DNA of 64,000 nucleotides. It comes from a virus. A program made the translations under genes and the position numbers. Shown in pieces: positions 1 to 64,000 of this stretch. The stretch lies in the IMG/VR virus record IMGVR_UViG_3300009374_000001, positions 11,248-75,247 of that record; one strand, written 5' to 3'. Within the stretch, counting starts at the first letter, position 1, and the number at the start of each line of letters is the position of its first letter. The notes under the pieces are model-generated. The model saw only the letters and a list, made by a program, of their open reading frames with translations, searched no databases and was not told the DNA's origin.

Positions 1-2
1 GT

Positions 3-1037
3 GATGAACACTTAAAATTAATTTATGATTCACTAGATTCATTTTATATACCAAAGGGTGGAGATATGATAAACACCCGAGTAATTGGAAAAACAAAAAC
101 AGATATAATTGTTGAAATGAATGGTAAGCAGTCAGCGTATATGTCTTTAAAAAAAGAACCTACACGCTTAACTGAGAAGATAGAAATAGGAGATATGGTT
201 GATGTAATGGTCTTAGAAGCTGACAGCAAGAGTGCTACTAAAAAAGAAAGCGAGCCTATTGAAGTTTCAATGGAACTAGCAGAACTCCAAACCACATATA
301 ATAATATGAGAACTGCAATTTCTGAAGAAGATAATACTGCATATCTTGGCACGATAAAAGATATGATTGATAACGGTGGCTATATAATTAACGTAGCAGG
401 GGTTGATTGTTTTATGCCAGGTTCTCATGCAGGAATTAATAAACTTTATGATTTTGCAAGTATCATTGGTGATGAGGTTTATGTTATACCTATCAATTAC
501 GTAAGAAGTAGAGATATGATAGTTGTATCGCATAAAAAATTCTTAGAATTGCAAAAACCATTAGCACTAGAAACTCTTAGAGATAATATGAGTGAACAAA
601 AAACGGGCTCAGTCACAGGTACTACTAAATTCGGAATTTTTTGTGAATTTGATGACTGTTTAACTGGGATGATTCATAAGAGTGAATTTACAGATGAGCT
701 TAGAGAAAGACATAGCAATAGTCTAGTTAAACCAGGTGAAAGCATAGATTTCTATATTAAAGAGATTATATCTGAAAAGAAGATTATACTGAGTTTAGAA
801 AAATATGAAAACCCATGGGATAACATAGAAGAAAAATACCCAATCACTAGTAACGTAGAAGTGACAGTTACTTCTATTAAAAATTATGGTGCCTTTATTA
901 AATTCGAAGAAGGGGTCTTTGGTCTGGTACCCATTAAAGAACTAACTAGTAAAAAAGTCAACGAAGGTGATAAAATAGAAGTTACTATTACTGGCATTGA
1001 TAAAGGATCTAAGAAGATTTTTACAACTTTTCGATAA
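3..1037 (+). CDS. Ribosomal protein S1-like, multi-S1-domain RNA-binding protein (5' end probably outside the window)
   Basis: Repeated S1 motifs (GGYIINVAGVDCFMPGS, TTKFGIFCEFDDCLTGMIHKSE, IKNYGAFIKFEEGVFGLVP). Frame is open from position 3 (DEHLKLIYDSLDSFYIPKGGD) upstream of the ATG at 66. Confidence 0.85.
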   Translation, partial: DEHLKLIYDSLDSFYIPKGGDMINTRVIGKTKTDIIVEMNGKQSAYMSLKKEPTRLTEKIEIGDMVDVMVLEADSKSATKKESEPIEVSMELAELQTTYNNMRTAISEEDNTAYLGTIKDMIDNGGYIINVAGVDCFMPGSHAGINKLYDFASIIGDEVYVIPINYVRSRDMIVVSHKKFLELQKPLALETLRDNMSEQKTGSVTGTTKFGIFCEFDDCLTGMIHKSEFTDELRERHSNSLVKPGESIDFYIKEIISEKKIILSLEKYENPWDNIEEKYPITSNVEVTVTSIKNYGAFIKFEEGVFGLVPIKELTSKKVNEGDKIEVTITGIDKGSKKIFTTFR

Positions 1038-1065
1038 GCTATTGCACTTATATTGTTAAGATTGT

Positions 1066-1076
1066 AATATATAATA
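1066..1076 (+). promoter_or_regulatory. Candidate late promoter RATATATAAT
   Basis: AATATATAATA in the intergenic gap; the same motif recurs before virion genes. Confidence 0.45.
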
Positions 1077-1094
1077 TAAATATAATGCACATGA

Positions 1095-2384
1095 ATGACA
1101 ACAGAAAGTACACTTAATGAAGTTTTAATTAATTCACTAGTTGGATTTGAATTTGAATTTTATTATGATAAAAAGTCAGAAGAAGCTAGTAGAGAACTTC
1201 AAAAATATCTTAATAAAGATGTTATTGTAATTGATAAAGTTCATAGTAAGCTTGAGCCAACTGATAAAGTCTTTAAGCTTGAGCCAGATTATTCAGGTGG
1301 CAAAGATTTAAAAGAATTAATTACAGGTCCTTTAAAATATAATGAAGCTAGATTATTGCTTATATCAATGCTTAAGTGGATTGATAAAAATGCATATACC
1401 ACAGATAAATGTTCGATTCATTTAAACATATCATTTAATTCAAGATTTGCAAATGTCTATAGGTTAAATGTATTAAAGTTTATTTTAGACTTTGATGAAG
1501 ATAAAGTCTATAGCATGTTTCCGCATAGACAAAATTCTGTTTATGCAAAGTCTATCAAATATGTTGTCCCAAGACATATAGATTCTCAACCTAGTACATC
1601 TGAAGTTTCAATTACTAATTACGTATACCCTATCGAAAAATACTATGGTATAAACTTTAGTAAAATAGCAAAGAATTATATTGAATTCAGGTATATTGGT
1701 GGGAAAGATTATCAAAAACAAGTTAATGATATATTAAGCCTGTTAGAGTATTTTATAGAGTTTTTATATAGTAACGTTTCAGATACTGAATTTACAGCAT
1801 TACATAAAATTAAACTTGATAAATTAATTAATGATAATAAAAAGATACACGAATCATTTAAGAGTGTAGATTATTTTATTAAGCATTTTCCAGATATACA
1901 ATTTACAGTTGATTTAAAAGATGATATTGAGATACTTAAACTTTATTGGAATAAAATAAGAGTTCAAATAATTGATTTATTAGTTATTGGTTCTTTTTCA
2001 AAGGGTCTAATAAATTATGATTCAGATACTGGGCGCTTACAAGTAAAAGATGCTAAATTAGAAAGAATATATAATATAGAAAAACTAGATTTAATAAGTT
2101 GTAAGCTTTCTGGTAATATTAAAAAAGCAGATATATTTAAATCAGATATATCAAGTTCAATATTAGAAGACTGCAACTTATTTGATCACTGTAAATGTAA
2201 AGAAAGTAAATTGAAAAATTCATATATAAATAGAACATCAGAATTAAATGACTGTTATATATTTGGACCATTATCAATCATGAATGGAACTATGAATGGC
2301 GGCATTTTTAGAGAAGGTAAAATAACAGGTATCTCTAAATTAAATAATGTCAAAGAAATTGATGTAAAACAAATTGAAGGATAA
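1095..2384 (+). CDS. Putative amidoligase (COOH-NH2 ligase, glutamine-synthetase-like fold) with C-terminal repeat/beta-helix-like tail
   Basis: Motifs VGFEFEF, ELITGPL, CSIHLNISF, KYYGIN and YIEFR in the order typical of phage amidoligases. Confidence 0.7.
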   Translation: MTTESTLNEVLINSLVGFEFEFYYDKKSEEASRELQKYLNKDVIVIDKVHSKLEPTDKVFKLEPDYSGGKDLKELITGPLKYNEARLLLISMLKWIDKNAYTTDKCSIHLNISFNSRFANVYRLNVLKFILDFDEDKVYSMFPHRQNSVYAKSIKYVVPRHIDSQPSTSEVSITNYVYPIEKYYGINFSKIAKNYIEFRYIGGKDYQKQVNDILSLLEYFIEFLYSNVSDTEFTALHKIKLDKLINDNKKIHESFKSVDYFIKHFPDIQFTVDLKDDIEILKLYWNKIRVQIIDLLVIGSFSKGLINYDSDTGRLQVKDAKLERIYNIEKLDLISCKLSGNIKKADIFKSDISSSILEDCNLFDHCKCKESKLKNSYINRTSELNDCYIFGPLSIMNGTMNGGIFREGKITGISKLNNVKEIDVKQIEG

Positions 2385-3238
2385 TGGGAGACTCAGATAT
2401 TAGAGTAGGCACAGAAAGCTGGGAAGATTCAAATGATAAATCTAATGATTTAAACAATAGCATTGGTAGTGCTTTAGATTTATTTATGAATGAAATTACT
2501 CAAGAAGTAACAGGCGGCGGGATGATCCCAATGAATTTGCCTAAGAAAGAAGTATATAGAATAATACAAGAAGCAAAGAAATGGTTCTATAAGAATTATG
2601 AATATTCAGTAGCAGAGAACTTTTATATCATACCAAATGCAGAATTTGAAACAGATACATTTAATGCTAAACGAGCGTTTAAGCTCCCATCAGCAAGAGA
2701 AGATGGCAGCGGAAATATCGTTTCTGTGCATGGGTGCAACTTAACTACTCCCAATGCTGGAGAATTCAGCACAGGGAGCTTAGGGTCTGACTTTGCAGTT
2801 GATAAGCTTATATTTCAAGGCATGATGAGGGGAGGAGAAGCTGCAGCAGGAGAAACTCTATTACAGTATGTAGTTAGAGAAAAATATATAGATATGATGA
2901 ATAGCATATTTATTAATCCGATTAGTTTCAGTTATAATCCTAATAGTCATATATTGAAAATACTAGGAGAAACTCCAGACGGGGACAAGCATCTGGTGCT
3001 TGAAGTATATGAGAGCATACCAGATGAAGATTTATTCATTGATGAAATTTTTATACGATATACTACAGCAAAAGTTAAAAAGCAATTAGGTATAATGCTA
3101 ACAACTTTTGAGTACAATCTACCGGGTGACATAACTATTAACGGTGATGCTATTAAGGATAGCGCAGAAGCTGAGCTCGAAGCTATTATTGAAGAAATAA
3201 AGGGCGATGAGGGCATTGACTATTTTCTTACCAGCTAA
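2384..3238 (+). CDS. Neck protein, T4 gp13-like
   Basis: C-terminal YTTAKVKKQLG...YNLPGDITINGDAIKDSAEAELE matches the gp13 pattern; lies at the start of the structural block. Confidence 0.7.
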   Translation: MGDSDIRVGTESWEDSNDKSNDLNNSIGSALDLFMNEITQEVTGGGMIPMNLPKKEVYRIIQEAKKWFYKNYEYSVAENFYIIPNAEFETDTFNAKRAFKLPSAREDGSGNIVSVHGCNLTTPNAGEFSTGSLGSDFAVDKLIFQGMMRGGEAAAGETLLQYVVREKYIDMMNSIFINPISFSYNPNSHILKILGETPDGDKHLVLEVYESIPDEDLFIDEIFIRYTTAKVKKQLGIMLTTFEYNLPGDITINGDAIKDSAEAELEAIIEEIKGDEGIDYFLTS

Positions 3239-3249
3239 TATAATATTAA

Positions 3250-3260
3250 AATATATAATA
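3250..3260 (+). promoter_or_regulatory. Candidate late promoter RATATATAAT
   Basis: AATATATAATA just upstream of the gp25-like gene. Confidence 0.4.
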
Positions 3261-3262
3261 TA

Positions 3263-3619
3263 ATGGACATTTATATTAAAAACTCAGGTGACCCGAACTT
3301 TAACCCTAGAGCATTAGAATCACAGGATGATATAGATATATTGATTGAACAAATTAATATGTTACTTTATACTGAAAAAACTGAGGTTTTAGGCGAGCAT
3401 CAGATGGGTTCTGGGTTAGAAGGGCTAATATACGAATTTAATCTAACAGCAGGGCAAATAGAACGAACGCTTGAAGAGCAAATTGAGAAATATATTCCAA
3501 TGTCAAGTAATTATAACATTGAAGTAAAGTGCCAATTTTATAAAGGCACGGTGCGAGATATTGCAACACTTGATGTTCTTATAAATAGTACGCCAGTAAC
3601 AGGAGTAACCATAAATTAA
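3263..3619 (+). CDS. Baseplate wedge subunit, gp25-like
   Basis: 118 aa; INMLLYTEKTEVLG..MGSGLEGLIYE...IEKYIP pattern; directly before a gp6-like gene. Confidence 0.7.
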   Translation: MDIYIKNSGDPNFNPRALESQDDIDILIEQINMLLYTEKTEVLGEHQMGSGLEGLIYEFNLTAGQIERTLEEQIEKYIPMSSNYNIEVKCQFYKGTVRDIATLDVLINSTPVTGVTIN

Positions 3620-3629
3620 AGAAATTTAG

Positions 3630-5360
3630 ATGATTAGTAACAAGAAAGATTTAAGATTTATAAGCAGAACTAGAGTTTCAGCTAATGACATGTTTAATGA
3701 CGCAAAAGCATATTTAATTAGTACTTACAATAAAGCAAGCACAGTATTTACATCAGCTAGCCCATTTGCACAGATATTAAAAGTAATGTCAGAATTGACA
3801 GAACTTATATTGTATTATATAGAAGATGCTACGGTTGAACAGAATATTGCAACAGCAACAAACAAATCAAGCATTTACGGTTTAGCAAGACTTACTGGCC
3901 ATAATCCTACTAGAGGGATAAGTGCAATTGGTGAAATCAAAATTCGCTACATGCCAGAAGTTAAGTTAGATGATATAGCTGGAGATTATATTTTTATACC
4001 AAATAGAGCAAAACTTAAATTAGCAACTAATGGCTTAATTTATTCTATTTCTGATAATCTTGATTATATTAAAATGGATAAGACCAAGCTTAACAGGTTT
4101 GTAAGCGTAAAAATTACCCAAGGGATTTTTGATAAACAAACAGTTACTGGTACTGGTAAATCAATGCAAAGTTTTAACATCGATACGCAAGGTAGAACAG
4201 ATCATCACGAAGTAACAGTTACAGTAAATGGAAAGATATGGCCAAATTTCGATTCATTATATGATATGAGAAGAAATACAGAAGGTTGCTTAATTAAAAC
4301 TGGCATTTCAGGCGGAATTGACATATTCTTTGGAAATAATCATTTCGGGAAAATCCCAGATCTCGGGTCTGTTATTGACGTAGAGTACATTAACACTGAC
4401 GGGAGCAGAGGAAATGTCGCAGACTCAGCAGACGTATTCTATATGTTTGAAGATGAAGGCTTTGATTCTTTAGGGGCGCCGGTGGACTTAAACGAGTTTC
4501 TTGTGATAGAAACTAAAATTTCACCTAAAATGGGAGCAAATTCTGAAGATACAAACTTTACAAAAGTTATAGCCCCATACGCAAGTCGTAATTTTACACT
4601 ATCACACCCTAGAGACTTTGAATACTTTTTGTCTAGATATGATTCATTCTCTCACATTGAAGCATATAATACGGCTGGAGATGACAACTTAGAAGATGAT
4701 AACATCATTTATTTAAATATTTTGCCAGATGTTGCTAAGAAAATATATGGGACTTACGACTATTTTCAATTTCCAGAAGAGGAGTTTACATTAAGCCCCT
4801 CAGAAATGCTAATGCTTAAGACAGCATTAAACAAATCAGGTCAGCTTATGATTGGGTCGGAGGTTCAGTTTATAGACCAGCATGTTACAAGATATGCAGT
4901 GGAATTGCACATTAGATACTGGAATAATACAGACCCAGAAAACATATATTATGATATTAGAAAAAGTTTAAGTGAATATTTTTTAAATAATAAAAGAAAA
5001 GACAGAATACCAAGGTCTGATATAACAGGTATAGTTGAAGATATTGAAGGAGTTGACTCTTTAACAATTCAATATTATAGTCAAGATTATGAAGCACTTA
5101 AGCAAATACCTAATGCTAATTTAGAACAGCTGCGTAATAAGTACTTTGATAAGTTAGGAGATATTCGCGTTCAAGAAGGAAAATTTCCAATCATAAGAGG
5201 AGGGTGGGTTACAGCAGATGGTATTGAAGTTATAGATGAACCCTATTATATGATAGGTAACAGCGAATCTGAAGAAGGAAGTAAAATGTATAGTTTAAAG
5301 GTAGTTTTTGATGAAGCTTTAACTTATAAATCAAACATTAGAATTAAATCATCACAATGA
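3630..5360 (+). CDS. Baseplate wedge protein, gp6/baseplate-J-like
   Basis: NIATATNKSSIYGLARLTGHNP, FFGNNHFGKIP, YINTDGSRGN and APYASRN motifs typical of gp6. Confidence 0.8.
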   Translation: MISNKKDLRFISRTRVSANDMFNDAKAYLISTYNKASTVFTSASPFAQILKVMSELTELILYYIEDATVEQNIATATNKSSIYGLARLTGHNPTRGISAIGEIKIRYMPEVKLDDIAGDYIFIPNRAKLKLATNGLIYSISDNLDYIKMDKTKLNRFVSVKITQGIFDKQTVTGTGKSMQSFNIDTQGRTDHHEVTVTVNGKIWPNFDSLYDMRRNTEGCLIKTGISGGIDIFFGNNHFGKIPDLGSVIDVEYINTDGSRGNVADSADVFYMFEDEGFDSLGAPVDLNEFLVIETKISPKMGANSEDTNFTKVIAPYASRNFTLSHPRDFEYFLSRYDSFSHIEAYNTAGDDNLEDDNIIYLNILPDVAKKIYGTYDYFQFPEEEFTLSPSEMLMLKTALNKSGQLMIGSEVQFIDQHVTRYAVELHIRYWNNTDPENIYYDIRKSLSEYFLNNKRKDRIPRSDITGIVEDIEGVDSLTIQYYSQDYEALKQIPNANLEQLRNKYFDKLGDIRVQEGKFPIIRGGWVTADGIEVIDEPYYMIGNSESEEGSKMYSLKVVFDEALTYKSNIRIKSSQ

Positions 5361-5611
5361 GAAGAAAATACGTAAAGAAAAGTTTATATGACGAAGCATA
5401 CAATTCTGTGAATAGAGTGTATCGGACTAACTTCGGGTATCAAGGCCAGATTTTTGAAAAGACAATCTCAAATCACATCTTAAGAAATGAAAGAACTAGA
5501 CTGTTCTTAAATTATATTGAAAGTATTTTTATTAAGCTGATTGATAGTGCTAGACAGTTACAGCTTTGGAAAGTATATACAGTAAGTAAAAAATACGATA
5601 AGATTAGATAA
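5357..5611 (+). CDS. Hypothetical protein (baseplate region)
   Basis: 84-aa ORF translationally coupled on both sides. Confidence 0.5.
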   Translation: MRRKYVKKSLYDEAYNSVNRVYRTNFGYQGQIFEKTISNHILRNERTRLFLNYIESIFIKLIDSARQLQLWKVYTVSKKYDKIR

Positions 5612-7017
5612 TGTCAGTTTACAATAAATATAGACATTTATACTTTTTTGATAAAGAAGGCGAATCATTAAATCTCATTTTTGATGTAGAAAACGATAGA
5701 TGGCGCGGGAAGTTGTATTTCCCTAAAGTATCTGTTAAGCTTTTTGAAAGCATTAATATGTTTATTACTGAAGAATTTTCAAACACTGATGGTAGACACG
5801 GGTTCCCAAAGATTGGTATACCTAATGCAGATTCGAAGAACTGGAATTTTGAGTGGGAAGACTCTAATACTGAAACTATTTCACTATACGGGTTTGAATT
5901 TGATGAAAAAGAGAATGCAAATCTAATTATATATGAAGATTTATCACTGACTTTAGATAACCATCCCACATCAAACCCAGTATTTAGCGACGACTATCAT
6001 AAAATAACAAGCGATATTGATAGAAGATGCATGCAAATAAACTTTGCATTTAGATCATTTGACGAAGACATATATGAAAGAAAGCTTTTTATAAAAGAAG
6101 AAGAAACTAATGATATTATAGCAGAGATAGATTTTTACGCAGAGTCTGAAGCAGAAGATGATAGATTAAATGTGCTATTAGATAACTTAGGTCATGATGT
6201 TAAAGAATCAGAATTTAAAGCACTTAGAGAAGCAGATATTAATGAAGACTTTATTGATTATGAATTACTTAATCAAAAGCGTAAAGAAATGCTACTAGAA
6301 GGACATAACATTTACCCTTACGTTGGAAGCTATAAGGCTTTAGTAAATGTTATTAAGTTTTTTGGTTATGATAATATTAAAGTAAGAGAATACTGGAGAT
6401 TGATAGGAAATCCGAACATAGAGTTTAAGGAAAACTCAGCCACAGATGACTGGGCCACTAAATATAAATCATTTGACGTTAATGCCATATTAGAAGACGG
6501 TGCAGATTTTTCAAAACCTAACATTAATTTGCCATCTAAAACATATAGAAAATCTAATAGGCTTTCACTAGTATTTCAAATTAATAAGCCAACCGGGAAG
6601 TATGATAAGTTTGATATTATGATGACAGAGGAGTTGCTGGAATATCCGATAGAAGAAGTGCTATTGAAACTTTTTGCTCTTAAAGAAATATTGCGTGATA
6701 AATATTTGCCATTAAATGCTAGGATTTGGGAAATAATTGGCGAAGCAGATTACTTTAATAAAGTAGAATTTAATGCATTTACTAATCAGCAAAGAATAGA
6801 TGAAGTAAGTACAGGTATAAAAGCAACAATGAAAGTAACTCAAGCTGGTAGATTTATAAAAGATTTAAGAGGTCTCGGATCTGAGTTTATGTATGCATTT
6901 ACTGAAAAAGAAGACTTTGAAGAAATAAACGACACAACGATGTCCATGTCCACAGATGATATAGCAGACTTTTATGTAGACCCTGGATATTATTATGCAG
7001 GATATACAGAAGATTAA
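5611..7017 (+). CDS. Putative baseplate/tail structural protein
   Basis: Long ORF after gp6; YVGSYKALVNVIKFFG resembles the gp7-like wedge motif. Confidence 0.5.
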   Translation: MSVYNKYRHLYFFDKEGESLNLIFDVENDRWRGKLYFPKVSVKLFESINMFITEEFSNTDGRHGFPKIGIPNADSKNWNFEWEDSNTETISLYGFEFDEKENANLIIYEDLSLTLDNHPTSNPVFSDDYHKITSDIDRRCMQINFAFRSFDEDIYERKLFIKEEETNDIIAEIDFYAESEAEDDRLNVLLDNLGHDVKESEFKALREADINEDFIDYELLNQKRKEMLLEGHNIYPYVGSYKALVNVIKFFGYDNIKVREYWRLIGNPNIEFKENSATDDWATKYKSFDVNAILEDGADFSKPNINLPSKTYRKSNRLSLVFQINKPTGKYDKFDIMMTEELLEYPIEEVLLKLFALKEILRDKYLPLNARIWEIIGEADYFNKVEFNAFTNQQRIDEVSTGIKATMKVTQAGRFIKDLRGLGSEFMYAFTEKEDFEEINDTTMSMSTDDIADFYVDPGYYYAGYTED

Positions 7018-7034
7018 ACAACAAAGATAAACAC

Positions 7035-8822
7035 ATGGGAGATATAGTACTGACAACAGCGGGTTTACCAATAAGCGAAGGCGGATACGCATTACTTCGT
7101 GAATTAGAAAATGGTGAACTTTATAACACAGAGACCAGTATGTCATATACTGTATCAGAAATAGCAGATGTTGTTTTAGGCTATTTTGATGCATACAATT
7201 TTGATAATTTTTCTCAATTACCAGATACTGAAGGAATACCTGCAGGCTCTCCTGTCGTGTTAGAGAATACCTCATTTCACTTAACTTGGGCCGAAGCATT
7301 GACCACTTGGGAAAATTTAGATACAAACGGATTAATAACATATTCTTTTACTATGGACAATTTACAGGTCGGAACAGTGTTTGGCATAGAGAATAAAGCA
7401 ACAGGTGAAAAAGCAGAAACCACAATGATTGATGGAGATTCTATTAAAAATATATTTGATAAAATTGTTGCAACAAATGCAAACTTTTTAAGTTCATTCA
7501 ATATTTCCTTTATGGATGAAAGCGGTGATGGAAATGATGATACGATGCTCTTAAAAAGAAATACTTCTGTGCATGCAGATATCGACTTAATAGCATATCC
7601 AAGGTATAAAGGAGAAGGGAGACCTGCTTTATTGTTAACAGTTGATTCTTCTACGAACATTAATACATGGGAAAGTATTGGGAATGGTAATTTTTATGAA
7701 GTAGAATGGTTTATTGAAAAAGAAAGCAATGAGTATGAAGATTTTTACTATGAATCTAGAGGGCTAATATCAACGCACAATAAACTTGCATTAATATTGC
7801 CATACCCAGGCAATTATAATGTAATTATGAAGTTGTATGACTCATTTAATAATGTTGTTTTAAATCACAATAAAGAAAGCATTACTGTACACCCATACGA
7901 AGCTGAAATAGCTGGAGTATATAAAACACTTGGAGATGAAGTTACATGGGAGAATGCAAAATATAGCTGGGAAGACTTTACATCAACATGGGAATTACCA
8001 TTTTTACCAAAAGATATGCCGAGAGAAGAACTTAAATACTTGTATGGAAGCTTAAGTAGAAGTGGCTTTCCTGCTAGTGATAACCTTGATATGGCAATGT
8101 CATTAAGATATATAGATGATAGCGATGATGGGTTTTCTACACTCCCTGGTCCTTATAGATGGGATAACTTAGAGGATGCAACATGGGAAGATACTAAGCA
8201 TATTTGGTGGGATGCAACTCTGTTAGGGATTAATACTCCAGCCTCTTTTAGAATTAACACTGTTAGTAATGGAGGTACTTTAAGTATTGTTCAGCAGTTA
8301 CCTATCCCAGATATTGGGACGATAGAATTTACGAGTAATATTCTTTCAGATGCAGTAAATCTATTAAATGCATCAACAGCACCAGTATTTAGTAAGTATG
8401 AGTATAAACTTATAATTGATACAGATACTGGCGTTGAATACTTTATACTTGCGATTGCTAAAGAGCTTGGGGAAAGCGGAGATTGGTATCATATAGAACC
8501 AAATAACATTGAGCTAAGTCATTTAAACTTACACAAAGATTTAGGTTATACGCAGAATAATTCAATTATATTTGAAGAACACCAAGAATTACCAAAGCTT
8601 ACCCATGTTGTATTTTCTGCTGACCATTCTAGAATACCTGGAAAGACGAAAGCTAAATGGACATTGAATTACAATGATAATATAAGCGAGGATATATATT
8701 CAAACAGTAAATACTTTTCTTATCTTTTTAAGAAAGCTGGTAATTATACATTATCTTTAGAATTAGAAGATTCAAATGGAAATGTATATAACAAAAATAA
8801 AAATATAATAACAATAAAATGA
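7035..8822 (+). CDS. Putative virion structural protein with PKD/Ig-like segments
   Basis: PGNYNVIMKLYD and AGNYTLSLELEDSNG PKD-like strands; Trp-rich TWE repeats. Confidence 0.5.
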   Translation: MGDIVLTTAGLPISEGGYALLRELENGELYNTETSMSYTVSEIADVVLGYFDAYNFDNFSQLPDTEGIPAGSPVVLENTSFHLTWAEALTTWENLDTNGLITYSFTMDNLQVGTVFGIENKATGEKAETTMIDGDSIKNIFDKIVATNANFLSSFNISFMDESGDGNDDTMLLKRNTSVHADIDLIAYPRYKGEGRPALLLTVDSSTNINTWESIGNGNFYEVEWFIEKESNEYEDFYYESRGLISTHNKLALILPYPGNYNVIMKLYDSFNNVVLNHNKESITVHPYEAEIAGVYKTLGDEVTWENAKYSWEDFTSTWELPFLPKDMPREELKYLYGSLSRSGFPASDNLDMAMSLRYIDDSDDGFSTLPGPYRWDNLEDATWEDTKHIWWDATLLGINTPASFRINTVSNGGTLSIVQQLPIPDIGTIEFTSNILSDAVNLLNASTAPVFSKYEYKLIIDTDTGVEYFILAIAKELGESGDWYHIEPNNIELSHLNLHKDLGYTQNNSIIFEEHQELPKLTHVVFSADHSRIPGKTKAKWTLNYNDNISEDIYSNSKYFSYLFKKAGNYTLSLELEDSNGNVYNKNKNIITIK

Positions 8823-9262
8823 AACTAACAGAAGCACAATTAAGAGAAACTATCCAAGAAGTTATTAAAGAAGATGGAATTAATGAAGCTAAAGGTGAAG
8901 AAGCTAAAGCAATCTACAAAGAGTTTACAGATCTTGTTAAAGAATATAGAAAAAAAATTAAAGCTAAGGTTCTTCAAACGGGGCGCGGGTCTCATAGCTT
9001 AAACTTTGGCATTGAATCATTTTCTCATCACATTTTACCACAAACCACTGTTTATTTTGTAGATGAAAGTATTTTTGGTGATGATTCTCACGAGATAGAA
9101 AAAGTAAGTTTTTCTTCAAGCAACATGGAAAGTAAAAAAGATTTAGACGTTTTCATTACATTACTAAAAGAAATTCAAAACAATTGGGAATTAATGGAAG
9201 AATATAAAGAAAAAGAAAAAGAGATTCAAGCAAGACTTGATGACCTACGTACAAAAAAATAA
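8819..9262 (+). CDS. Hypothetical protein with helical leader (candidate head-packaged protein)
   Basis: N-terminus MKLTEAQLRETIQEVIKEDGINE, a leader shared with five other ORFs. Confidence 0.6.
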   Translation: MKLTEAQLRETIQEVIKEDGINEAKGEEAKAIYKEFTDLVKEYRKKIKAKVLQTGRGSHSLNFGIESFSHHILPQTTVYFVDESIFGDDSHEIEKVSFSSSNMESKKDLDVFITLLKEIQNNWELMEEYKEKEKEIQARLDDLRTKK

Positions 9263-9270
9263 ATTAGACT

Positions 9271-9891
9271 ATGTCAATTACAACAAAAGAGCTATCAGCA
9301 ACAGCTTCATTATATCAGTCAAGATTTGATATTAACGAAAATTTTGCTATAGTAACAGATGCGATTAATGATGTACATGCGTATTTAGATGTAGATGCAC
9401 AGATTTTAGACGGCATGACGAATGTTAAGTCAAATGCACTTTCAATTGGAGATCAAGCAGATCCTTCATTTTCAGTGACATCAAGCTTAGCGTCATTTAC
9501 ATGTCCTATAACTTTTAATGATCTTGCAACATTTAATAAACCAGTTATTAGTCCATCATACGCAGATAAAACATTCGATGGCGGTTCTACATATACTTTA
9601 AGTGAAGTTTCAAGCGACCCAGATAACGTATATAAGCTTAAGGTTGCTAACGGAGACGGGAGCGACGTTAATGTAACTTTACCAGCTGGGGCAAACGGAC
9701 AAAAAGTTATGCTAATCTCAGAAGATTCATCAGATTTTACAGGTAAAGAAATGATTATAACATCAGATTCATTGTTATTGCCAGGTTCTAGTACTATGGT
9801 AAAATTTACAGGACAGAATCAAACTGCAACATTTATACAGGTAGATAACAACTGGTATTTGGAATCATCTTTTGGCATTACTGTAGCATAA
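9271..9891 (+). CDS. Putative virion structural protein
   Basis: SRFDINENF N-terminal motif and beta-rich C-terminus (VTLPAGANGQKVMLI...TATFIQVDNNWY). Confidence 0.5.
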   Translation: MSITTKELSATASLYQSRFDINENFAIVTDAINDVHAYLDVDAQILDGMTNVKSNALSIGDQADPSFSVTSSLASFTCPITFNDLATFNKPVISPSYADKTFDGGSTYTLSEVSSDPDNVYKLKVANGDGSDVNVTLPAGANGQKVMLISEDSSDFTGKEMIITSDSLLLPGSSTMVKFTGQNQTATFIQVDNNWYLESSFGITVA

Positions 9892-9910
9892 ATAAAAGAA
9901 AATAATAACA

Positions 9911-11998
9911 ATGGCAACACCATTAATCAGAACATTACAAGTACAGGGCGGTACTTTGTATGCATTTACATCAGCGTCGCAAGACTTGACTATGGCGTTT
10001 GGTAATGAAGATCTTAACTTTGAATTTTCAAAGTTTGCATTAATAGATATTCCAGATATGGATGTCCCTTCACAGGGTGAAAATTTCATACAGTTTAATA
10101 CTATTGATGGAAGAATTTTTGATCAAGAACCAAACGATACTAACGTTGAGCTTGCTCAATCATTACAGAATTATGCATTAAATCTAGAATCATTATTATT
10201 AATAGATGATGATTATAATTCAGGTTTAAAGAGAACAGTAGCTGAGCGTGTATTCTGGAAATGGATGAAAGAACTGGGGGCAATAAGATTTCAAGAAGCA
10301 AGCGCAGATGATACTTTATTAACAAACAAGTATAAAGAAGAAAATAGCGTAGATAACCAATATAACCGCGTAGTAAAATATATGGGAGATATCGAAATAA
10401 CAAACAACGTGAACTACGCAGGAAACTCGTATTCAGAATTATATCTAAATATACCGAGTCATGTCGGTGCGCAACCTGCCATACTATTTGATACAATTTC
10501 AGATGCAAATTATTATCCATCAATGGCTGTACTAAATTCTAGCGAATATGTTTATGGCAGAGATGATAGTACAATACATCCAGATGGGCTAAGTATTAGT
10601 GCATATTATGACTATGATGCACTAGTTAATTATGGTACAGCAGAGACTAGCGATGGCACAGAAAATGCAAGATGGCATGAGGCATGGGAAGAAGACTCAT
10701 ATTATACAGATTTAACATTTGATAATGTAGAAAATGATTTAATTATAAAAGATCATGCTGATTACCCAACAGCAGACTCATTTACAACTATAACATACAA
10801 GCGTAGTAAATTAGACGGAATAAGTCTCGATTGGAATCCTGAATCATATAAAGAGATTCAAGATGAAGTAAATATGGAAACTTTATATGACTATGCACAG
10901 GCAAGCAACTCAAGCTCATTTAAGTTTAATGCTGCTTTGATTTATTATGATTTATACAATACATCTAATAGGGATGATTCTGTGACTAATTTGTATGGCA
11001 TACTAATTTTAGATAACATATATGAGACTACGAATAAATCATACATTCAGCGATATGATAAATTTAAGCCAGATGCAGTTACTAAACTTAATGGTAATGC
11101 ATACGGGTTAAAAGTTAATATTAAATTCGATACAAGCATTGATAATGTAGCAATAGAATCTAACATTAATGACTATAATACTATGTCAATGGATCTTTTT
11201 AATGATGCAAGTTTAATTATTCAAAATTCTGCGCACTTAGTTGAAAATATACAAGAACAAAGTAACTCATTCGCAGCTAGAATAGACAATTTAGAAGCAC
11301 TAGCTTTTTCAAGCACAAATGTTGTAGAAATGCAAGCTAAGTTAGCTGAATTTGAACAATCATTAATAGATGCAAAGATGATGTATGATAGTGCAACTTC
11401 TTTAGTTGACTTGATAAGTCAAAATGCAAACGATATTACTGCATTAGCAGATGGAGCACTAAATAAAAATATTCAATATAATCTCGATGTATTTGAAGGA
11501 AGTGATGGTATTTCTATAAGCAAAGCTTCGCCTAATTCAATTAAAATCATTAACAGAAATCAAGCATACAATATAAATAGATTTTATGAGTATGATAAAG
11601 ATACAAATGAAAAGTTTAATGAAGTCACAGCAGCTTCACCGTTTTCATTATTGACATCATCTAGTAAATCATTATACTTGAAGTTAATTCCGTTTACGAA
11701 TATGGCAAGGGTAAGCGTTGAAGATTCTGCAAACGATAATCTTAATATTTACATTGATGATTATATAAACAGATTTAAAAATGGTCAAACATTAAAAATT
11801 TCATGGAATAGCGAAATGGATTTGAATGGCTTTAATGTTAATATATTTACAGATTCAAGAAATAGATTTAGAACTGGAACATACGGTAAAATTATAAAAT
11901 CTATCTCAAATAGCAGTTTTATAACAAATAAACCAGTCATAGAAATTATATGTATTAGTGAAAGTACATATGAGTTCGGCATAGACATTTTAAGATAA
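9911..11998 (+). CDS. Putative virion structural protein
   Basis: 695-aa acidic Asn/Asp-rich ORF in the structural block, with a coiled-coil segment. Confidence 0.5.
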   Translation: MATPLIRTLQVQGGTLYAFTSASQDLTMAFGNEDLNFEFSKFALIDIPDMDVPSQGENFIQFNTIDGRIFDQEPNDTNVELAQSLQNYALNLESLLLIDDDYNSGLKRTVAERVFWKWMKELGAIRFQEASADDTLLTNKYKEENSVDNQYNRVVKYMGDIEITNNVNYAGNSYSELYLNIPSHVGAQPAILFDTISDANYYPSMAVLNSSEYVYGRDDSTIHPDGLSISAYYDYDALVNYGTAETSDGTENARWHEAWEEDSYYTDLTFDNVENDLIIKDHADYPTADSFTTITYKRSKLDGISLDWNPESYKEIQDEVNMETLYDYAQASNSSSFKFNAALIYYDLYNTSNRDDSVTNLYGILILDNIYETTNKSYIQRYDKFKPDAVTKLNGNAYGLKVNIKFDTSIDNVAIESNINDYNTMSMDLFNDASLIIQNSAHLVENIQEQSNSFAARIDNLEALAFSSTNVVEMQAKLAEFEQSLIDAKMMYDSATSLVDLISQNANDITALADGALNKNIQYNLDVFEGSDGISISKASPNSIKIINRNQAYNINRFYEYDKDTNEKFNEVTAASPFSLLTSSSKSLYLKLIPFTNMARVSVEDSANDNLNIYIDDYINRFKNGQTLKISWNSEMDLNGFNVNIFTDSRNRFRTGTYGKIIKSISNSSFITNKPVIEIICISESTYEFGIDILR

Positions 11999-12010
11999 AA
12001 ATAATAAAAG

Positions 12011-15000
12011 ATGGCAAATAACACAATAAATTCAGACGGTGATATTATAACAGAAAACCCTGTAACAGATATCCCTACAAATTCGTTAGCTAGTAAAGTT
12101 GCACAGTATGTAAGATTAAACACAAATGCAATAGATACTTATTCTAAGATTAGCGAAGCAGTTTATTCTGACAAAGATAACGTCACGCTTACGATATTGA
12201 AAGATGATCATTCAAGAGTAAATATCAATATACCTACATTTGGGTGGATGGTGAAAGAACTTGAAAGACTTAACTTGAATTTTGAAAATTTATCAAGTTT
12301 TTCAGGGCAAGAAGTTGCTGTTCAATTAGCAGACGGGACATTTCAAAAAGTAATAAAATCAGAATTGCTAAAAGAAGCAAATGATATCTCAGGGCTAGAA
12401 GTTCCAAGTAAATTTAATACTAAATCAAACTGGTTCTTTGAAGACTTTTTAAATCCACAGCTCTATATAGCGCTTGACTTTTCAGATAAAATTGACATCG
12501 CAACAGAAGATGTTAAAGTAAAAAGGTATATTCTTGATTTAAGTGAAAGCGTTATACAAGAACACTTTGATAATAATTTCAAAGGAAGCTCCTCTATTAA
12601 TCATGATTTGTTTAACAGCTTTTTAACTGATAATAACATATCATATGAATTAGATGAAGATATTGTTAAAATGCCACCAAGAACAGTTAATTATGAGGGT
12701 AATTTTTCAGTTATATCAATACTTAAAGACGCTAATGATAATAAAAACATTTATCAATTAAATAAACTTTCATACACAGATTTAAAGAGTGGAGTAAGTG
12801 ACGGTTTGATGATAAACACAGGAGATACATTAAAGCTCAATAATACTAATACAAGATATACAATTACAGCTATTGATAAAGCTACTAAAACTATTAAAGT
12901 TAATTTAATGGACGGGAGAGATATACTCAAGGTAGGAGCAAATGTTCTATCAATCTATAAGGGATATGAGAGTGATTTATCAACTAATATAAATATAGGA
13001 TTTGATGAAAATTTAGTTATATTCGTTAAGGGAATCAATCCAATTAGTAAAATAGAGTCGAAGCACTGGTCAAATGGTATTGGATTTAGTAGTAATGAAC
13101 TAACGATTATAGATAGTGCTGGTAAACATATGAGCTTAGCAGATTATTATGATGAATATGTCGTAGACTTCGGTAGATTTATACATTCATATCAATTAGA
13201 TAATGTCCCGCCATCAGCATTTGGAGTTACTCCAAATGCACCAGAACTTGATAGTAGAGATTTTAGAGTAACATCTATTAACGATCATCTTACAGGTTCT
13301 GATGCATTTAAAAATGTACAAGATTTACAATCAACGAAAGAAGAAGCAGAGAGTAAGGTTAAAGCATTCGATACAGAGCTTAAAGCTCAACGAGATCTAA
13401 TGAGTAACAAAGAGTACTCGACAGATGCTGAATATCAAGCAGATAGAACTGTATATAGAAGTTTAGTAAATGACCGTGAAACTGAAAGCACGCTATTTGC
13501 TTCAGTTGTAAGGGATATTAAAAGTACTATTAATGATACTAATTTAGTTAACGTAAGCCCAAAGTACAGAGTTCGTGGTTTTTGGGAGATTCCACAAGCA
13601 CAAACTCATAAATCTACAGGAGACCAGAAAGTTATAGGGTTTATACTTAACTATAGATATTTAACAAAGTCTGGAGATTCTAGCAATACTGAAACATTTG
13701 ACTTTGGTAGTGAAGATTCAAAGAAGCGTGGTACATTTTCTGATTGGATCGAAATGAAATCACCAGTATTAATACGAGCACTAAATGCATCAGGTAAATA
13801 CGAATGGGTTAGTAGCTCAGTTGAGAATGGAGATCTTATAAATATCAATCAACTAGATATTCCGATTAACTATGGTGAAACTGTAGAAGTTAGAATTAAA
13901 TCAGTTTCAGAAGCAGGCTATCCAAGTAATTCTATGATGTCAGAATGGAGCAACTCAATTAGAATTAATTTCCCTGATTCTTTAAATAAGTTAACACCAC
14001 TAGGCTCTATTATAAAGGAAAATTTACAAGATTTATCTAAAATCAAAATGTGGGAAGAGCTACAGGGCTTAGGCGTTTTTAGCCATGTAGAATCATCTTA
14101 TAAATCAGGAGGTAAAGAGTATTTGCATGATGCAAATTCAATTTCATCTGGCTTCTTTACACCAGAACAAAGCCCAATAGCATTATATGATAAGCTTAAC
14201 GAATTATCAAATATGATTAGCCAGTTGCAAACAGAATTAAGTAAAACTAAAGGCGAAATGAGTGTTAAAGTAATTGCTCCAGATGGTACTATTATTCCAG
14301 TTAAGATAAATGGAACTACAAACATTTTTGCAGGATTTTATAAGAATGACGTAGAAGGCATGGCTATTAAAAAAGGTGCAATTATTAGTAAAGAATATGA
14401 AGTGGTTATAGAAAATATACAAGCTGGACCAGTCGAACTTGCAAGTTTACTCCCAGGGAGTGTAAATACAGAAATTTACTCATCTGGAGATTTTTTCAAT
14501 AATGGTAATGAAGTTTCATCTGTAGTCGACAATAACTTATATTTTATGAATAACGGGAGATATGACTATGTGCCTGTTAATTATATGTCTGAGCTAGATC
14601 AATTACAACCATATCAGGGAAGACAGACAAATGGACAGAGCGTGTATGTAAGACTTAAGTCTATCGATGGTGCGCATAATAACTATTCAGATATTGATTT
14701 AGATACAAATTCTGTTCCAGCAAATGCAAATAGAAATAATTATGAATACAGTGCAGATTCTATTCCAAGTACAGAAGTTGGAGGTAGCACAGCATTTATA
14801 TGGAAGTATAAATATTTTAACATGCACCCAGAGTTAATAGACACAAGCAATGTAAATGATTATGCTAATTCTTTATATGTGCATAAAGATCACCCTATTG
14901 TAGCAGACTATCACCCTGCAGCATTTGAATATAGCGCAGAAGTTACAACAGCATTGTCAGATATAAATACAAACGGCAAAATTGTTCATAATAAGTATTT

Positions 15001-15460
15001 TAAAACAACGCTCAATAACGCATATTTTAATGACGGAAATAGAGCAATGAAGTCACAATTTGTTGAAAACGATCAATATCTACTAGGCGGCAGAAGCTGC
15101 GGGTGTTATCTTTTTGTCAAATTAAACAACAAAGAAAGTTTAAATATTGGAGGTGAAACTCAATTCTCATATAAAAATATAGCAATGGGCTCAGAAAATG
15201 CAATAAGATTTCCTATAGTATTTCAATACAGAATGACAGATTATTCTGGAGCGAATGATGGTGGCTCTGGCTTTATAGACGGAGATCCAGAAAATTCAGG
15301 CTTTTTACAATACAACAAAACAATAGGTTTTGATATTAAAGAAAAAGATAATGATATTACAAGCTTTGATTTGAAATTTAATGTAACGTATAAAGAACTA
15401 GGATTTGGGAGTACGAAATTTAGCCCACAGGACTTAGGTAACACCGGCGGTGAACAATAA
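12011..15460 (+). CDS. Large putative virion structural protein
   Basis: 1149 aa; coiled-coil plus FnIII-like segment (VEVRIKSVSEAGYP...SEWSN). Confidence 0.5.
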   Translation: MANNTINSDGDIITENPVTDIPTNSLASKVAQYVRLNTNAIDTYSKISEAVYSDKDNVTLTILKDDHSRVNINIPTFGWMVKELERLNLNFENLSSFSGQEVAVQLADGTFQKVIKSELLKEANDISGLEVPSKFNTKSNWFFEDFLNPQLYIALDFSDKIDIATEDVKVKRYILDLSESVIQEHFDNNFKGSSSINHDLFNSFLTDNNISYELDEDIVKMPPRTVNYEGNFSVISILKDANDNKNIYQLNKLSYTDLKSGVSDGLMINTGDTLKLNNTNTRYTITAIDKATKTIKVNLMDGRDILKVGANVLSIYKGYESDLSTNINIGFDENLVIFVKGINPISKIESKHWSNGIGFSSNELTIIDSAGKHMSLADYYDEYVVDFGRFIHSYQLDNVPPSAFGVTPNAPELDSRDFRVTSINDHLTGSDAFKNVQDLQSTKEEAESKVKAFDTELKAQRDLMSNKEYSTDAEYQADRTVYRSLVNDRETESTLFASVVRDIKSTINDTNLVNVSPKYRVRGFWEIPQAQTHKSTGDQKVIGFILNYRYLTKSGDSSNTETFDFGSEDSKKRGTFSDWIEMKSPVLIRALNASGKYEWVSSSVENGDLININQLDIPINYGETVEVRIKSVSEAGYPSNSMMSEWSNSIRINFPDSLNKLTPLGSIIKENLQDLSKIKMWEELQGLGVFSHVESSYKSGGKEYLHDANSISSGFFTPEQSPIALYDKLNELSNMISQLQTELSKTKGEMSVKVIAPDGTIIPVKINGTTNIFAGFYKNDVEGMAIKKGAIISKEYEVVIENIQAGPVELASLLPGSVNTEIYSSGDFFNNGNEVSSVVDNNLYFMNNGRYDYVPVNYMSELDQLQPYQGRQTNGQSVYVRLKSIDGAHNNYSDIDLDTNSVPANANRNNYEYSADSIPSTEVGGSTAFIWKYKYFNMHPELIDTSNVNDYANSLYVHKDHPIVADYHPAAFEYSAEVTTALSDINTNGKIVHNKYFKTTLNNAYFNDGNRAMKSQFVENDQYLLGGRSCGCYLFVKLNNKESLNIGGETQFSYKNIAMGSENAIRFPIVFQYRMTDYSGANDGGSGFIDGDPENSGFLQYNKTIGFDIKEKDNDITSFDLKFNVTYKELGFGSTKFSPQDLGNTGGEQ

Positions 15461-15478
15461 AAATAATATTTAAATATA

Positions 15479-18400
15479 GTGAATGTAGATTTAACTCATG
15501 ATGCATCATTTCAACTATTACGAACAAATCCTAAGTTAACTGGAAACGTTAAACTGATTGCTAATAGTTCAAATGATATTTTTTTAGAAGCTTTTGATGT
15601 TGGGAGTGCTTTAAGTAAAAAGAAGTATAAAAAGTACCCAGTATCAAGTTCTGGAAAGTATGAAGAAGACTTGATTCGTTTTTATGATAACGGAAATTTA
15701 TCTCTAAAGAATATTTTTGAAATTGAAAATATACAATTAGATGTAAAGCGCAAGTTTAATTCACAGTATTATACGAAATATTGGTCTGGTGGTGATTACG
15801 CTCCAAATTACTATGATGAAAATTTTAGCTATTTTGCTCCACTATGGCTTAATAAAAATGTTCCAGATTATTTTATAATTTTTAGAAATGAAGATAGTTT
15901 AACAGAGCATATTGATGAATCTAATTTATTTGAAAAATCAACAATTGTTAAAACATTTAGTCTAAAGGAAGATAGTTCAATAGGGAAGTATATAAGAAGC
16001 TACTCAGATAGGCTTTTTCAATACTCAGATGCTCTATCAATTTCATTTAATAAAAATATAGGTGCAACTATTACAGGCATCGATGTAACTAAGGGTGGTT
16101 TTGTCAATAAAAGCGAAATAATAAACAGCAATTTTATATCGACAGACGGGAGCATTATTAACGATGATGAATATATTACTTTAGGGTTTGAACGAAATGG
16201 GTTAGCAATTGGAAATATCTTGAATCTTGAATTTATGTTTAACGATGAAAATGCTGAAATTTTTAAGCCTTATAGATATTTCGGTTTATATATATCTGAG
16301 AATGAACTCGGGACTTTTAGATTAGACGGCTCAGCTGCGCTACGTGATATAGATAATGAAAAAAATCAAATACCTAAAATTTCTAGCGAGTATGACACTA
16401 ATGAAACAAATTTAAGTGACTTTATCCAAGCGAATATAGACGGAATAGCAGTATATCCAGAATATGAATCTACGCCAAAGTCTCAATATATGAGTGATAA
16501 GCCAAGTTATTTAATCCCGAATGAAGAAGACTTGCAGTTTAACTCAGTATTTTATTTAAAAGGAAAAAGCGGTGATTTTTATAATTTTAAGAATAATTCT
16601 GATAGTAGCTTTAAGAAGATTAGACTTGCAGCTAACAAAATTAACTGGAAAGATTTAACAGGTGGTAATGAAATAGTACTATCAGCGCATGTACAGCAGA
16701 ATAATATAAATGGTATAGCAAGATTTGAATTTGCAATGAAAGATGCTCCTAAGCATGGTGATAGATTTTTTATAGCTAGACCTAAAAGACAATCATATGA
16801 ACTAATTCTTTCAAATGTTTCTGAGTTTGACACTATTAGAATAGCATATACAGAAAAAGATTACATCGATTTTGCAATACCACCAGATTCAGGAGATATT
16901 TTAGGTGAAGCATATCAAGCTTGCATAGATGCATGGGAATCTACGCCTGTTCTTGAATTTACAAAGTACCAAGTTTCTAGACAGGGAGATAAGCTTGTAA
17001 TTCTTGAAAATGATTTTCACGGAGAAGACTCAGATTTTAATGTTAGTAATTTATCAGGCGGAGATACCTCATGTACTTTAAATAAATTGGTATCATCAGA
17101 ATTTAAAAAATATGTAGTAACTGCTATTGATCATAATCTTATAAGCGAGGGTGAATTATTAACGCTTAAAAGAGGCAAGCATTTAAATAAATTCTTTTCT
17201 AATCAAGGTACTCTTAAAGAAGTTACTAATGCACTTGTTGATGCATTAAACGAGGGTGAAAATCTCCCATATAAAGTTATTATCATAGATAAAAATTCAC
17301 ATAAAATTCTTGCTACTGCAAAGAGCGATGGTGAAAGATCAAATTCTATAATATTTGGAGAATATAAATTGAATACTGGAGATTCTATAAGTTTAGAATT
17401 TCAAGCAATATCTCAGCATAACATCGATGGATATAATAGCTGGAGTTTTATTGGCGGGAGTGATTCCCCATATAATAAAATAACAATAGATAAAGATTTG
17501 TTTTCAGCATTTAATGAAGATGAGAAATTTATAAGGGGAATTAGACCGCCAAGTAGAGATAACGAGCTACTCCAGATAGCATACGTATGTTCTTATATCG
17601 ACGAACCAATATATGATACGCTAAACAACATAATAGATTTTAGAGATATTGATACAAAGGTAACAGTTTATACAGAAAAAAATACAAAAATATACATAGA
17701 CTCAACAGAATCAATTGGCTTGTATGAGCTATATAACATACCATTTGGTGCACTATCTATATTTAAAGTAAAAGACTTTGATTTTAATTTCTATAGCACA
17801 GAATATAGTATTTCCGATGAATTGAAAAGTGAATTAATTTTTTATAAAGACATTTTTAATAATGCGACTAATAACAACCCAGATATAGAATACTTTATAA
17901 ATAACGTAGGCTTTAATTCTGTCAACACAGTTGATTCAAATGGAACGATAATACCAGCAGAAAATGAGTATACATTGTTTAATGAAAATGCAGGAAATAA
18001 TAAGCATAAGTCTAGAATAAATCCATATATTACTAAATGGTCATCATTATCAAATACAGATTCTAGATTAAATCCGCATAGATTAAATTCTTCGATAGCA
18101 TTTAGTAATGCAGGCATTTTGCCAATCACAAAGGCAGATGAACGACTTTCTTTTGCATTTACGCACGAATGGTTCTATCTTCATACAATGCCAAATTGGC
18201 TAGGAGCGGTTGATTTAGAATTAAACGATATTAAAAACTATTTTGACTATGCGATAGACATAAGCGAAGATGGCTTATATAATAGCAATGTCAATTACTT
18301 TGAAAAGTACTTCACGATTAATACACTAAGGAAAGTTATTTTAGATGATTTAGCAAATCCATATAGTGCAACTGTAACTAGAGGAGAACAGGAAGTTGTA

Positions 18401-20140
18401 GAAACTCAGCATAGATATAGCAAAGTTAATGCACATGGTGAAACTATTTTTAGAGGAGTAAAGTTTAAAATTAGCAATACCATCCCATCTAACGGTGATA
18501 TTAATGAAACTAACTATAATAACTATAAGTTTTCTGCTATTCTTATTCCTCACGACGGCACTAACTATGGAGAAGATAAGAAGCGTTTTGAAATTAAAAT
18601 CATAATGAATAAAAAGTTTAAAAATATAACATTCTTAGTATTTTTACAGCTTGACCACTTCATGACAGACTTTGCAGTTGATAGAACGTTACTTTACTCA
18701 TTAGATACTTTTTATGAAGATTTATCTGGTACATCAGTAGGTGATTTACAAATCCAAGGCATTATTGACTGTAGAGCTGAAGAAATTAGCGGCACAGATT
18801 TTTTAAATGGGATTGTTAAAGGCAGCTATGACGATAGAGGAATGCCAAGCAGATTTAAAGAAGATATTAAGCTTAATGAAGAGGGCGTGTTTAATTCAAT
18901 TAGAATAGATTATTTAGATTTAATATTTGACGTTGATAAAGTTATTTCAAATGGTGAACTAAGTTGTAGCAATTTTAGATATATTTCAACTGGAGAAATT
19001 GCATCACAGCCAACTACTATATCAAATTCAATATTAAGAGAATCAGAGTATGTTTATGAAAATGGTAGATTTAAAGCTGCATCTGGCATTTTAAGTAATT
19101 TAGCGATTGGGAACGTAGCTAAATTGCTAGCAGAAAACTCAGATTTTATTTCGTATGAAACTATTGATGAAAATGGAATTCTTTCGCAAAGCCAGTATAG
19201 CGTATCAGTAATTGACCAGACTGCATATTCAACAGCATTTGGAGATTTATATAGATATGGAGATAAATTTATGCCTAAGTTTAATGATGTAATTAGAACG
19301 TCCCATTATAGAATTAATGAATTTGATAATGCTGAAATAACTGAGAATGATAGAAACGCTGTTATATTTAATGCATTTAAAAATAGAAGCACAGAAGTTT
19401 TTAATGATATAGGTGGTGCTTTAATAGAAGGGCTATCATATAATGCCGTGATGAATAATTATATACCAAGCAACGGGGGTGTGCTAGGTTTAATAGACCC
19501 TGTAAGAATGAAAGATTTAAACGTTTTTGATAGCACATGGGCCAATGGCTATTACACGCAAAGCTACTCTGTTAATAAACATGTTCTACAGAACGACATT
19601 CCAAATTTACTAGAGCATAAGGCGATGTTTGGCTCTAAGATGATAAATTTAATTGATGAATTCGAAGCTGAGTACTTTATAGCAGATGAATTAACTTACA
19701 CAGAATTAAATGAAGTAAGGTATATAGAAGGTGGAAGTAATATTAGATATGCTGAAACGCAAACACAGATACTATTAGATATAGACGTAACAAAAATAGC
19801 AATAAATGCTATATATGATACGTTTGTTAAGAACACGCTAAGCTTATATTTAAATGAAAGAGATAGTAAAGAATATATTTTTAATAATTTATTGGATAAA
19901 TATAATGTAGAAAGTATACAACTATATTCTGTTATTTCAACTGATGCAAATTTAAATGAGAGTTTACCGGTAGTTAACTTTCTAAATATGAATGACAAAC
20001 TTAACTTAGGATATTCAATAAATAATAATTATAGTACTGAACAGTCTATAAAAAATAAATATGATGTGAGAATTATAGTTAATAAAACTAAAGGCTATAA
20101 CTATTCATTTTCACCTACAATAAAAATGATAAAGATTTAA
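15479..20140 (+). CDS. Large putative virion structural protein
   Basis: 1553-aa ORF with GTG start in the structural block; no recognisable enzyme motif. Confidence 0.5.
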   Translation: MNVDLTHDASFQLLRTNPKLTGNVKLIANSSNDIFLEAFDVGSALSKKKYKKYPVSSSGKYEEDLIRFYDNGNLSLKNIFEIENIQLDVKRKFNSQYYTKYWSGGDYAPNYYDENFSYFAPLWLNKNVPDYFIIFRNEDSLTEHIDESNLFEKSTIVKTFSLKEDSSIGKYIRSYSDRLFQYSDALSISFNKNIGATITGIDVTKGGFVNKSEIINSNFISTDGSIINDDEYITLGFERNGLAIGNILNLEFMFNDENAEIFKPYRYFGLYISENELGTFRLDGSAALRDIDNEKNQIPKISSEYDTNETNLSDFIQANIDGIAVYPEYESTPKSQYMSDKPSYLIPNEEDLQFNSVFYLKGKSGDFYNFKNNSDSSFKKIRLAANKINWKDLTGGNEIVLSAHVQQNNINGIARFEFAMKDAPKHGDRFFIARPKRQSYELILSNVSEFDTIRIAYTEKDYIDFAIPPDSGDILGEAYQACIDAWESTPVLEFTKYQVSRQGDKLVILENDFHGEDSDFNVSNLSGGDTSCTLNKLVSSEFKKYVVTAIDHNLISEGELLTLKRGKHLNKFFSNQGTLKEVTNALVDALNEGENLPYKVIIIDKNSHKILATAKSDGERSNSIIFGEYKLNTGDSISLEFQAISQHNIDGYNSWSFIGGSDSPYNKITIDKDLFSAFNEDEKFIRGIRPPSRDNELLQIAYVCSYIDEPIYDTLNNIIDFRDIDTKVTVYTEKNTKIYIDSTESIGLYELYNIPFGALSIFKVKDFDFNFYSTEYSISDELKSELIFYKDIFNNATNNNPDIEYFINNVGFNSVNTVDSNGTIIPAENEYTLFNENAGNNKHKSRINPYITKWSSLSNTDSRLNPHRLNSSIAFSNAGILPITKADERLSFAFTHEWFYLHTMPNWLGAVDLELNDIKNYFDYAIDISEDGLYNSNVNYFEKYFTINTLRKVILDDLANPYSATVTRGEQEVVETQHRYSKVNAHGETIFRGVKFKISNTIPSNGDINETNYNNYKFSAILIPHDGTNYGEDKKRFEIKIIMNKKFKNITFLVFLQLDHFMTDFAVDRTLLYSLDTFYEDLSGTSVGDLQIQGIIDCRAEEISGTDFLNGIVKGSYDDRGMPSRFKEDIKLNEEGVFNSIRIDYLDLIFDVDKVISNGELSCSNFRYISTGEIASQPTTISNSILRESEYVYENGRFKAASGILSNLAIGNVAKLLAENSDFISYETIDENGILSQSQYSVSVIDQTAYSTAFGDLYRYGDKFMPKFNDVIRTSHYRINEFDNAEITENDRNAVIFNAFKNRSTEVFNDIGGALIEGLSYNAVMNNYIPSNGGVLGLIDPVRMKDLNVFDSTWANGYYTQSYSVNKHVLQNDIPNLLEHKAMFGSKMINLIDEFEAEYFIADELTYTELNEVRYIEGGSNIRYAETQTQILLDIDVTKIAINAIYDTFVKNTLSLYLNERDSKEYIFNNLLDKYNVESIQLYSVISTDANLNESLPVVNFLNMNDKLNLGYSINNNYSTEQSIKNKYDVRIIVNKTKGYNYSFSPTIKMIKI

Positions 20141-20141
20141 T

Positions 20142-21590
20142 ATGTCAAATATAAAAATTAAAGAATTAACAAGTGCTGATAAACTTTCTGAGTTAGTTGG
20201 GAAGCTTAATTATAATTTTAACCAAATTTTAATCAATGGCGGAGGACCAGCTGGGTTTCGTGGAGAGGAAGGGCCCCAGGGTTTAATGGGTTTAATTGGA
20301 CAACCTGGAGAACAAGGCATACAGGGTCTTCAAGGAGATGCTGGCTTAGATTTAACAGAAGAGTGGATTCAGCATAATCAAAACGGTGCTAGAATACTAA
20401 CGCCTGGCATTGATGAAACTGGAAACCCTGCCAAAATATTACTAGGGGCAAACGACTATGCATCATATGATGATTGGAACGAAATTGGTAACTACTCTGA
20501 TGGAGGGTATATTTCAAGTATTGTAGATGGGACAAATATAGTCAATAATGCTATTTTTGGGCATACTACCATGATAGGTGGAGATGGAAAATATCAAGCT
20601 TCTCAATTTGCAAGGTTTGCTGTAGATAATACAGGTACTTTACTTATACAGGGCGCGCAATCAATTGCTTCAGGAGCAGAAAATGGACTCATTATAGAAT
20701 CTATAGATGCATTTATTAAATTACAAAATTCTGCAGCAGGAACTCCGTCATATACAATAGAAGATTCGCATTGGTTTAAGGGTGGTCATGTAATATTAGA
20801 AGATATTGATTTACAGTTATCCTATAATGAGCAAGGTCCGGGTGGTTTTATTAAAATTCTTGATCAAGATGGCAATATTCATAATTCGTTATGGCTTGAC
20901 ATGGATAACACTTTACATATAGGCCCAAACAGTTCTCAAATTGATCAGATTACTTTTTCTACAAATATAAATGGAAAGTACGTAAGCATAGATGAAAATA
21001 GATTACTTATTAATTCGGGTGCAATAACAGAGTCTAGTGATTTAAAGTCTAACTTTCAAATTGATAAAGATTTTGCAATTGAAACAAATGAAAGATGGGT
21101 TATATTTGGAAATAACTTCCATAGTATAACTACAGGAGATGAGCCTATTGAGAAGACTTGGAGTGAGGATGACAGTTTTGCACTTGCAATTGATAAACTA
21201 AGCAAAGAGTTTAATATTATTGCATTTGATGGAGATGCTGGAGAAATAGATAATTACAGAGTAGCATTTAAAATGGATAAAAACGGGAGTTTAGAAATAG
21301 ACTCAAGTTTTTTAAACCCGCCATTAAAGACAGGGAGTTATTTAAATCATTCTGCACTTGAACCAAGATATGTTTCTCAAGGTGGATTTAATAGCACTAT
21401 TGCTGGATTTACAGAAGATGTTTGGATCAAAAGTTTCACTGGATATAACGCAGAACTTAAATGGGTCGATGCTACGTATAAAGCAGTATATGAACCAGAT
21501 GAACAAACTGGGATAGATGGAAATGGTATGATAAGTTTTATAACAGGAGATGGAAAAATGCATTTTGCAGGAGTACATGAAAATAATTAA
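20142..21590 (+). CDS. Tail fibre-like protein with short collagen-like Gly-X-Y region
   Basis: GPAGFRGEEGPQGLMGLIGQPGEQGIQGLQGDAG after KLNYNFNQI. Confidence 0.65.
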   Translation: MSNIKIKELTSADKLSELVGKLNYNFNQILINGGGPAGFRGEEGPQGLMGLIGQPGEQGIQGLQGDAGLDLTEEWIQHNQNGARILTPGIDETGNPAKILLGANDYASYDDWNEIGNYSDGGYISSIVDGTNIVNNAIFGHTTMIGGDGKYQASQFARFAVDNTGTLLIQGAQSIASGAENGLIIESIDAFIKLQNSAAGTPSYTIEDSHWFKGGHVILEDIDLQLSYNEQGPGGFIKILDQDGNIHNSLWLDMDNTLHIGPNSSQIDQITFSTNINGKYVSIDENRLLINSGAITESSDLKSNFQIDKDFAIETNERWVIFGNNFHSITTGDEPIEKTWSEDDSFALAIDKLSKEFNIIAFDGDAGEIDNYRVAFKMDKNGSLEIDSSFLNPPLKTGSYLNHSALEPRYVSQGGFNSTIAGFTEDVWIKSFTGYNAELKWVDATYKAVYEPDEQTGIDGNGMISFITGDGKMHFAGVHENN

Positions 21591-21605
21591 ATAAAAAGAT
21601 AAATA

Positions 21606-23009
21606 ATGTCAGTTAAAAAGAACTTAACTAATGATGAATTAAAGAATGCTATAGCATTTACAATTGATTATAAGAATAAAAGAGTAGGAATTAATAAACC
21701 AGAACCTGAGTTTGAGATGGATGTTAGTGGAGACATTAATGCTTCAAATAATATACAAGGTTCTAAAATTATTGGCTTAAGTAATAACAATACATTCGGT
21801 AGTACTACAGTAACTGGTGTTTTGAATGTAGATGGGATTACACAATATACTCCTTACGCATTCCCACCAGATGGAGTTTCACTAGGCTCAGAATATTTTA
21901 ATGCAAATACTAAGAAAAAATACTACTATGATGGTAATAACTGGATCCCTGTGGTTGGTGACTTAAACGATTTTCAACTAATACTCGATATTGAGCCGAT
22001 AGCAGATAATATAGAATTTAGAAAAGTAGCAGGGTATAATACTATTATCACAGCAAACGGGGCTGTTCCTTCAAACGGCGACCCTACCTCACACCACTAT
22101 GTACCTTTTATTACTACTAATAATTTTGGTACTGCACTTATTGCGAAGTTATCAGCAGAAACTATTACCACAAGAGGCGTTGGCGATGATAATAACGTAA
22201 GTCATTTAAGTATAGGTGATGTGACATTTAACGGGTATGCAATAGGACAACATACTATTCAAGTTTTAAATACTGATAATAGTGTTCATAATTTTATGTA
22301 CTATCCAAATGACCAAGATATAAGCTTCGATTTAGAAACAGTTGAAGCAAATCCAGTAATATTAAAGGGATTAAGTGAGTGGGGTATCGGAGAAAGTGAA
22401 GTACAAATAACTGTAGATAATTTAGTTACAAATGACGCAGGCGGTGCATATATACCAGCAGAAAATACCATAGATGGAGTTAGGTGGAATTTGTCAGGAT
22501 GGGAAATTGAATGGGTTGGTTTAGATGAAACTATTGAATTCTTAGTAGAAGGCGATTCTTTTCAATTTGGAAATTCAACGCTTGGTGCATCAGTTGGAGC
22601 TACAGCAGCTGATAATGACGTAGGAAAGCTAACGCTTTATATTAATAACATTACAGGAGATGGTAGAAGAGTTGCAAAAGTTACAGGGAAGTTTTCACAA
22701 GAGCAAGGCGCTGTAACTCATGAACTTATATTATCTCAATTAGGCTTAGACCAAGGAGTTGAACCATTAAATAATACATTAGGAACAAGCACATTAAATG
22801 AAAATTCACAAATTGGATTATACGTAAAAGATGAAAGTGACTATAGAGAAAGATTCATGTATTGGTTGGTTAACGGCGTTCAGTATAATGGGTCTGGTTC
22901 AGCATTCCTCTTGATGCTAACTATGGATTCAGACAAAACAGTGGTTGCAAGATTTGGTCCACCGAGTCCTGACGGTGATGAACAGCTAGGTGGCGGACCA
23001 CAATTTTAA
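21606..23009 (+). CDS. Tail fibre/adhesin-like protein
   Basis: RVGINKPEPEFEMDVSGDI fibre repeat; Ig-like C-terminal region. Confidence 0.55.
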   Translation: MSVKKNLTNDELKNAIAFTIDYKNKRVGINKPEPEFEMDVSGDINASNNIQGSKIIGLSNNNTFGSTTVTGVLNVDGITQYTPYAFPPDGVSLGSEYFNANTKKKYYYDGNNWIPVVGDLNDFQLILDIEPIADNIEFRKVAGYNTIITANGAVPSNGDPTSHHYVPFITTNNFGTALIAKLSAETITTRGVGDDNNVSHLSIGDVTFNGYAIGQHTIQVLNTDNSVHNFMYYPNDQDISFDLETVEANPVILKGLSEWGIGESEVQITVDNLVTNDAGGAYIPAENTIDGVRWNLSGWEIEWVGLDETIEFLVEGDSFQFGNSTLGASVGATAADNDVGKLTLYINNITGDGRRVAKVTGKFSQEQGAVTHELILSQLGLDQGVEPLNNTLGTSTLNENSQIGLYVKDESDYRERFMYWLVNGVQYNGSGSAFLLMLTMDSDKTVVARFGPPSPDGDEQLGGGPQF

Positions 23010-23023
23010 AAATAAAAGCTAAT

Positions 23024-23263
23024 ATGCAATTAAGTAAAAAAGAATATTTTACAATAAAAAACATGATAGATGATTATAAAAATGTCTATAATAAGATTTG
23101 TGAATTAGAAGATGAGATGAAAAAATGTCATGAAACACAAATTAAATTAGAAGAACATTTAAGATATATTAGAGAAAATGAAAAAAGATTCTCAAATAAA
23201 CTAGAAGAAAGATACGGTCCTGGGAAATTAAACGCAGCTACCTTAGAATATGAAACGAAATAA
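23024..23263 (+). CDS. Small coiled-coil hypothetical protein
   Basis: 79-aa charged helical ORF ending LEERYGPGKLNAATLEY. Confidence 0.55.
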   Translation: MQLSKKEYFTIKNMIDDYKNVYNKICELEDEMKKCHETQIKLEEHLRYIRENEKRFSNKLEERYGPGKLNAATLEYETK

Positions 23264-23275
23264 AGAAGTATAAAC

Positions 23276-24631
23276 ATGGGAGAAAGTTCAAAATATTTTA
23301 AAATCTCTAGCGAGATATTAATGGAATACATTTATCATGACCCAAGCGCTGCAGCACAGGGCTATCATGTTAAGGGTAACTCGAATCATCCAGATTACCC
23401 TGATGATCCAAGAGGGCCTATTATTGAAACAGACTTAAACGATGCAACTATCAACATATTAGAGAATTTGCATAACGGTAGTAATTATTTCTCATTTGCA
23501 AAGTACCTAAGTCACCCTGGTATAAACACAGATCTATACCCGCTAGGAAATTATAGAGATAGGAGCTCTTTAGAAATCAATGCAGATGAAGCTAAATATG
23601 CATTACTTAATGATAATAGCCAAGTCAATTATATAGACTTTGATAGTAATATTACAGGAACTGATGCGCTAAACGCGCAAATTACAGATGCTTTAAATGT
23701 TGCACCTAAGAAATCTATGGTATATGATACAGTTAAGCTTCATTTAGTAAATTCATATGACATAAGTAATGAATATGGTGGATTTATATTAGAACTAAAT
23801 ATGCTAGATTCTATAGATGTTAAGCACTATTTATCTTCTTTGTTGTATCTAAATTCAGACTCATTTGAGAAGATTAACCCTAGACCTTTTATCTTAGGTG
23901 GGGCAATGTTTAATAAGTATATAGAGTTTAAAGTACCATCGTTAAAATGGATGGAAGAAGACTGGAATAATGACCCGACACAAACAGATACTTTTGTTTA
24001 TGCATTTACAAATGGTAATGGGCCAAAAGAAAATGGTAATATTGATGTATCATTAAGATTTATTAGTAATATATATGAAGATTCAGGCTATACGTATTTT
24101 AATGCACCAGAATCTATGGGATTTAATCTTAATAGAGAAGATGAGTATGCGGGATTAATTGCAGTGCTAGAAGAAGCAGAAGATGGAGAGTATTTTAAAC
24201 TTTATGGAGAATATGATGGTGAAATTTATGAAAACTTTATTACTTCTTTAATGAATACAAGTAATGCAGATTATATAGTATTTCATGACATCCAAGTATT
24301 TGAACAGATTGGTCTTTTAGGAGAAGGGAGCACGAGCAGTTTTATTGAAACGAGTAACATTACATTTGTGCAAACATCTGACTTTGAAGATCCATATCTA
24401 TTTAGACCGATTATAAAAAATGCGAATGCTGCAGTTTCATATAGAATTGAATACAACTTAAGATTATATAACAGTATCGATAATTCACAAATAATTAAAC
24501 GAGCAAGCTTCGGCAGCTTTGATACAAAGAAGTATGGAAAAAAGATGAAAAGAATAAATTTAGGCACAGTTCCTACTGTCACGAAGATTTATAATGTTAT
24601 TGATAAACTTGCAACTATGGAGATTAAATAA
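23276..24631 (+). CDS. Hypothetical protein, probably structural
   Basis: 451-aa ORF coupled to the next gene (TAATG). Confidence 0.5.
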   Translation: MGESSKYFKISSEILMEYIYHDPSAAAQGYHVKGNSNHPDYPDDPRGPIIETDLNDATINILENLHNGSNYFSFAKYLSHPGINTDLYPLGNYRDRSSLEINADEAKYALLNDNSQVNYIDFDSNITGTDALNAQITDALNVAPKKSMVYDTVKLHLVNSYDISNEYGGFILELNMLDSIDVKHYLSSLLYLNSDSFEKINPRPFILGGAMFNKYIEFKVPSLKWMEEDWNNDPTQTDTFVYAFTNGNGPKENGNIDVSLRFISNIYEDSGYTYFNAPESMGFNLNREDEYAGLIAVLEEAEDGEYFKLYGEYDGEIYENFITSLMNTSNADYIVFHDIQVFEQIGLLGEGSTSSFIETSNITFVQTSDFEDPYLFRPIIKNANAAVSYRIEYNLRLYNSIDNSQIIKRASFGSFDTKKYGKKMKRINLGTVPTVTKIYNVIDKLATMEIK

Positions 24632-25173
24632 TGTTATTAAATGCAAGAAATAATCAGTTCGACTTTAAATTCCCTAGAAACTTTATTCCAGAAGCAATTG
24701 AAGAGAAATATGGGTCTTACTTAAACAGAATCCCAGGGAATGTAGTTGAAAAAACTATAGATTTTATCAATTATACAATTCAAAGTGTATCAATACCAAG
24801 CTTTGGCTTTGACCCCGCAGAAGTTCAAACTAACGACGGGACAGTTACATACTTTAAGGGAAGTCAGCCGCTTCAGCAATTAATTGATAGGGAGTTTACT
24901 GTGACATTCCAGCTTGTCGACGGGTATATAAACTATTGGATATTACTAGACACGCTCTTATATTATTACGTGTTAGATAATAATATTGATGATTTTTTAT
25001 TAAGAATGAAAGATTCAGAAGGGAATGCATTGGTAACAATCAAAATGATTGAACCGATTATGAAAATGCTAACTGAGCTAGAGTTAAGTTTTGCAAGTAA
25101 TGTAGCAGAGTTCCAGACATTTGATGTTTCTTTTACATATAATATTATGGAAATAAATATGGAGATTGATTAG
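24631..25173 (+). CDS. Tail-tube-fold protein (gp3 tail completion / gp19-like)
   Basis: IQSVSIPS...FTVTFQLVDGYINYW...LRMKDSEGN...FQTFDVSFTYN pattern. Confidence 0.55.
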   Translation: MLLNARNNQFDFKFPRNFIPEAIEEKYGSYLNRIPGNVVEKTIDFINYTIQSVSIPSFGFDPAEVQTNDGTVTYFKGSQPLQQLIDREFTVTFQLVDGYINYWILLDTLLYYYVLDNNIDDFLLRMKDSEGNALVTIKMIEPIMKMLTELELSFASNVAEFQTFDVSFTYNIMEINMEID

Positions 25174-25532
25174 TGGAAGATGTAGTACAAGAAATAACAA
25201 CTGAGCTTATAGGTAAATATGGCTGGATGGCACTTGCATTTTTTACTCTTTCTATATTTAGAAACACTATAACAGAAATGATAGAGGCGTTAGGCATTTT
25301 TATTGGAAATGATTTTAATAATGATGATGTAATATATGTAAATGGCAGAGAAGCCAGAATTATTAGAGTTACTTTAAGAAAGACAGTTTTTTATATGGTT
25401 GAAGAAAATACAAAGATGGTAGTTAAAAATACAAGATTAAAGTCTTTAACACTGGAGAAAAAATTACCAAATACTGAGTATAGACAAAAATATATAGAAA
25501 TGAGAAACAAACATAAAAAAGATAATATATAA
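25173..25532 (+). CDS. Small membrane protein with MscS-like beta domain
   Basis: N-terminal hydrophobic helix, then FNNDDVIYVNGREARIIRVTLRKTVF...VVKN. Confidence 0.5.
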   Translation: MEDVVQEITTELIGKYGWMALAFFTLSIFRNTITEMIEALGIFIGNDFNNDDVIYVNGREARIIRVTLRKTVFYMVEENTKMVVKNTRLKSLTLEKKLPNTEYRQKYIEMRNKHKKDNI

Positions 25533-25535
25533 TTT

Positions 25536-25913
25536 ATGGAAACATTTTTAGAATTTATAGAAAAGGAAGATAAAATTTCAGAAGCTGAAGTTGAATCGCT
25601 TAATGAAAATCTCAAGTCAGAATTAACTGAAGAAGAAGAAGCTGAAGTTGATGCAGCAATCGATGCGTTTGTTGAAGAGTACTTAGATAAAGGAAAAACA
25701 CTCGCGGATCTTAATGAAGAAATGACAAATGAAGGCATACTTGGTGGTATATTTGGTGGACTTACCGGATTTGCATTTGGCAAGAGTGTAGGAAAGCTTA
25801 TTGCAAAAGTCTTAGGAATTAGTAAAGGAGTTTTATATGACTTATTGACTTCAAGACTTGTAGGGGCAGCTCTTGGTGCGGCAATTGGAAATAGTTTAGG
25901 TAAGAAAAAATAA
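25536..25913 (+). CDS. Glycine-zipper protein with acidic N-terminal pro-region and CTS-like start
   Basis: METFLEFIE..., acidic helix to MTNE, then GILGGIFGGLTGFAFG and LVGAALGAAIG. Confidence 0.6.
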   Translation: METFLEFIEKEDKISEAEVESLNENLKSELTEEEEAEVDAAIDAFVEEYLDKGKTLADLNEEMTNEGILGGIFGGLTGFAFGKSVGKLIAKVLGISKGVLYDLLTSRLVGAALGAAIGNSLGKKK

Positions 25914-25924
25914 AATAAGATAAA

Positions 25925-26263
25925 ATGAAAACATCAGAATTACAAAAAATAATTAGAGAAGAAATTCAAAGCTTGAATGAAGGCAACATTGCAATAAACA
26001 CTAAGCATAGATATTGGTATGGTGTAGATTCTCCAGAAAAGCAATCTGATAAATTTTTAGTTGCAAATAAAGGTGTTGATAAGAAAAAAATAGAAAATAA
26101 AGATTTACAAATATGGATTACTAAATTTGTAAAAGATAATAAATTAAAAGATGCTTGGGATTATAATTGGATTGCAATGTTTTGCTATTCTATGAAGTAT
26201 ACAAATAAATATAAAAACGTTGATTTAGGTAAAATGGACGAATGGGCAAGAAAAAACCATTAA
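25925..26263 (+). CDS. Hypothetical protein with helical leader
   Basis: MKTSELQKIIREEIQSLNE N-terminus. Confidence 0.6.
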   Translation: MKTSELQKIIREEIQSLNEGNIAINTKHRYWYGVDSPEKQSDKFLVANKGVDKKKIENKDLQIWITKFVKDNKLKDAWDYNWIAMFCYSMKYTNKYKNVDLGKMDEWARKNH

Positions 26264-26926
26264 TTGAAAGACATTTTCATAGGCATAGACTTTAGTCTTA
26301 AAAGCCCAGGCATTTGTATTTATAAAGATAACACGTATAAGTGGTTAAGCTTTATTTCACTTGATAAAAAACACACAAAGAAAGAGATTAAAGTCATTGA
26401 AGAACTTTCTACATTAGCAGATGTTGAGGTTATAGAATTAATTTCAAGAGATATTAAAAAGAAAGTATTGCGTTCAGAATTTGAGAAACTCAGGCTTTAC
26501 ACAGATAATGCATTACTCATATTAAAACATCTTAAGTTTGCAATTGGACAGAGGACAGATGATACAAGTTTACACTTTATATTTGAAGGATATAGCTATG
26601 GAAGTCAAACAAATAATTTGATAGACATTGTAGGAGCTACCACAATCTTAAAAAACATGATAATATTGGAATTCATATATGCAGAAGATTCTATGATAGT
26701 TCTTGCTCCTACTACTATTAAGAAACAAGCAGGTCATGGGAGATATAATAAAAGAGAATTATGGGATGTCTTTTCAGAGAATAGACTAGGTGATAAAGAT
26801 ATAGTGAAGTCAGATTTTTATAACTTTGCAAAAGAATTAGAAATAGGTAAGAAAGTCTATGCACCATTAGATGACTTAGTTGATTCATACTTGGTTATTA
26901 ATGCAGGAATTAGATTAAAAGATTAA
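26264..26926 (+). CDS. RuvC-like Holliday junction resolvase
   Basis: IGIDFSLKSPG, IFEGYSY, PTTIKK and DDLVDSY RNase H-fold acidic motifs; TTG start. Confidence 0.75.
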   Translation: MKDIFIGIDFSLKSPGICIYKDNTYKWLSFISLDKKHTKKEIKVIEELSTLADVEVIELISRDIKKKVLRSEFEKLRLYTDNALLILKHLKFAIGQRTDDTSLHFIFEGYSYGSQTNNLIDIVGATTILKNMIILEFIYAEDSMIVLAPTTIKKQAGHGRYNKRELWDVFSENRLGDKDIVKSDFYNFAKELEIGKKVYAPLDDLVDSYLVINAGIRLKD

Positions 26927-26930
26927 ATAC

Positions 26931-26959
26931 ATAAACAAATAATCATTATTTAATATAAT
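26931..26959 (+). promoter_or_regulatory. Candidate early/middle promoter ATAAAC-N17-TATAAT
   Basis: Same architecture at 41979 and 56780. Confidence 0.55.
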
Positions 26960-27026
26960 AATTGTTAAAGAGCTAATAGGCACTTTACAGGCAATAAACA
27001 AAACAAAGAAGTTAAGAGGCAATAAA

Positions 27027-27941
27027 ATGGCAAAGAACGAACTAGACATTTTTAATATCGGCGTAGACGATATTGAAATGCATAAACGAGAAAAGACACA
27101 ATCTGATATTTATAAACCCAATGCACTAGATGGGAAAGATGGCGTTTATAAAGCACTAATCAGATTCATCCCAAACATAAACAATCCTACAAATCCATTA
27201 ATTCATAAATGGGTATATTGGCTGACAGATCAAAATGGTGATGGCAAACTTATAGATTCACCAGGCACTGTTAATAAAGAAGATCCAATTGCAAAGTTGT
27301 TTTTTAAGCTTCGTAAATCTGAATCTGCAGTAGACCGCAAGAATAGCGAAAAGCTTAAGCGCAGAGAACAGTTTTATGGCATTGTTCAAGTTATTAAAGA
27401 CCCACAGAATCCTGATTTAGAAGGTACATTGAAGGTTTTTAAATTTGGTTACAAGATTAAGCAAAAACTTGATGAAGAATTAAAACCTGCATTTGGTGAA
27501 GCTACTCAAATTTTTGATCTTTTTGATGGAAAGAACTTTGAGTTAATTATCACAAGACAGGGCGATTTTAATAATTATGATTCAAGTAAGTTTTCTAACT
27601 CAACATCTCCAATTGCTATTGATGATGTAGAAATGGAACGCAACACAGAAAGTATGGATCTTATTAGAACGCATTTGACTGATAATACACCAAACGTCTC
27701 TGTATTCGAGTATAAAGAATGGGATGATGAAACACATGACTGGGTAAATACATGCTTAAACCAGTATAGAAGTCCTGGGGAGTATATCACATCCACATCT
27801 GCTCCAGTAGTTGAAGAAAAACAAGTAGCGACATCTTTAGTAAATGATGAACAGCCGACTGATACAGAAGTAGCTGGTGATACCAATAAAGATACAGGCG
27901 ACGAAGCTCTTGATGATTTCCTTAATAACTTAGATATTTAA
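27027..27941 (+). CDS. Single-stranded DNA-binding protein, gp32-like
   Basis: ALIRFIP, VFKFGYKIKQKL, FDLFDGKNF and NYDSSKF motifs; acidic tail LDDFLNNLDI. Confidence 0.9.
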   Translation: MAKNELDIFNIGVDDIEMHKREKTQSDIYKPNALDGKDGVYKALIRFIPNINNPTNPLIHKWVYWLTDQNGDGKLIDSPGTVNKEDPIAKLFFKLRKSESAVDRKNSEKLKRREQFYGIVQVIKDPQNPDLEGTLKVFKFGYKIKQKLDEELKPAFGEATQIFDLFDGKNFELIITRQGDFNNYDSSKFSNSTSPIAIDDVEMERNTESMDLIRTHLTDNTPNVSVFEYKEWDDETHDWVNTCLNQYRSPGEYITSTSAPVVEEKQVATSLVNDEQPTDTEVAGDTNKDTGDEALDDFLNNLDI

Positions 27942-27951
27942 GGTATAACTA

Positions 27952-29019
27952 ATGGAGGTAAATTCAGGTTTATTTGATGAAATAACAAGTTTAATTCATC
28001 AAATTTTAACTGAGCAGCACTCTAATCATTCTAAACAAAGCATGCGGGACATGCAAGGTCGTTTAAACTTTGCATGCCCGTATTGCGGGGATTCTGCAAT
28101 TGACAAGAATAAAGCAAGAGGCAACTTATATTTCGATACGCTCCAGTATCACTGTTATAACTGTGAAAAGCACACAGACATATATAGATTGTTTAAAGAC
28201 TTTTCAGTTTCATTCAAAGACCCAAACACAACATTAAATGTTTTAGATTATATTAAAGCAAATGCCAGTTTTGGAAAACAAGCAGAAGTTTTAGAATTTG
28301 AACTATTTGAGAAACTTAAAAGATATGCAGTCCCAATAAGTAAAATTCAAGACAAGTTTAAATGCTATCCAATTTCACAAAATAGCACAATCTATCCGTA
28401 TCTTAAAAAAAGACTTATACATATATTCTCCCAGTCATTTTTGTATTCTGAAAAGTATGATAAGTTGTATATATTAAATCTTTTGCCTACTGGAGATGTA
28501 GTATCTTTCCAAATTAGAGATATGAAAGGCGGGCCAAACAAGTATATGACATTTAATCTTGAAAAAATTATAAACAACTGTAAGCTAGATTCAATGCATT
28601 TAACAGAAGAAGCTGAAGAAGTAAAAAACATTAATAAGTTATCAACATTGTTTGGTATTGGGACTATTGACTTTTCAAAATCTTTTACTTTGTTTGAAGG
28701 GCCATTAGATGCAAAGTTTTTATATAACTCATTAGGTCTAACCACAGCTGGTAGAAATACTATAGAATTTGACGAGCTAAGTACAGTCAGATATTTATTT
28801 GATAACGATGAAGTAGGTAAGCGCATTATGCTTGAAAAGTTAAAAGCAGGAAAGCACGTTTTTTTATGGAAAAAGTTAATTGATGATTATAATTTATATA
28901 AATATAATATCAAGGATTTGAACGATTTAATGATGATATGTTATAAAAACAAAATAAATGCACATAGACATATTGAAAAGTATTTCTCAAACGAAAGTTT
29001 GGATATGATTTATGTATAA
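27952..29019 (+). CDS. DNA primase, gp61-like
   Basis: Zn finger CPYCGDS...YHCYNC; TOPRIM motifs FEGPLDA, FDND and KDLND. Confidence 0.9.
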   Translation: MEVNSGLFDEITSLIHQILTEQHSNHSKQSMRDMQGRLNFACPYCGDSAIDKNKARGNLYFDTLQYHCYNCEKHTDIYRLFKDFSVSFKDPNTTLNVLDYIKANASFGKQAEVLEFELFEKLKRYAVPISKIQDKFKCYPISQNSTIYPYLKKRLIHIFSQSFLYSEKYDKLYILNLLPTGDVVSFQIRDMKGGPNKYMTFNLEKIINNCKLDSMHLTEEAEEVKNINKLSTLFGIGTIDFSKSFTLFEGPLDAKFLYNSLGLTTAGRNTIEFDELSTVRYLFDNDEVGKRIMLEKLKAGKHVFLWKKLIDDYNLYKYNIKDLNDLMMICYKNKINAHRHIEKYFSNESLDMIYV

Positions 29020-29218
29020 TTATATGATTGATAAAGAAATAGAAGAATTTTTAAGAGATTCAATTTTAGACGAGCGAAAGAATAAGTTACTGATTGACTT
29101 AAAGCTTGAAGATACAAAGGAAATAGAACTGCCCGTTTTAAAAATTGAAAAGCCTAAAAGAAAAAAAGTAAAAGTATTTAAGCATTGGAAAAAGAAGAGC
29201 AAAAGGGATTTGTTTTAA
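29012..29218 (+). CDS. Small basic hypothetical protein
   Basis: 68-aa ORF overlapping both neighbours; ends KRDLF. Confidence 0.45.
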   Translation: MYNYMIDKEIEEFLRDSILDERKNKLLIDLKLEDTKEIELPVLKIEKPKRKKVKVFKHWKKKSKRDLF

Positions 29219-29646
29219 TGAATGATAAAGAGAAAAAACTAGAAGATTTAGAAAAGTTTCTTTCTTCTAAAAGAAGCGAGTGGACCAGCAGAATTCGTGA
29301 AATAATTAAAGGTATTCGTAATGTTGAAAAGCTAGAAGATGATATCGCACTAATGCTTTCATATAGACAAATGCTAGTAGAAGAAGTAGCAGACTTGAAC
29401 TCCACGATTTTTAAAAACAAAAAGTCATACAATGTACTTCAAAAGCATAAATATATATCATATTATAAAAACGACTACAAATGGTCTGACAAACAAAAAA
29501 ATATGATGTTAAAATCTGATTTGGCGATAGAAATCATGCAAATACAATTACTAGATTCTCAGCTTGAATTTTTCAAAGAATGTATACAGACGCTTGATAA
29601 AATGGGATGGGCTGCTAAAGTTAGAGTAGACCTAGAAAATATATAA
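29218..29646 (+). CDS. uvsY: UvsY-like recombination mediator
   Basis: Helical ~142-aa protein directly before UvsW, with QLEFFKECIQTLDKMGWAAKVRV; start taken at the TAATG overlap. Confidence 0.55.
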   Translation: MNDKEKKLEDLEKFLSSKRSEWTSRIREIIKGIRNVEKLEDDIALMLSYRQMLVEEVADLNSTIFKNKKSYNVLQKHKYISYYKNDYKWSDKQKNMMLKSDLAIEIMQIQLLDSQLEFFKECIQTLDKMGWAAKVRVDLENI

Positions 29647-29649
29647 TGT

Positions 29650-31149
29650 ATGAAATTATCACTAAACGGAAATAAAAAGATTCTAATAGTTAGCGATGCT
29701 ACTGAACAAGAACTCGAACAGCTTAATGTATCTTTAACTAAAAGAATTGAAAGTTGGAGATTTAATCCTCTTGTTAAGAAGGGAGTATGGGACGGTTATG
29801 TAAGCTATTTTAAAAATGATAAATACATTCCAGCTGGCTTATGGAAAGAAGTTCTAGATATTGCAAAGAAGTTTAAGCTTAATATAGAATTTGATGACTC
29901 AATTAATAAGTTATTTGATAGAAACATTAAATATGAAGATTTTGAAATATGGGTAATTACTTTACTTAAAGAAAGCAATTTAACTCCGCGAGATTATCAG
30001 ATAGAAGCTGCATTTAATATATTAAAGTATAGGAAGTGTCTTACTGAGATGGCTACCTCATCTGGAAAAACATTAGTTGCTTATTTAGTTATTGCGTATT
30101 TGCTAGAATTTGAGAAAACTAAAAAGATTTTATATGTAGTCCCGAACGTTAGCTTAGTTATTCAGGCATCAGAAGATTTTTATGAATATAGTGATAACAG
30201 CCAGATAGATTTAGAAATACAGCAAATTTATTCAGGTAAAAAGATAAAAGACAATTGCAATGTAGTAGTTGGCACATATCAAAGTTTAACTAAAAAGTCT
30301 AAAGAGTATTTTGATGTATTTAACGCTGTAATAGTAGATGAAACACACAAAGCAAAGGCAATTTCGATTAAAAAGATTTTAGAAAAATGCACGTGTGATT
30401 ATTCTATTGGGCTAAGCGGGACGATCCCTAAGCCAGGGACTTTAGATAGACTTACTCTTATGAGCGGTGCTGGACCTGTCGTAACAGATATTGACACAAA
30501 GACATTGCAAGATTCTGGGTATGTTTCTAAATGCAAAGTATCTGTATTAGATTTAAATTATGCACCTCAAAAAACAAGAGATTCATTTGAATCTTTGCAA
30601 AAATCTGGATATGATAGTAAAAAAGTATTTGAACTTGAAAAGAATTATGTAATACAATCTAATACGAGGCTAGATTTTGTCACAGATGTTATAAGCAAAG
30701 TGACAAAAAATACGTTAGTGCTATTTCATAGAATTGAATATGGGAAAACACTATATAAAGAACTTAGAAAATTAAATGATAAAGCAATTTATTATGTCGA
30801 TGGATCTGTTGATGCAGATATTCGAGAAACATATAAAGAAAAAATGGAACACGGGGATGACGTCATATTAATAGCAAGCTTTGGCACATTCAGCACTGGA
30901 ATTTCAGTTAAAAACATACATAATATTTTCTTTACAGAATCGTTCAAGTCAGAAGTCATAATAAGACAGAGTATAGGGAGAGGGTTAAGATTAAGAAAAG
31001 GAAAAGACATGTTAAATATAATTGATTTTGTAGATAATTTTTCTACGCTTAATTGGCAGAATCATTTATATAGACATGGCATAGCAAGACAAAAAATATA
31101 TAAAGAGCAACATTTTCCATTTACTGTTAAAAAGATAAAATTAGCTTAA
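29650..31149 (+). CDS. uvsW: SF2 DNA helicase UvsW
   Basis: PRDYQ, ATSSGKT, VDETH, GLSGT, TFSTGIS and QSIGRGLR. Confidence 0.92.
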   Translation: MKLSLNGNKKILIVSDATEQELEQLNVSLTKRIESWRFNPLVKKGVWDGYVSYFKNDKYIPAGLWKEVLDIAKKFKLNIEFDDSINKLFDRNIKYEDFEIWVITLLKESNLTPRDYQIEAAFNILKYRKCLTEMATSSGKTLVAYLVIAYLLEFEKTKKILYVVPNVSLVIQASEDFYEYSDNSQIDLEIQQIYSGKKIKDNCNVVVGTYQSLTKKSKEYFDVFNAVIVDETHKAKAISIKKILEKCTCDYSIGLSGTIPKPGTLDRLTLMSGAGPVVTDIDTKTLQDSGYVSKCKVSVLDLNYAPQKTRDSFESLQKSGYDSKKVFELEKNYVIQSNTRLDFVTDVISKVTKNTLVLFHRIEYGKTLYKELRKLNDKAIYYVDGSVDADIRETYKEKMEHGDDVILIASFGTFSTGISVKNIHNIFFTESFKSEVIIRQSIGRGLRLRKGKDMLNIIDFVDNFSTLNWQNHLYRHGIARQKIYKEQHFPFTVKKIKLA

Positions 31150-31160
31150 ATATATAATAA
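31149..31160 (+). promoter_or_regulatory. Candidate late promoter heading the cargo cluster
   Basis: AATATATAATAA. Confidence 0.5.
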
Positions 31161-31181
31161 AACAAAAAAACAAAACACATT

Positions 31182-31517
31182 ATGAAAAACATAAAATCAT
31201 TTCAAAGTTTTAGTGACTTTCGCAAGGAAGCTGTTATTAAACAAGTAACTGAAGAAAAATCTGCACTACAACAAGAATATGCAGATTTCTTTAAAGACCT
31301 TCTGAAAAAGTATGACGTAGGCTCTCCTGCTGAATTATCTGATGAAGATAAGTCAAAATTCTTTGATGAAGTTTCTACTGGCTGGGATAAAGGCGAAGGT
31401 AAGAATGCTAAAGGTGAAGAATCAGTTGAAGATGTTGAAGAATCAGTTGAAGAATCAGTTGAAGATGCTGAAGAATCACTTGAAGAAGAATTAGATATTG
31501 AAATAACTGAAGAGTAA
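31182..31517 (+). CDS. Acidic prohead-core-like protein with CTS-like start
   Basis: MKNIKSFQSFSDF; ESVE(D/E) tandem repeats; ends EELDIEITEE. Confidence 0.6.
   Translation: MKNIKSFQSFSDFRKEAVIKQVTEEKSALQQEYADFFKDLLKKYDVGSPAELSDEDKSKFFDEVSTGWDKGEGKNAKGEESVEDVEESVEESVEDAEESLEEELDIEITEE
31415..31490 (+). repeat. Short in-frame tandem repeat (gaagaatcagttgaa)
   Basis: About four imperfect copies encoding EESVE. Confidence 0.7.
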
Positions 31518-31521
31518 TATA

Positions 31522-32811
31522 ATGAGGCTTCATTCATTTAAAGATTTTGTAAATGAATCTATGTCTAATTTATTAATTGAAGGTGGATCATTTGGCCATC
31601 TTCAGCACCCATTTGAAGATTTAACATTATCATTTACAGAGATAAAAGAACTTATTGAACTTTCTTTAGATATTGGATTTAGAAGGGAGAACATGGTTTC
31701 TGAGAAAACAGATGGCATTCAACTTTCTATTACATGGAAGAATGATGAGATAAGATTTGCAAAACAGGTTCACACAAAGAAGAATCAGGCAGAGAAAGCT
31801 TGGTTTCTTTCTGATGTTAAAGAGCAATGGAAAGCTGTAGCTGATGTGATGTATTTAGCAGGCTCGGATTTAAGTGCTGCTCTTTCTGCATTACCTAAGA
31901 AATTACTATTAGAAGTATTTGGTGAAGGCAGGAGATTTCTTTCATTAGAAGTTATTCATCCGAAGTCATCCAACACAGTTTATTATGGAAGCCCTTTATT
32001 AGTATTTCATGGCTTAATAGAATATGATGATAATGGTAAACAAGCCTCTGAGATGGATTCTAAGATTACTAAGATGCTTGAGAAAGAACTTGTTAAAGTT
32101 AATGCAAATAAACAATCATCGTTTTCTTTACAAGCTCCTAATTTTATTACACTAGTTAAGTCTGACAAGTTTCCAAAGATAGCAAATACGTTAAAGAGTA
32201 ACGTGAATAAAATTATAAAAGAAGCTGGGCTTAAAGACAGCGATACTATAGGTGATTTGCTATATTATTCGTTCGGTGAAAAGATTAAGTCTTGGGCAAA
32301 TTCATTTAATTATGAAATATCTATAGATGAAATTAATCTACTTTCGCAAAGATTTGCTGAACAAAAAGGTTCATACTTTACAGTTAGAGACATGAAGAAA
32401 ATTGAAAATGAAAAGTTTCAAGAGTGGGTGATTGGCTATTCAGCAAAAGCTGGCGGATGGAAGGCAGATTGGAAAGATTTTGTTCAGCCAATAGAAACTG
32501 TCTTTCTTAAGGTAGGTACAGAAGTAATGCAGCAAATGAGTTCTTATTTAGCAACTGATTTAGATGGAAGTAGCGAAGTAATGAGAAAACAATTAGAGGA
32601 TGCAATTAATGTTATAAACGCGTCTGATAATGCTACAGCTATTAAAAAAGTTGAAAGTGAAATGAAAAGAATTGAAAACGCGGGTGGCTTAAACAAATTA
32701 GTTGCAAGTGAAGGTATAGTTTTTAACTTTAAGGGAAAGCTTTATAAGTTTACTGGTCTTTTTGCTCCAATACATCAAATTGTTTCAATCATAAAATTTG
32801 GAAAGTTATAA
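31522..32811 (+). CDS. ATP-dependent ligase-fold nucleotidyltransferase (RNA-ligase-like) with CTS-like leader
   Basis: Motif I EKTDG, III LSLEVI, IIIa LVFHG, IV EGIVF, V YKF; leader MRLHSFKDFVNE. Confidence 0.65.
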   Translation: MRLHSFKDFVNESMSNLLIEGGSFGHLQHPFEDLTLSFTEIKELIELSLDIGFRRENMVSEKTDGIQLSITWKNDEIRFAKQVHTKKNQAEKAWFLSDVKEQWKAVADVMYLAGSDLSAALSALPKKLLLEVFGEGRRFLSLEVIHPKSSNTVYYGSPLLVFHGLIEYDDNGKQASEMDSKITKMLEKELVKVNANKQSSFSLQAPNFITLVKSDKFPKIANTLKSNVNKIIKEAGLKDSDTIGDLLYYSFGEKIKSWANSFNYEISIDEINLLSQRFAEQKGSYFTVRDMKKIENEKFQEWVIGYSAKAGGWKADWKDFVQPIETVFLKVGTEVMQQMSSYLATDLDGSSEVMRKQLEDAINVINASDNATAIKKVESEMKRIENAGGLNKLVASEGIVFNFKGKLYKFTGLFAPIHQIVSIIKFGKL

Positions 32812-33207
32812 ATGGGTATTATTAAAACGTTTGAGAACTTTATTAATGAAAGAATAGATTATCTTGAAGTTGCAAGTTCTCTTATTAAGCACTATGGCTT
32901 TAATACTAAAGTAAAGTTTGTTAAAAATTTAAAAAATAAAGCTGAATATGATTGGGATAGTGACACAATAAGATTAAGAACTTCATATAAAACAGAGAAA
33001 GATTTTCTTATTACTGTTTTACATGAAATTAATCATGTCAGGGGTGTATATGAAATGGGTGTTAAGAAATATAAAGATGAATATAAGCATGCAGGTGACA
33101 TTGCTTTAGCTAATAACGGAGATTTTTATAAAGATAACAGCTTTGAAATAAAGGCTGAAGATTGGGCACAAAGAGAAGTGAAAAAATGGATAAATAAAAT
33201 AAAATAA
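32812..33207 (+). CDS. HExxH zinc metallopeptidase-like protein with CTS-like leader
   Basis: TVLHEINH...FEIKAE; leader MGIIKTFENFINE. Confidence 0.65.
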   Translation: MGIIKTFENFINERIDYLEVASSLIKHYGFNTKVKFVKNLKNKAEYDWDSDTIRLRTSYKTEKDFLITVLHEINHVRGVYEMGVKKYKDEYKHAGDIALANNGDFYKDNSFEIKAEDWAQREVKKWINKIK

Positions 33208-33211
33208 TAAG

Positions 33212-33481
33212 ATGAAACAATCAGAATTAAGAAAACTAATTAGATTAACAATTAAAGAGCATATGAATGAAGATTCTTCTGGATCATTTCGGTCTAAGAA
33301 GCAAGTAGAACGGTTGACAAAGGGCAAATCTATTCGAGAAACATTTGTAAACCCATCGGTTGAATATAACGTTACTAACGATGGCGGTATTGTAATTTTT
33401 GGTAAAAGAGAAAAAGTTCATTTTACAAAGCAAGACGTTGAAGCTTTAGTAAAACAACTTAAAAGAAAAGGGATTGCTTAA
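33212..33481 (+). CDS. Small hypothetical protein with helical leader
   Basis: MKQSELRKLIRLTIKEHMNE. Confidence 0.6.
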   Translation: MKQSELRKLIRLTIKEHMNEDSSGSFRSKKQVERLTKGKSIRETFVNPSVEYNVTNDGGIVIFGKREKVHFTKQDVEALVKQLKRKGIA

Positions 33482-34068
33482 TGATTTTAGAGTTTAAACA
33501 ATTCGTAGAGTCTATCCAGTCTGAACATACCGGAGAGAAGGTAATTATATTCCCTGGGAGATTTCAGCCATTTCATAATGGGCATCTTAAAGCATTTGAA
33601 AAAGCTTATAAAATGTTCAAGTTAAGAGTTATACCTATACAAATAGTTAGTAAGAATAAGAACTCTCCAATTAAAGACAAAAAGCTCTTACAAGATATGG
33701 GTAATGCATTAGCAAAAGAGAATAAGAAGTTTATTGCAGATATACTGGTAAAGCCTGACAATGTTATGGGAAATATACCGCAAATGATTAAATGGCTTAG
33801 AAGCATTGGTTATAATCCAATGGGCATGGGAACTGGTGAAGATAGATATAAAGGCTATAAAGGCCAAATTGATTATCTTTTATCAGATAAGTCAGATGTG
33901 CCTACAGAAGAATTTGAATTAAAGGTAGTAGATGATAGAACAAGTGGTGCAAGTGGAACCGCAGTAAGACATGCATTTCAAGATGATGACGCAGATGCAC
34001 TTAAAGCGATGATTCCAGAGGTACTATTCTTTAAATTTTATAATAAAATAAAAAAAGCAATACAATGA
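33481..34068 (+). CDS. HIGH-family (cytidylyl/adenylyl-transferase-like) nucleotidyltransferase
   Basis: IFPGRFQPFHNGH, GEDR and SGTAVR; leader MILEFKQFVE. Confidence 0.85.
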   Translation: MILEFKQFVESIQSEHTGEKVIIFPGRFQPFHNGHLKAFEKAYKMFKLRVIPIQIVSKNKNSPIKDKKLLQDMGNALAKENKKFIADILVKPDNVMGNIPQMIKWLRSIGYNPMGMGTGEDRYKGYKGQIDYLLSDKSDVPTEEFELKVVDDRTSGASGTAVRHAFQDDDADALKAMIPEVLFFKFYNKIKKAIQ

Positions 34069-35072
34069 AGATAACAGAACAGAAATTGAGAAAACTTATA
34101 CAAGAAAACATTAAGACCCTTACTGAAAAACTTAAAAGATCATCTAGTGAATATGATAAATTTGAACAATGGCTAATCACTCTTGATCAAATGACAGTTG
34201 GTCATATACTTGACACGTTTGGGACAAAGTTACCAGACGGAGCAGATTTTGATACACCAGGCTATTTCCAAGATGAAGAACTTGACTACGACGATGCTTA
34301 CGATTTCTTTAGGAGTAACATGGGTGCATCTTGGGTTCAAGATATGGAAAAGTTTTATAGCAAAAATAAATCTAAATGCGATAAATACACAGAAAGATAT
34401 ACAAAGCAACTTAAAATCTTTAACGAAAATCATTTAAATGAAAAAGACGTATGGTCTATTAAAGGCTTAGACTCTTCAGATCAACAGGATGTTAATTTAA
34501 TGAAGCGCGCATTTGAACTTGCAAAAGTTAAAATTATAAAGATAGAAAAATATAACGATAGAGCTTACTTTATTACTTTAATTGCAAAAGATGGCAAAGC
34601 CATTATTGATACAGAGATTGATACTTTAAGTAATGTCTTTTATATGAATGATAATAGAGGCAGAAATAAAATCGGCACACTGCATAGAACAAGTGAAGTT
34701 GTTAAGGGTATTAAAGCTCTTGCAAAACTTCCAGGATTTGGACAAACAAGCTTAGTTAAAGTTAAAGAGTCTTTGGACGAAACATATAAGCTTCGCAAAA
34801 TTATTAGAAAAGAACTTCAAACTTTGAATGAAGCTAAGATGAGCAAGAAAGAATATCAAGAAGCAGCAAAAGAATTTGTTAATCAATGGGAAGATGATTT
34901 TAAACAAAGAATCAAAGATGACGGCGGATTTGATTATGAAGAAATGACATATGACACTGCTCAAGCTAATAACTTATGGAACGATGGACCTAAGATGGAC
35001 GCAGATTGGTTATATGACTATATAGAAAAAGAATTAGAAAAGCGACAGTGGTATAAAAAATACACAAAATAA
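34065..35072 (+). CDS. Multi-module hypothetical protein with N-terminal and internal helical leaders
   Basis: MKITEQKLRKLIQENIKTLTE; internal HLNE; internal YKLRKIIRKELQTLNE. Confidence 0.6.
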   Translation: MKITEQKLRKLIQENIKTLTEKLKRSSSEYDKFEQWLITLDQMTVGHILDTFGTKLPDGADFDTPGYFQDEELDYDDAYDFFRSNMGASWVQDMEKFYSKNKSKCDKYTERYTKQLKIFNENHLNEKDVWSIKGLDSSDQQDVNLMKRAFELAKVKIIKIEKYNDRAYFITLIAKDGKAIIDTEIDTLSNVFYMNDNRGRNKIGTLHRTSEVVKGIKALAKLPGFGQTSLVKVKESLDETYKLRKIIRKELQTLNEAKMSKKEYQEAAKEFVNQWEDDFKQRIKDDGGFDYEEMTYDTAQANNLWNDGPKMDADWLYDYIEKELEKRQWYKKYTK

Positions 35073-35082
35073 AAATAATACA

Positions 35083-35310
35083 GTGAAAGAGCAAGAATTA
35101 AGAAAACTTATTAGAAAAGAGCTTAACGAACGTATTTCTGGTTATGATGAATTTGATGTAGCAGTTAAAATTGATTCTGCTATGGAAAAGCTTGACAAAA
35201 ATATGGGAGTTGAAGTATTTGCAAAGGGTATTGCTAATATGTTTAATGACGTATATGGGAAAGAATATGCAAAAGATTTTTATGAAAATATTAACAAAAA
35301 ATATCAATGA
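35083..35310 (+). CDS. Small hypothetical protein with helical leader
   Basis: GTG start, MKEQELRKLIRKELNE. Confidence 0.6.
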   Translation: MKEQELRKLIRKELNERISGYDEFDVAVKIDSAMEKLDKNMGVEVFAKGIANMFNDVYGKEYAKDFYENINKKYQ

Positions 35311-36188
35311 TTAAAACTTTTAAAGAGTTCTTGAAGCTTTATGAAAGCGGTAATGCTATTGATGACGTAAGACCTATTTTAGGTAGAGAGATACCTGAAA
35401 CCTTAGAGCATGTAGAAAGGGATCTTTTAAATGCAGTAGGTTTAGATGGTTTTGATATAGATGCAGCAGTTATAGGTTCAGCTGGAAAGAAAGGCGATGA
35501 TATAGAATCAGGAGATATTGATATTGCGGTAAGTATTGATAAACTTGCAGGTGAAAACTCAACTTCTATCAATGAAGTATTAAAGTTTTTAAATATGACT
35601 TTAAAAGCTGCAGGTTATGATACTGCAGTTAATTATGGATTCAAACAAGTTTCAGTGCCATTTCCTATTAAAGGAGATAAAGCCAATGGATATTGTCAAG
35701 TTGACTTAATGCTTTCGGATAGCTTAGAATGGTCAAAATTTATGTATCATAGTCCAGATTTTACCAAGACAGAGTCAAGATATAAAGGTGCATACAGAAA
35801 CTTATTAATGATGGCAATTGCAACAGAGTCTAAAAAAGAAGCCACTAAGAAACTAGACACTGGAGAAACCGTTGAATATGAGCAGTTAGTCATTAGATTA
35901 AATACAGGTCTTGTTAAAGTTAGAAAGTCTTTACAGGGTAAACGTGGCTTGGTTAAAACACCTAAACTTTTAAAAGATTTTGATAGAGTTGTAAGCAATG
36001 TTCCAGATGAAGTAGCTGAAGCTTTATTTGGTGAAGGCGTTAAAGCTAAAGATATAATGACATTTGAAAAATGCTGGGATCTTTTTAATTCAAAAACATT
36101 TCCATATAAAAATAAAGAAGATATTATTATACAAAAATTTGAAATATATTTAAGTAAATCAAAGTTACCATTCCCTGAGGAACTATAA
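35307..36188 (+). CDS. Pol-beta-superfamily nucleotidyltransferase with CTS-like leader
   Basis: IGSAGKK...SGDIDIAV and third Asp in QVDLM; leader MIKTFKEFLKLYE. Confidence 0.75.
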   Translation: MIKTFKEFLKLYESGNAIDDVRPILGREIPETLEHVERDLLNAVGLDGFDIDAAVIGSAGKKGDDIESGDIDIAVSIDKLAGENSTSINEVLKFLNMTLKAAGYDTAVNYGFKQVSVPFPIKGDKANGYCQVDLMLSDSLEWSKFMYHSPDFTKTESRYKGAYRNLLMMAIATESKKEATKKLDTGETVEYEQLVIRLNTGLVKVRKSLQGKRGLVKTPKLLKDFDRVVSNVPDEVAEALFGEGVKAKDIMTFEKCWDLFNSKTFPYKNKEDIIIQKFEIYLSKSKLPFPEEL

Positions 36189-37090
36189 TGAAAATTGAAT
36201 CATATTCAAATTATACAACTCTACAAGAGGCTAAGCTTTATGGCTTTACTATTAAACAACTGTTAAACAGTACCTTAAAATTTAAAGGTAAGACTCTAAT
36301 TTATTTTGATACTGAAACACTAGGGCTTAAGCCTCATGTAGATTATATTCAGCTTACGCAAGTTGCAGCAATTGCGTATGATGGCTCAACTATGAAAGAA
36401 CTTGATTCGTTTAACACTAAGGCTAAATTAGGAGACCCCGCAAAGCATTTATTAAAACCTGATTCTGATGAAAGAAAAGGATGGGAAGAAAGACAAAAGG
36501 CAAGAGGTAAAAGTAAAGGGTTAAGCAATCCTGATGAACTCTTAAAAATGACAAGATACGGCGATGAGGGTGTTGATTTTATAGAAGAGAAAAAATCAAT
36601 AGAAGATTTTATTTCATTTATATCTAAGTTTAAAGATCCTATTTTAATTGCGCACAATGCACCCTTTGATATGAAATTTATGCATGTAAGAGCTAAATTA
36701 TTTGATTTAAAGTTCCCTAAAGCTGAAGTATTAGATACATTAAAATTGTCAAGACTTTATTTTGTTCCTCTTTTACAAGCTGCTGAGAATAGCAAAGAGT
36801 TAGAAAGTATTTTAACAGCTTTATCTAATAAGTTAAAAACAGGAGAACGTGGAAACAAAGTTTCATCGACGCTTGGAAATTTAGGAAAGGCGTTAGGCGT
36901 AAGTGTTGATTCATGGCATGACGCAAAAGCTGATGTTGAGATGTTAATGCAAATTGTTGAAAGAATGAAAGAATTCTTTACCCAATACATTGATATAGAT
37001 ATTAGTAAGGAGCATCAGCATGCTGCAAAACTCGATGCTCTTTCTAAAAAGCCTTGGTGGTGGTCTAAGAAAAAGAAATACAGGATATAA
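36188..37090 (+). CDS. DEDDh 3'-5' exonuclease (DnaQ-like) with CTS-like leader
   Basis: FDTETLGL, AHNAPFD and WHDAKADV; leader MKIESYSNYTTLQE. Confidence 0.85.
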   Translation: MKIESYSNYTTLQEAKLYGFTIKQLLNSTLKFKGKTLIYFDTETLGLKPHVDYIQLTQVAAIAYDGSTMKELDSFNTKAKLGDPAKHLLKPDSDERKGWEERQKARGKSKGLSNPDELLKMTRYGDEGVDFIEEKKSIEDFISFISKFKDPILIAHNAPFDMKFMHVRAKLFDLKFPKAEVLDTLKLSRLYFVPLLQAAENSKELESILTALSNKLKTGERGNKVSSTLGNLGKALGVSVDSWHDAKADVEMLMQIVERMKEFFTQYIDIDISKEHQHAAKLDALSKKPWWWSKKKKYRI

Positions 37091-37497
37091 TGAAAATTAA
37101 ATCATATCCAAATTATATTACAGAAAATCCAGACAAGATCTATGTTGGTAAGGTAAATGAGTTTGATTATTTAAAATCAGAGCTTGATAATGCTAAGAAA
37201 GTTTTTAAAGAATTACAGAAGATGTACCCAGATATTCCAAAGTTTCCATTAGTCTTTAAAGATTTAAAGGGAAGAGGGAGTGGGTTTTTAACTACGACTA
37301 GATTAAGAGGCGGCAAGTTTATTTTTATAGATAAAATGACTATCGATAATACAGGTTTAACTAGTAACCCAGCGGACTATGCAGTGTGTCATGAATTTGC
37401 TCATGCAATTCTTGCACATACAAAGCAATCGCTTGCTCATAGTAAAGCACACGACAAGCTTACATATAAACTTGCAAAAAAATTTAATTTAGTATGA
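37090..37497 (+). CDS. SprT-like HExxH metallopeptidase with CTS-like leader
   Basis: VCHEFAHA...AHSKAH; leader MKIKSYPNYITE. Confidence 0.65.
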   Translation: MKIKSYPNYITENPDKIYVGKVNEFDYLKSELDNAKKVFKELQKMYPDIPKFPLVFKDLKGRGSGFLTTTRLRGGKFIFIDKMTIDNTGLTSNPADYAVCHEFAHAILAHTKQSLAHSKAHDKLTYKLAKKFNLV

Positions 37498-38558
37498 AAA
37501 TTAAATCATATACAAACTTCATTAATGAAGGTGGCTGGTCAAGTGCAAAGACACAATCTACTGTATTAACCCCACATGTTTTAAAGCTTGCACATGAAAC
37601 ATTACAAAGTATTTTTAAAGAGTTTAATGCCTGGCTTGATAAAGAAGGAATGCCTCCGATGAAACCAATACGGGCAGTTGGCTCAGGCAGTTATTGGGAA
37701 GATGATTTAGTTAATCAACCAGATAAATTATATGGTGATATTGATTACTTATTTGAATATCCGATTTTAGAGTTTGATCCAAATCCTACAAATAATAGAA
37801 AAAATGAATTAGATACAATTAAGCTTTATAATGAAATGCTTTTAGATTGGATAAAGGCGTTTAAGCCAAATTCTGTTGATTATGAAGAGTCTGTTAAGAT
37901 ATCAAGCCCAACAAGTATTAAGCTTTTAATAATTCCAAAAGATGACATGTTTATACAAGCAGACATTTTAATTACTAGTGGCATCTATAAAGATTGGGCG
38001 ATAGGTAGATATACACCAGTAAAAGACATAAAAGGTTTTGTTATTGGCTATTTGTATAAAGCAATTGGCTTGACTTTAACCATGAGCTTTCTTGATAGAG
38101 GAGTAAGAGCAAAGTTTATTGATGGTAACTTAGTTAGTTTTAGAAAGAGAAAAAATGTCGAAGAGATGATTATTAGTTTAGACTTTGGCAACTTCTTATA
38201 CGATATTGCTGAATGGGCAATGGAATTTGATGGTAAGAATAAAAAGAAGATGAAAGTACATAAGCTCCTAAAGCAGCAAAAAGGTTTAACAAGAGATAAT
38301 GTTACACTTGAAAAATTCTGTGTAGGCATTAAGGGTCTTGCATATACATTAGAAATGAACGACTTATTACACATATTCTCTCTTTCAAGTGCAGATGACA
38401 TGATAAACAAGACAGAAGAAAATTATATAAATTCAATATCTGATGTAAGGCATAGCAGTAAGTTTAAGAAAGCTGAAACAGCTCATGCTAGGGCTGCTAT
38501 GGAGAAGATATTTAAATTCATTGATTATGGAATAGAAACAGTAAGTAGAAGTTTATGA
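37494..38558 (+). CDS. Pol-beta-superfamily nucleotidyltransferase with CTS-like leader
   Basis: VGSGS...YGDIDYL and IQADIL; leader MKIKSYTNFINE. Confidence 0.7.
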   Translation: MKIKSYTNFINEGGWSSAKTQSTVLTPHVLKLAHETLQSIFKEFNAWLDKEGMPPMKPIRAVGSGSYWEDDLVNQPDKLYGDIDYLFEYPILEFDPNPTNNRKNELDTIKLYNEMLLDWIKAFKPNSVDYEESVKISSPTSIKLLIIPKDDMFIQADILITSGIYKDWAIGRYTPVKDIKGFVIGYLYKAIGLTLTMSFLDRGVRAKFIDGNLVSFRKRKNVEEMIISLDFGNFLYDIAEWAMEFDGKNKKKMKVHKLLKQQKGLTRDNVTLEKFCVGIKGLAYTLEMNDLLHIFSLSSADDMINKTEENYINSISDVRHSSKFKKAETAHARAAMEKIFKFIDYGIETVSRSL

Positions 38559-40792
38559 AATCACTATATAAAGAAAAGAACTTAGACAAATTATTTAAAC
38601 AGAGTCTTTTAGTAACAGAAAAGATTGACGCGCCTAGAATTAAGGTGAAGAAAGTTAACGATGGTTTTGAAATATTTAAGGCAAATTCAAATACGGCATT
38701 AAACGTAGTTGATAGAACTTTAACATCATTATACGAAAATGCGTATGAGCATTTTTCAAGTTTTTGGAAAGATATGATTGAAGAAGTCCCAGATAATTAC
38801 ATATTTGAAATGTATTATATGACTAATACAAAGCCAGTAAGAACTGAATATGACAGGCTACCGAAGAATAATCTAATACTTATATCAATTCAAGTAATGG
38901 AGAATGATAAAGTTAAAAAGATTATTAGAGAGCCTAAGATACTAAATGAATGGGCAGATAAATTTGAAATAGAACACCCGCCTATTTTATTTAACGATAA
39001 ATTAAGTGAGAATCAGAAATTTAAGTTAAAAGAGTTGCTATCACAGAGCAGTAAAGATGTTTTTGGGCTATTCAGTAATAGTTCATTTACAGCACATATT
39101 ATGTCAGTGCTAGACCCTAGAATTCATGAGATGACACTTAACAAAGATACACATAAGAATACTAATGGATTTATTTTTACATTTCATGCAGGAAAGGTTG
39201 TTTCTAATCTGCTACTACAGAGCTCTCTTAAAGAAAGTAATGATTCATATACGCCTAATGATTCATACGACTTAGTATTACTAGACTTAGTAGAATATAT
39301 GATAAAAGATGAATCATGGGAGCATATTTTGCTTAAAGAACATGGTGAAGATTTAAGATATTTAGAGTGTATCTCAAATATTTTTAATATGTATATGGAA
39401 AAGAATATGCATAGACTTTTAGGAATGAGTTTAGAGAAAATGGATTTTGCAAATAAGCCAGAATTTAAACTTAATAAAAAAAATATTAAGAACAAAAGAA
39501 CTAACGAATTATTAGACATTCATGTTTTAAGTGAAATCTTTCAGGCAATGTTGGGTAGTTTCAGAAAGCATAGAAGCAAAGAAACTACACTAATTTCAAA
39601 TGCTGCTATTACAGAAATAAATTTATTGATTGATAAGATTAATGAAAAGATAGGAAAAGAACCAGATATTATAGAGGACAGCGATGAAGTTAAAGATTTT
39701 GAAAGTTTTATGATTAGTGAAGGTAGAGATGAAATAATTAATAATATAAATCTTTCATTGAAAGACTTGGAGATTGATCAATTAAATTATATCAATACAT
39801 ACATTAATAAACAAGGATTAAGTTCAAAAATTAAAGAGATTTTTTCAGGCTTAGGCTTAACGACTGGTATAGATAAAGTAGTTAATGGCTTTTTATCTTT
39901 ATTAGTTGGCGCAGGCGGATCATTAGAAGATAATATAGAAATAGTTGATAAATTATCAATAGACGGGACGTTATTCAATGATTTAGATATTGGGAAGGTG
40001 TCAAATTTTAAGAATAATTTAATTACTAATAGCAAATTTCACACAAAGCTTATCAAGACTTTTATTGACTGGGAGCCTAAAAAAATAGATAAATCTGCAA
40101 TTGGAAAAGGAGAAGCATTTTTAATTGCTTTATTGGGCGGACGAAAAGCAGAACATGGAGATATTAAAATAGGTGATAATAATTATGAAGTTAAAGGTAG
40201 AGGGGCTCGATTAAAAGCGCAAAGGGGCTATGGTACTTTTATAAATAATGAAAAAACTTTCATTAAAGATTTTTCTAGTGTTGTTAACTATGGGTTTACA
40301 CCAAAAGAGAAAATAAATAATAAATATTTAGATAAAAAGAAAAATATACTACCCTTTAAAGAAATATCTAAAAACATTAACAATATTAATTTTACTGATA
40401 AAGGATTATCAATGTATAGAGAGTTTATATTAAATGCAGATAACCCACTTAAAGCTGTAGAAGTATTACAAGAGTTGTTTAGAAAGATTTTTGTAAATGT
40501 TAGTAATTTTAATGAATTATCATTTTTAGATACTTTAAATTCATCCGCTTCAGAAAAAAAGATGCTTATGGATTTTAAATTAGAGTACAGCAGATTTATA
40601 TTTGATTATTATAAGAAACAAGAAAAATGGGATTATTTAATGTTTATAAATTTAGATAACGCTAATTATGTCTGCATTGAAAAATCTAATGAATTTGTGA
40701 ATTTAATAAAAAATGGAAAAATAAAAATAAATGTAAGCCATAGCTGGACCCAAACACAAAATAATGTTCCACAATATACATTAGTGGCTTAA
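38555..40792 (+). CDS. Fusion: degenerate ligase-like N-domain plus C-terminal PD-(D/E)xK-like nuclease domain
   Basis: VTEKIDA (KxDG-like) near the start; internal VKDFESFMISE; IGKGE...GDIKIGDNNYEVKG. Confidence 0.5.
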   Translation: MKSLYKEKNLDKLFKQSLLVTEKIDAPRIKVKKVNDGFEIFKANSNTALNVVDRTLTSLYENAYEHFSSFWKDMIEEVPDNYIFEMYYMTNTKPVRTEYDRLPKNNLILISIQVMENDKVKKIIREPKILNEWADKFEIEHPPILFNDKLSENQKFKLKELLSQSSKDVFGLFSNSSFTAHIMSVLDPRIHEMTLNKDTHKNTNGFIFTFHAGKVVSNLLLQSSLKESNDSYTPNDSYDLVLLDLVEYMIKDESWEHILLKEHGEDLRYLECISNIFNMYMEKNMHRLLGMSLEKMDFANKPEFKLNKKNIKNKRTNELLDIHVLSEIFQAMLGSFRKHRSKETTLISNAAITEINLLIDKINEKIGKEPDIIEDSDEVKDFESFMISEGRDEIINNINLSLKDLEIDQLNYINTYINKQGLSSKIKEIFSGLGLTTGIDKVVNGFLSLLVGAGGSLEDNIEIVDKLSIDGTLFNDLDIGKVSNFKNNLITNSKFHTKLIKTFIDWEPKKIDKSAIGKGEAFLIALLGGRKAEHGDIKIGDNNYEVKGRGARLKAQRGYGTFINNEKTFIKDFSSVVNYGFTPKEKINNKYLDKKKNILPFKEISKNINNINFTDKGLSMYREFILNADNPLKAVEVLQELFRKIFVNVSNFNELSFLDTLNSSASEKKMLMDFKLEYSRFIFDYYKKQEKWDYLMFINLDNANYVCIEKSNEFVNLIKNGKIKINVSHSWTQTQNNVPQYTLVA

Positions 40793-40800
40793 ATATATAA
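40792..40800 (+). promoter_or_regulatory. Candidate late promoter
   Basis: AATATATAA before ORF 40819. Confidence 0.4.
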
Positions 40801-40818
40801 AAAAACAAATATAAAATT

Positions 40819-41166
40819 ATGACTAAAATTTATGAAAACTTTGAAGACTTTGTTTTTAATGAACTTAATAAAGAAATTGATATTGAACTAGTTGATGAAA
40901 GAGTTGAGGTTAAGCGTAAATACACAGATAAATATCCATCTAAATCCATTAACGCAAAAGCAAGAGTTAGAAGTGCAGTGCTAAGTGCAATGAAAGATGG
41001 GATAGTTACTGAAGAGGAACTTGATAATATTATAGCTGCAGCACAGGGCAGTAAAGCATGGAAGCGTAAAAATACTAAGCTTTTTAAAGTTACAGAAGAT
41101 GGCATTAAACTTTCAAAATTTGGTTCACGAATCTATAGAAGAACTCTAGTTACAGAGGAAAAATAA
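40819..41166 (+). CDS. Small basic hypothetical protein with CTS-like leader
   Basis: MTKIYENFEDFVFNE...LVDE, then a basic domain. Confidence 0.55.
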   Translation: MTKIYENFEDFVFNELNKEIDIELVDERVEVKRKYTDKYPSKSINAKARVRSAVLSAMKDGIVTEEELDNIIAAAQGSKAWKRKNTKLFKVTEDGIKLSKFGSRIYRRTLVTEEK

Positions 41167-41588
41167 TGCCATCTAAGTCAATCGCACAGCAGCGTCTGTT
41201 TGGGATGGCTCTTGCATATAGAAGAGGAGAGCTTAAAAAGTTTGAAATATCTCAAGAAGTTATTGATCTTGCAAATTCAATGTCTGAAAAAGACTTAGAA
41301 GATTTCGCTGAAACTAAGCATAAAGATTTACCATACAAAGTTAAAGAAAATATAGAACTTAATGATATTTCAGGTATGGGAGATGTAGCACTACCTAATA
41401 TGCAAACGCATAATATAGGAAGTGGGGATATGCCGTTTGGGCATCATTATTGCAAATGTTTAAATTGCGGCGAAGTTGCAATTAAAGATGAAGAGGTTTC
41501 ATGCGAATTAATGACTTGTCCTGTATGTCAAAATTCTATGGTAAATGAAAGAAAGTATATAAAAAAATATATTGACTATGTTAGATAA
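41166..41588 (+). CDS. DUF3008-like protein with C-terminal zinc ribbon
   Basis: MPSKSIAQQRLFGMALA...MSEKDLEDFAETKHKDLP; CLNC...CPVC. Confidence 0.6.
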   Translation: MPSKSIAQQRLFGMALAYRRGELKKFEISQEVIDLANSMSEKDLEDFAETKHKDLPYKVKENIELNDISGMGDVALPNMQTHNIGSGDMPFGHHYCKCLNCGEVAIKDEEVSCELMTCPVCQNSMVNERKYIKKYIDYVR

Positions 41589-41970
41589 ATTATTAACATT
41601 TTTTACAGGTAATACAATAAAAGAAATAGGAGATGCTGTAGATAATCTTGTTACGAGCGACGAAGAACGTATGAAGCTAAAAACTGAAGTAAAGCAGATT
41701 TTAGTAAATGCAGAAGAAGCTGCGCAAGAACAAGTTTCTGCCAGATGGGAAAGTGATATGAAGCATGGTAGTTTTTTAAGTAAGAATGTTAGACCATTAA
41801 GCTTAATATTTTTAACTTTAATGTTTGTTGTAATATCTATATTTGATGGTAACATTGGGGAATTTCAAATAAATGATTCATATATCCCAGTTTATCAAAC
41901 TCTATTAATGACAGTATATGGTGCATATTTTGCAGGCAGAAGTTTTGAAAAGATTAAAAAATCAGAGTAG
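41572..41970 (+). CDS. Holin (3TM/GTA-holin-like)
   Basis: RWESDM..SFLSKNVRPL, two hydrophobic helices, AYFAGRSFEK. Confidence 0.7.
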   Translation: MTMLDKLLTFFTGNTIKEIGDAVDNLVTSDEERMKLKTEVKQILVNAEEAAQEQVSARWESDMKHGSFLSKNVRPLSLIFLTLMFVVISIFDGNIGEFQINDSYIPVYQTLLMTVYGAYFAGRSFEKIKKSE

Positions 41971-41978
41971 ATAAATAG

Positions 41979-42008
41979 ATAAACAATTACATCATTATTT
42001 TATATAAT
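41979..42008 (+). promoter_or_regulatory. Candidate early/middle promoter ATAAAC-N18-TATAAT
   Basis: Precedes the dUTPase-RNR-polymerase operon. Confidence 0.55.
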
Positions 42009-42024
42009 AATTAAAAATTATTGT

Positions 42025-42480
42025 ATGAAATTTTATAAATTAAGAGATGTTAAAAGTCCGGTTCGTGGCACAAAAGAAAGTGCAGGATTGGACTTTTTTA
42101 TACCAGATGATTGGAATGATGGTAATACTAAATTAGTAAAACCAGGTGAAAGCTTATTAATACCGAGCGGTATTAAAGCAAATGTCCCTAAAGGATTTGC
42201 ATTAATAGCTTTTAATAAATCAGGAATTGCAGTTAAAAAACAATTATATGTAGGTGCTTGTGTAGTAGATGAAGATTACCAAGGAGAAATTCACATTAAT
42301 GTAAGCAATGTATCTAGGGATACTGTAACAGAGGTTAGCCCTGGGGATAAAATCATGCAATTTTTATTATTACCTATAAATTATGAATTACCAATCGAGG
42401 TAAATTCAGAAGAAGAATTATGGAAAGACAAAGCCAGTGAAAGAGGCACTGGTGGCTTTGGATCAACTGGAACAAATTAA
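42025..42480 (+). CDS. dut: Trimeric dUTPase
   Basis: SAGLDF, KSGIA, VVDEDYQGEI, MQFL and RGTGGFGSTG. Confidence 0.95.
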   Translation: MKFYKLRDVKSPVRGTKESAGLDFFIPDDWNDGNTKLVKPGESLLIPSGIKANVPKGFALIAFNKSGIAVKKQLYVGACVVDEDYQGEIHINVSNVSRDTVTEVSPGDKIMQFLLLPINYELPIEVNSEEELWKDKASERGTGGFGSTGTN

Positions 42481-42494
42481 CGTAAAGAATATAA

Positions 42495-44996
42495 ATGACA
42501 GTAATTGACGTTGGGCATTCATCAGAATTATTAATTGACTATTTTAATGGAGATGAATTAGCAGCAAATACTTTTTTGAATAAATATGCACTTCGAGATG
42601 AAGATGGTAATTTACTAGAGCATCACCCAGATGAAATGCATATGAGACTTTCAAGAGAATTTGCAAGAATAGAACGAAAGTATAAAAACCCATATAGTAA
42701 AGATGAGATATATGATTTACTAAAAGACTTTAAGTATCTTGTACCACAAGGAAGTCCGATGTTTGGGATTGGTAATAAGCACCAAGTCATTTCATTGTCA
42801 AATTGCTTTGTGATTGGTAATGGTGCTGATTCTTATGGCGGTATTACAATGGTTGATGAAGAGCAGATACAGCTTATGAAACGAAGAGGTGGTGTAGGCC
42901 ATGATCTTTCTCATATAAGACCTAATAAAACTAAAGTGCATAATTCTGCAATGACCTCAACCGGTTTAAAGCCATTCATGCAGCGATTTTCAAATTCAAC
43001 TAGAGAAGTTGCACAAGGAGGTCGAAGAGGAGCACTAATGCTCACGCTTGATATTAGACATCCAGACGTTGAAAGTTTTATTGATGCAAAGATGAATAAG
43101 ATTGACATAACTGGTGCTAATATTTCATTAAAATTAAGTGATGAATTCATGAGAGCTGTTGATGCTAATAAAACATTTAAGCTTCAATATCCAGTAGAAT
43201 CTGAAAATCCGAAGATAGAACTTGATATTGACGCAAAGTCTTTATGGGATCATATTATCAATAATGTTTGGTCAAGCGCAGAACCTGGTATATTTTTCTG
43301 GGATAAAGTGCTAAGCGAGTCACCAGCAGATATGTATGCAGAAGAAGGCTTTAGAACTATCTCCAGCAATCCCTGCGGTGAGCTCCCTCTCTGTCCTTAT
43401 GATTCTTGTAGACTTTTAGCTATAAATTTATCAAGTTATGTTGAAAACGAATTTACAGAAGATGCAAGTTTTGATTTTGATTTATTGGCAGAACACACAA
43501 AGATTGGTCAAAGACTTTTAGATGATATGATTGACTTAGAAATTGAAAAGATTAATGCAATTTTAAGAAAGATAAGTTCTGACCCTGAGAACAATAGTAT
43601 TAAAAGAGTTGAAAGAGAACTTTGGCAAAAGATAAAAGAAAAGGCTATACAAGGAAGAAGAACTGGGTTAGGTGTAACTGCAGAAGGCGATATGCTTGCA
43701 TATATGAATATGCAATATGGCTCAGATGAGGCAATAAAATTCTCAGAACAGGTTCATAAGTTAATAGCGGTTAGTTCATACGTAAGTTCTATAGAGCTTG
43801 CTAAAGAAAGAGGCTCATTTCCAATTTGGGATTATGACACAGAGAAAGAAAATGATTTTCTTAAACGAATCGATATGAATTTATCTATGCAACAAAGAAA
43901 AGATTATAAAAGATATGGTAGGAGAAATATTGCAAACCTAACTCTTGCGCCTACTGGTACTGTAAGCATGATGACTCAGACTACATCAGGGATTGAACCG
44001 GTATTTCTTATTCAATATACAAGAAGAAAGAAAGTAAACCCAAATGAAATTGCAACATCAGATTTTGTAGATGATCTAGGCGATGCATGGACAGAGCATA
44101 CTGTATTTCATAATGGTTTTAAAAGATGGATGAATATAAATGGGATATTTGGTGAGCTTAATGATGAAGAGATAGAAAAATTTGTAAAAGAATCCCCATA
44201 TTACAAAGCAACATCAAATGACATTAACTGGGTTCAAAAAGTTAAAATGCAAGGCGTAATACAAAAATGGATAGATCACTCAATTTCAGTTACAGTGAAT
44301 GTACCACAAGATACTAAAAAGTCAACAGTAAATGAGGTTTATATGACTGCATGGAAAGCTGGATGTAAAGGTGTAACTTTATATAGAGAAGGGAGTAGAA
44401 GTGGTGTACTAATTGCAAAAGAAAAGAAAGAAGAAGAAAAGTTTGAAAAAATGGCAGCAGTTGAAAGACCTAAGACATTAGAGTGCGATATACACCACAG
44501 AATAGCAACGGGGGAGGCGTGGTTGGTTATTGTAGGAAAGTTATTGGATAAGCCTTATGAAATATTTGCATTTAGAAAATGGACAGAAGATGAAGAGTCT
44601 GAAGATAAATTTAATCTGCCACGTTATATCAAGCTAGGCAGACTTGAAAAGAGGTCTCATGGGAAATATGATTTAATTTGTGGTAAAAACGATAACTTCA
44701 TCGTAAAGGATATTACAAACCTGTTTAAATCAGAGGAAGAAGAAGCATTAACAAGATTAATTTCATCTGCGCTTCGACATAGAATGGGCGTTGAATATAT
44801 CGTCGATCAATTAAATAAAGTCCCATCGAATATTACAAGTTTTAGTAAAGTTGTTGCTAGAACGCTGAAACAATATATCACAGAAGATATAGAATTAATA
44901 AATAAAACATGTACAGAATGCGAAGATCCTGACGGACTAATTATTCAAGATGGATGTTTAAGTTGCAAAAGTTGTGGTTTTAGTAAATGTGGATAA
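42495..44996 (+). CDS. nrdJ: Class II (adenosylcobalamin-dependent) ribonucleotide reductase
   Basis: SLSNCFV, QGGRRGALM, SNPCGELPL, APTGTVS and GCKGVTLYR; C-terminal domain with CxxC...CxxC...SKCG. Confidence 0.9.
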   Translation: MTVIDVGHSSELLIDYFNGDELAANTFLNKYALRDEDGNLLEHHPDEMHMRLSREFARIERKYKNPYSKDEIYDLLKDFKYLVPQGSPMFGIGNKHQVISLSNCFVIGNGADSYGGITMVDEEQIQLMKRRGGVGHDLSHIRPNKTKVHNSAMTSTGLKPFMQRFSNSTREVAQGGRRGALMLTLDIRHPDVESFIDAKMNKIDITGANISLKLSDEFMRAVDANKTFKLQYPVESENPKIELDIDAKSLWDHIINNVWSSAEPGIFFWDKVLSESPADMYAEEGFRTISSNPCGELPLCPYDSCRLLAINLSSYVENEFTEDASFDFDLLAEHTKIGQRLLDDMIDLEIEKINAILRKISSDPENNSIKRVERELWQKIKEKAIQGRRTGLGVTAEGDMLAYMNMQYGSDEAIKFSEQVHKLIAVSSYVSSIELAKERGSFPIWDYDTEKENDFLKRIDMNLSMQQRKDYKRYGRRNIANLTLAPTGTVSMMTQTTSGIEPVFLIQYTRRKKVNPNEIATSDFVDDLGDAWTEHTVFHNGFKRWMNINGIFGELNDEEIEKFVKESPYYKATSNDINWVQKVKMQGVIQKWIDHSISVTVNVPQDTKKSTVNEVYMTAWKAGCKGVTLYREGSRSGVLIAKEKKEEEKFEKMAAVERPKTLECDIHHRIATGEAWLVIVGKLLDKPYEIFAFRKWTEDEESEDKFNLPRYIKLGRLEKRSHGKYDLICGKNDNFIVKDITNLFKSEEEEALTRLISSALRHRMGVEYIVDQLNKVPSNITSFSKVVARTLKQYITEDIELINKTCTECEDPDGLIIQDGCLSCKSCGFSKCG

Positions 44997-45006
44997 AGGA
45001 ATTTAA

Positions 45007-46410
45007 ATGCTATTAAGTATTGAGCAAGATGATAATAGATTAACTGTTTCGTATTATGATAAAGAAGGTGAAACAGCATATAAGATATATGATTTAAATC
45101 AATTTAAAAATTGGTATGTTTGTCATGATGGTGATAGATATAAATCTGATATTTACACGAATTGGGATGGGAGACCTGTTAAACAAGCAAATGCAAAGTT
45201 TTTAAATAAACATAGTATTATTGATTTTTTGCAAACTCTGCCTCAAGAAGATAAAGACTTAATTTTTGCACACAATTATCCAAAGATGTATTTTATGGAT
45301 ATTGAAGTTGAAGTAACTGATGGCTTCCCAGAAGCAAAAAAAGCAGAAAATAGAATTATTACAGTTTCTATAGCAACGCCTGATAAAGAAATTATAATCT
45401 TAGGGTTAAAAGATCTTTCTCCTAATGAAATCACAAATATCGAAATTGATATACATAATCATTTTCTTAAAGTTACAGATGATACTTGGAAATTAAAGTA
45501 TATTAAGTTTAATTCTGAGTATGATATGGTATATACGCTATTGACTAAATATATAAGTAAATTGCCCATTATATCTGGGTGGAATTTCATAAGCTACGAT
45601 TGGACATATATTATTAATCGCTGCTATAGATTACAAATAAACCCAGATATTGCAAGCCCTTCATTAAAACTAGAAGGTGCTGATAACACGCCAATGCATG
45701 TTGGTATTGTAGATTATATGAGACTCTATCATCAGTATGATAGGACAGTAAAAGTTAAAGAATCATCAACTTTAGCGCATGTTTCGAATATAGTACTTGG
45801 TGTATCTAAAGTTAAAAACAATATGAATCTTAAATTACTATATGAGCAGAAATATGCTCAATATGTTTTTTACAATGCCGTTGATTCTATATTAGTTCAT
45901 ATGCTTGATCAAAAGCTCAAGCTAGCAGATGTGCTATATACAGTTGCAAGTATGACTAAATCAACTTTATACAGAGCAAGTTCTCCTGTTACTATAACAG
46001 AAAGTCTTTTGCTACCGCTATTTAAGCAAAATAACAAGGTATTAGCAAGAGATAATGCTGAAAAACAGAAAAAAATAAAGTACACTGGCGCGTACGTTAA
46101 AGCACCGAAGGTCGGGTTTCATAAGGGCGTTGCTTGTTTTGACTTTGCAAGTCTATATCCATCTATGATGAGACAATTTAACATATCTCCAGAAAATTTA
46201 AAAAATAAGGTGCCTCCAGTAGCTGTTGAAAAAACTAAAAATGAAAGTAATATAGTAACTATTAATGGCTGCGTCTTTGATAAAGAAGACTCATATCTTA
46301 GAATGATTTTAACAGCTCTATATGCTAAGCGAAAAGAGTATAAGGGAAAAGCGTTTAACGCAAAGTTAAAAATGGAAAAAATAAAGAAACAATTAAAAGA
46401 AATTAAATAA
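45007..46410 (+). CDS. Family B DNA polymerase, N-terminal subunit (exonuclease, motif A, first finger helix)
   Basis: MDIEV, GWNFISYD, YNAVD, YTGAYV and FDFASLYPS; ends after KRKEYK. Confidence 0.9.
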   Translation: MLLSIEQDDNRLTVSYYDKEGETAYKIYDLNQFKNWYVCHDGDRYKSDIYTNWDGRPVKQANAKFLNKHSIIDFLQTLPQEDKDLIFAHNYPKMYFMDIEVEVTDGFPEAKKAENRIITVSIATPDKEIIILGLKDLSPNEITNIEIDIHNHFLKVTDDTWKLKYIKFNSEYDMVYTLLTKYISKLPIISGWNFISYDWTYIINRCYRLQINPDIASPSLKLEGADNTPMHVGIVDYMRLYHQYDRTVKVKESSTLAHVSNIVLGVSKVKNNMNLKLLYEQKYAQYVFYNAVDSILVHMLDQKLKLADVLYTVASMTKSTLYRASSPVTITESLLLPLFKQNNKVLARDNAEKQKKIKYTGAYVKAPKVGFHKGVACFDFASLYPSMMRQFNISPENLKNKVPPVAVEKTKNESNIVTINGCVFDKEDSYLRMILTALYAKRKEYKGKAFNAKLKMEKIKKQLKEIK

Positions 46411-46429
46411 AATAAAACAAACACATAAT

Positions 46430-46606
46430 ATGAAAGCATATGAAAAGTTAGTAGAAACGCTACAGAACACTGATAAAGATGTTTACAAATTTTATGAAAA
46501 GGGCAATAGCTCAGCTGGAACTCGTATTCGTAAAGCAATGCAAGAAGTTAAAAGATTAGCACAAGAACTGCGTGTTGATATTCAAAATGTTAAAAATGCA
46601 AAATAA
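46430..46606 (+). CDS. Histone H1-like (Hc1-family) small DNA-binding protein, absent from the ORF track
   Basis: Hand translation MKAYEKLVETLQNTDKDVYKFYEKGNSSAGTRIRKAMQEVKRLAQELRVDIQNVKNAK; KGNxxAGTRxRK motif. Confidence 0.75.
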   Translation: MKAYEKLVETLQNTDKDVYKFYEKGNSSAGTRIRKAMQEVKRLAQELRVDIQNVKNAK

Positions 46607-46618
46607 AGAAAGTAATAA

Positions 46619-47386
46619 ATGTTAAATTTAAAAATAGACAAAATAAATGTAGCTCAACTTTCAGAATTCATCAGTTCTGTTATAAGCATCTCAGAGTTTG
46701 TGTATATGAGAATCATTGGTGATGAGCTAATATCAACTTGCTATTTGCCACAAAAAGATGCAGTAAAACAGCATAGAGCAAATCTGAATGATGTATTTAC
46801 TTTCAGTAGTGACTTTAGTAAAATAGAATCTAAAGTTGTTAAAGTGGCGTTTTTTGATGGCATAAAAGTATTAAAAGCTTTATCGCATTTTTCTGGAAAA
46901 GAAATTTCTGGTATATTAACATTAAGCGAAGAAGATGAATCATATACAGGTTCATCATTGATGCTGGTAAGTGATAATTTAACTATAGAACTTGCGTGCG
47001 CAGAACCCACGCTAGGTTTTACAGATATACCAGAAGATAAGCTAAATGGGATATTATCCGCAAATAATTATAAGTTTAATTTTACATTAGAACATGAAAT
47101 GATTAATAAACTTAAATCATTATTTAAGCTCGAATCAGATAAAGATACATTTAAAGTTCATTTAAAAGACAATAAAGTAAACATTATTGGCAATATGTAT
47201 AATATTGCTGCTGCTGATGTAGATAGTTTGAATACGACCAGTGAATATGAAACTACCCTTTACAAAAAGTATATTTCATTGTTAGGAAAATATAACTATA
47301 AAACGTCAGTATGTGAGAATAAACTAGTGTTTGAATCGCCAGATAAAAATACAACATTAACTGTAGCAGTATGTGAAGAAAATTAA
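46619..47386 (+). CDS. Sliding clamp, gp45-like (tentative)
   Basis: 255 aa with a two-domain alternating alpha/beta pattern; lies between the polymerase halves. Confidence 0.55.
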   Translation: MLNLKIDKINVAQLSEFISSVISISEFVYMRIIGDELISTCYLPQKDAVKQHRANLNDVFTFSSDFSKIESKVVKVAFFDGIKVLKALSHFSGKEISGILTLSEEDESYTGSSLMLVSDNLTIELACAEPTLGFTDIPEDKLNGILSANNYKFNFTLEHEMINKLKSLFKLESDKDTFKVHLKDNKVNIIGNMYNIAAADVDSLNTTSEYETTLYKKYISLLGKYNYKTSVCENKLVFESPDKNTTLTVAVCEEN

Positions 47387-47402
47387 GTCTTAGGGTTTAT
47401 TA

Positions 47403-48548
47403 ATGAACTTAAATGACTTATCAAAAGAAGATCTAAAGCACCAATACGATATAGCAGAATCAGAATCTTTAAAATTTAGAAATTATGAACAAGCTGTAAA
47501 GTTAATTTTAAACTCAATGTATGGAGCTTTTGGCAATAACTATTTTCATTTTTTTAATATTGACTTAGCAGAAGCAATTACACTACAGTGCCAAGATGCA
47601 ATATTGTATACTGAGGTTGCTATCAATAAATATTTTAATGATTTTTGGCATAAAGATAAGGAATTACATAAATTATTAGATATTGAAGTTACTGATTCAA
47701 TTAAGGACGCCGTAGTTATATATATTGATACAGATTCTTGTTATGTTTCATTTGAAGAAGTTTATCAAAATGCAAATTATGATGGTGATGTAACAGAATT
47801 CATTAAAGACATATATGAATATAGATTAAAAAACTATATTAAAAATGTACTTTATAAATATTCGGATAAATGGAACACTGATTCTTTTTTAAAGTTTGAA
47901 TTAGAAACTATTGCATATTCTGCAATTTGGCTATCAAAAAAGAAATATATTCAAAACATTGCATGGGAAGATCCTGGCATTGATCATAACAAGTTAGAAT
48001 TTATTAAAGCTACAGGTTTTGAAATTGTCCAATCATCAAGCCCTAGCTTTGTAAGAACTAAATTAAAAGAAGCTTTAATTTTAATGTTTAAAGATGATAA
48101 TCCAAATTTAAGTGAACTTGTTTCATTTCTTAAAGATGTTAAGAAAGAATTTAAGTTAGCAAATATTGAAGAAATTAGCTTTAGTAAACGAGTCAATAAC
48201 ATTGAAAAATACATTATAGATGATTATTCACATTTTGAAGTTGCAAAATCTTGCCCAATAAATGTAAGAGCAGCAGGGTATTATAATTATCTTTTAAACA
48301 ATTCAGAATATAAGAGTAAGTATCATAATATACCAAGTGGTGAAAAAGTTAGAATATATTTTACAGATGACAATTTATCTAACGTATTTGCATTTATGCC
48401 TGATGAGCATCCGTATGAATTTGCACCTAACGTTGACTATGATTTGCAATTTGAAAAGTCAATATTAGATCCGCTGAACAGAGTTATTAAAGCAGTAGGT
48501 TTAAAGACTCTTAATTCGAACTTAATTTATGCAAAAACACTTTTTTAA
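47403..48548 (+). CDS. Family B DNA polymerase, C-terminal subunit (motifs B and C, thumb)
   Basis: KLILNSMYG, YIDTDS, KKKY and GFEIVQSS. Confidence 0.9.
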   Translation: MNLNDLSKEDLKHQYDIAESESLKFRNYEQAVKLILNSMYGAFGNNYFHFFNIDLAEAITLQCQDAILYTEVAINKYFNDFWHKDKELHKLLDIEVTDSIKDAVVIYIDTDSCYVSFEEVYQNANYDGDVTEFIKDIYEYRLKNYIKNVLYKYSDKWNTDSFLKFELETIAYSAIWLSKKKYIQNIAWEDPGIDHNKLEFIKATGFEIVQSSSPSFVRTKLKEALILMFKDDNPNLSELVSFLKDVKKEFKLANIEEISFSKRVNNIEKYIIDDYSHFEVAKSCPINVRAAGYYNYLLNNSEYKSKYHNIPSGEKVRIYFTDDNLSNVFAFMPDEHPYEFAPNVDYDLQFEKSILDPLNRVIKAVGLKTLNSNLIYAKTLF

Positions 48549-48550
48549 GG

Positions 48551-48736
48551 AGACTATATGAAATTAACTTTGAAGACCAAAAACAAAATTTAGACTTAAT
48601 GATGAATACTATTAAGTCCGTATATAAGGAATATACTAAAGTACCAATGAAAAAACTAGATGAGATATTAAAACATGATTTGCTATGGGACGCTGAAACT
48701 TGCAAATCAATGGGTCTTATCGATAAAATAATATAA
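48551..48736 (+). pseudogene. C-terminal remnant of a ClpP-like protease
   Basis: Hand translation ...FEDQKQNLDLMMNTIKSVYKEYTKVPMKKLDEILKHDLLWDAETCKSMGLIDKII*; the catalytic Ser/His region is absent. Confidence 0.65.
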
Positions 48737-48746
48737 GGATAAACTT

Positions 48747-49886
48747 ATGGCAAAATCAAAATTTTCATTTGATGATTTAAACGCTGAACTAGAAAAGTCA
48801 TCAACGACATTTAGTTTAGGAACTAGAATGGATAAATCTACATTCGCAGATGTAACTGAATTTATAAATACAGGAAATTATGCACTAAACGCATGTCTTT
48901 CAGGTTCATTATTTAAGGGTTGGCCAAATAATAGAACTATGGCCATTGCAGGACCAAGCGGTACTGGAAAAACATTTTTAGTATTAAATTCAATTAGAGA
49001 AGCAATCAGGATGGGCTATAACATTGTATTTTATGACTCTGAAGCTGCAGTGGATAAAGAACTTATGGCTAAATTTAATATTGATACTACAAAAGTTCGA
49101 TATGAACCAGTCGCGACAGTTCAAGAATTTAGAACAAAAATTACTGGGCTTACAGATTTTGTGCAAAAGAGACTTCGTAAGAATGAAGATGTGCCGAAGT
49201 TAATGGTTATTTTGGATTCAGCTGGAAGTCTTGCAACAGATAAAGAAGTTGATGATGCAATAACAGGTTCTAGCAAAGCTGATATGACAAGAGCAAAAGT
49301 ACTAAAAAGCATATTTAGAATCATTACAGTAAGATTAGCAGAATGTAAAATACCTATGATATTTACAAATCATACGTATATGACACAGAGCTTTATTAGC
49401 CAATCAGTTGCAGGCGGTGGAACAGGCCCTGAATATTCTGCTTCGATTATTTTATTCTTGACAAAGGCACAGCTAAAAGAAAAAGATGTAAAAGCAGGAA
49501 TTATTGTTACTGCAAAGCCAAACAAGAATAGATTTGCAAAACCTAACCCTATAAAATTTCATATTCATTATACTAAAGGGATGAATCCTTATGTCGGGCT
49601 TGAGCAGTATATTGATTGGAAAGATATTGGTATTGCCAAGGGAAAGATAGTAAAAGGCGAAAAGGTTTTAGTCAAAACAGCTAGGCAATGGATCTGTAAG
49701 CATCTTGATGAAACAGTTTCAAATGCAGATTTTTTTACAAGCAAAGTATTTACACAAGAAGTACTTGAAAAAATAAATGAAAAAATCCAGCTATTATTTA
49801 ATTATGGTGATGTTGAAGATCATGAGACGACTGAAGATTTTTTAAGCCAAACTAAAGAAGTTGATGAAGAAGAAGCTAACGTTTAA
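48747..49886 (+). CDS. uvsX: RecA-like recombinase UvsX
   Basis: AGPSGTGKT, YDSE, ILDS, FTNHTY and GGGTG. Confidence 0.92.
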   Translation: MAKSKFSFDDLNAELEKSSTTFSLGTRMDKSTFADVTEFINTGNYALNACLSGSLFKGWPNNRTMAIAGPSGTGKTFLVLNSIREAIRMGYNIVFYDSEAAVDKELMAKFNIDTTKVRYEPVATVQEFRTKITGLTDFVQKRLRKNEDVPKLMVILDSAGSLATDKEVDDAITGSSKADMTRAKVLKSIFRIITVRLAECKIPMIFTNHTYMTQSFISQSVAGGGTGPEYSASIILFLTKAQLKEKDVKAGIIVTAKPNKNRFAKPNPIKFHIHYTKGMNPYVGLEQYIDWKDIGIAKGKIVKGEKVLVKTARQWICKHLDETVSNADFFTSKVFTQEVLEKINEKIQLLFNYGDVEDHETTEDFLSQTKEVDEEEANV

Positions 49887-50175
49887 TAGAGATAAATTCA
49901 AAATTAAACACATATTAGGTATTGAGAAAGAATTAGATTCATGGCCAGATGCAAATGATTTAATTTATATACTCATTAAAAAGAAGCATGATCATATTAG
50001 ATGGAACGGGAGTATGAGCTTCTCAGATATTAAAATTAAACACTCATATATTAGAGGCTTTGATGATAAAGTTGATGTAGCAATTGAAGATCTTATAAAA
50101 CAAGGGATAATTAAACTAGTAAGCGAAACAGAGGATAAGAAACAATATATGATAATTAAAAACCCATTCGAATAA
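49864..50175 (+). CDS. Hypothetical protein, possibly winged-helix
   Basis: VDVAIEDLIKQGIIKLV...KKQYMI C-terminal pattern; ATG at 49864. Confidence 0.5.
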   Translation: MKKKLTFNRDKFKIKHILGIEKELDSWPDANDLIYILIKKKHDHIRWNGSMSFSDIKIKHSYIRGFDDKVDVAIEDLIKQGIIKLVSETEDKKQYMIIKNPFE

Positions 50176-51515
50176 TGAATATATCACAAGATTTTGAAAA
50201 AGTATTTTATGCACTATCGTTAGAAAGACCTAAGTATTTAAATAAAATACAAGCAGGATTCTATGCGAGCAAAGAACTTGATATTATGTCAATGCTTGCT
50301 AAGAAATTTTATGAAAGATTTAAAGAGACTCCGTCTTCAAGTCAAATGAAGTTGCTTGTTCAAAATAGTAAGCAGGCAAAGAATAGAATTAAAGATAATA
50401 TCATTGACTTAGTATATAATGTTGAATTAAGTGAATATGACAATGAATGGCTAGAATCAACAGCAGAAGGTTGGATACGCTGGCGTAATTTTGATAGAAC
50501 GTTGATAGATACAGTTGAGTACATTAAGACTACTGAGATTACTCCAGAAACTGTAGAAAGCATTATTACTAAAGCAAAAATCTTAATTAATGATAGAAAT
50601 GCTATATCATTTACTTCTGATATCGGATTAGATTTTTTTAATTTTGACAATCATAATCAAAAGAGCGAAGAAAAAATTGCAAGTCATTATGACTTTGTTA
50701 ATCAAGCGCTTGGCGGTGGTTTTGATAAAAAGAGTCTTATTGTTTATGCAGGAGAGCAGAGCATTGGTAAGTCCATATTTCTTGCAAACGATGCAGGGAA
50801 TTTCATGAGAATGGGTCATAACGTTGCAGTTATAACTCTAGAGATGTCAGATCATAAATTCGTAAAGCGAATAGGTGCTAACGTGCTAGATATAACAATG
50901 GCAGAATATGATACAAAGTCAAAAAACAAAAAATATATGAAACGGCGTCTTGATAGAGTTACAGTAGGGTTAGTTCCTCCTGGAGAATTGTATATTAAAC
51001 AATTCCCTACTTCACAAGCTACAGTTAATGACCTTGAACTTCATCTTACAGAAATTGAAGAAAATAAAGGAATTAAATTATCCGTAATTGTTATAGATTA
51101 TATTAACATTCTTGCAAATTATCGAAATACAAATTCTGAAAATACTTATATGAAGATTAAACAAATTGCAGAAGATTTAAGAGCAATGGCTGTAAGAAAT
51201 GATTGGCTAATTATTACAGCAACGCAGATTAATAGATCTGGCTGGGACAGCTCAGAGATTTCAATGGGAGTTATTGCAGAATCAGCAGGCCTTGCTCACA
51301 CAGCAGACGCAGTATTTGGTATTATACAAAATGATGAAATGCATGCTGATAATACATACTGGTTAAAACTTTTAAAAGTCAGAGATGGTGAGGGAAAGGG
51401 TTTAAAATTCAAGCTAGATATAGATTATTCGCACATGAGAATAACTGAAACTACACAGACGAGTACCAGCAGTATATTCACAAAACAAATGACAGATGAT
51501 GAAAAAACGAGATAA
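50175..51515 (+). CDS. Replicative DnaB-like helicase, gp41
   Basis: GEQSIGKS, ITLEM, VIDYINI, TATQINRSG and IAESAGL. Confidence 0.92.
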   Translation: MNISQDFEKVFYALSLERPKYLNKIQAGFYASKELDIMSMLAKKFYERFKETPSSSQMKLLVQNSKQAKNRIKDNIIDLVYNVELSEYDNEWLESTAEGWIRWRNFDRTLIDTVEYIKTTEITPETVESIITKAKILINDRNAISFTSDIGLDFFNFDNHNQKSEEKIASHYDFVNQALGGGFDKKSLIVYAGEQSIGKSIFLANDAGNFMRMGHNVAVITLEMSDHKFVKRIGANVLDITMAEYDTKSKNKKYMKRRLDRVTVGLVPPGELYIKQFPTSQATVNDLELHLTEIEENKGIKLSVIVIDYINILANYRNTNSENTYMKIKQIAEDLRAMAVRNDWLIITATQINRSGWDSSEISMGVIAESAGLAHTADAVFGIIQNDEMHADNTYWLKLLKVRDGEGKGLKFKLDIDYSHMRITETTQTSTSSIFTKQMTDDEKTR

Positions 51516-51927
51516 AATATTTAATAATACATTCTGGGAAAAGAGCTTAGATACTTCAAAACCAATATTATTTACACTTAAGAGTGCATGTAACGCTGAA
51601 GAAGTTTCAAGATTAGAGAATCTTGAAATTGAAATTCATGAAATCGTTAAAGCTTTAAAAAATCCAATATACCTCAAAAAAGATGATAATAATAAATATG
51701 TTAAACTTAATAAAGAAGCAATTAATGAAATTTATGGGATAGCACTAGATAGTCTAAGTAATAATTATAAGAAAGTAGAATTATATGCTGGCGTTTCAAA
51801 TTATTTTAATATTACACATACGAAATTTTATAACTCATTGTCTAATAAGTATAAAGAAGATTTAATAGATGAATTAGATAAAAGCACTAACGCATTAAAA
51901 AGAATGGGGATACATAAGCTATTTTAA
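51496..51927 (+). CDS. Hypothetical protein; possible gp33-like late transcription co-activator
   Basis: C-terminal LSNKYKEDLIDEL...LKRMGIHKLF resembles gp33-family ends. Confidence 0.4.
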   Translation: MMKKRDKIFNNTFWEKSLDTSKPILFTLKSACNAEEVSRLENLEIEIHEIVKALKNPIYLKKDDNNKYVKLNKEAINEIYGIALDSLSNNYKKVELYAGVSNYFNITHTKFYNSLSNKYKEDLIDELDKSTNALKRMGIHKLF

Positions 51928-51929
51928 AT

Positions 51930-53003
51930 ATGAATAATTTTAAAAGAATATGGATGATTTCTGATACGCACTGGGGTGCAAGAGCAAATTCATCAATGTG
52001 GCAAGATACTATAGAGAACTATCATAGAAAAGTTTTTATACCATTACTTAAGAAAGAAGTTAAAAAGGGTGATGTTCTCGTACATGCTGGAGATATGTTT
52101 GATAATAGACAAACGCTTAATTTATTAGTTGGCAATGCTGCTCTTAGTGTCTATACAGAAATTGCAAAAATACTACCCATTTACATCATAGTAGGTAATC
52201 ATGACATTTACAGAAAAAAAACTAATGATATATCTAGCCTTGATTTTTTAAAGAATGTTGAAAATATACATGTACTAAAAGACGCAAAGGTTTTTGAATG
52301 GTCAGAAGAAAAAGTATTACTAATGCCGTGGCAAAGCGATAGAGAGTCAGAAATTAATACAATTACAGAACATAGTAGCGCAAGTATTGTCATTTGCCAT
52401 TCTGAAGTAGCAGGGGTGCAGTTAAATCATGGGATCAAAAGTTTTGATGGTGTACCTATTGCAAATTATAAGAAATTTAAGCAAGTATTCTCTGGGCATA
52501 TACATCATAGAGCTCTATATGATAATGTACAAATGCTAGGCTGCCCTTATCAAATTACACGCTCTGATACAAAGAACTCTAAAGGCGTGACATTATATGA
52601 TATTAAAAAAGATGAAATTGTCTTCTTTGAGAATAACTATAGCCCTAAGTTTTTGAAAATACCACTTGACAAGATACTTGATTTTAAGCTAGAAGAGTTA
52701 AAGAAAGTAGTATGTAATAATTATATAGACTTATACATACCATCGAAAATTGCAAGTAAATATAATATGTCATTATTGCTTCAAGAACTTCAAAATATTT
52801 CAAAAACAATAGACCCGATAATATATGATGAAAATGAAAATATAAATCTTAGCATATATCACATGAGTGATTTTAGTGGTAGTGCAATGGATATAGTGGA
52901 TCTTGCTAAAAAGCATATTGCTAGTACAACGTATGATGATAAATTAAAGAAAAGGATATTAGATACAGTTTTAGAATTATACAGTGACTGTCAGAAGATA
53001 TGA
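51930..53003 (+). CDS. Mre11/SbcD-like nuclease, gp47
   Basis: SDTHWG, GDMFDNR, GNHD and SGHIH. Confidence 0.92.
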   Translation: MNNFKRIWMISDTHWGARANSSMWQDTIENYHRKVFIPLLKKEVKKGDVLVHAGDMFDNRQTLNLLVGNAALSVYTEIAKILPIYIIVGNHDIYRKKTNDISSLDFLKNVENIHVLKDAKVFEWSEEKVLLMPWQSDRESEINTITEHSSASIVICHSEVAGVQLNHGIKSFDGVPIANYKKFKQVFSGHIHHRALYDNVQMLGCPYQITRSDTKNSKGVTLYDIKKDEIVFFENNYSPKFLKIPLDKILDFKLEELKKVVCNNYIDLYIPSKIASKYNMSLLLQELQNISKTIDPIIYDENENINLSIYHMSDFSGSAMDIVDLAKKHIASTTYDDKLKKRILDTVLELYSDCQKI

Positions 53004-54679
53004 AAATAAAATATATAGAGTTTAAGAATATTGCGAGCTATGGAAATAAGACGCAACGAATAGAATTTAAAGATGAAGCGACTGTATTAAATTTAGTAGT
53101 CGGTAAAAATGGAAGCGGCAAGAGCACCATTTCAAATGCAATAGTATTTGCGCTTTATGGGAAAGTCGATAACATGAAGTTAAATGATTTACCTAACAGA
53201 ATTAACAAAGGGTTAGAGACTAAAATTAGCTTACTGTGCGGGAACAGAGATGTAATTATTGAACGAAAACTACAACCTAAAGATCTTAAAGTAACAATTA
53301 ATGACATTGAAATTGATATAGCAGGTAAGACTAGTATTGAAGACTTTTTAGAAAAAGAAATATACAAAATACCGTATCAAGTATTCAAGAACGTTATTAT
53401 ATTATCAATTAACGATTTTAAATCTTTTCTTACAATGACGCCTACAGATAAACGTAGTGTAATTGACAAAATATTTGGTTTTAGCATTATTAACGATATG
53501 CAAATAAATATTAAAGAACGTAAAAAGATTACAAATGATGAACTTACTGTGGTTGAGGCAGAATTAAATGCAGTAACAGATTCAATTAATCATGTAAATT
53601 CTAAAATTAGCGATTTGCATGCGCTTGATTCTAAGAAGAATAAAAAGAAACTTAAAATTTTACAAGAAACTTTAATAGATTTAGAAGATAAACAAGAAAA
53701 ATTAAATGCTAACTTAGTTAAGTTTGCTGATAAATCTGTAGATATAATAGCAGCAAAAGACGATGAGCTTTCTGCGCATGCTATGAAAAATTCACGTTTG
53801 AATGAAGCTACTGCAAAGTTAAAACTTTATAAATCTTCGAAATGTCCCACATGTGAAAGCAGCTTAATAACAGAGTGGCATGATAATAATAAAGAAAAAT
53901 ATAAACAAATAGTAAAAGTAGTCCCTGAAGATTTAGTTAAAATCGAGGAAAAAGTTAATAAATTAGATATAGCACTAAACGGCATTAAGAGTAAAGAAAA
54001 AGAATCACATACGCGCGCTGGTAAGTTAAGTGCTAACATTTCAAATGTTAATAGGAATATTAATGAATTATCAAGTAGTTTAGAAATTAATACAAATGAC
54101 GAATATGAGAATCTTAATAGTTTAATTAAAGACTTTAAGAAAAAAGAGAGTATTAAGATGACAAAAAATAATGAACTTGTAGATGAAAGACATTTCATTG
54201 ATGTTTTAGATCTAGTAATAGGGGACGAGGGAATAAAGGGTATGGCGATTCAAAGCGTGTTGCCAATTTTAAATAATACTATAACTGCAATGTTAAAGAA
54301 AATGCATTTGAATTTCTCAATTAAATTTGATGAAAGCTTTAAAGTGAATGCAACGCATTTAGGAGAAGAAATACATATAGGGTCGCTATCTACTGGCGAA
54401 AGAAAGAAAGTTGATTTTGTTGTAGTAATTGCAATCATAAAGATTTTAAAAATGAGATTTCCACAATTAAATATTTTATTCTTAGATGAAATATTTAGTT
54501 CTGTTGACGCAGACGGAATATATAATATATTAACAATATTAAATAAAGTTATTAAAGAAAATGGCATTAATACATTTGTAATTAATCACACAGTATTACC
54601 ACATGAAATATTTGATAATAAAATTGAAATATATAAAGAAAACGGGTTTAGTAAAATGAATATCGAAAAAATAGAATAA
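53000..54679 (+). CDS. Rad50/SbcC-like ATPase, gp46
   Basis: GKNGSGKST, CPTC hook, LSTGE and LFLDE. Confidence 0.92.
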   Translation: MKIKYIEFKNIASYGNKTQRIEFKDEATVLNLVVGKNGSGKSTISNAIVFALYGKVDNMKLNDLPNRINKGLETKISLLCGNRDVIIERKLQPKDLKVTINDIEIDIAGKTSIEDFLEKEIYKIPYQVFKNVIILSINDFKSFLTMTPTDKRSVIDKIFGFSIINDMQINIKERKKITNDELTVVEAELNAVTDSINHVNSKISDLHALDSKKNKKKLKILQETLIDLEDKQEKLNANLVKFADKSVDIIAAKDDELSAHAMKNSRLNEATAKLKLYKSSKCPTCESSLITEWHDNNKEKYKQIVKVVPEDLVKIEEKVNKLDIALNGIKSKEKESHTRAGKLSANISNVNRNINELSSSLEINTNDEYENLNSLIKDFKKKESIKMTKNNELVDERHFIDVLDLVIGDEGIKGMAIQSVLPILNNTITAMLKKMHLNFSIKFDESFKVNATHLGEEIHIGSLSTGERKKVDFVVVIAIIKILKMRFPQLNILFLDEIFSSVDADGIYNILTILNKVIKENGINTFVINHTVLPHEIFDNKIEIYKENGFSKMNIEKIE

Positions 54680-55735
54680 ATGAGTTCATATAATTTAAAA
54701 TTTAACAAAGATGATAGCGTAATTCGCCATATTATTATAGGTCTTTTAGCAGACTTAAATAAAAAAGTCTGGTATTGGACTCAAATTAGTAATGATGAAA
54801 GAGTTAGAGTTGATGTACCCTTTTATTATACAATAAGTGGAGATGATAATTTTATGCATGACCACTTTATTTTTTCAGATGATGAATACATTAATAATTT
54901 CGGAGATAAACATCAAAGTAAAGCTATTGGGAATTATGATAAAATTCCAAGAGGTGTTGTTCAACTGTCTTCTATGACAATTGATTCTAGCTCATTAGTA
55001 AATAAAGGAATTAGAGGGAAATATGAAAAGCTAGACGAGAACAATATATTGAAGACGTTTACGAGCGAGTTTGAAATGATTCCAGTTGAAATGTTATTCG
55101 ATTGTACATTATTATTAGATAGTCAATTAAATATCTTTAAGATCACAGAATCTTTAATTAAGAACTTATATAAGAATAATACATACAGTGTAGATGTTGG
55201 TCATTTAGATGAAGGGACATATCGTATTGCAAATTATTATAAATTACCAGAAGATTACACACAAGAAAGACCTATAGAATATTCATTTTCAGATAAAAAA
55301 GAATATAAAGTTGAATTTTCAGTAGAGCTTAGCTCTTCAATTCCAAGCTTTAAATTTGAAACTGAAATGTTTGCAGGAACTAGAATGGTTCAAATTCAAA
55401 CGCATTCTAAAATAAGTAATAATCTTAATTCTAGTGGATTTTTTCCATCACTATCACAAATACAAAATTACAATTTTGAGAATCTTTTAGTTTCTACAGA
55501 TGATGGCGATGTTGTAACTGAAACTTCTCTTAAAGGATTATCGCAATATTATTCTTATATAAGTAATGAAGATTTAATTGGGATTATTAATGCAGAAGGT
55601 GTTTTATCTAATCGTTCAAATTATAATGGAGTATTTGCTGGATTTGTGTTTAAAAATACGTCAACTAGCGAGATATATATAAAAAGAACATCTGACTATG
55701 GTGACTGGTTTGGTCCATTGCAGTATTTAGAATAA
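54680..55735 (+). CDS. Tail terminator/sheath stabiliser, gp15-like, with C-terminal extension
   Basis: VDVPFYY, IPRG, IPVEMLF and FKITESL pattern. Confidence 0.6.
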   Translation: MSSYNLKFNKDDSVIRHIIIGLLADLNKKVWYWTQISNDERVRVDVPFYYTISGDDNFMHDHFIFSDDEYINNFGDKHQSKAIGNYDKIPRGVVQLSSMTIDSSSLVNKGIRGKYEKLDENNILKTFTSEFEMIPVEMLFDCTLLLDSQLNIFKITESLIKNLYKNNTYSVDVGHLDEGTYRIANYYKLPEDYTQERPIEYSFSDKKEYKVEFSVELSSSIPSFKFETEMFAGTRMVQIQTHSKISNNLNSSGFFPSLSQIQNYNFENLLVSTDDGDVVTETSLKGLSQYYSYISNEDLIGIINAEGVLSNRSNYNGVFAGFVFKNTSTSEIYIKRTSDYGDWFGPLQYLE

Positions 55736-55748
55736 ATTTAAATTAAAT

Positions 55749-56750
55749 ATGAAAGCATACAATTTTCTAAAAGAGTCTATTTCTACCCCTCTTTATAAAA
55801 AAGACAACACAAAGGTATATTCTCCAATTTTAGTAGAGAACGATAGAATATTATTTTATCTTGACAAAGTAGTATATGAAGTAAAAAATAGTATAGTTAA
55901 ACCTATTCGTGAAAAGGATGTACCTTTAAGTTTTACTGTATTAACTAATGTATCAGACTCATTTAAATTTTCTGAGAATAGCATGGAATTTTTTGGAAAA
56001 GCAAGAATACTAATTAATTTAGATGAACATGATAGCGTAATGATAAATGACTATTTATTAGTTGAAGGAGAAATAAGAGATTACTTACTGAAGATAGGTC
56101 TATATAGTTATGGTGATCCAGAAATTACATTAATTGAAAACGCATTTAAGAATGTTAGGCAGTTTGTTATGCTAGACTTTGTCACAACAGCTATACATGA
56201 AAATACCAAAATTAATTTCATGAGATTCAAGAATAACATTTATTTTAATGAAATAAACTTAGTTACTTTTACGAACAGATTTGAAAAAATTAATAATGCT
56301 AGTAATTTCGTTAATGAGATGAAAGATTTAGTAAACTATGATTTTTCAAATCAAGTTATTGACTTACTTGAAGGAGAAGAGCTCGCTAAAGCACAACTCC
56401 AAAAAATTGAAGATAACTTAATTGATAAACTTGCATTCTTAAAGGAGCAGAGAAGTAAACTTGCCGAAGAAGATAAATCAATAATATTTATTAAAGAAGC
56501 AGATAAATTATTAGTGGATGAAATTACAAAGATTGAAGAAGAAATAAGAAAAACTAGATCTGACGGATTTGTTCCTGGAAGATTGAACGATGATTTTGGT
56601 GATTATAAAGAAGGAACAAATTTTCGATTAGAGGCAATAGACTATACGAGTAAAGGCAATGATGATTTAATTGATTGCTATCTTACAGATGATACTCCTA
56701 TTTTAATTCCTAAATCTTTAATAAAATTAGACGCAATAGAAACAATTTAA
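55749..56750 (+). CDS. Hypothetical protein with CTS-like start and coiled coil
   Basis: MKAYNFLKE; C-terminal coiled coil. Confidence 0.5.
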   Translation: MKAYNFLKESISTPLYKKDNTKVYSPILVENDRILFYLDKVVYEVKNSIVKPIREKDVPLSFTVLTNVSDSFKFSENSMEFFGKARILINLDEHDSVMINDYLLVEGEIRDYLLKIGLYSYGDPEITLIENAFKNVRQFVMLDFVTTAIHENTKINFMRFKNNIYFNEINLVTFTNRFEKINNASNFVNEMKDLVNYDFSNQVIDLLEGEELAKAQLQKIEDNLIDKLAFLKEQRSKLAEEDKSIIFIKEADKLLVDEITKIEEEIRKTRSDGFVPGRLNDDFGDYKEGTNFRLEAIDYTSKGNDDLIDCYLTDDTPILIPKSLIKLDAIETI

Positions 56751-56779
56751 AAAAACAATATATTAGCAGTATAAGTTGT

Positions 56780-56808
56780 ATAAACATTTTACATATTTCT
56801 TATATAAT
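56780..56808 (+). promoter_or_regulatory. Candidate early/middle promoter ATAAAC-N17-TATAAT
   Basis: Precedes the gp55-like sigma gene. Confidence 0.55.
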
Positions 56809-56822
56809 AAAATAAAATATAT

Positions 56823-57194
56823 ATGCCAAGAAAGCGCGGTAAGTACTTTGTAGACAATAAAGAGCTATATAGACAGATAAAAATTTCAAAAGAGCAAGAT
56901 GAACTAACTAAAGAAGCATTAGATATGCTTATGTTAATTGCTCAGCGCGCTATTACACGTTTAACATTTGTTAGACCTGATGATAAAGAAGATTGTTTAG
57001 CATCTGCTTATATGGACTTAATTAAATATTGGAGAAATTTTAATCTTGATTATACAAACCCATTTGCATATTACACAGAAATTGCTAAGCGGGGTTATGC
57101 AAAAGCATGGAATAAGCTTTATCCTAAAAAATATAAAGGGACAATAAGCTTAGATTCTGGATTTGATGATGACGGAGGTATTTATTCCATTTAA
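56823..57194 (+). CDS. Late-transcription sigma factor, gp55-like
   Basis: YFVDNKEL and NPFAYYTEI. Confidence 0.85.
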   Translation: MPRKRGKYFVDNKELYRQIKISKEQDELTKEALDMLMLIAQRAITRLTFVRPDDKEDCLASAYMDLIKYWRNFNLDYTNPFAYYTEIAKRGYAKAWNKLYPKKYKGTISLDSGFDDDGGIYSI

Positions 57195-57195
57195 C

Positions 57196-57669
57196 ATGGG
57201 TATAAAAGATGTAAAACCTTCTAAAGGCAGGCCATATAACCAGGGCTATTACCGACTAATAAACGAGTCTAAGTATGTTGGTGAGCACCCAATCATCTAC
57301 AGAAGTAGCTGGGAAAGGAAATTTTGCATTTATTGTGATAAAAAAGCTGAAATAATTAAATGGAGTTCTGAGCCATTAGGCATAAAATACATAAATCCTC
57401 TTTCTAATAAAGAAAGCATATATTACCCAGATTTTTACATGGAAGTTTTACAAAAAGATAATACAGTAAAGAAATTTTTAGTAGAGATTAAGCCAAAGTC
57501 TCATTTACAGAAGCCAAAGAAACCTAAATTAAATAGAACAAGCTCAATAAAAAGTTTTAAGTATTTAGCAAACGAGTATATGAAAAACGTGGTTAAGATA
57601 AAAGCAGGAAAAGAATATGCAAAGTCTAAGGGTTGGGATTTTATTGTTATTACAGAGGATAGTATATGA
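57196..57669 (+). CDS. Head completion nuclease, gp4-like (TnsA fold)
   Basis: YRSSWE, WSSE, YYPDF, VEIKP and FIVITE; start taken at ATG 57196. Confidence 0.88.
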   Translation: MGIKDVKPSKGRPYNQGYYRLINESKYVGEHPIIYRSSWERKFCIYCDKKAEIIKWSSEPLGIKYINPLSNKESIYYPDFYMEVLQKDNTVKKFLVEIKPKSHLQKPKKPKLNRTSSIKSFKYLANEYMKNVVKIKAGKEYAKSKGWDFIVITEDSI

Positions 57670-58253
57670 CATCTTTTTTAACTAAAGTAAATAATATGAT
57701 TAAGGAGAATCATGGAAAAGCTAAAGCAGCAAATGTTGCAAAGACATGGTTTAACAAGGGTAGGTCTATAGGAATTAAACATGCTCCAACGAGATTTAAA
57801 CCAGGGAAGATTTATATATTTAGGTATGAAGACCCAAAGACGCCTAATTTACCCTGGTGGGATAGAAACCCTATAGTTTTGAGTTTAGGCTGGGAAAAGA
57901 AAAATGATATAGGAATCAACCTTAATCTTTTACCACACAAGCCAAGAATGGCTATTTTGGACAAGGTATATAGTGTATATGAACAAGAGATTAAGAGAGC
58001 AATGAATGTTAAAAAAGGAAGAGATCGTACATTAAGAGAAAAACCACTTAATCTTAATTATGATAAAATTAAGCCATACTTAGAAAGATATGGTTTTAAG
58101 TTTGCAGTTAGACAATATATTCCTAATTTAAAATCAAATCAAGCTTTAGTATCTTATGATAAGTGGACTTATGTTGCAATGCTTGATTTAGTAGATATTG
58201 CGGGAGCAGATATTAACGAAGTGTATGATGAATTCTACAACTATACAAAATAA
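57666..58253 (+). CDS. DNA end protector, gp2-like
   Basis: PGKIYIFRYEDPKT..LPWWDRNP and GINLNLLP. Confidence 0.8.
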   Translation: MTSFLTKVNNMIKENHGKAKAANVAKTWFNKGRSIGIKHAPTRFKPGKIYIFRYEDPKTPNLPWWDRNPIVLSLGWEKKNDIGINLNLLPHKPRMAILDKVYSVYEQEIKRAMNVKKGRDRTLREKPLNLNYDKIKPYLERYGFKFAVRQYIPNLKSNQALVSYDKWTYVAMLDLVDIAGADINEVYDEFYNYTK

Positions 58254-58258
58254 TTATT

Positions 58259-58270
58259 GATATATAATAA
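58259..58270 (+). promoter_or_regulatory. Candidate late promoter
   Basis: GATATATAATAA before the leader-bearing ORF and portal. Confidence 0.5.
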
Positions 58271-58287
58271 AACAATGAATATTAAAA

Positions 58288-58572
58288 ATGAAACTAACTA
58301 AAACACAGCTGAAGCAAATCATAAGAGAAGAAATCTTAAGTTTGCACGAAGAAGTTACACCAGATAAACTTGAAACTTTTAGAGATGTAGATAAAGATAC
58401 AATTTATATTATACCAAAAGTTAAATTTACTGGAAATATTAAGAAAGATATAGAAGCTACTCTTGAAATTACAGGAGAGTTTTTATATGCAGATTTAGGC
58501 ACAGACGAGGGGATAACTGATAAAAAGAAAAAGATTGTGTATTGGGGATCTGATGTACAAGACAATTTATAG
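58288..58572 (+). CDS. Small hypothetical protein with helical leader
   Basis: MKLTKTQLKQIIREEILSLHE. Confidence 0.6.
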   Translation: MKLTKTQLKQIIREEILSLHEEVTPDKLETFRDVDKDTIYIIPKVKFTGNIKKDIEATLEITGEFLYADLGTDEGITDKKKKIVYWGSDVQDNL

Positions 58573-58593
58573 ATTAATTATAAGGAGTATAAC

Positions 58594-60186
58594 GTGGCAG
58601 GTTTTTTAGATAGATTTGGGCCATTTTCAAATACAGCGTTTAAGGCAAGTGATGCTTTAAAGACTTTATCAAACATGGGCATGCGCTATGACGACATGGT
58701 ATTAAGACAGTCTCAAGCAATTGGCGTTATGGAAGATAAATATGGCTTTCATGGCACTAGCAATCTTTTTGGTTCTATGGGCCAGGGTGCAATGCAAGAT
58801 GATTTTTGGTACCCATTTGCAGCAATGTCAATGACTGATGTTTCAATGCGTAAGAACATTAGCTTCTTTGACATGGATTATAAGCAAAGACGAAATGAAT
58901 TAAGGCAGTTTTCAACAAATGACGAAGTAGAAGATATACTTGATACTATGTGTGATGAAGCAATAGTTTATGATGATAGAAACTTTTTTGCAAGTCCAAA
59001 TTTTGGCTCAAGTGACGTTTCAGATGAAGTTAGAAAAGATATTAACAAGTCATTTAATAACATTTATCAATACTTTGGTTTTAATCAAGATCAATCTGCT
59101 TGGACGTTTTTTAGAAAGTGGTTAATTGATGGCTATTTAGCATTTGAAATTATTTATGATGAAGATCAAAAAGAAATTATTGGGTTTAAAGAACTCGATC
59201 CTGCAACACTTATCCCAGGAGTAGATCCTGAAACAAATAAGAAGGTTTGGATTCAAAACAAAGATGAACACCAAAAAGAGCGCAAGCTTTATGATTCTCA
59301 GATTATTTATTTATCATATAGTTCTATTTCATTACAGTCGCGCTCTAGTTATGTTGAGCGGCTGGTAAGATCATTTAATCTTTTACGTATTATGGAACAT
59401 ACAAGAATTATATGGGCAGTTACAAATGCTTCATATAAAATGAAATTTGTTATACCAGTAGGCGGCAAATCAAAGACAAGAGCAAAGCAATCTCTTGCTG
59501 CATTGATGAATAATTATAGAGAAGTAGTTGACTTTGATTATGAATCAGGTAAAATGGAAGTTAATGGTAAACCTATGATGCAATTTAATAAAGAGTATTG
59601 GTTACCAAGTAAAGAAGGTGAAAGACCAGAGATTGAAACACTTGCAGATGAAGGGCCAGATCTTTCAGATACAGAAGCATTAACTTACTTTTCAGATAAG
59701 CTTAAACTCGCAAGTAAGATACCATTCACTAGATTTGAGTATGGGGAAGGTCGCGGGGATTTTGAAATGTCAGGAGATAGCTTAATTAGAGAAGAAATTA
59801 AGTTTAGTAAGTTTATTAATAGACTAAGAAGTTCATTCCAAGAAATACTAATAAAACCATTATATATTCAAGTGGTACTAAAATACCCAGAACTTAAAGA
59901 TGATATGAATTTTAGAGCTAATTTAAGTTTATCATATAATCAAGAAAACATGTTCGCAGAGTTAAAAGAAATTGAAATTATGACAAGACGCTTAGACTTT
60001 ATTTCTTCAATGAAAAATGATCTAACATTTGAAGATGCAGATATGAATGAAATACCATATTTTGATTTAAATTTCTTAATAGAAAGATATTTGAAAATGT
60101 CTCCAGATGATTTAGAAAAGAATAAAGGTTATAAAGAAAAACTTGATAAAGAGGATGATGAAGAGGATTTGAGCGATTTAATCTAG
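58594..60186 (+). CDS. Portal protein, gp20-like
   Basis: FRKWLIDG, YWLP...EIETL, IREEIKFSKFINRLR and FAELKEIE. Confidence 0.92.
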   Translation: MAGFLDRFGPFSNTAFKASDALKTLSNMGMRYDDMVLRQSQAIGVMEDKYGFHGTSNLFGSMGQGAMQDDFWYPFAAMSMTDVSMRKNISFFDMDYKQRRNELRQFSTNDEVEDILDTMCDEAIVYDDRNFFASPNFGSSDVSDEVRKDINKSFNNIYQYFGFNQDQSAWTFFRKWLIDGYLAFEIIYDEDQKEIIGFKELDPATLIPGVDPETNKKVWIQNKDEHQKERKLYDSQIIYLSYSSISLQSRSSYVERLVRSFNLLRIMEHTRIIWAVTNASYKMKFVIPVGGKSKTRAKQSLAALMNNYREVVDFDYESGKMEVNGKPMMQFNKEYWLPSKEGERPEIETLADEGPDLSDTEALTYFSDKLKLASKIPFTRFEYGEGRGDFEMSGDSLIREEIKFSKFINRLRSSFQEILIKPLYIQVVLKYPELKDDMNFRANLSLSYNQENMFAELKEIEIMTRRLDFISSMKNDLTFEDADMNEIPYFDLNFLIERYLKMSPDDLEKNKGYKEKLDKEDDEEDLSDLI

Positions 60187-60214
60187 TTTTTTAAATTTTT
60201 TAACTTAATTCCCT

Positions 60215-60226
60215 AATATATAATAA
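60215..60226 (+). promoter_or_regulatory. Candidate late promoter
   Basis: AATATATAATAA before the protease-capsid operon. Confidence 0.5.
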
Positions 60227-60254
60227 AACAAATAAAACTATACAAATATACAAG

Positions 60255-62144
60255 ATGTTGAATAATACAGGTCTTTTAATTCTTGAGAGAAGTGACAATC
60301 CACTAAGTAAATCAGATGAATATATTCTTAGCGGAGTTTTTGGTCAAATTGGCATTAAGAATAAGAATAATAGAATTTATGACAAGAAGGAGCTATTGCC
60401 ACAGATAGAAGCTTTACAGAATAAAATTAAAGCAAGAACACTTTTAGGTGAACTTGATCATCCAGAAAAGTTTGATGTTAGTTTATCGAAGGTCTCTCAT
60501 ATGATTGAAGAACTAATATATGAAGAAGATTCTGGTTTAGTTAAAGGTAGATTAAGACTGTTAGATACTAGTGCAGGCAAAGAAGCCAAAGCATTAGTTG
60601 ATGCTGGCATCCCAATTCATATTTCAAGTAGAGCCGCTGGTTCTGTAAAAGAAAATGGCCATGTTCAAATTGAAAAACTTTTTACATATGATTTAGTTGC
60701 AGATCCTGGTTTTGAAAATGCACAACTTAAAAGGGTTAATGAATCATTAGGTTTTGATAATGATTCAAATGTTCAAATCTTTGAAGTTCAAGGTTATGAT
60801 GAAGCAATAAAAGAAACTGAGGTTACTTCTACACCAGAAGCAGTTAAAGTTGAAGATTTTAACAAGTATTCAAAATATCTTTCATCTGAGCTTAACAAGA
60901 TTAAAGATACAATAAAAGAACCAATTAAGGAAGATAAAAAACCAGAAGAAACTTTAAAATATGTACAGTATTTAGCAGAAACTCTTGACAAGGTTATTTC
61001 ACATAATGACTATCTTGTAAAGAATTTAAATAATACTGTTGCATATACAGAATATCTTGGTGAAAATCTTGATAGCAATATACAATATGCCGAGCATGTT
61101 GCAAAGTCTACTAAAGAAGTTACAGAGTATTCAAATTATCTTGGTGAAAACTTAGAAAATACCCAAGAATACACAAATTATTTAGGTGAAAACATCAGTA
61201 AAGTTATTGATTATGCAGAATATCTTAAAGAAAATTTAGAAACTGTTGGAGATTACTCAGATTATATTGGACTTTCAATTGATGAAATTAGACAGAAGTT
61301 TAATGAAGATCATGATGAATTGGAAGAACTTGATGAAGAACTTGATTTAGAAATAATTGAGGAAGATGAAACAGAAGACATTGAAGATGAAACTGCTGAT
61401 TTAGTCGAACCTGAAGAAGCTGAAGAAGTAGAAGAAGCTGAAGAAGTAGAAGAAGTAGAAGAAGCTGAAGAAACAGAAGACATCGAAGAAGCTGAAGAGC
61501 TTCAAGCTGAAGAACTCGATTTAGAAATAATTGAGGAAGAAAAGCCAGAAGAAGATTTTTATGAAAATGAAAAAATTAAAAGAGTTAAAGACTCTAAACA
61601 GATTATAGCAAAAAATTATAAATCTGAAATAGCTGAAAAGCTAGAAGAATTAGTAAATGCTGCTCATAAACAAACAGCAGCGACTGACGAAGGTGATCTA
61701 CACTTCTTAAAATTCGTAGGTCAAGAAAAACGCAATGAATTTGATTCTCTTTCAGATGATAATAAAGCAAGATTAGTTAAAGTTTTTGAAAGCAAAAACT
61801 ATACTAACGAGAGCGATGTTATTACTGAATGGAATAACGAGTTCGATGAAAACAAAGATACTGAGCCTAAGTTCGTTAAGCTTATGCCAAGTGAATATAA
61901 AGAAGAATGGGAATCATTAACTGAAGAACATCAAAATCTTATATATGCACAAGCTACGCATTTCAATTTAAATTCTCAATATCAAATTGACAGTTTTTGG
62001 CAAGGCAGAAACATGAAAGCTAGAAAAGTTGTTTTAGAAAAGCTTGAAAGCAAGAAAGTTGATGCTCCGAAAGTTAAAAAACTGGTTGAAGAATCTTACT
62101 TGGATGGTTTCCAAAAGAATCTCGCAATGCGTTTTAAAAAATAA
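60255..62144 (+). CDS. Prohead protease (gp21-like) fused to a scaffold/core region
   Basis: NKNNRIY, LGELDHP, ISSRAAG and YDLVADPG, followed by 14-aa YxxYLxEN repeats and a Glu-rich tract. Confidence 0.88.
   Translation: MLNNTGLLILERSDNPLSKSDEYILSGVFGQIGIKNKNNRIYDKKELLPQIEALQNKIKARTLLGELDHPEKFDVSLSKVSHMIEELIYEEDSGLVKGRLRLLDTSAGKEAKALVDAGIPIHISSRAAGSVKENGHVQIEKLFTYDLVADPGFENAQLKRVNESLGFDNDSNVQIFEVQGYDEAIKETEVTSTPEAVKVEDFNKYSKYLSSELNKIKDTIKEPIKEDKKPEETLKYVQYLAETLDKVISHNDYLVKNLNNTVAYTEYLGENLDSNIQYAEHVAKSTKEVTEYSNYLGENLENTQEYTNYLGENISKVIDYAEYLKENLETVGDYSDYIGLSIDEIRQKFNEDHDELEELDEELDLEIIEEDETEDIEDETADLVEPEEAEEVEEAEEVEEVEEAEETEDIEEAEELQAEELDLEIIEEEKPEEDFYENEKIKRVKDSKQIIAKNYKSEIAEKLEELVNAAHKQTAATDEGDLHFLKFVGQEKRNEFDSLSDDNKARLVKVFESKNYTNESDVITEWNNEFDENKDTEPKFVKLMPSEYKEEWESLTEEHQNLIYAQATHFNLNSQYQIDSFWQGRNMKARKVVLEKLESKKVDAPKVKKLVEESYLDGFQKNLAMRFKK
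60960..61270 (+). repeat. 14-aa (42-nt) coding repeat, about 8 units
   Basis: YVQYLAETLDKVIS / YTEYLGENLDSNIQ / YSNYLGENLENTQE / YTNYLGENISKVID / YAEYLKENLETVGD and others. Confidence 0.8.
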
Positions 62145-62162
62145 AATAAAGACAATAATATT

Positions 62163-63509
62163 ATGAAACATATTAATGAAGCTGAAATTCGTGCTACATG
62201 GGCACCTGTTATTGAATCAGCAACTGGCATCAATGAAGATGCTAAATTGAGCTGGATGTCAGAATATTGTCATTATCATAAGCTATATGAAGATACCCTA
62301 CATTTAGATCCTAACATGAGCCTTAGTGGTATGGGTGATGTTGTTTTACCTGTTCAAGGTGGAGCAGATGGTTCTGGAGATAAAGCTCCAACACTTCTTC
62401 CATTAGCTATGCAAGTCGCTGCTCAAACGATTGGTTTGGACTTAGTTCCAGTTGTACCAATGAGCGGTCCTATGGGATTACTCTCATACTTAGACTTTAT
62501 TTATGATGGTGGTAAAAGACCTTGGTTTGTAAAATCTGCACTTGCAGCAGAAGGAAATGATGAAGTAGTTGGTACAAGTCGTATCGATGGAAAAAACATT
62601 ATTAAAATCGTTGATGCAATTGCTGATGGCGAAACTGCTGCAGACCGTTATGCTGATGCTGAAGCTGTAAAAGCTTTAGAAGATCACATTGCTGGTTTCT
62701 CAGGTCAAGCTGACGGAAATCCTTATTCAAGAGGTGCTGGTGAATCTACAGATTCTAAAGTTATGGGTCTTTCATTGTTTAACAAATCAGTAGCTGCTGA
62801 AACATTTCAGGTTGCTGCTGCTGTTACTCGTGAACAAGTACAAGATTTGAAACAATACGGTATTGATGCTGTTGCTCAAGTTGAAACTGTTCTAACTAAT
62901 GAAATCACTCAATCTATCAACAAACATATCCTTGGTCGTTTATTTGATCATGGTTCAGCTAATGCTGCTGCTGCTGGTTATCTAGTAGGTGGGGATGCTG
63001 CTGGTGTTGATACATTCGCTTTGAGTTCTACATTCACAGGTGGACAAACTGAAGGTTCTGAAGCAAGAAGACTTCTTTCTGCTGTTTTAGCTGCTGCTAA
63101 CATTATCGCTTTACGCGGTCGTAGAGGTGCAGGTAACTTCGCAGTTGTAGATGGTAAAACTGCTACAGTATTACAATCAGTTGCTGGTTTCCAAGCATAT
63201 CCAATGCAAAATGCAATCGGTCAAGCTGCTGGATCTTTATTCCCAGTTGGTTCTGTTGCAGGTGTTAACGTTTACACTGACCCTAACATGGCTTGGGGTG
63301 ATGGTAGAATCTGTGTTGGTATGAAAGGTGACGGAAATGGCCCAGGTGTTGTTTTCATGCCTTACTTAATGGCTGAATCTGTTCAAACTATTGCTGAAGG
63401 GACAATGGCTCCGAAAGTTGCTGTTAAATCTCGGTACGCATTAGTTGATGCAGGATTCCATCCTGAAACTATGTATTACACATTTAAAGCTACTGGCGTA
63501 AGTCTATAG
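62163..63509 (+). CDS. Major capsid protein, gp23-like
   Basis: VPVVPMSGPMG, EQVQDLK, LTNEITQSIN, VFMPY and PKVAVKSRYAL. Confidence 0.92.
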   Translation: MKHINEAEIRATWAPVIESATGINEDAKLSWMSEYCHYHKLYEDTLHLDPNMSLSGMGDVVLPVQGGADGSGDKAPTLLPLAMQVAAQTIGLDLVPVVPMSGPMGLLSYLDFIYDGGKRPWFVKSALAAEGNDEVVGTSRIDGKNIIKIVDAIADGETAADRYADAEAVKALEDHIAGFSGQADGNPYSRGAGESTDSKVMGLSLFNKSVAAETFQVAAAVTREQVQDLKQYGIDAVAQVETVLTNEITQSINKHILGRLFDHGSANAAAAGYLVGGDAAGVDTFALSSTFTGGQTEGSEARRLLSAVLAAANIIALRGRRGAGNFAVVDGKTATVLQSVAGFQAYPMQNAIGQAAGSLFPVGSVAGVNVYTDPNMAWGDGRICVGMKGDGNGPGVVFMPYLMAESVQTIAEGTMAPKVAVKSRYALVDAGFHPETMYYTFKATGVSL

Positions 63510-63536
63510 ACTTTAAATAGTAACGCAAACACTCTT

Positions 63537-63570
63537 AAATGGCCTTCTTAATTGAGGGCCATTTTTGTTT
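63537..63570 (+). terminator. Rho-independent terminator after the capsid gene
   Basis: aaatggccttc-ttaatt-gagggccattt hairpin followed by a T-run. Confidence 0.8.
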
Positions 63571-63590
63571 AAACTTTTCACTTTTTTCCA

Positions 63591-63611
63591 TATAAATATA
63601 TGATATATAAT
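63591..63611 (+). promoter_or_regulatory. Candidate late promoter(s)
   Basis: TATAAATA (T4 late consensus) at 63591 and GATATATAAT at 63602. Confidence 0.45.
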
Positions 63612-63643
63612 TAAAATAACATTAAAAATTAAAAGACATTCTA

Positions 63644-64000
63644 ATGAATATTAAACAAATAGATTTTTATCTTAAAACAATGAATGAATCAAATCAAGAA
63701 GTTTCTTTTGATAATTTTTCAAAAACAGAATTAAGCGAGGGTATTAATGAAGGATTATTTAACTCATATTTGAAGTTTAAAAACAATATAGGTATTGTAT
63801 CGTTAAACGAATATCAAGAAATTAAGAACTTTGCTGAATTTTCAAAAGATTTTACAGTTGAAGAAACTGAAGATCTTGATGAAGAATTAGATTTAGAAAT
63901 AATTGAGGAAGATGAAGCAGAAGACATTGAAGATGAGATTATTGATTTAGGCGAACCTGAAGAAGTAGAAGAAGCTGAAGAAACAGAAGAAGCTGAAGAA
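63644..64000 (+). CDS. Acidic prohead-core-like protein (3' truncated by the window; absent from the ORF track)
   Basis: Hand translation MNIKQIDFYLKTMNE...EIKNFAEF...DLDEELDLEIIEEDEAEDIEDE; open to the window end. Confidence 0.65.
   Translation, partial: MNIKQIDFYLKTMNESNQEVSFDNFSKTELSEGINEGLFNSYLKFKNNIGIVSLNEYQEIKNFAEFSKDFTVEETEDLDEELDLEIIEEDEAEDIEDEIIDLGEPEEVEEAEETEEAEE

What the first reader, a model, noticed from the sequence alone, without database searches (positions are those of the whole stretch)
8819..58572. Second, helical leader class (MKxxELRKLIREEIxxLxE) on six dispersed small genes
Seen: MKLTEAQLRETIQEVIKEDGINE (8819), MKTSELQKIIREEIQSLNE (25925), MKQSELRKLIRLTIKEHMNE (33212), MKITEQKLRKLIQENIKTLTE (34065), MKEQELRKLIRKELNE (35083) and MKLTKTQLKQIIREEILSLHE (58288). 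The downstream domains are mutually unrelated, and the genes are inserted singly between conserved late genes. Inference: a second amphipathic-helix packaging signal, distinct from the T4 CTS but ending at the same protease site, that docks on the scaffold and carries small variable effectors such as anti-defence proteins.
Basis: partly seen in the sequence, partly recalled or inferred. Interest (0 to 1): 0.85.

Follow-up and report, generated by a model that had tools for sequence, protein, structure and literature searches.

The report
Conserved leader peptide on phage cargo genes
Six small genes of this marine T4-related phage begin with the same ~20-residue peptide ending in a T4-protease-type cut site, and the same tag heads thousands of unrelated small proteins in uncultured phages, so it is probably an undescribed address label for loading proteins into the phage head.

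Summary
All six ORFs start with the motif, and a seventh copy lies inside the 335-aa ORF. A profile of the seven scores them at 22-32 bits; the next best frame in the contig scores 7 bits.

The leader is not a local oddity. A profile search found 7,709 protein clusters (50% identity) that carry it. It is almost always at the N-terminus (consensus MKLTKSQLKEIIREEIQKLNE) and is followed by unrelated, mostly unannotated sequence.
- Conservation is at the peptide level: invariant residues use several synonymous codons.
- Conservation stops sharply after the final Glu. The end reads [L/I]-x-E, then mostly A, G or S, which is the T4 gp21 cleavage pattern.
- The leader was confirmed in viral contigs and in none of 185,579 cellular species genomes.
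- All 23 larger leader-bearing viral records carry several copies. 15 of the 23 also encode a gp21-type protease, including all three near-complete ones.
- Copies often flank the protease gene. A conserved gene directly upstream of it in related marine phages has a degenerate version.

The best reading is a new capsid-targeting or propeptide class (confidence about 0.55). Cleavage, packaging, the docking partner and any anti-defence role are untested. The window's closest portal relatives lack the leader.

Earlier first-reader notes of this scan on the same genome proposed the same reading; they are not independent evidence.

The parts
8819..9262 (+). Leader gene 1 (147 aa). The leader is residues 1-23 (nt 8819-8887), MKLTEAQLRETIQEVIKEDGINE|A. 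It is the most divergent copy.
   Evidence: (27 bits). A promoter-like TATATAACAAAA lies at 8785.
25925..26263 (+). Leader gene 2 (112 aa). The leader is residues 1-19 (nt 25925-25981), MKTSELQKIIREEIQSLNE|G. The mature part is basic (pI 9.5).
   Evidence: (32 bits).
33212..33481 (+). Leader gene 3 (89 aa). The leader is residues 1-20 (nt 33212-33271), MKQSELRKLIRLTIKEHMNE|D. The mature part is basic (pI 10.1).
   Evidence: (30 bits).
34065..35072 (+). Leader gene 4 (335 aa) with two copies. The N-terminal leader is residues 1-21 (nt 34065-34127, ...KTLTE|K). The internal copy is residues 237-256 (nt 34773-34832, ...QTLNE|A) and begins at a TTG codon. It reads as a fused pair of leader-tagged units.
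   Evidence: Proteins with several leaders are common elsewhere.
35083..35310 (+). Leader gene 5 (75 aa, GTG start). It has a short leader, residues 1-16 (nt 35083-35130), (M)KEQELRKLIRKELNE|R.
   Evidence: (22 bits).
58288..58572 (+). Leader gene 6 (94 aa). The leader is residues 1-21 (nt 58288-58350), MKLTKTQLKQIIREEILSLHE|E, the copy closest to the global consensus. It lies between the gp2-like gene and the portal gene.
   Evidence: An exact promoter-like TATATAATAAAA lies at 58261.
60255..62144 (+). gp21-type prohead protease (about residues 1-185) fused to a scaffold-like part with YxxYLGENL repeats and an acidic tract. It is the presumed processing enzyme and one possible docking partner.
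   Evidence: phrog_207 at 9e-42; sequence read; full-length homologues in portal relatives.
58594..60186 (+). Portal protein (gp20-like), GTG start.
   Evidence: phrog_213 at 1e-76. Its N-terminus aligns with the MAGF... starts of relatives.
62163..63509 (+). Major capsid protein (gp23-like). Its N-terminal region holds INE sites at residues 4-6 and 23-25.
   Evidence: phrog_138 at 1e-40.
57666..58253 (+). gp2-like DNA end protector, the upstream neighbour of leader gene 6.
   Evidence: phrog_429 at 4e-25.
58261..58272 (+). Promoter-like TATATAATAAAA in front of leader gene 6. Identical 12-mers stand in front of the protease-scaffold gene (60217), the gp55-like sigma gene (56801) and gene 31182 (31151).
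   Evidence: 17 matches at up to 1 mismatch against 7.6 expected; 0 of 100 shuffles reach 17. The role as a promoter is inferred.

Best explanation
The roughly 16-23-residue N-terminal peptide is a transferable leader (propeptide) of T4-superfamily phages. The proposed mechanism has three steps.
1. The leader brings an otherwise arbitrary protein into the assembling prohead core.
2. The gp21-type prohead protease then removes it by cutting after the terminal Glu of its [L/I]-x-E end.
3. The mature cargo stays in the head with the DNA and can enter the host at infection.

Shown here:
- the leader is modular and strictly N-terminal;
- it is conserved at the peptide level;
- conservation has a sharp boundary at the Glu;
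- its end is T4-like (P3 L/I, P1 E, then a small residue);
- it was confirmed only in viral contigs;
- it co-occurs with gp21-type proteases and is often adjacent to them;
- leader-like N-termini occur on conserved genes directly upstream of the protease.

Inferred only: cleavage, packaging, the binding partner, ejection and what the cargo does. In this window the six genes (seven leaders) would be cargo of the protease-scaffold protein encoded at 60255-62144.
For: 1. Scale and modularity.
- A profile of 53 leaders finds 7,709 clusters (50% identity) at E<=1e-3 among 1.84 billion representatives.
- Of 120 word-search hits, 106 have the leader within the first 12 residues, and most of the rest are directly preceded by MK.
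- 232 mature parts fall into 147 BLASTP clusters, 114 of them singletons.
- Of 98 carriers, only 5 Pfam and 8 PHROG families were hit, each by one member.

2. Selection acts on the peptide, not the DNA.
- Invariant L8 uses five codons and invariant I12 uses three, about evenly.
- Upstream DNA is not conserved.
- Column entropy jumps from about 0 at E21 to more than 3 bits from residue 22 on.

3. Cleavage-site anatomy. Of 115 unique leader ORFs, 103 have [LIMVF]-x-E at residues 16-30, most often with the Glu at 21. P3 is L in 72 and I in 21; P2 is N in 45; the residue after the Glu is A in 24, G in 22 and S in 11. T4 gp21 cuts after a Glu in a short motif and has little other specificity, and the IPIII CTS is removed at Glu10 (PMC9026906).

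4. Distribution.
- 61 IMG/VR loci were confirmed.
- All 23 records over 35 kb carry 1-21 copies, commonly in tandem arrays.
- phrog_207 protease is present in 15 of the 23, including 3 of 3 records at least 90% complete. The 8 without it are 12-25% fragments.
- The scan of 185,579 cellular species genomes gave 85 pattern matches and none confirmed.

5. Position.
- Leader genes lie on one or both sides of the protease gene in G006, G007, G017 and G023, and beside it in G020.
- They also bracket it in the 484-kb phage LR756508.1.
- In 40 of 56 marine loci, the ORF directly upstream of the protease starts with a leader-like M(x0-3)I[TS][KRI]...; 36 of these fit the tighter pattern ending in EE.

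6. In the window.
- Gene 58288 occupies the gp2|portal junction, which is uninterrupted in three relatives.
- In a fourth relative that junction holds a gene with a T4-CTS-like start.
- Gene 58288 shares an exact 12-mer promoter-like element with the protease-scaffold gene.

7. Cargo charge. Mature parts are mostly basic (median pI 9.45; 76% above 8), like the T4 internal proteins (PMC9026906).

8. Precedent. T4 internal proteins share only a CTS and are otherwise diverse defence-countering proteins (PMC3012670).
Against: - There is no proteomic or biochemical evidence for cleavage or packaging, and no cultured phage carrying the leader was found.
- The window's nearest portal relatives lack the leader: five IMG/VR records, LR756500.1 and Lak-C1.
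- Of 80 loci whose protease is 70-79% identical to that of a leader-bearing phage, 78 lack canonical copies within 10 kb. The leader is therefore dispensable and patchy in distribution.
- The same leader occurs with very different head genes, which fits poorly with docking on a fast-evolving scaffold.
- In three large genomes (G016, G022, G025) the leader arrays lie far from the head genes.
- The N-E-G/A/S end could partly be a helix-capping signal rather than a protease site.
- Four of the window's six mature parts are acidic.
- No base rate of phrog_207 among random viral contigs was measured.
Confidence: 0.55

Rival explanations
1. The leader is an uncleaved shared interaction or oligomerisation helix. 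It would recruit diverse small proteins to one common partner unrelated to the capsid, such as a phage hub or chaperone or a conserved host machine, or simply make them multimers.
For: - It is predicted helical and moderately amphipathic.
- Polar positions T4, R13, E14 and E15 are as conserved as the hydrophobic ones, which suggests a specific partner.
- The leader is nearly the same in phages with very different scaffolds.
- Arrays lie far from the head genes in G016, G022 and G025.
Against: - It does not explain the fixed N-terminal position.
- It does not explain the invariant terminal Glu with L/I at P3 and the abrupt loss of conservation right after it.
- It does not explain the link with gp21-type proteases or the leader-like starts on genes next to the protease.
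Confidence: 0.25
2. The leader marks paralogues of a prohead-core (assembly) protein. The carriers would be structural or scaffolding accessories that are degraded during maturation, like T4 gp67 and gp68, and not cargo delivered to the host.
For: - Conserved genes directly upstream of the protease in marine T4-like phages carry leader-like N-termini, at the position T4 gives to genes 67 and 68.
- Leader genes are inserted in head modules.
Against: - The mature parts are extremely diverse (147 clusters from 232 sequences).
- There are up to 21 copies per genome and 7,709 clusters in all. That is not the pattern of a structural component.
- The leader HMM shows no similarity to T4 gp67, gp68 or gp22.
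Confidence: 0.12
3. The conservation reflects a signal in the nucleic acid: a translation-initiation enhancer, an RNA structure, or a recombination site for shuffling gene cassettes.
For: The first codons are A-rich (ATG AAA ...), and the genes often stand in tandem arrays where recombination could spread a shared 5' end.
Against: - Invariant residues are encoded by three to five different codons.
- Upstream DNA is unrelated between copies.
- The leader is kept across genomes that differ in GC content and in Shine-Dalgarno use.
Confidence: 0.03

Closest known systems
T4 capsid targeting sequence (CTS) of internal proteins IPI, IPII and IPIII, removed by the prohead protease gp21
   Same: - A short N-terminal peptide shared by otherwise unrelated small proteins.
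- It ends in [L/I]-x-E, mostly followed by a small residue.
- The genome encodes a gp21-type protease.
- The cargo is hypervariable and mostly basic.
- The genes are scattered or stand in small arrays (PMC3012670, PMC9026906).
   Different: - There is no sequence similarity to the T4 CTS (10 residues, quoted from memory as MKTYQEFIAE), and none to the T4 head proteins tested with the leader HMM.
- The leader is twice as long (about 21 residues).
- It is far more numerous: up to 21 per genome and 7,709 clusters.
- It is known only from uncultured marine phages and huge phages.
- Function is untested.
- A T4-CTS-like class (MKxxSFxxFxNE) coexists with it in the same window.
Propeptides of inner-body and ejection proteins in phiKZ-like giant phages (201phi2-1, phiKZ gp175, SPN3US gp245)
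   Same: Many head proteins are processed after a Glu by a distant gp21 homologue, and the propeptides are thought to target proteins into the prohead (PMC9026906; PMC5694885).
   Different: - From established knowledge, those sites read S/A/G-x-E. Here P3 is L or I in 93 of 103 leaders.
- Those propeptides are not one conserved leader sequence.
T4 prohead core proteins gp67 and gp68
   Same: They are small genes between the portal and protease genes that are processed by gp21. Leader-like genes occupy that position in marine T4-like phages.
   Different: No detectable sequence similarity to the leader.
Encapsulin cargo-loading peptides, and conserved-leader/variable-payload systems such as double-glycine bacteriocin leaders and polymorphic toxins
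   Same: The logic is the same: a short conserved tag addresses diverse payloads to one compartment or exporter. Encapsulin shells share the HK97 fold with phage capsids (established knowledge).
   Different: - Encapsulin tags are C-terminal and are not cleaved.
- Double-glycine leaders end in GG and are cut by C39 peptidases.
- None of these resembles the leader in sequence, and none was tested here.

Membership tests
T4-type capsid targeting sequence / gp21-processed internal proteins | N-terminal peptide homologous to the T4 IP CTS (about 10 residues, MKTYQEFIAE type) | tested here: not met
   The leader is about 21 residues with consensus MKLTKSQLKEIIREEIQKLNE. The CTS itself was compared only by eye, from a sequence recalled from memory; the IP genes were not fetched. 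The leader HMM gives no signal on T4 gp67, gp68, gp21, gp22, gp23 or gp24. A separate CTS-like class exists in the window.
T4-type capsid targeting sequence / gp21-processed internal proteins | The peptide ends in the gp21 cleavage motif ([L/I]-x-E, then the cut) | tested here: met
   The window's leaders end in INE, LNE, MNE, LTE, LNE, LHE and LNE. Of 115 leaders, 103 have the motif; P3 is L or I in 93, and the next residue is A, G or S in 57.
T4-type capsid targeting sequence / gp21-processed internal proteins | The genome encodes a gp21-type prohead protease | tested here: met
   The window ORF 60255-62144 matches phrog_207 at 9e-42. The protease is present in 15 of 23 leader-bearing records, including 3 of 3 near-complete ones.
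T4-type capsid targeting sequence / gp21-processed internal proteins | One leader on unrelated mature domains | tested here: met
T4-type capsid targeting sequence / gp21-processed internal proteins | The leader is necessary and sufficient for incorporation into the prohead, and gp21 removes it | not testable with these tools
   This needs virion proteomics or a protease assay. No cultured host-phage pair was found.
phiKZ-like propeptides | Cleavage motif S/A/G-x-E | tested here: not met
   P3 is L, I, V or M in all 103 scored leaders.
Encapsulin cargo-loading peptide | C-terminal, uncleaved targeting peptide | tested here: not met
   The tag is N-terminal in 106 of 120 hits, and most of the rest are directly preceded by MK.
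Double-glycine (C39 peptidase) leader | The leader ends in GG or GA | tested here: not met
   The leader ends in Glu; there is no GG.

The most novel reading that the evidence does not exclude
The leader is one of several interchangeable address codes, together with the T4-CTS-like class in this window. With them, marine T4-superfamily phages and some huge phages would load dozens of fast-evolving proteins per genome into the capsid for injection. That would make thousands of 'dark matter' proteins readable from sequence alone as virion-delivered effectors, and would give a portable 21-residue tag for packaging foreign proteins.
Probability: 0.4. Interest if true: 0.8.

Novelty: new variant of a known kind. 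Interest (0 to 1): 0.68.

Why it matters
If the leader is a capsid-targeting propeptide, a 21-residue motif identifies at least 7,700 protein clusters from uncultured ocean phages as probable virion cargo. Such cargo is the first phage material to meet host defences.

That would turn a large block of unannotated viral proteins into a defined, testable set for anti-defence and host-takeover screens. It would extend the T4 internal-protein model well beyond enterobacterial phages. It would also show how a targeting tag spreads between very different head lineages.

If instead the leader is an uncleaved interaction helix, it is still one of the most widespread conserved peptide modules in marine phage genomes, and the partner it binds would be worth finding.

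Tried and rejected
- Complex prediction, leader 40-mers against the protease-scaffold protein: no verdict. It is not used either way.
- AlphaFold2 of the 335-aa ORF without an alignment: mean pLDDT 39.9, unusable. It only shows helices over residues 5-23 and 237-256.
- ESM Atlas look-up of the 25925 protein: feature scores of 0.78 and TM below 0.5. No lead.
- tblastn of two leader proteins against 50,697 deposited phage records: the only match was a weak one in the uncultured LR756508.1. The search space makes matches of 21 residues borderline, so divergent copies in cultured phages are not excluded.
- Full-text search for leader strings and for related concepts: no paper describes this leader. 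Subscription journals are not covered.
- Leader HMM against T4 gp67, gp68, gp21, gp22, gp23 and gp24: no similarity.
- Signal at the DNA level: rejected by codon analysis.
- T4-type late promoter TATAAATA upstream of 110 marine leader genes: not enriched.
- The search for related loci with the 7035-8822 protein, to test synteny around 8819: no relatives.
- Metatranscriptome contigs laid on 25500-45499: short RNA-library contigs cover parts of the region but none of the four leader genes, and they cannot show transcription anyway. No conclusion.
- TAG=Q reading, which would fuse 58288 to the portal: rejected. Portal homologues start at the aligned MAGF, long ORFs contain no in-frame TAG under table 11, and no tRNA was found.
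- Chance or composition as an explanation: rejected.
Full report
**What the window is.** The window is 64 kb of a 75-kb IMG/VR fragment estimated to be 22% complete. GC content is about 0.31 and all genes are on the + strand. The DNA occurs in marine and seawater metagenomes from two studies.

It has a T4-type head module:
- gp4-like head-closure gene (57166);
- gp2-like DNA end protector (57666);
- portal (58594);
- a 629-aa gp21-type protease fused to a scaffold-like part with YxxYLGENL repeats and an acidic tract (60255);
- gp23-like capsid protein (62163);
- a gp55-like late sigma factor (56823).

Upstream lie unannotated large genes and a tail-tube gene, then replication genes. The nearest relatives by portal (58-68% identity) are 17 IMG/VR contigs and the 462-kb uncultured phage LR756500.1. 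Lak megaphages are more distant.

**The observation.** All six ORFs start with the quoted peptides, and 35083 uses a GTG start. A seventh copy lies inside the 335-aa ORF at residues 237-256 and begins at a TTG codon. A profile of the seven scores them at 22-32 bits against all six-frame ORFs of the contig; the next best frame scores 7 bits. A second tool recovers 7 of 7. The mature parts are unrelated to each other and match no family.

**The leader is a very large family.** A word-indexed search with the 40-residue N-termini returned 381 proteins. The 120 listed are small metagenomic proteins, and nearly all begin MKLTKSKLKEIIREEIQKLNE followed by unrelated sequence. In 106 of the 120 the leader starts within the first 12 residues, and most of the rest are directly preceded by MK, which points to miscalled starts.

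An exhaustive profile search with 53 leaders found 7,709 clusters at 50% identity with E<=1e-3. Many proteins hold two to four copies. Internal copies are usually preceded by ...ENKMK, which looks like an in-frame reading of a ribosome-binding spacer between tandem genes. The window's double-leader ORF is one example of this.

From 232 carriers, the mature parts form 147 BLASTP clusters, 114 of them singletons. Pfam and PHROGs recognise almost none of them. No named organism or cultured phage carries the leader: the sources are marine metagenomes, plus two metagenome records labelled as a bacterium and an archaeon that are probably phage contigs binned by mistake. I found no paper that mentions the motif.

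**Selection acts on the peptide.** Among 40 canonical 21-residue leaders, invariant L8 is encoded by five codons and invariant I12 by three, in near-equal use. Upstream DNA is unrelated between copies. Amino-acid entropy is about 0 at E21 and above 3 bits from residue 22 onwards. This rejects a DNA- or RNA-level signal and places a module boundary exactly at the Glu.

**The end looks like a T4 cleavage site.** Of 115 unique leader ORFs, 103 have [LIMVF]-x-E at residues 16-30, most often with the Glu at 21. P3 is L in 72 and I in 21; P2 is N in 45. The residue after the Glu is A, G or S in 57. In T4, gp21 cuts after a Glu within a short motif, and the 10-residue CTS of IPIII is removed at Glu10 (PMC9026906). 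T4 internal proteins share only the CTS and are otherwise diverse (PMC3012670). The new leader shows no similarity to the T4 CTS by eye, and its HMM gives no signal on T4 gp67, gp68, gp21, gp22, gp23 or gp24.

**Distribution.**
- A pattern scan of IMG/VR confirmed 61 loci.
- All 23 records over 35 kb hold 1-21 copies, often in tandem arrays.
- 15 of the 23 encode a phrog_207 protease, including all three records at least 90% complete. The eight without it are 12-25% fragments.
- The same kind of scan over one genome from each of 185,579 bacterial and archaeal species gave 85 pattern matches, none confirmed.
- The 484-kb uncultured phage LR756508.1 has 23 matches, and one cluster brackets its protease-scaffold ORF.
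- Leader genes lie next to the protease gene in G006, G007, G017, G020 and G023, but far from it in G016, G022 and G025.

I did not measure the base rate of phrog_207 among random viral contigs.

**A conserved head-module gene carries a degenerate leader.** I looked at 80 marine loci whose protease is 70-79% identical to that of a leader-bearing phage. Only two have canonical leaders within 10 kb. Yet in 40 of 56 loci with a complete ORF directly upstream of the protease, that ORF starts M(x0-3)I[TS][KRI]... Examples are MKITKSKLKELIKSTIQEES and MNITRETIKDTLRAIMAEET; 36 of the 40 fit a tighter leader-like pattern.

The next gene upstream, a roughly 150-aa family with a GYNTP-x-AF motif, also has a leader-like start. 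These genes sit where T4 has the core genes 67 and 68, but they match no PHROG. This ties the leader family to the prohead-core neighbourhood. It also suggests, by inference, that the canonical leader spread from such a gene onto many cargo genes in some lineages.

**The window's own context.**
- In relatives L016, L014 and L021, the gp2-like gene and the portal are adjacent.
- In L004 that junction holds a 387-aa gene with a T4-CTS-like start.
- L016 and L014 have a CTS-like 114-aa gene between portal and protease.
- In the window, the same junction holds leader gene 58288.
- That gene is preceded by TATATAATAAAA. The same 12-mer stands before the protease-scaffold gene, the sigma-factor gene and gene 31182, and one-mismatch copies precede 8819 and 34065 (17 matches against 7.6 expected).

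So two kinds of leader occupy equivalent slots in head modules. That the 12-mer is a promoter is inferred.

**What argues for caution.** The window's closest relatives lack the leader: five IMG/VR records, LR756500.1 and Lak-C1. The same search on the window's own contig finds all seven. The window's head genes are very far from those of the leader-rich marine phages (portal about 27%, protease about 35% identity), yet leader 58288 matches the global consensus at 16 of 21 positions. A fast-evolving scaffold is therefore an unlikely common partner; the protease or another conserved component fits better.

Amphipathicity is moderate. Mature parts are mostly basic overall (median pI 9.45), but four of the window's six are acidic. 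Nothing here shows cleavage, packaging or function.

**Verdict.** The best-supported mechanism is a new class of N-terminal prohead-targeting propeptide removed by the gp21-type protease (confidence about 0.55). The rivals are:
- an uncleaved shared interaction helix (0.25);
- a family of core-assembly paralogues rather than delivered cargo (0.12);
- a nucleic-acid signal (0.03).

It works like the T4 CTS but is not a member of that sequence family. I rate it a new variant of a known kind.

Earlier first-reader notes on this same genome proposed the same reading, and also the polyprotein reading of ORF 34065. They are not independent evidence.

Noticed in passing
window 25536-41166 (starts at 25536, 31182, 31522, 32812, 33481, 35307, 36188, 37090, 37494, 40819): A second family of N-termini resembles the T4 CTS (for example MKIKSYTNFINE, MGIIKTFENFINE, MRLHSFKDFVNE, MILEFKQFVE). 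It sits on at least ten genes, including a cytidylyltransferase-like protein (33481) and an RNase T-like exonuclease (36188). The three clustered leader genes lie among them.
   Followed up: partly
window 31151, 56801, 58261, 60217 (exact); 1068, 3252, 8785, 34037, 40794, 41556, 63604 (one mismatch): The 12-mer TATATAATAAAA recurs on the + strand about 25-40 nt upstream of start codons. It precedes the protease-scaffold gene, the gp55-like sigma gene and leader gene 58288. It is a candidate late promoter of a T4-like kind. No Shine-Dalgarno sequences are visible in this window.
   Followed up: partly
window 58288-60216: Leader gene 58288 and the portal ORF are in the same frame, separated by one TAG and seven codons. 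Under TAG=Q they would form a single 642-aa ORF. Portal homologues start at the aligned MAGF, so this is probably coincidence.
   Followed up: yes
window 60255-62144: The gp21-type protease is fused to a scaffold-like region that holds several YxxYLGENL-type repeats (about residues 236-330) and a long acidic tract (about residues 355-425). The portal relatives share this fusion; the leader-rich marine phages have a separate protease of about 200 aa.
   Followed up: partly
window 41166-41588; L086:6177-6434; L087:9039-9479; L103:11147-11662: A gene starting MPxxSxxQQ+xFG.ALAxKRGE is shared between the window and the head modules of marine T4-like phages. In many of those it lies next to the protease.
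   Followed up: no
L087:8273-8722 (-) versus L088:12346-12804 (+): One mature domain (53% identical, with an HWDG motif) sits behind two different leader forms: MKITKSKLREIIREEIQLITE and MRKLIYEQIDKKWNDYILTE. The second looks like the first with an insertion. This is direct evidence that the leader varies or is swapped on a fixed cargo.
   Followed up: partly
LR756508.1 152-162 kb, 186-191 kb, 218-220 kb: A 484-kb uncultured huge phage carries 23 leader matches in three clusters, all on one strand. One cluster surrounds its protease-scaffold ORF (about 157.8 kb).
   Followed up: partly
proteins P0157-P0292: Many database proteins hold two to four leaders. Internal copies are typically preceded by ...ENKMK, as if a ribosome-binding spacer (GAG AAT AAA ATG AAA) were read in frame. 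These may be true fusions, or tandem genes merged by gene callers.
   Followed up: partly
window 25947-25982 and 33204-33244 (run X1): Short contigs from the source metagenome match only the leader-coding DNA of genes 25925 and 33212, at about 90% identity. They are probably leader genes of other phages in the same water sample.
   Followed up: no
window 45007-46410 and 47403-48548: Two ORFs, separated by two small genes, lie in the replication region. They may be parts of a split DNA polymerase. This was not checked.
   Followed up: no

What the first reader, a model, noticed from the sequence alone, without database searches (positions are those of the whole stretch)
31182..41588. Operon of enzymes tagged with T4-type capsid-targeting leaders: a putative packaged, injected enzyme payload
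Seen: unrelated proteins share an N-terminal K-[ST]-[FY]-x-x-[FY] leader, mostly ending in [LIVM]-x-E. Examples are MKNIKSFQSF (31182), MRLHSFKDFVNE (31522), MGIIKTFENFINE (32812), MILEFKQFVE (33481), MIKTFKEFLKLYE (35307), MKIESYSNYTTLQE (36188), MKIKSYPNYITE (37090), MKIKSYTNFINE (37494) and MTKIYENFEDFVFNE (40819); outside the cluster, METFLEFIE (25536) and MKAYNFLKE (55749). Replication genes lack it. The cluster is headed by the RATATATAAT motif found before head genes. Known: T4 internal proteins carry a capsid-targeting sequence (IPII/IPIII MKTYQEFIAE; IPI begins MKTFKEF) that gp21 removes after Glu at L/I-x-E, and they are injected with the DNA. Inference: this phage applies the same zip-code to a whole set of catalytic proteins, which are matured in the head and act in the first moments of infection.
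Basis: partly seen in the sequence, partly recalled or inferred. Interest (0 to 1): 0.92.

Follow-up and report, generated by a model that had tools for sequence, protein, structure and literature searches.

The report
T4-style capsid-loading tags on phage enzymes
An uncultured T4-like phage starts about ten unrelated proteins (an RNA-ligase-like enzyme, two polymerase-beta-like enzymes, an exonuclease and others) with a short peptide almost identical to the tag T4 uses to load proteins into its head, so they are probably packed into the virion, trimmed by the head protease and delivered with the DNA, though no experiment has shown this.

Summary
Nine genes at 31182-41166, plus 25536, begin with K-[ST]-[FY]-x-x-[FY]-[ILV]-x-E. 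The loose motif occurs 7 times against about 1 expected.

The tag is widespread. More than 120 IMG/VR stretches carry MKHIK[LT]FExF[ILV]NE. My loci hold 348 tagged proteins in 192 unrelated cargo clusters, in runs of up to about 14 genes.

Lines that point to a T4-type capsid-targeting propeptide:
- The aromatic pair and the [ILV]-x-E end match the T4 positions mapped for targeting and cleavage.
- The contig encodes a gp21-type S77 protease with the His and Ser motifs.
- The capsid protein's N-terminus carries conserved LINE, IIE and KLYE sites.
- In 58 of 64 relatives the gene between portal and protease starts with the tag.
- A Lak-phage homologue starts exactly at the predicted mature end, and fused forms keep internal tags.
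- Ala or Ser follows the Glu in half of the cases.
- Synonymous codons in the tags are random, so selection acts on the peptide.

Packaging, cleavage, injection and late timing remain inference. This scan reached the same reading earlier on other genomes (AI notes, not independent evidence). No paper in the searched library describes the tag. I class it as a new variant of a known kind.

The parts
31150..31158 (+). ATATATAAT promoter-like motif heading the gene run
   Evidence: Lies 32 nt upstream of 31182. The same 9-mer precedes 58288, 60255, the gene after the capsid gene, 1095, 3263, 25536 and 29650. Expression timing was not established.
31182..31517 (+). 111-aa acidic protein with a leader-like start (MKNIKSFQSF) and the C-terminal motif EEELDIEITEE
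   Evidence: phrog_28651, function unknown. The acidic ELD-IEI motif also occurs in the protease-scaffold protein and in the ORF after the capsid gene.
31522..32811 (+). RNA-ligase-like covalent nucleotidyltransferase with the leader MRLHSFKDFVNE
   Evidence: The alignment of 16 orthologues keeps the leader residues F9 and E12, then a variable linker, then the invariant motifs EKTDG and EG..F..K.TG. AF2 model pLDDT 81.5, with the leader and linker below 50. The best structural matches are all RNA ligases, Z 9.7 to 7.9.
32812..33207 (+). 131-aa HExxH zincin-like protein with the leader MGIIKTFENFINE
   Evidence: Weak Pfam MPTase-PolyVal match below the curated cut-off. The HEINH motif is visible in the sequence.
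33212..33481 (+). 89-aa protein with the second leader type (MKQSELRKLIRLTIKEHMNE)
   Evidence: No family match.
33481..34068 (+). Cytidylyltransferase/NMNAT-like nucleotidyltransferase with the short leader MILEFKQFVE
   Evidence: Pfam CTP_transf_like, 3.2e-08. PHROG cytidyltransferase. Orthologues start MKHIKLFEQFINE. Homologues in other phages align only from residue 15-23 onward.
34065..35072 (+). 335-aa protein with the second leader type (MKITEQKLRKLIQENIKTLTE)
   Evidence: No family match.
35083..35310 (+). 75-aa protein with the second leader type (MKEQELRKLIRKELNE)
35307..36188 (+). Pol X (polymerase-beta)-like nucleotidyltransferase with the leader MIKTFKEFLKLYE
   Evidence: AF2 model pLDDT 85.3, with residues 1-14 below 50. 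Foldseek matches to Pol beta and Pol lambda at E 2.7e-05, probability 1.0. Invariant E13|[SG]GN, GS and DxD. The Lak-B2 homologue starts MSGMAIKG. 250 homologues, all named 'hypothetical protein'.
36188..37090 (+). DEDDh (RNase T-type) exonuclease with the leader MKIESYSNYTTLQE
   Evidence: Pfam RNase_T, 1e-10. PADLOC DEDDh, 1.9e-16.
37090..37497 (+). 135-aa HExxH (HEFAH) protein with the leader MKIKSYPNYITE
   Evidence: No family match.
37494..38558 (+). 354-aa nucleotidyltransferase-like protein with the leader MKIKSYTNFINE
   Evidence: The GSGS...DxD motif is visible in the sequence. ESM Atlas structural neighbours are viral hypothetical proteins, DUF6267 proteins and, at TM 0.44-0.49, PolX palm proteins; these are leads only.
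38555..40792 (+). 745-aa protein of unknown function, without a leader
   Evidence: No Pfam, PHROG or PDB match. No profile relation to the ligase-like family.
40819..41166 (+). 115-aa protein with the leader MTKIYENFEDFVFNE
   Evidence: The equivalent genes in relatives start MNFQDFLNE or MNRVLSYDQFLNE.
41166..41588 (+). DUF3008 protein without a leader; marks the end of the run
   Evidence: Pfam DUF3008, 9.2e-15. It holds the same position in relatives.
25536..25913 (+). Leader-bearing acidic protein with a C-terminal glycine-zipper peptide (METFLEFIE)
   Evidence: Orthologues start MKTFVEYLNE or ..IKTFNEYLIE.
58594..60186 (+). gp20-type portal protein
   Evidence: Pfam Portal_T4, 6.1e-79.
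60255..62144 (+). gp21-type (S77) prohead protease fused to a long scaffold-like acidic tail
   Evidence: Pfam Peptidase_S77, 1.9e-13. PHROG head maturation protease, 9e-42. Aligns to T4 gp21 with LGELDHP and SSRAAGS conserved. Carries an N-terminal LLILE like T4's LLIE, and 37 [LIVM]xE sites.
62163..63509 (+). gp23-type major capsid protein with a site-rich N-terminal region
   Evidence: Pfam Gp23, 8e-45. Five of its 7 [LIVM]xE sites lie in residues 1-43 (INE6, VIE18, INE25, MSE34, LYE43). LINE, IIE and KLYE are conserved in 80 relatives.
63644..64000 (+). ORF after the capsid gene (runs off the window end) with a variant leader (MNIKQIDFYLKTMNE) and an acidic ELDLEIIEE region
   Evidence: The genes after the capsid gene in relatives start MMKTFNNWYNLINE, MKLKSKLKLYEQFVNE or MDKFENWFNKVNE.

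Best explanation
The shared N-terminal peptide is a capsid-targeting propeptide of the T4 type. I infer the following mechanism.
1. The aromatic pair (F/Y at i and i+3) docks the newly made protein onto the prohead core as the head assembles.
2. The gp21-type protease (60255-62144, here fused to the scaffold-like protein) then cuts after the Glu of [ILV]-x-E. This releases the mature protein inside the head.
3. The mature protein stays with the DNA and enters the host on infection.

In this phage the tagged set includes an RNA-ligase-like enzyme, two polymerase-beta-like nucleotidyltransferases, a DEDDh exonuclease, a cytidylyltransferase/NMNAT-like enzyme, two HExxH proteins and several small unknown proteins. 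Its most likely role is a ready-made nucleic-acid end-repair or counter-defence kit.

Shown here: the motif, its spread, its modularity, its link to head genes, and the presence of the protease. Inferred: docking, cleavage, packaging, injection and the function of the cargo.
For: 1. Motif match to T4. The T4 record gives IPIII MKTYQEFIAE|A, IPI MKTFKEF...ITE|A, gp23 ..FLTE|A and gp24 ..LLRE|S. PMC9026906 reports that CTS residues 4 and 7 serve targeting and residues 8 and 10 serve processing, and that gp21 cuts after L/I-x-E. The consensus of the 348 leaders is M-K-H-I-K-[LT]-F-E-x-F-[ILV]-N-E. Conservation stops at the Glu, and Ala or Ser follows in 175 of 348 (about 4 times background).

2. 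Protease. The contig has an S77 protease with the His and Ser motifs aligned to T4 gp21.

3. Capsid protein. Its N-terminus is rich in the same sites, and LINE, IIE and KLYE are conserved in 80 relatives. The NTase leader ends in KLYE.

4. Head modules. In 58 of 64 relatives the gene between portal and protease, where T4 has gp67/gp68, begins with the leader. The gene after the capsid gene often does too.

5. Modularity.
- The Lak-B2 homologue of the NTase starts MSGMAIKG, at the predicted cut E13|SGNAI.
- Cytidylyltransferase homologues in other phages align only from residue 15-23.
- Fused forms keep internal ..EEFVNE|S and ..FEQFVSE|SGNAI joints.
- The leader and linker have pLDDT below 50 in both models.

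6. Spread.
- The 348 tagged proteins fall into 192 cargo clusters.
- At least 10 leader contigs are also among the 80 closest capsid-protein relatives.
- LR756500.1 has 21 leader starts against 1 in the reversed-pattern control. The same pattern recovers T4 ipII and ipIII.

7. Selection on the peptide. Within a genome, the share of identical codons among leaders equals the expectation from codon usage: 0.59 vs 0.60, 0.64 vs 0.67, 0.57 vs 0.58.
Against: - There are no proteomic, N-terminal or expression data for this phage or for any cultured relative. The nearest cultured phage with a homologue, Microcystis phage Mel-JY01, lacks the leader.
- In the window the run sits among replication genes (helicase upstream, dUTPase, RNR and polymerase downstream), not in the head module.
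- The promoter-like motif cannot be told apart from one found upstream of genes that are probably early.
- 31182 and 33481 depart from the canonical end.
- Ligase, PolX and exonuclease activities are ordinary intracellular functions and would not need packaging.
- The T4 gp23 cleavage site could not be aligned to a site in this capsid protein, because BLAST aligns only residues 178-434.
Confidence: 0.72

Rival explanations
1. The leader is a prohead-directed, protease-cut propeptide, but the tagged proteins act during head assembly or inside the capsid (core or scaffold accessories, DNA condensation, genome end processing). They are not an injected enzyme payload.
For: The most conserved leader-bearing gene in relatives is a roughly 112-aa acidic protein in the gp67/gp68 position. 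31182 and the ORF after the capsid gene share the acidic ELD-IEI motif with the scaffold-like protease tail.
Against: Most cargo clusters are small, hypervariable and specific to one genome (192 clusters), as T4 internal proteins are. Some cargo looks like counter-defence or RNA-repair enzymes, such as Acb1-like and cREC_REC proteins. In T4, by established knowledge, CTS proteins are ejected with the DNA.
Confidence: 0.12
2. The leader is a shared docking or regulatory peptide for something other than the capsid, for example a replisome or clamp hub, a chaperone or a degradation tag.
For: The run lies in the replication module. T4 gp61.1, next to the primase gene, also starts MKTFKEFIKE. Ligases, polymerases and exonucleases often carry clamp-binding peptides (general knowledge).
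Against: - The motif does not fit the known clamp-binding consensus, which has adjacent aromatic residues.
- The leader is present on head-module genes in 58 of 64 relatives.
- It ends invariably in Glu, and Ala/Ser is enriched after it.
- It is kept at the joints of fused proteins.
- It sits on about 190 unrelated small proteins.
Confidence: 0.1
3. The shared start is a DNA- or RNA-level feature: a recombination cassette for shuffling genes, or a translation-initiation element. On this view it is not a peptide signal.
For: The first 24 nt of 36188, 37090 and 37494 are nearly identical, including synonymous sites. A-rich codons after ATG are common in well-translated genes (general knowledge).
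Against: In five relatives with 8 to 14 leaders each, synonymous codon choice within the leader core is no more alike than codon usage predicts, while the amino acids are almost invariant. Upstream sequences differ between leader genes.
Confidence: 0.04

Closest known systems
Phage T4 internal proteins IPI, IPII, IPIII (and Alt), with the capsid-targeting sequence processed by the gp21 protease
   Same: A 10-20-residue N-terminal tag with K-T-[YF]-x-E-F-[IL]-x-E. It has aromatic residues at i and i+3, a cut after L/I-x-E, usually before Ala or Ser, a gp21-family protease, hypervariable cargo behind a conserved tag, and an enzyme among the cargo (Alt).
   Different: - There are 10 to 20 or more tagged genes per genome, against 3-4 in T4.
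- The consensus is MKHIK[LT]FExF[ILV]NE, with flavours specific to each genome.
- The cargo includes ligase-like, PolX-like, exonuclease, NMNAT-like, ATP-grasp and GNAT proteins.
- Fused polyprotein forms with internal tags exist.
- The protease is fused to the scaffold-like protein.
- The clade is uncultured, and nothing has been shown by experiment.
Ejection and inner-body proteins of phiKZ, 201phi2-1 and SPN3US, processed by a gp21-like protease
   Same: Many head-internal proteins, some of them enzymes (virion RNA polymerase), carry N-terminal propeptides that are removed after x-x-E.
   Different: Those propeptides are 80-160 residues long, are not a short shared tag, and are cut at S/A-x-E.
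Encapsulin cargo-loading peptides and the P1 Dar head proteins (from my own knowledge)
   Same: A short address label or dedicated pathway loads unrelated proteins into an HK97-fold shell. In P1 the Dar proteins are injected as anti-restriction factors.
   Different: Encapsulin tags are usually C-terminal and are not cleaved. P1 uses an ordered protein-protein dependency, not a shared cleavable tag.
Virion-packaged DNA-repair enzymes (Pol X, ligase, AP endonuclease) of African swine fever virus and giant viruses (from my own knowledge)
   Same: The same combination of a small PolX-type polymerase and a ligase. The Atlas neighbours of 37494 include giant-virus PolX-ligase fusions.
   Different: Those are eukaryotic viruses with no CTS-type tag. 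Here packaging is only inferred.

Membership tests
T4-type capsid-targeting sequence (CTS) propeptide | Lies at the extreme N-terminus and is about 10-20 residues long | tested here: met
   The predicted propeptides are 9-16 residues long in the window. Conservation spans positions -5 to +6 around the aromatic pair and then stops.
T4-type capsid-targeting sequence (CTS) propeptide | Aromatic residues at CTS positions 4 and 7 (i, i+3), which T4 needs for targeting (PMC9026906) | tested here: met
   All 10 window leaders have F/Y at i and i+3. The second aromatic residue of the pair (F9) is invariant in the ligase-family alignment, which was built without selecting on the motif.
T4-type capsid-targeting sequence (CTS) propeptide | Ends in the gp21 site L/I-x-E, cut before a small residue | tested here: met
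   The [ILV]-N-E end. Ala or Ser follows the Glu (the P1' position) in 175 of 348 leaders, about 4 times background. E12 and E13 are invariant in alignments A1 and A2. Window exceptions: 31182, and 33481 with F-V-E.
T4-type capsid-targeting sequence (CTS) propeptide | The genome encodes a gp21-family prohead protease | tested here: met
   Pfam S77 scores 50.8 bits against a cut-off of 27. LGELDHP and SSRAAGS align to T4 gp21.
T4-type capsid-targeting sequence (CTS) propeptide | Other head proteins (the capsid protein propeptide) carry the same cleavage motif | tested here: inconclusive
   Conserved LINE, IIE and KLYE sites cluster in capsid protein residues 1-43. The T4 cleavage position could not be aligned to them.
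T4-type capsid-targeting sequence (CTS) propeptide | The tag is separable from the cargo (a portable module) | tested here: met
   The Lak-B2 homologue starts at the predicted mature end. Homologues without a leader exist in other phages. Fused forms keep internal tags at their joints. The tagged proteins fall into 192 unrelated cargo clusters.
T4-type capsid-targeting sequence (CTS) propeptide | The protein is found in the prohead or virion with the tag removed, and is ejected with the DNA | not testable with these tools
   This needs virion proteomics, N-terminomics and an infection assay. No cultured member was found.
Covalent nucleotidyltransferases (RNA/DNA ligase, capping enzyme) - protein 31522 | A KxDG lysine motif, the EG..K and K.K motifs, and the adenylyltransferase fold | tested here: met
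   Invariant E61-K62-T63-D64-G65, E397-G398, K409 and T411-G412. All of the top 40 structural matches are ligases, with Z up to 9.7 over 190 residues at rmsd 4.2. No Pfam or PDB sequence match, so the subfamily is undefined.
Pol X (polymerase beta-like) nucleotidyltransferases - protein 35307 | A palm with GS and DxD metal-binding motifs, plus the thumb | tested here: met
   Invariant G57, S58, D70 and D72. Foldseek matches to Pol beta and Pol lambda at E 2.7e-05, probability 1.0, about 240 columns, TM 0.37-0.45. Activity and substrate are unknown.

The most novel reading that the evidence does not exclude
A large, abundant clade of uncultured aquatic T4-like phages loads a changeable set of 10 to 20 or more proteins into the capsid through one cleavable address tag. 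The set includes a conserved nucleic-acid repair kit: a ligase-like enzyme, a PolX-like enzyme, an exonuclease and an NMNAT-like enzyme. If so, the genome arrives with its own repair and counter-defence enzymes. The tag itself would then be a sequence handle for listing the injected proteome of hundreds of environmental phages.
Probability: 0.45. Interest if true: 0.85.

Novelty: new variant of a known kind. Interest (0 to 1): 0.72.

Why it matters
- Proteins injected with phage DNA act before any phage gene is expressed, and in T4 they are counter-defence factors. They are hard to find because they share no family.
- A conserved, recognisable tag would let the injected proteome be read directly from sequence in a widespread uncultured phage clade. 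That clade has 542 capsid-protein relatives in IMG/VR, and my sample alone holds more than 190 cargo families.
- The result points to a conserved ligase/PolX/exonuclease/NMNAT-like module as possible virion cargo. To my knowledge that has no phage precedent.
- It gives the T4 CTS packaging technology a natural library of tag variants and tolerated cargos.

Tried and rejected
- **Complex prediction.** I ran the protease-scaffold protein (A4) against residues 1-32 of the NTase (A2). The answer was no verdict, score 0.00. This is evidence neither for nor against binding.
- **Searches that found nothing.**
  - Megablast of the cluster against phage records.
  - tblastn of 37494.
  - The pattern search for relatives of 31522; orthologues of 31522 later turned up in loci fetched by other queries.
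- **PDB sequence searches.** All four large proteins gave nothing.
- **Profile comparisons.** No relation was seen between 38555 and the ligase family, or between the two NTases. I therefore dropped my early guess that 38555 is a second ligase.
- **PADLOC.** Only the DEDDh hit.
- **Promoter timing.** ATATATAAT precedes both the head genes and the cluster, but TATATAAT also precedes the dUTPase and gp55-like genes. In relatives the region upstream of the capsid gene holds a different conserved element. Late expression could not be established.
- **DNA-level explanation.** Rejected as the main cause on codon statistics. Three adjacent window leaders do share DNA locally.
- **Literature.**
  - No paper prints these leader strings.
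  - No paper describes a CTS in environmental T4-like phages.
  - An earlier scan note says homologues were seen by mass spectrometry in virions; I could not trace or verify this.
- **Orthologue search.** No orthologue of the relatives' 112-aa head-module leader protein exists in this contig.


Full report
**What the window is.**
- The window is 64 kb of a 75,247-bp linear contig.
- It has about 30% G+C, and every gene lies on the + strand.
- It is a distant T4-type phage. It encodes a Gp23 capsid protein (62163-63509, Pfam 8e-45), a Gp20 portal (58594-60186), an S77 prohead protease (60255-62144), a gp32 homologue (27027-27941) and replication genes.
- The nearest phage record is the uncultured 462-kb LR756500.1, at 52% capsid-protein identity. 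The Lak phages follow at about 40%.
- IMG/VR holds 542 capsid-protein relatives, the closest at 61-69% identity.

**The observation.**
- All the listed N-termini are real.
- Among the contig's 74 genes, the strict motif [FY]xx[FY][LIVMFT]xE occurs at 4 N-termini, against 0.27 expected.
- The loose form occurs at 7, against about 1.1 expected. The maximum in 2000 shuffles was 5. All 7 sit in one 10-kb run.
- The tagged proteins are unrelated to one another.
- 55749 is a weak match. 25536 is genuine, because its orthologues carry canonical leaders.

**The leader elsewhere.**
- Seventeen loci fetched with the 35307 protein show runs of 7-14 adjacent genes that all start MKHIKLFEQFxNE, MKNIPTFEDFVNE or MKYVKTFExF.
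These gave 179 gene starts, with a median cargo of 130 aa.
- Across all fetched loci I found 348 distinct tagged proteins in 192 BLAST clusters.
- At least 10 leader contigs are also among the 80 best capsid-protein relatives.
- The complete LR756500.1 genome has 21 leader starts, against 1 for the reversed control. The same pattern finds ipII and ipIII in T4.

**Comparison with T4.**
- The T4 record gives IPIII MKTYQEFIAE|A, IPI MKTFKEF..ITE|A, gp23 ..FLTE|AEIGG, gp24 MAKINELLRE|S and Alt MELITE|L.
- PMC9026906 reports that CTS positions 4 and 7 carry targeting and positions 8 and 10 carry processing. It also reports that gp21 cuts after L/I-x-E, first seen as a glutamyl-alanyl bond.
- The environmental consensus, M-K-H-I-K-[LT]-F-E-[QED]-F-[ILV]-N-E, places aromatic residues at i and i+3 and an aliphatic residue and Glu at i+4 and i+6. 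This is the T4 spacing.
- Conservation stops at the Glu. The next residue is Ala (96) or Ser (79) in 348 leaders, about 4 times background.

**The head machinery fits.**
- The protease aligns to T4 gp21 with LGELDHP and SSRAAGS preserved.
- It starts ..LLILE, like T4's ..LLIE.
- It is fused to a 400-residue scaffold-like tail full of [LIVM]xE sites.
- Five of the capsid protein's seven [LIVM]xE sites lie in its first 43 residues.
- The pattern MANLINE/AEIR..PIIE/SATGIN../..HKLYE/DA is conserved in 80 relatives. KLYE is also the end of the 35307 leader.
- I could not align the T4 gp23 cut to these sites.

**The leader belongs to head modules.**
- In 58 of 64 relatives, the gene between portal and protease begins with the leader. 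This is the position of T4's prohead-core genes 67 and 68. An example start is MKIIKTFEDFITE|DA.., and the protein has an acidic tail.
- The remaining six start in a similar way.
- The gene after the capsid gene often carries a variant leader, as does the truncated ORF at 63644 in the window.
- The window has no orthologue of the 112-aa protein.
- 31182 shares the acidic ELD-IEI motif with the scaffold tail.

**The leader is a module.**
- The Lak-B2 homologue of 35307 begins MSGMAIKG, exactly at the predicted cut E13|SGNAI.
- Cytidylyltransferase homologues in Stenotrophomonas, Xanthomonas and Vibrio phages align only from residue 15-23.
- Mel-JY01 fuses the cytidylyltransferase-like and ligase-like proteins without a leader.
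- In L004, L005 and L010, extra domains are fused in front of the NTase and each joint keeps a leader (..EEFVNE|S....FEQFVSE|SGNAI). This is what cleavable linkers would look like.
- In both AlphaFold models the leader and linker have pLDDT below 50 while the cores are confident.

**Peptide or DNA.** Within five genomes carrying 8-14 leaders each, the fraction of identical codons for identical residues equals the codon-usage expectation: 0.59/0.60, 0.64/0.67, 0.57/0.58, 0.62/0.68 and 0.53/0.56. Selection therefore acts on the peptide. Yet each genome has its own flavour (KSY in the window, KLFE, KTFE, IPTFE), which suggests co-adaptation to a partner within that genome. In the window, three adjacent leaders do share 23 of 24 nt, so local copying also occurs.

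**The cargo.**
- **31522** is an RNA-ligase-like covalent nucleotidyltransferase.
  - It has invariant EKTDG and EG..K..K motifs, and the model has pLDDT 81.5.
  - All top structural matches are RNA ligases, with Z up to 9.7.
- **35307** is Pol X-like.
  - The model has pLDDT 85.3, and Foldseek gives 2.7e-05 to Pol beta and lambda.
  - The GS and DxD motifs are invariant.
- **37494** is probably a second enzyme of that kind.
- **36188** is a DEDDh exonuclease.
- **33481** is cytidylyltransferase/NMNAT-like.
- **32812 and 37090** carry HExxH motifs.
- A Pfam survey of 120 cargo representatives from relatives found mostly nothing. Scattered hits were ATP-grasp, GNAT, cREC_REC, AAA, Tlde1/YkuD and one weak Acb1 match.
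- The conserved core looks like an end-repair set. Its role is inferred.

**What is missing.** There is no evidence of packaging, cleavage, injection or timing. The ATATATAAT motif links the cluster to head genes and to the UvsW-like helicase, but it is too close to motifs upstream of probably early genes to decide timing.

**Status and verdict.**
- No paper in the library describes this tag.
- Earlier follow-ups of this scan reached the same reading on other genomes. Those are AI notes and not independent support.
- It is a new variant of a known kind.

Noticed in passing
window 8819, 25925, 33212, 34065, 35083, 58288: A second, longer leader class (MK.[ST]ELRKLIREEI...) heads six otherwise unrelated small genes. 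Each ends in an [LM]-x-E site (SLNE, HMNE, TLTE, ELNE, SLHE, VIKE). One of these genes sits directly upstream of the portal gene.
   Followed up: partly
L223 (T4 NC_000866 18966-19130, gene 61.1): The pattern that recovers ipII and ipIII also hits T4 gp61.1, a 54-aa hypothetical protein next to the primase gene. It starts MKTFKEFIKE, a CTS-like start in a replication-gene context like the one here.
   Followed up: partly
L142-L221, about 90 nt upstream of the capsid gene: Relatives share a conserved element upstream of the capsid gene: a hairpin-like CAGTTAAGAAGCAAAAGACTG flanked by TCGA, then AACCATTAAAAA. It may be a 5'-UTR or processing element. The window lacks it, with only 18 nt between the protease and capsid genes.
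   Followed up: no
window 60255-62144, 63644-64000, 31182-31517: The protease is fused to a scaffold-like tail with repeated YL(G/K)ENL units and acidic ELDLEIIEE boxes. The same acidic box recurs in the ORF after the capsid gene and at the C-terminus of 31182.
   Followed up: partly
L222 8338-10257 (Microcystis phage Mel-JY01): A 640-aa protein annotated 'cytidylyltransferase like protein' fuses the cytidylyltransferase-like and RNA-ligase-like modules, which are separate genes in the window (33481 and 31522). The fusion suggests that the two act together.
   Followed up: partly
window 36188, 37090, 37494 (first 24 nt): Three adjacent leaders share 23 of 24 nucleotides (ATGAAAATT[A/G]AATCATAT.CAAA). 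This suggests local copying of the leader between neighbouring genes, unlike the randomised codons seen in relatives.
   Followed up: yes
window 57163-57669: A TnsA-like endonuclease domain protein (Pfam 1.8e-18) lies between the gp55-like gene and the portal gene. It keeps this position in relatives.
   Followed up: no
alignment A3 (leader cargo from relatives): Among the tagged cargo of relatives are ATP-grasp (RimK-like) enzymes, a cyclic-phosphate-processing receiver domain (cREC_REC), GNAT acetyltransferases, Tlde1/YkuD-like domains and a weak Acb1 (anti-CBASS) match.
   Followed up: no
window 41572-41970: A holin (phrog_3427, 2.2e-25) lies directly after the cluster, before the dUTPase gene. 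It starts at a TTG that overlaps the end of the DUF3008 gene.
   Followed up: no

Follow-up and report, generated by a model that had tools for sequence, protein, structure and literature searches.

Gene content of the block

The window analysed in our study, a stretch of 64,000 nucleotides, belongs to a 75-kb viral fragment rated by CheckV as 22% of a genome. A packed block of genes was found at 31182-41970, with intergenic gaps ranging from -17 to +26 nt (Table 1). The preliminary description had pointed to six enzymes of nucleotidyl transfer and end processing, and their genes (31522, 33481, 35307, 36188, 37494, and 38555) were found to be intact + strand open reading frames in the ORF check of the window. 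The proteins of 31522, 35307, 37494, and 38555 matched no Pfam or PHROG sequence model. Homologues of the first gene of the block were found at 11 of 80 related loci, positioned 3' of UvsW. Mini-zincin 1 matched MPTase-PolyVal at 9e-4, below the Pfam cut-off, and mini-zincin 2 showed weak similarity to SprT/M78.

Table 1. Genes of the block, with positions in the window.
Feature	Position	Strand	Properties
First block gene	31182..31517	+	111 aa; leader resembling a capsid-targeting sequence (CTS); acidic tail; phrog_28651
LIG1	31522..32811	+	predicted ATP-dependent RNA-ligase-like covalent nucleotidyltransferase, 429 aa; 13-residue leader
Mini-zincin 1	32812..33207	+	131 aa; HExxH at residue 71; leader; add-on gene
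Small protein	33212..33481	+	89 aa; second ("type B") leader; add-on gene
HIGH-superfamily nucleotidyltransferase	33481..34068	+	NadM/NMNAT- or PPAT-like; leader
Protein without assigned function	34065..35072	+	335 aa; type B leader and internal leader copy; add-on gene
Small protein	35083..35310	+	75 aa; type B leader; add-on gene
POLX	35307..36188	+	minimal family-X-polymerase-like enzyme, 293 aa; leader, then conserved E-S/G-G-N
DEDDh 3'-5' exonuclease	36188..37090	+	DnaQ/PolC-exo type; leader; add-on gene
Mini-zincin 2	37090..37497	+	135 aa; HExxH at residue 101; leader; add-on gene
NT2	37494..38558	+	second Pol X-like nucleotidyltransferase, 354 aa; leader, then invariant EGG; add-on gene
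LIG2	38555..40792	+	N-terminal ~360 aa conserved, ligase-like; C-terminal ~350 aa lineage-specific; no leader
s40819	40819..41166	+	conserved small protein, 115 aa; leader; syntenic with the module at 26 of 80 loci
DUF3008 protein	41166..41588	+	syntenic conserved neighbour at the downstream edge; no leader

Folds and motifs of the enzymes

LIG1 contained the motif I sequence EKTDG and a C-terminal EGIVF...KGKLYK, and the K62, D64, G65, E143, H163, E397, G398, and K409 residues were invariant in an alignment of 26 homologues. Every one of the ten best VIA matches of its AF2 model (pLDDT 86.6) was a ligase, and nine were RNA ligases by name; Z ran from 7.6 to 8.8 over 185-215 aligned residues, whereas DNA ligases scored 5.2-6.7 and capping enzymes 5.1-5.3. 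In the model, a helical insertion of ~200 aa occupied the interval between motifs IIIa and IV, and the OB domain was absent. No Pfam RNA_ligase match was found for LIG1, and the RNA-ligase and DUF6267 sequence models matched none of the module proteins. The ligase fold proposed earlier for 31522 is thus borne out, and we take the protein for a predicted Rnl-type ATP-dependent ligase. In four of five related large contigs, a genuine DNA ligase, dependent on ATP or NAD, was encoded separately, which argues that LIG1 is not the replicative ligase.

The G57, S58, D70, D72, and D133 residues of POLX were invariant among its homologues, a family with over 250 cluster representatives from phage metagenome contigs. 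The best 50 Foldseek matches of its AF2 model (pLDDT 89.4) were all Pol beta or lambda. In VIA, Tth Pol X gave a Z of 9.7, Pol beta one of 9.6, and ASFV Pol X one of 9.5, the alignment with the last covering 162 of 176 residues at an rmsd of 3.3. The top structural Z scores of LIG1 and POLX, 8.8-9.7, lie only a modest margin above the background quoted for the tool. POLX aligned with the palm and thumb of Pol beta, lambda, and TdT, whereas RNA-specific nucleotidyltransferases aligned over the ~100-residue palm only, as did CD-NTases at lower Z. The 8-kDa and HhH DNA-binding domains were absent from POLX. In NT2, the GS...DID...QxD residues were invariant; its family matched the POLX family by hhalign (E 1.4e-5, probability 80%), and its nearest named Atlas folds were NCLDV Pol X proteins (TM 0.42-0.49), some of them joined to ATP- or NAD-dependent DNA ligases. 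The Pol X palm and RlaP sequence models matched none of the module proteins. Both genes had been described as encoding Pol-beta-type nucleotidyltransferases, and our results agree: they are distant paralogues, and their nearest fold is that of family-X polymerases such as ASFV Pol X and Pol beta.

The two assignments recognisable by sequence models were also confirmed. The 33481 protein matched Pfam CTP_transf_like (3e-8) and TIGR00125 above its cut-off, with the motifs GRFQPFHNGH (HIGH) and SGTAVR (SxTxxR); it fell below every equivalog cut-off, that of the NMNAT models included. The 36188 protein matched Pfam RNase_T (1e-10) and contained the DEDDh motifs DTET, HNAPFD, and H244-x4-D249. The degenerate second ligase proposed at 38555 fared less well. 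The motif I lysine of LIG2 (K23, in TEK) was invariant in 20 homologues, two of which contained EKIDGSRF, but motifs III-V showed no conservation in the alignment. Its ligase fold was indicated by ESM Atlas neighbours only, and together these features suggest a second ligase-like protein.

Conserved core and N-terminal leaders

The order primase-UvsW-LIG1-HIGH-POLX-LIG2-s40819-DUF3008-PolB was kept in about 30 of 80 related viral loci, LIG1 being present in 33, the HIGH nucleotidyltransferase in 39, and LIG2 in 32. Fusions were found repeatedly, and of the 150 LIG1 cluster representatives that ranked best, ~80% were multidomain. A HIGH-LIG1 fusion was seen in Microcystis phage Mel-JY01 as well as among many metagenomic proteins, and LIG2 was fused to HIGH at three loci (L021, L024, and L031). 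At L050, a single protein of 1636 aa contained HIGH, a CCA-type PolyA_pol head with its RNA-binding domain, an AAA_33/KTI12 kinase, an HD domain, and POLX, and the LIG2 gene followed. Other fusion partners of LIG1 were a Zeta/AAA_33 kinase and a PolyA_pol head. The CCA-adding-type head, the kinase, and the HD domain are classical domains of RNA end healing. In relatives, HIGH thus shared a polypeptide with LIG1, LIG2, or POLX. Because of this synteny and these fusions, the clustering of LIG1, HIGH, POLX, and LIG2 is beyond chance. The four genes form a conserved and unstudied set in a clade of uncultured giant T4-related phages.

In contrast, no homologue of the DEDDh exonuclease was found at any of the 80 loci, and NT2 stood beside the module at one. 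Mini-zincin 1, mini-zincin 2, 33212, and 34065 were likewise each found at none of the 80. The exonuclease, NT2, and the two mini-zincins are lineage-specific add-ons, and the six enzymes therefore do not form one conserved pathway. Of the proposed cluster and its trim-extend-ligate scheme, the four co-occurring genes with the extending and ligating steps stood, while the trimming step and NT2 did not. That the whole block is a chance gathering of unrelated accessory genes has next to no credence: it describes the exonuclease, NT2, zincins, and small proteins, which are not conserved beside the module, but is contradicted for the four core genes.

Nine of 13 block genes encoded an N-terminal leader of 10-13 residues resembling the T4 capsid-targeting sequence. 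Its pattern, aromatic-x-x-aromatic-aliphatic-x-Glu, was defined after the data were looked at, and occurred in 10 of 74 N-termini against 0.69 expected, nine of the ten lying within 31182-41166. The leader was conserved in homologues of HIGH, POLX, LIG1, NT2, and s40819, the residues being kept while codons varied, and was absent from UvsW, primase, PolB, DUF3008, and LIG2 in the homologues compared. The leaders are real and family-specific. The T4 sequence is MKTYQEFIAE with the cleavage site (L/I)-x-E, which the block leader matches (PMC8442874). The window also encodes a prohead protease of T4 type, at 60255. Cyanophage S-CREM2 encodes a HIGH nucleotidyltransferase, gp154, just 3' of UvsW, with the leader MKNFSSFLTE and weak similarity to 33481 (pairwise E 0.001); gp154 was detected in purified virions by mass spectrometry with three peptides (PMC10665884). 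The ATATAATA motif, which lay 30 nt upstream of 31182, ahead of the block, was also found before portal, protease, and baseplate genes, a weak link to virion genes.

Given the leader on nine of the 13 genes, the enzymes are probably packaged in the prohead, cleaved behind the Glu of the leader, and delivered with the DNA; we place this at about even odds on the leader similarity and one virion proteome of a distant relative. Somewhat short of even odds, in our judgement, is the reading that the leader does not target the capsid and that the enzymes are expressed in the ordinary way and do their work inside the infected cell, the leader reflecting cassette recombination, a translation or stability element, or targeting to another assembly. 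Three adjacent add-on genes shared near-identical 5' DNA, as leader-mediated recombination would produce, and the module is placed among replication genes. Near the module in relatives, 238 of 1069 open reading frames (22%) carried the leader, a very large cargo if all were packaged. The E-G-G after the leader continued into residues conserved in LIG1 domains inside fusion proteins, so part of the leader may be a structural element. Against this reading stand the retained residue pattern, the family-specific distribution with its absence from replication proteins, the match to the T4 sequence and cleavage site, the gp154 peptides in virions, and, weakly, ATATAATA.

A predicted end-repair module and its relation to known systems

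We consider the core genes to be a predicted nucleic-acid end-repair module, with RNA as the preferred substrate, lineage-specific add-ons around it, and leader-tagged proteins that are probably head-loaded (probability of about 0.55). POLX would restore one or a few missing nucleotides to a 3'-OH end, the reaction known from RlaP on RNA and from ASFV Pol X in DNA gaps. LIG1 would form lysyl-AMP on K62 and then seal the 3'-OH/5'-phosphate break. The HIGH nucleotidyltransferase may supply or regenerate an adenylylated cofactor or intermediate for LIG1, LIG2, and POLX, which is the least certain step. The substrate would be tRNA or other RNA broken by host defence nucleases. The DnaQ-type exonuclease, the second Pol X-like paralogue, and the two mini-zincins are additions of the present phage. 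The 75-kb fragment yielded no tRNA gene and no enzyme of the polynucleotide kinase, phosphatase, HD, or CCA-adding type, and the steps that would heal 2',3'-cyclic-phosphate/5'-OH breaks are thus not seen in it. Counted against end repair were the place of the module among replication genes, the lack of conserved motifs III-V in LIG2, and the exonuclease and NT2 not being conserved partners.

A role in DNA repair appears unlikely. Here the minimal Pol X would fill short gaps, the ligase-like proteins would seal nicks in phage DNA, as ASFV Pol X and its ligase do in base-excision repair, and the exonuclease would proofread or trim 3' ends. The full-length alignment of ASFV Pol X with POLX, the fusions of NCLDV Pol X to DNA ligases among the Atlas neighbours of NT2, the place of the module between UvsW and DNA polymerase B, the DnaQ/PolC-exo type of the exonuclease, and the lack of an RNA end-healing enzyme among the genes of the 75-kb fragment all fit this role. 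However, LIG1 scored higher with RNA than with DNA ligases and lacks an OB domain, POLX lacks the DNA-binding domains, and the fusion partners were a CCA-type head with an RNA-binding domain, a PNK-like kinase, and an HD domain. The RNA-ligase-like fold and these partners are the reason for preferring RNA, which is more likely than DNA also because four of five relatives already have a true DNA ligase. The Pol X fold and the giant-virus fusions, taken by themselves, point to DNA.

Highly improbable is a cofactor or signal system, in which an NMNAT-type HIGH enzyme would replenish the NAD+ that host defences consume, and the Pol-beta-type nucleotidyltransferases would make or decoy nucleotide second messengers. 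GRFQPFHNGH was closest to NadM-type NMNATs, and the nearest annotated phage relatives of 33481 were NatV/NadM-type proteins. However, 33481 failed the equivalog cut-offs, its fusions were with ligase-like and Pol X-like domains and not with Nudix or NAMPT, and CD-NTases matched the POLX palm only. For the earlier suggestion that nucleotide signals are rebuilt or decoyed, nothing was found in favour: NAMPT was not found in the 75-kb fragment, and the nucleotidyltransferases resembled templated family-X polymerases in palm and thumb.

The predicted end-repair module shares the Rnl-type lysine nucleotidyltransferase fold of LIG1 with T4 Pnkp and Rnl1 (also Rnl2) and with fungal Trl1 (ligase-kinase-CPDase). 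Motifs I, III, IIIa, IV, and V follow in the same order, T4 Rnl1, T4 Rnl2, and Trl1-LIG are all within the ten best structural matches, and in module relatives the ligase domain is joined to a PNK-like kinase and a phosphoesterase, like the T4 and Trl1 repair sets. Unlike those ligases, LIG1 has no Pfam RNA_ligase match and carries its helical module inserted between IIIa and IV, whereas theirs is appended; T4 and Trl1 repair also has healing enzymes, whereas no kinase or phosphatase was found in the 75-kb fragment. The 33481 protein shares HIGH and SxTxxR with KVP40 NatV, NadM-type NMNATs, and bacterial PPAT, its best weak matches being to both families, but differs in lacking a Nudix or kinase fusion and a NAMPT partner, and in the joining of such domains to ligase-like and Pol X-like ones. 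The obligate partner of the ligase in the module is a HIGH nucleotidyltransferase, which, to our knowledge, is part of no characterised RNA repair system.

RlaP (PF10127) is an RNA-ligase-associated Pol-beta nucleotidyltransferase that extends the 3' ends of damaged RNA by 1-2 NMPs (PMC12776372; PMC7824862). POLX also belongs to the Pol-beta superfamily and is genetically coupled to RNA-ligase-like genes in phages, and restoring lost nucleotides before sealing is a plausible role for it. However, it has no PF10127 match, forms a separate family, and is nearest in fold to family-X polymerases, thumb subdomain included. ASFV Pol X (pO174L) has a similar minimal palm-plus-thumb architecture and is likewise paired with a ligase, and Pol X-ligase fusions occur in giant viruses. 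It differs in sequence (identity of 11-16%), and the partner of POLX is RNA-ligase-like without an OB domain, with RNA-processing domains as fusion partners elsewhere. As in T4, the 10-13-residue leader stands at the N-terminus of unrelated proteins and ends in aliphatic-x-Glu, a T4-type prohead protease is present, and the 5' DNA identity in the block is cassette-like; packaging and cleavage are here predicted from the leader and one distant virion proteome. Unlike in T4, the tag was found on conserved enzymes (ligase, HIGH nucleotidyltransferase, and Pol X-like) and on about one-fifth of the neighbouring open reading frames in relatives.

Gene order and domain fusions of the module

The six open reading frames named in the preliminary description were all present in the window as described, namely the ligase-like LIG1 (31522), the HIGH nucleotidyltransferase (NTase; 33481), the Pol-beta-type NTases POLX (35307) and NT2 (37494), the DEDDh exonuclease (36188) and the second ligase-like protein LIG2 (38555). 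Eighty viral loci encoding a homologue of POLX were searched with the proteins of the window. About 30 of the 80 loci were found to contain the same order of genes: primase, UvsW, (a 31182-like small protein), LIG1, HIGH, POLX, LIG2, a 40819-like small protein, DUF3008, (dUTPase), PolB and RNR. Of the 80 loci, 33 contained LIG1, 39 HIGH and 32 LIG2, whereas the exonuclease was found in none of them and NT2 in only one. The mini-zincins 32812 and 37090 and three genes with a second type of leader (type B) were also found in 0 of the 80 loci. On these counts, the six enzymes comprise a conserved core of four genes and add-ons that are not shared with the relatives. Of the trim-extend-ligate pathway proposed earlier, the grouping of the ligase, HIGH, POLX and LIG2 is supported by an order kept in about 30 loci; membership of the exonuclease and the second NTase is not supported.

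The core domains were also found fused to each other. For LIG1, 1498 cluster representatives were recovered by exhaustive HMMER search; among the best 150 of these, about 80% combined several domains, with LIG1 in the C-terminal position. Eleven were scanned, of which eight contained an upstream cytidylyltransferase-like (HIGH) domain; a Zeta/AAA_33 P-loop kinase was present in addition in two, and a PolyA_pol (CCA-adding type) head with its RNA-binding domain in one. A HIGH-LIG1 fusion was present in the Microcystis phage Mel-JY01, and the same architecture was found in BFVD at TM 0.83–0.88, with a more distant example in the cyanophage S-PM2. LIG2 was fused to a HIGH domain in three related loci (L021, L024, and L031). 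A giant open reading frame of 1636 aa (L050:2261-7168) contained HIGH, a PolyA_pol head with an RNA-binding domain, DUF5661, an AAA_33/KTI12 kinase, HD and POLX, and in another of 1498 aa (L049:59-4552) Pfam identified the head, the RNA-binding domain and HD, while tblastn identified HIGH and Pol X-like parts. The giant open reading frame was followed by the LIG2 gene in each of the two loci. These two are apparent RNA-repair polyproteins. Classical healing and sealing of RNA, as in T4 Pnkp/Rnl1, Trl1 and bacterial Pnkp/Hen1, draws on a kinase, an HD phosphoesterase, a CCA-type NTase and a ligase (PMC7824862). The fusions give a functional link among the core genes, and the repeated fusion of HIGH to each of LIG1, LIG2, and POLX says that it cooperates with these three enzymes.

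Enzymes of the core and the add-ons

LIG1 (429 aa) contained motif I KxDG including the catalytic lysine (EKTDG at 61–65) and EGIVF...KGKLYK at the C-terminus. The K62, D64, G65, E143, H163, E397, G398 and K409 residues were invariant in the alignment of 26 stand-alone homologues, and motifs III, IIIa, IV (EG) and V (K) followed in canonical order, the residues being assigned to motifs by inspection. The AF2 model (pLDDT 86.6) showed the nucleotidyltransferase fold common to solved RNA ligases (Foldseek probability 0.93–0.99). Only ligases were among the top ten VIA matches of the model, and nine of these are named RNA ligases. The VIA Z values were 8.8 for NgrRnl (188 aligned), 8.4 for Trl1-LIG, 8.3 for T4 Rnl1, 8.3 for REL1, 7.9 for T4 Rnl2 and 7.2–7.7 for archaeal Rnl3, whereas DNA ligases reached 5.2–6.7 and capping enzymes 5.1–5.3. 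About 200 residues between motifs IIIa and IV formed a helical module, and the OB domain was absent. LIG1 had no match to Pfam RNA_ligase PF09414 at E<=10, and sequence and profile searches of the PDB with 31522 and the alignments A1, A2, and A4 returned noise only. LIG1 is a predicted ATP-dependent RNA-ligase-like protein of a putative new Rnl-type ligase family. Its identification as the replicative DNA ligase was rejected because canonical DNA ligases are present in the relatives. When a complex of LIG1 and the HIGH NTase was predicted, the score was 0.00, which weighs neither way on binding.

The HIGH NTase contained GRFQPFHNGH (FHNGH at 31–35) and SGTAVR at 158–163. The generic models scored above the cut-off (PF01467 34.3 bits, cut-off 21; TIGR00125 39.3 bits, cut-off 27.7). 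Its nearest relatives were NadM-type NMNAT and PPAT; against the NMN adenylyltransferase (NadM/NadR/NadD) and PPAT equivalogs the best scores were 18–27 bits, with cut-offs of 103–409.

POLX (293 aa) had 254 homologues at about 50% identity. The palm residues G57, S58, D70, D72 and D133 (GS...DxD and the third carboxylate) were invariant. For its AF2 model (pLDDT 89.4) the best 50 Foldseek matches were all Pol beta or lambda. In VIA, the Z values were 9.7 for Tth Pol X, 9.6 for Pol beta and 9.5 for ASFV Pol X (162/176 residues aligned). The palm and thumb (nucleotide-selection) architecture aligned over 162–191 residues to Tth Pol X, Pol beta, ASFV Pol X, TdT and Pol lambda (Z 9.0–9.7), whereas with TUTases, CD-NTases and CCA enzymes the alignment was confined to the palm of about 100 residues. 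The 8-kDa lyase and HhH fingers domains were not found in POLX, the model aligning to palm and thumb alone with about 20 residues before the palm. POLX is a predicted miniature family-X-polymerase-like enzyme. NT2, a distant paralogue of POLX (hhalign E 1.4e-5), had 15 homologues with invariant G63, S64, D82, D84 and D157, and its nearest named ESM Atlas folds were NCLDV Pol X proteins at TM <0.5. The Pol X palm model PF14792 matched neither POLX nor NT2 at E<=10 in a weak search, in which the hits in control genomes were all below the cut-off; RlaP PF10127 had no match at E<=10. All-against-all BLAST of the contig proteins found no paralogy among the module enzymes.

LIG2 was the least well supported of the six. 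A word-indexed search with 38555 found only the protein itself, and homologues of its first ~360 residues surfaced only by tblastn on the related loci (32 of the 80). The lysine K23 of TEK was invariant and two homologues contained EKIDGSRF; motifs III–V were unconserved. An Atlas structural neighbour aligned at TM 0.82 over 235 residues, PF09414 being present in 32% of that neighbour's cluster. Profile alignment (hhalign) of the LIG1 family with the 38555-family alignment was non-significant (E 0.017, probability 2.7%), and with 38555 alone it gave nothing. A ligase-like N-terminal domain is tentatively suggested. Scans of 31522, 35307, 37494, 38555 and the type B leader gene 34065 with Pfam, PHROG and NCBIfam gave nothing useful, even at E<=10. 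The C-terminal half of LIG2 contained GKGE...GDIKIG...YEVKG at residues ~520–560, which by eye resembles a PD-(D/E)xK nuclease core; this half is lineage-specific, with a similar part only in one related locus (L019, 28% identity) and no family model match.

The exonuclease 36188 was found to be of the DnaQ/PolC-exo type, with DTET at 41–44, HNAPFD at 156–161 and H244...D249 (H-x4-D), and scored 42.8 bits against PF00929 (cut-off 24). The earlier fold assignments were largely borne out. The ligase fold of LIG1 with its KxDG/EG/K motifs is upheld by the invariant motif residues and the structural matches to RNA ligases, the HIGH assignment by the HxGH and SxTxxR motifs with family models above cut-off, the two Pol-beta-type NTases by the invariant carboxylates in both and the family-X structural matches of POLX, and the DEDDh exonuclease by all three Exo motifs and PF00929. 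Structure prediction with Foldseek, as had been proposed, recovered the assigned folds for LIG1 and POLX. In the degenerate second ligase, an invariant motif-I lysine was found; its fold is suggested only by the Atlas neighbours and the non-significant profile alignment.

The two mini-zincins (table) showed weak similarity to MPTase-PolyVal and SprT/M78 zincins, and since they carry both the leader and HExxH, they may be packaged mini-metallopeptidases. A 128-residue stretch similar to mini-zincin 32812 (27% identity, E 2.5e-4) was found in a 1149-aa protein (12011-15460; phrog_29329) encoded among the tail/baseplate genes.

Mini-zincin genes of the window
Feature	Coordinates	Strand	Description
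Mini-zincin 1	32812-33207	+	131 aa, leader, HExxH at residue 71
Mini-zincin 2	37090-37497	+	135 aa, leader, HExxH at residue 101

Leader sequences and genome setting

The module lies in a single viral contig of 75.2 kb (completeness ~22% by CheckV; GC ~31%) with all genes on the + strand; the window covers its bases 11248-75247. The gene set was that of a T4-related myovirus, with baseplate wedge, portal, prohead protease, primase, UvsW, UvsX, DnaB-type helicase, gp46/47-type nuclease, split family-B DNA polymerase, class I ribonucleotide reductase and dUTPase. Related contigs of 136–202 kb were rated 48–66% complete, so the phages are giant, of roughly 300 kb. Megablast found no DNA-level match of the region to cultured phages, no tRNA genes were found in the window, and a sigma-70 promoter and terminator scan gave a count under the shuffle expectation. 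The polymerase gene was in two parts (45007-46410 and 47403-48548), between which was a 255-aa open reading frame (46619-47386) without assignment. A holin-like gene (41572-41970; phrog_3427, 2e-25) was present amid the replication genes directly 3' of the module, with a 17-nt overlap with the DUF3008 gene.

In the block 31182–41166, 9 of 13 genes started with a leader, of which MKIKSYTNFINE, MIKTFKEFLKLYE, and MRLHSFKDFVNE are examples. It consists of about 10 residues ending in aliphatic-x-Glu and is present on unrelated proteins. The pattern, which was written after the data had been seen, occurred at 10 of 74 N-termini, where its frequency at internal positions would predict 0.69. It was kept in the homologues of five families (HIGH, POLX, LIG1, NT2, and 40819), often as the same sequence, MKxxKLFEQFINE, across different families. 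In 45 close loci the leader was present on 238 of 1069 open reading frames, and never on UvsW, primase, PolB, DUF3008 or LIG2. The T4 capsid-targeting sequence is MKTYQEFIAE (PMC8442874), which is removed by the prohead protease (PMC8442874; PMC3012670); a T4-type prohead protease gene was present at 60255. The 'cytidylyltransferase' gp154 of cyanophage S-CREM2 was detected in purified virions by 3 peptides (PMC10665884). Its gene directly follows UvsW, and the protein is a HIGH NTase starting with MKNFSSFLTE and only weakly similar to 33481, so that it lends genuine but slender support to packaging. We infer, at about even odds, that the leader-bearing proteins are packaged and the leader cleaved. 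In LIG1 and the Pol X-like proteins, the Glu-Gly-Gly after the leader runs on into conserved residues. Since the same residues are present in LIG1 domains within fusion proteins, part of the leader/EGG motif may be structural and not a cleavage site. 'NEGG' as a double-glycine bacteriocin-type or GG-protease leader was rejected by eye, its register being unfit.

The first ~27 nt of the adjacent, unrelated add-ons 36188, 37090 and 37494 were nearly identical, beginning with ATGAAAATTRAATCATAT; this suggests that genes are gained by recombination, with the leaders as cassettes. The type B leader (MKLTKxQLKxIIREE type) was found on six otherwise unrelated small genes (8819, 25925, 33212, 34065, 35083, and 58288), one of them immediately before the portal gene. 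In 34065 there was also an internal copy (BLAST, residues 2–23 of 25925 against residues 239–260 of 34065).

The element ATATAATA was found 30 nt before the leader block and also precedes portal-adjacent, protease, baseplate and dUTPase genes. It was present in 22 copies, against ~13 expected in this AT-rich genome, and is a weak candidate for a late-promoter-like element. At positions 1069, 3238, 3253, 8803, 25137, 31152, 42002, 56802, 58262, and 60218 it lay 10–37 nt upstream of ten gene starts, among them those of baseplate genes, the portal-upstream gene, the prohead protease gene and the gene that opens the leader block.

Probable substrate of the module and comparison with known systems

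The reading that best explains these findings jointly, to which we give a probability of about 0.55, is a conserved end-repair module of ligase, HIGH, Pol X and ligase-like proteins, for which RNA is the favoured substrate; its exonuclease, NTase and zincin add-ons are specific to the lineage, and its proteins are probably addressed to the capsid. RNA is favoured over DNA by about two to one because of the fusion partners of the core domains, which are of RNA type, the ranking of RNA above DNA ligases for LIG1, its missing OB domain, and the separate canonical DNA ligase (ATP- or NAD-dependent) present in 4 of 5 related large contigs. Action on DNA would agree with the Pol X architecture of POLX, with the Pol X-ligase fusions of NCLDV among the Atlas neighbours, with the site of the module among replication genes and with an exonuclease of DnaQ type. 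It would also agree with the absence of a kinase, HD, CCA enzyme and tRNA genes from the fragment, though 78% of the genome is unseen. Targeted searches of the contig for RNA_ligase, RlaP, Pol X palm, DUF6267, NAPRTase, AAA_33, PolyA_pol and HD were all without match; as the contig represents ~22% of the genome, this does not mean that the phage lacks these families. A role of the HIGH NTase in NAD+ salvage finds no partner here: NAMPT was not found in the contig by the NAPRTase family search, and no Nudix fusion to HIGH was found.

In a wider, still doubtful reading, giant T4-related phages would pre-load their capsids with a complete modular break-repair kit, in which a new Rnl-type ligase and a dedicated HIGH adenylyltransferase would be joined by a mini Pol X and a further ligase-like protein. 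All of these would be addressed by a T4-like capsid-targeting leader, released by the prohead protease, and able to repair defence-inflicted RNA or DNA breaks from injection onward, before phage gene expression, the HIGH-ligase pair providing a new ligation chemistry or a cofactor supply.

RNA repair in phages has been described for T4 Pnkp/Rnl1 and through comparative genomics, as with RlaP. The module joins uncharacterised families of known superfamilies in a new combination of HIGH, ligase and Pol X with a probable packaging tag. The ligase domain (~1500 cluster representatives, mostly HIGH-fused) and the Pol X-like family (254 homologues) are both without Pfam or PHROG assignment and are labelled 'cytidyltransferase-like' or 'hypothetical' in databases. 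The LIG1-domain and POLX families are unstudied, and the RNA-repair survey of Burroughs and Aravind (2016) may already name some of them. The function of the HIGH-ligase pair, once shown, would add a component to the healing-and-sealing pathways, and a Pol X-type enzyme tied to phage RNA or DNA repair would be the first such link. Should packaging be directed by the leaders, phage genomes could be read directly for enzymes carried as counter-defence cargo.

The module matched none of the sequence-defined families PF09414, PF10127 and PF14792. It resembles RlaP (PMC12776372) as a nucleotide-restoring NTase but differs in having no PF10127 match. In architecture it is similar to the ASFV Pol X and ligase, the 8-kDa and HhH domains being absent from both ASFV Pol X and POLX. 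In its presumed working, the module is most like phage RNA repair of the T4 Pnkp/Rnl1 type, and the leader system is like that of the T4 internal proteins.
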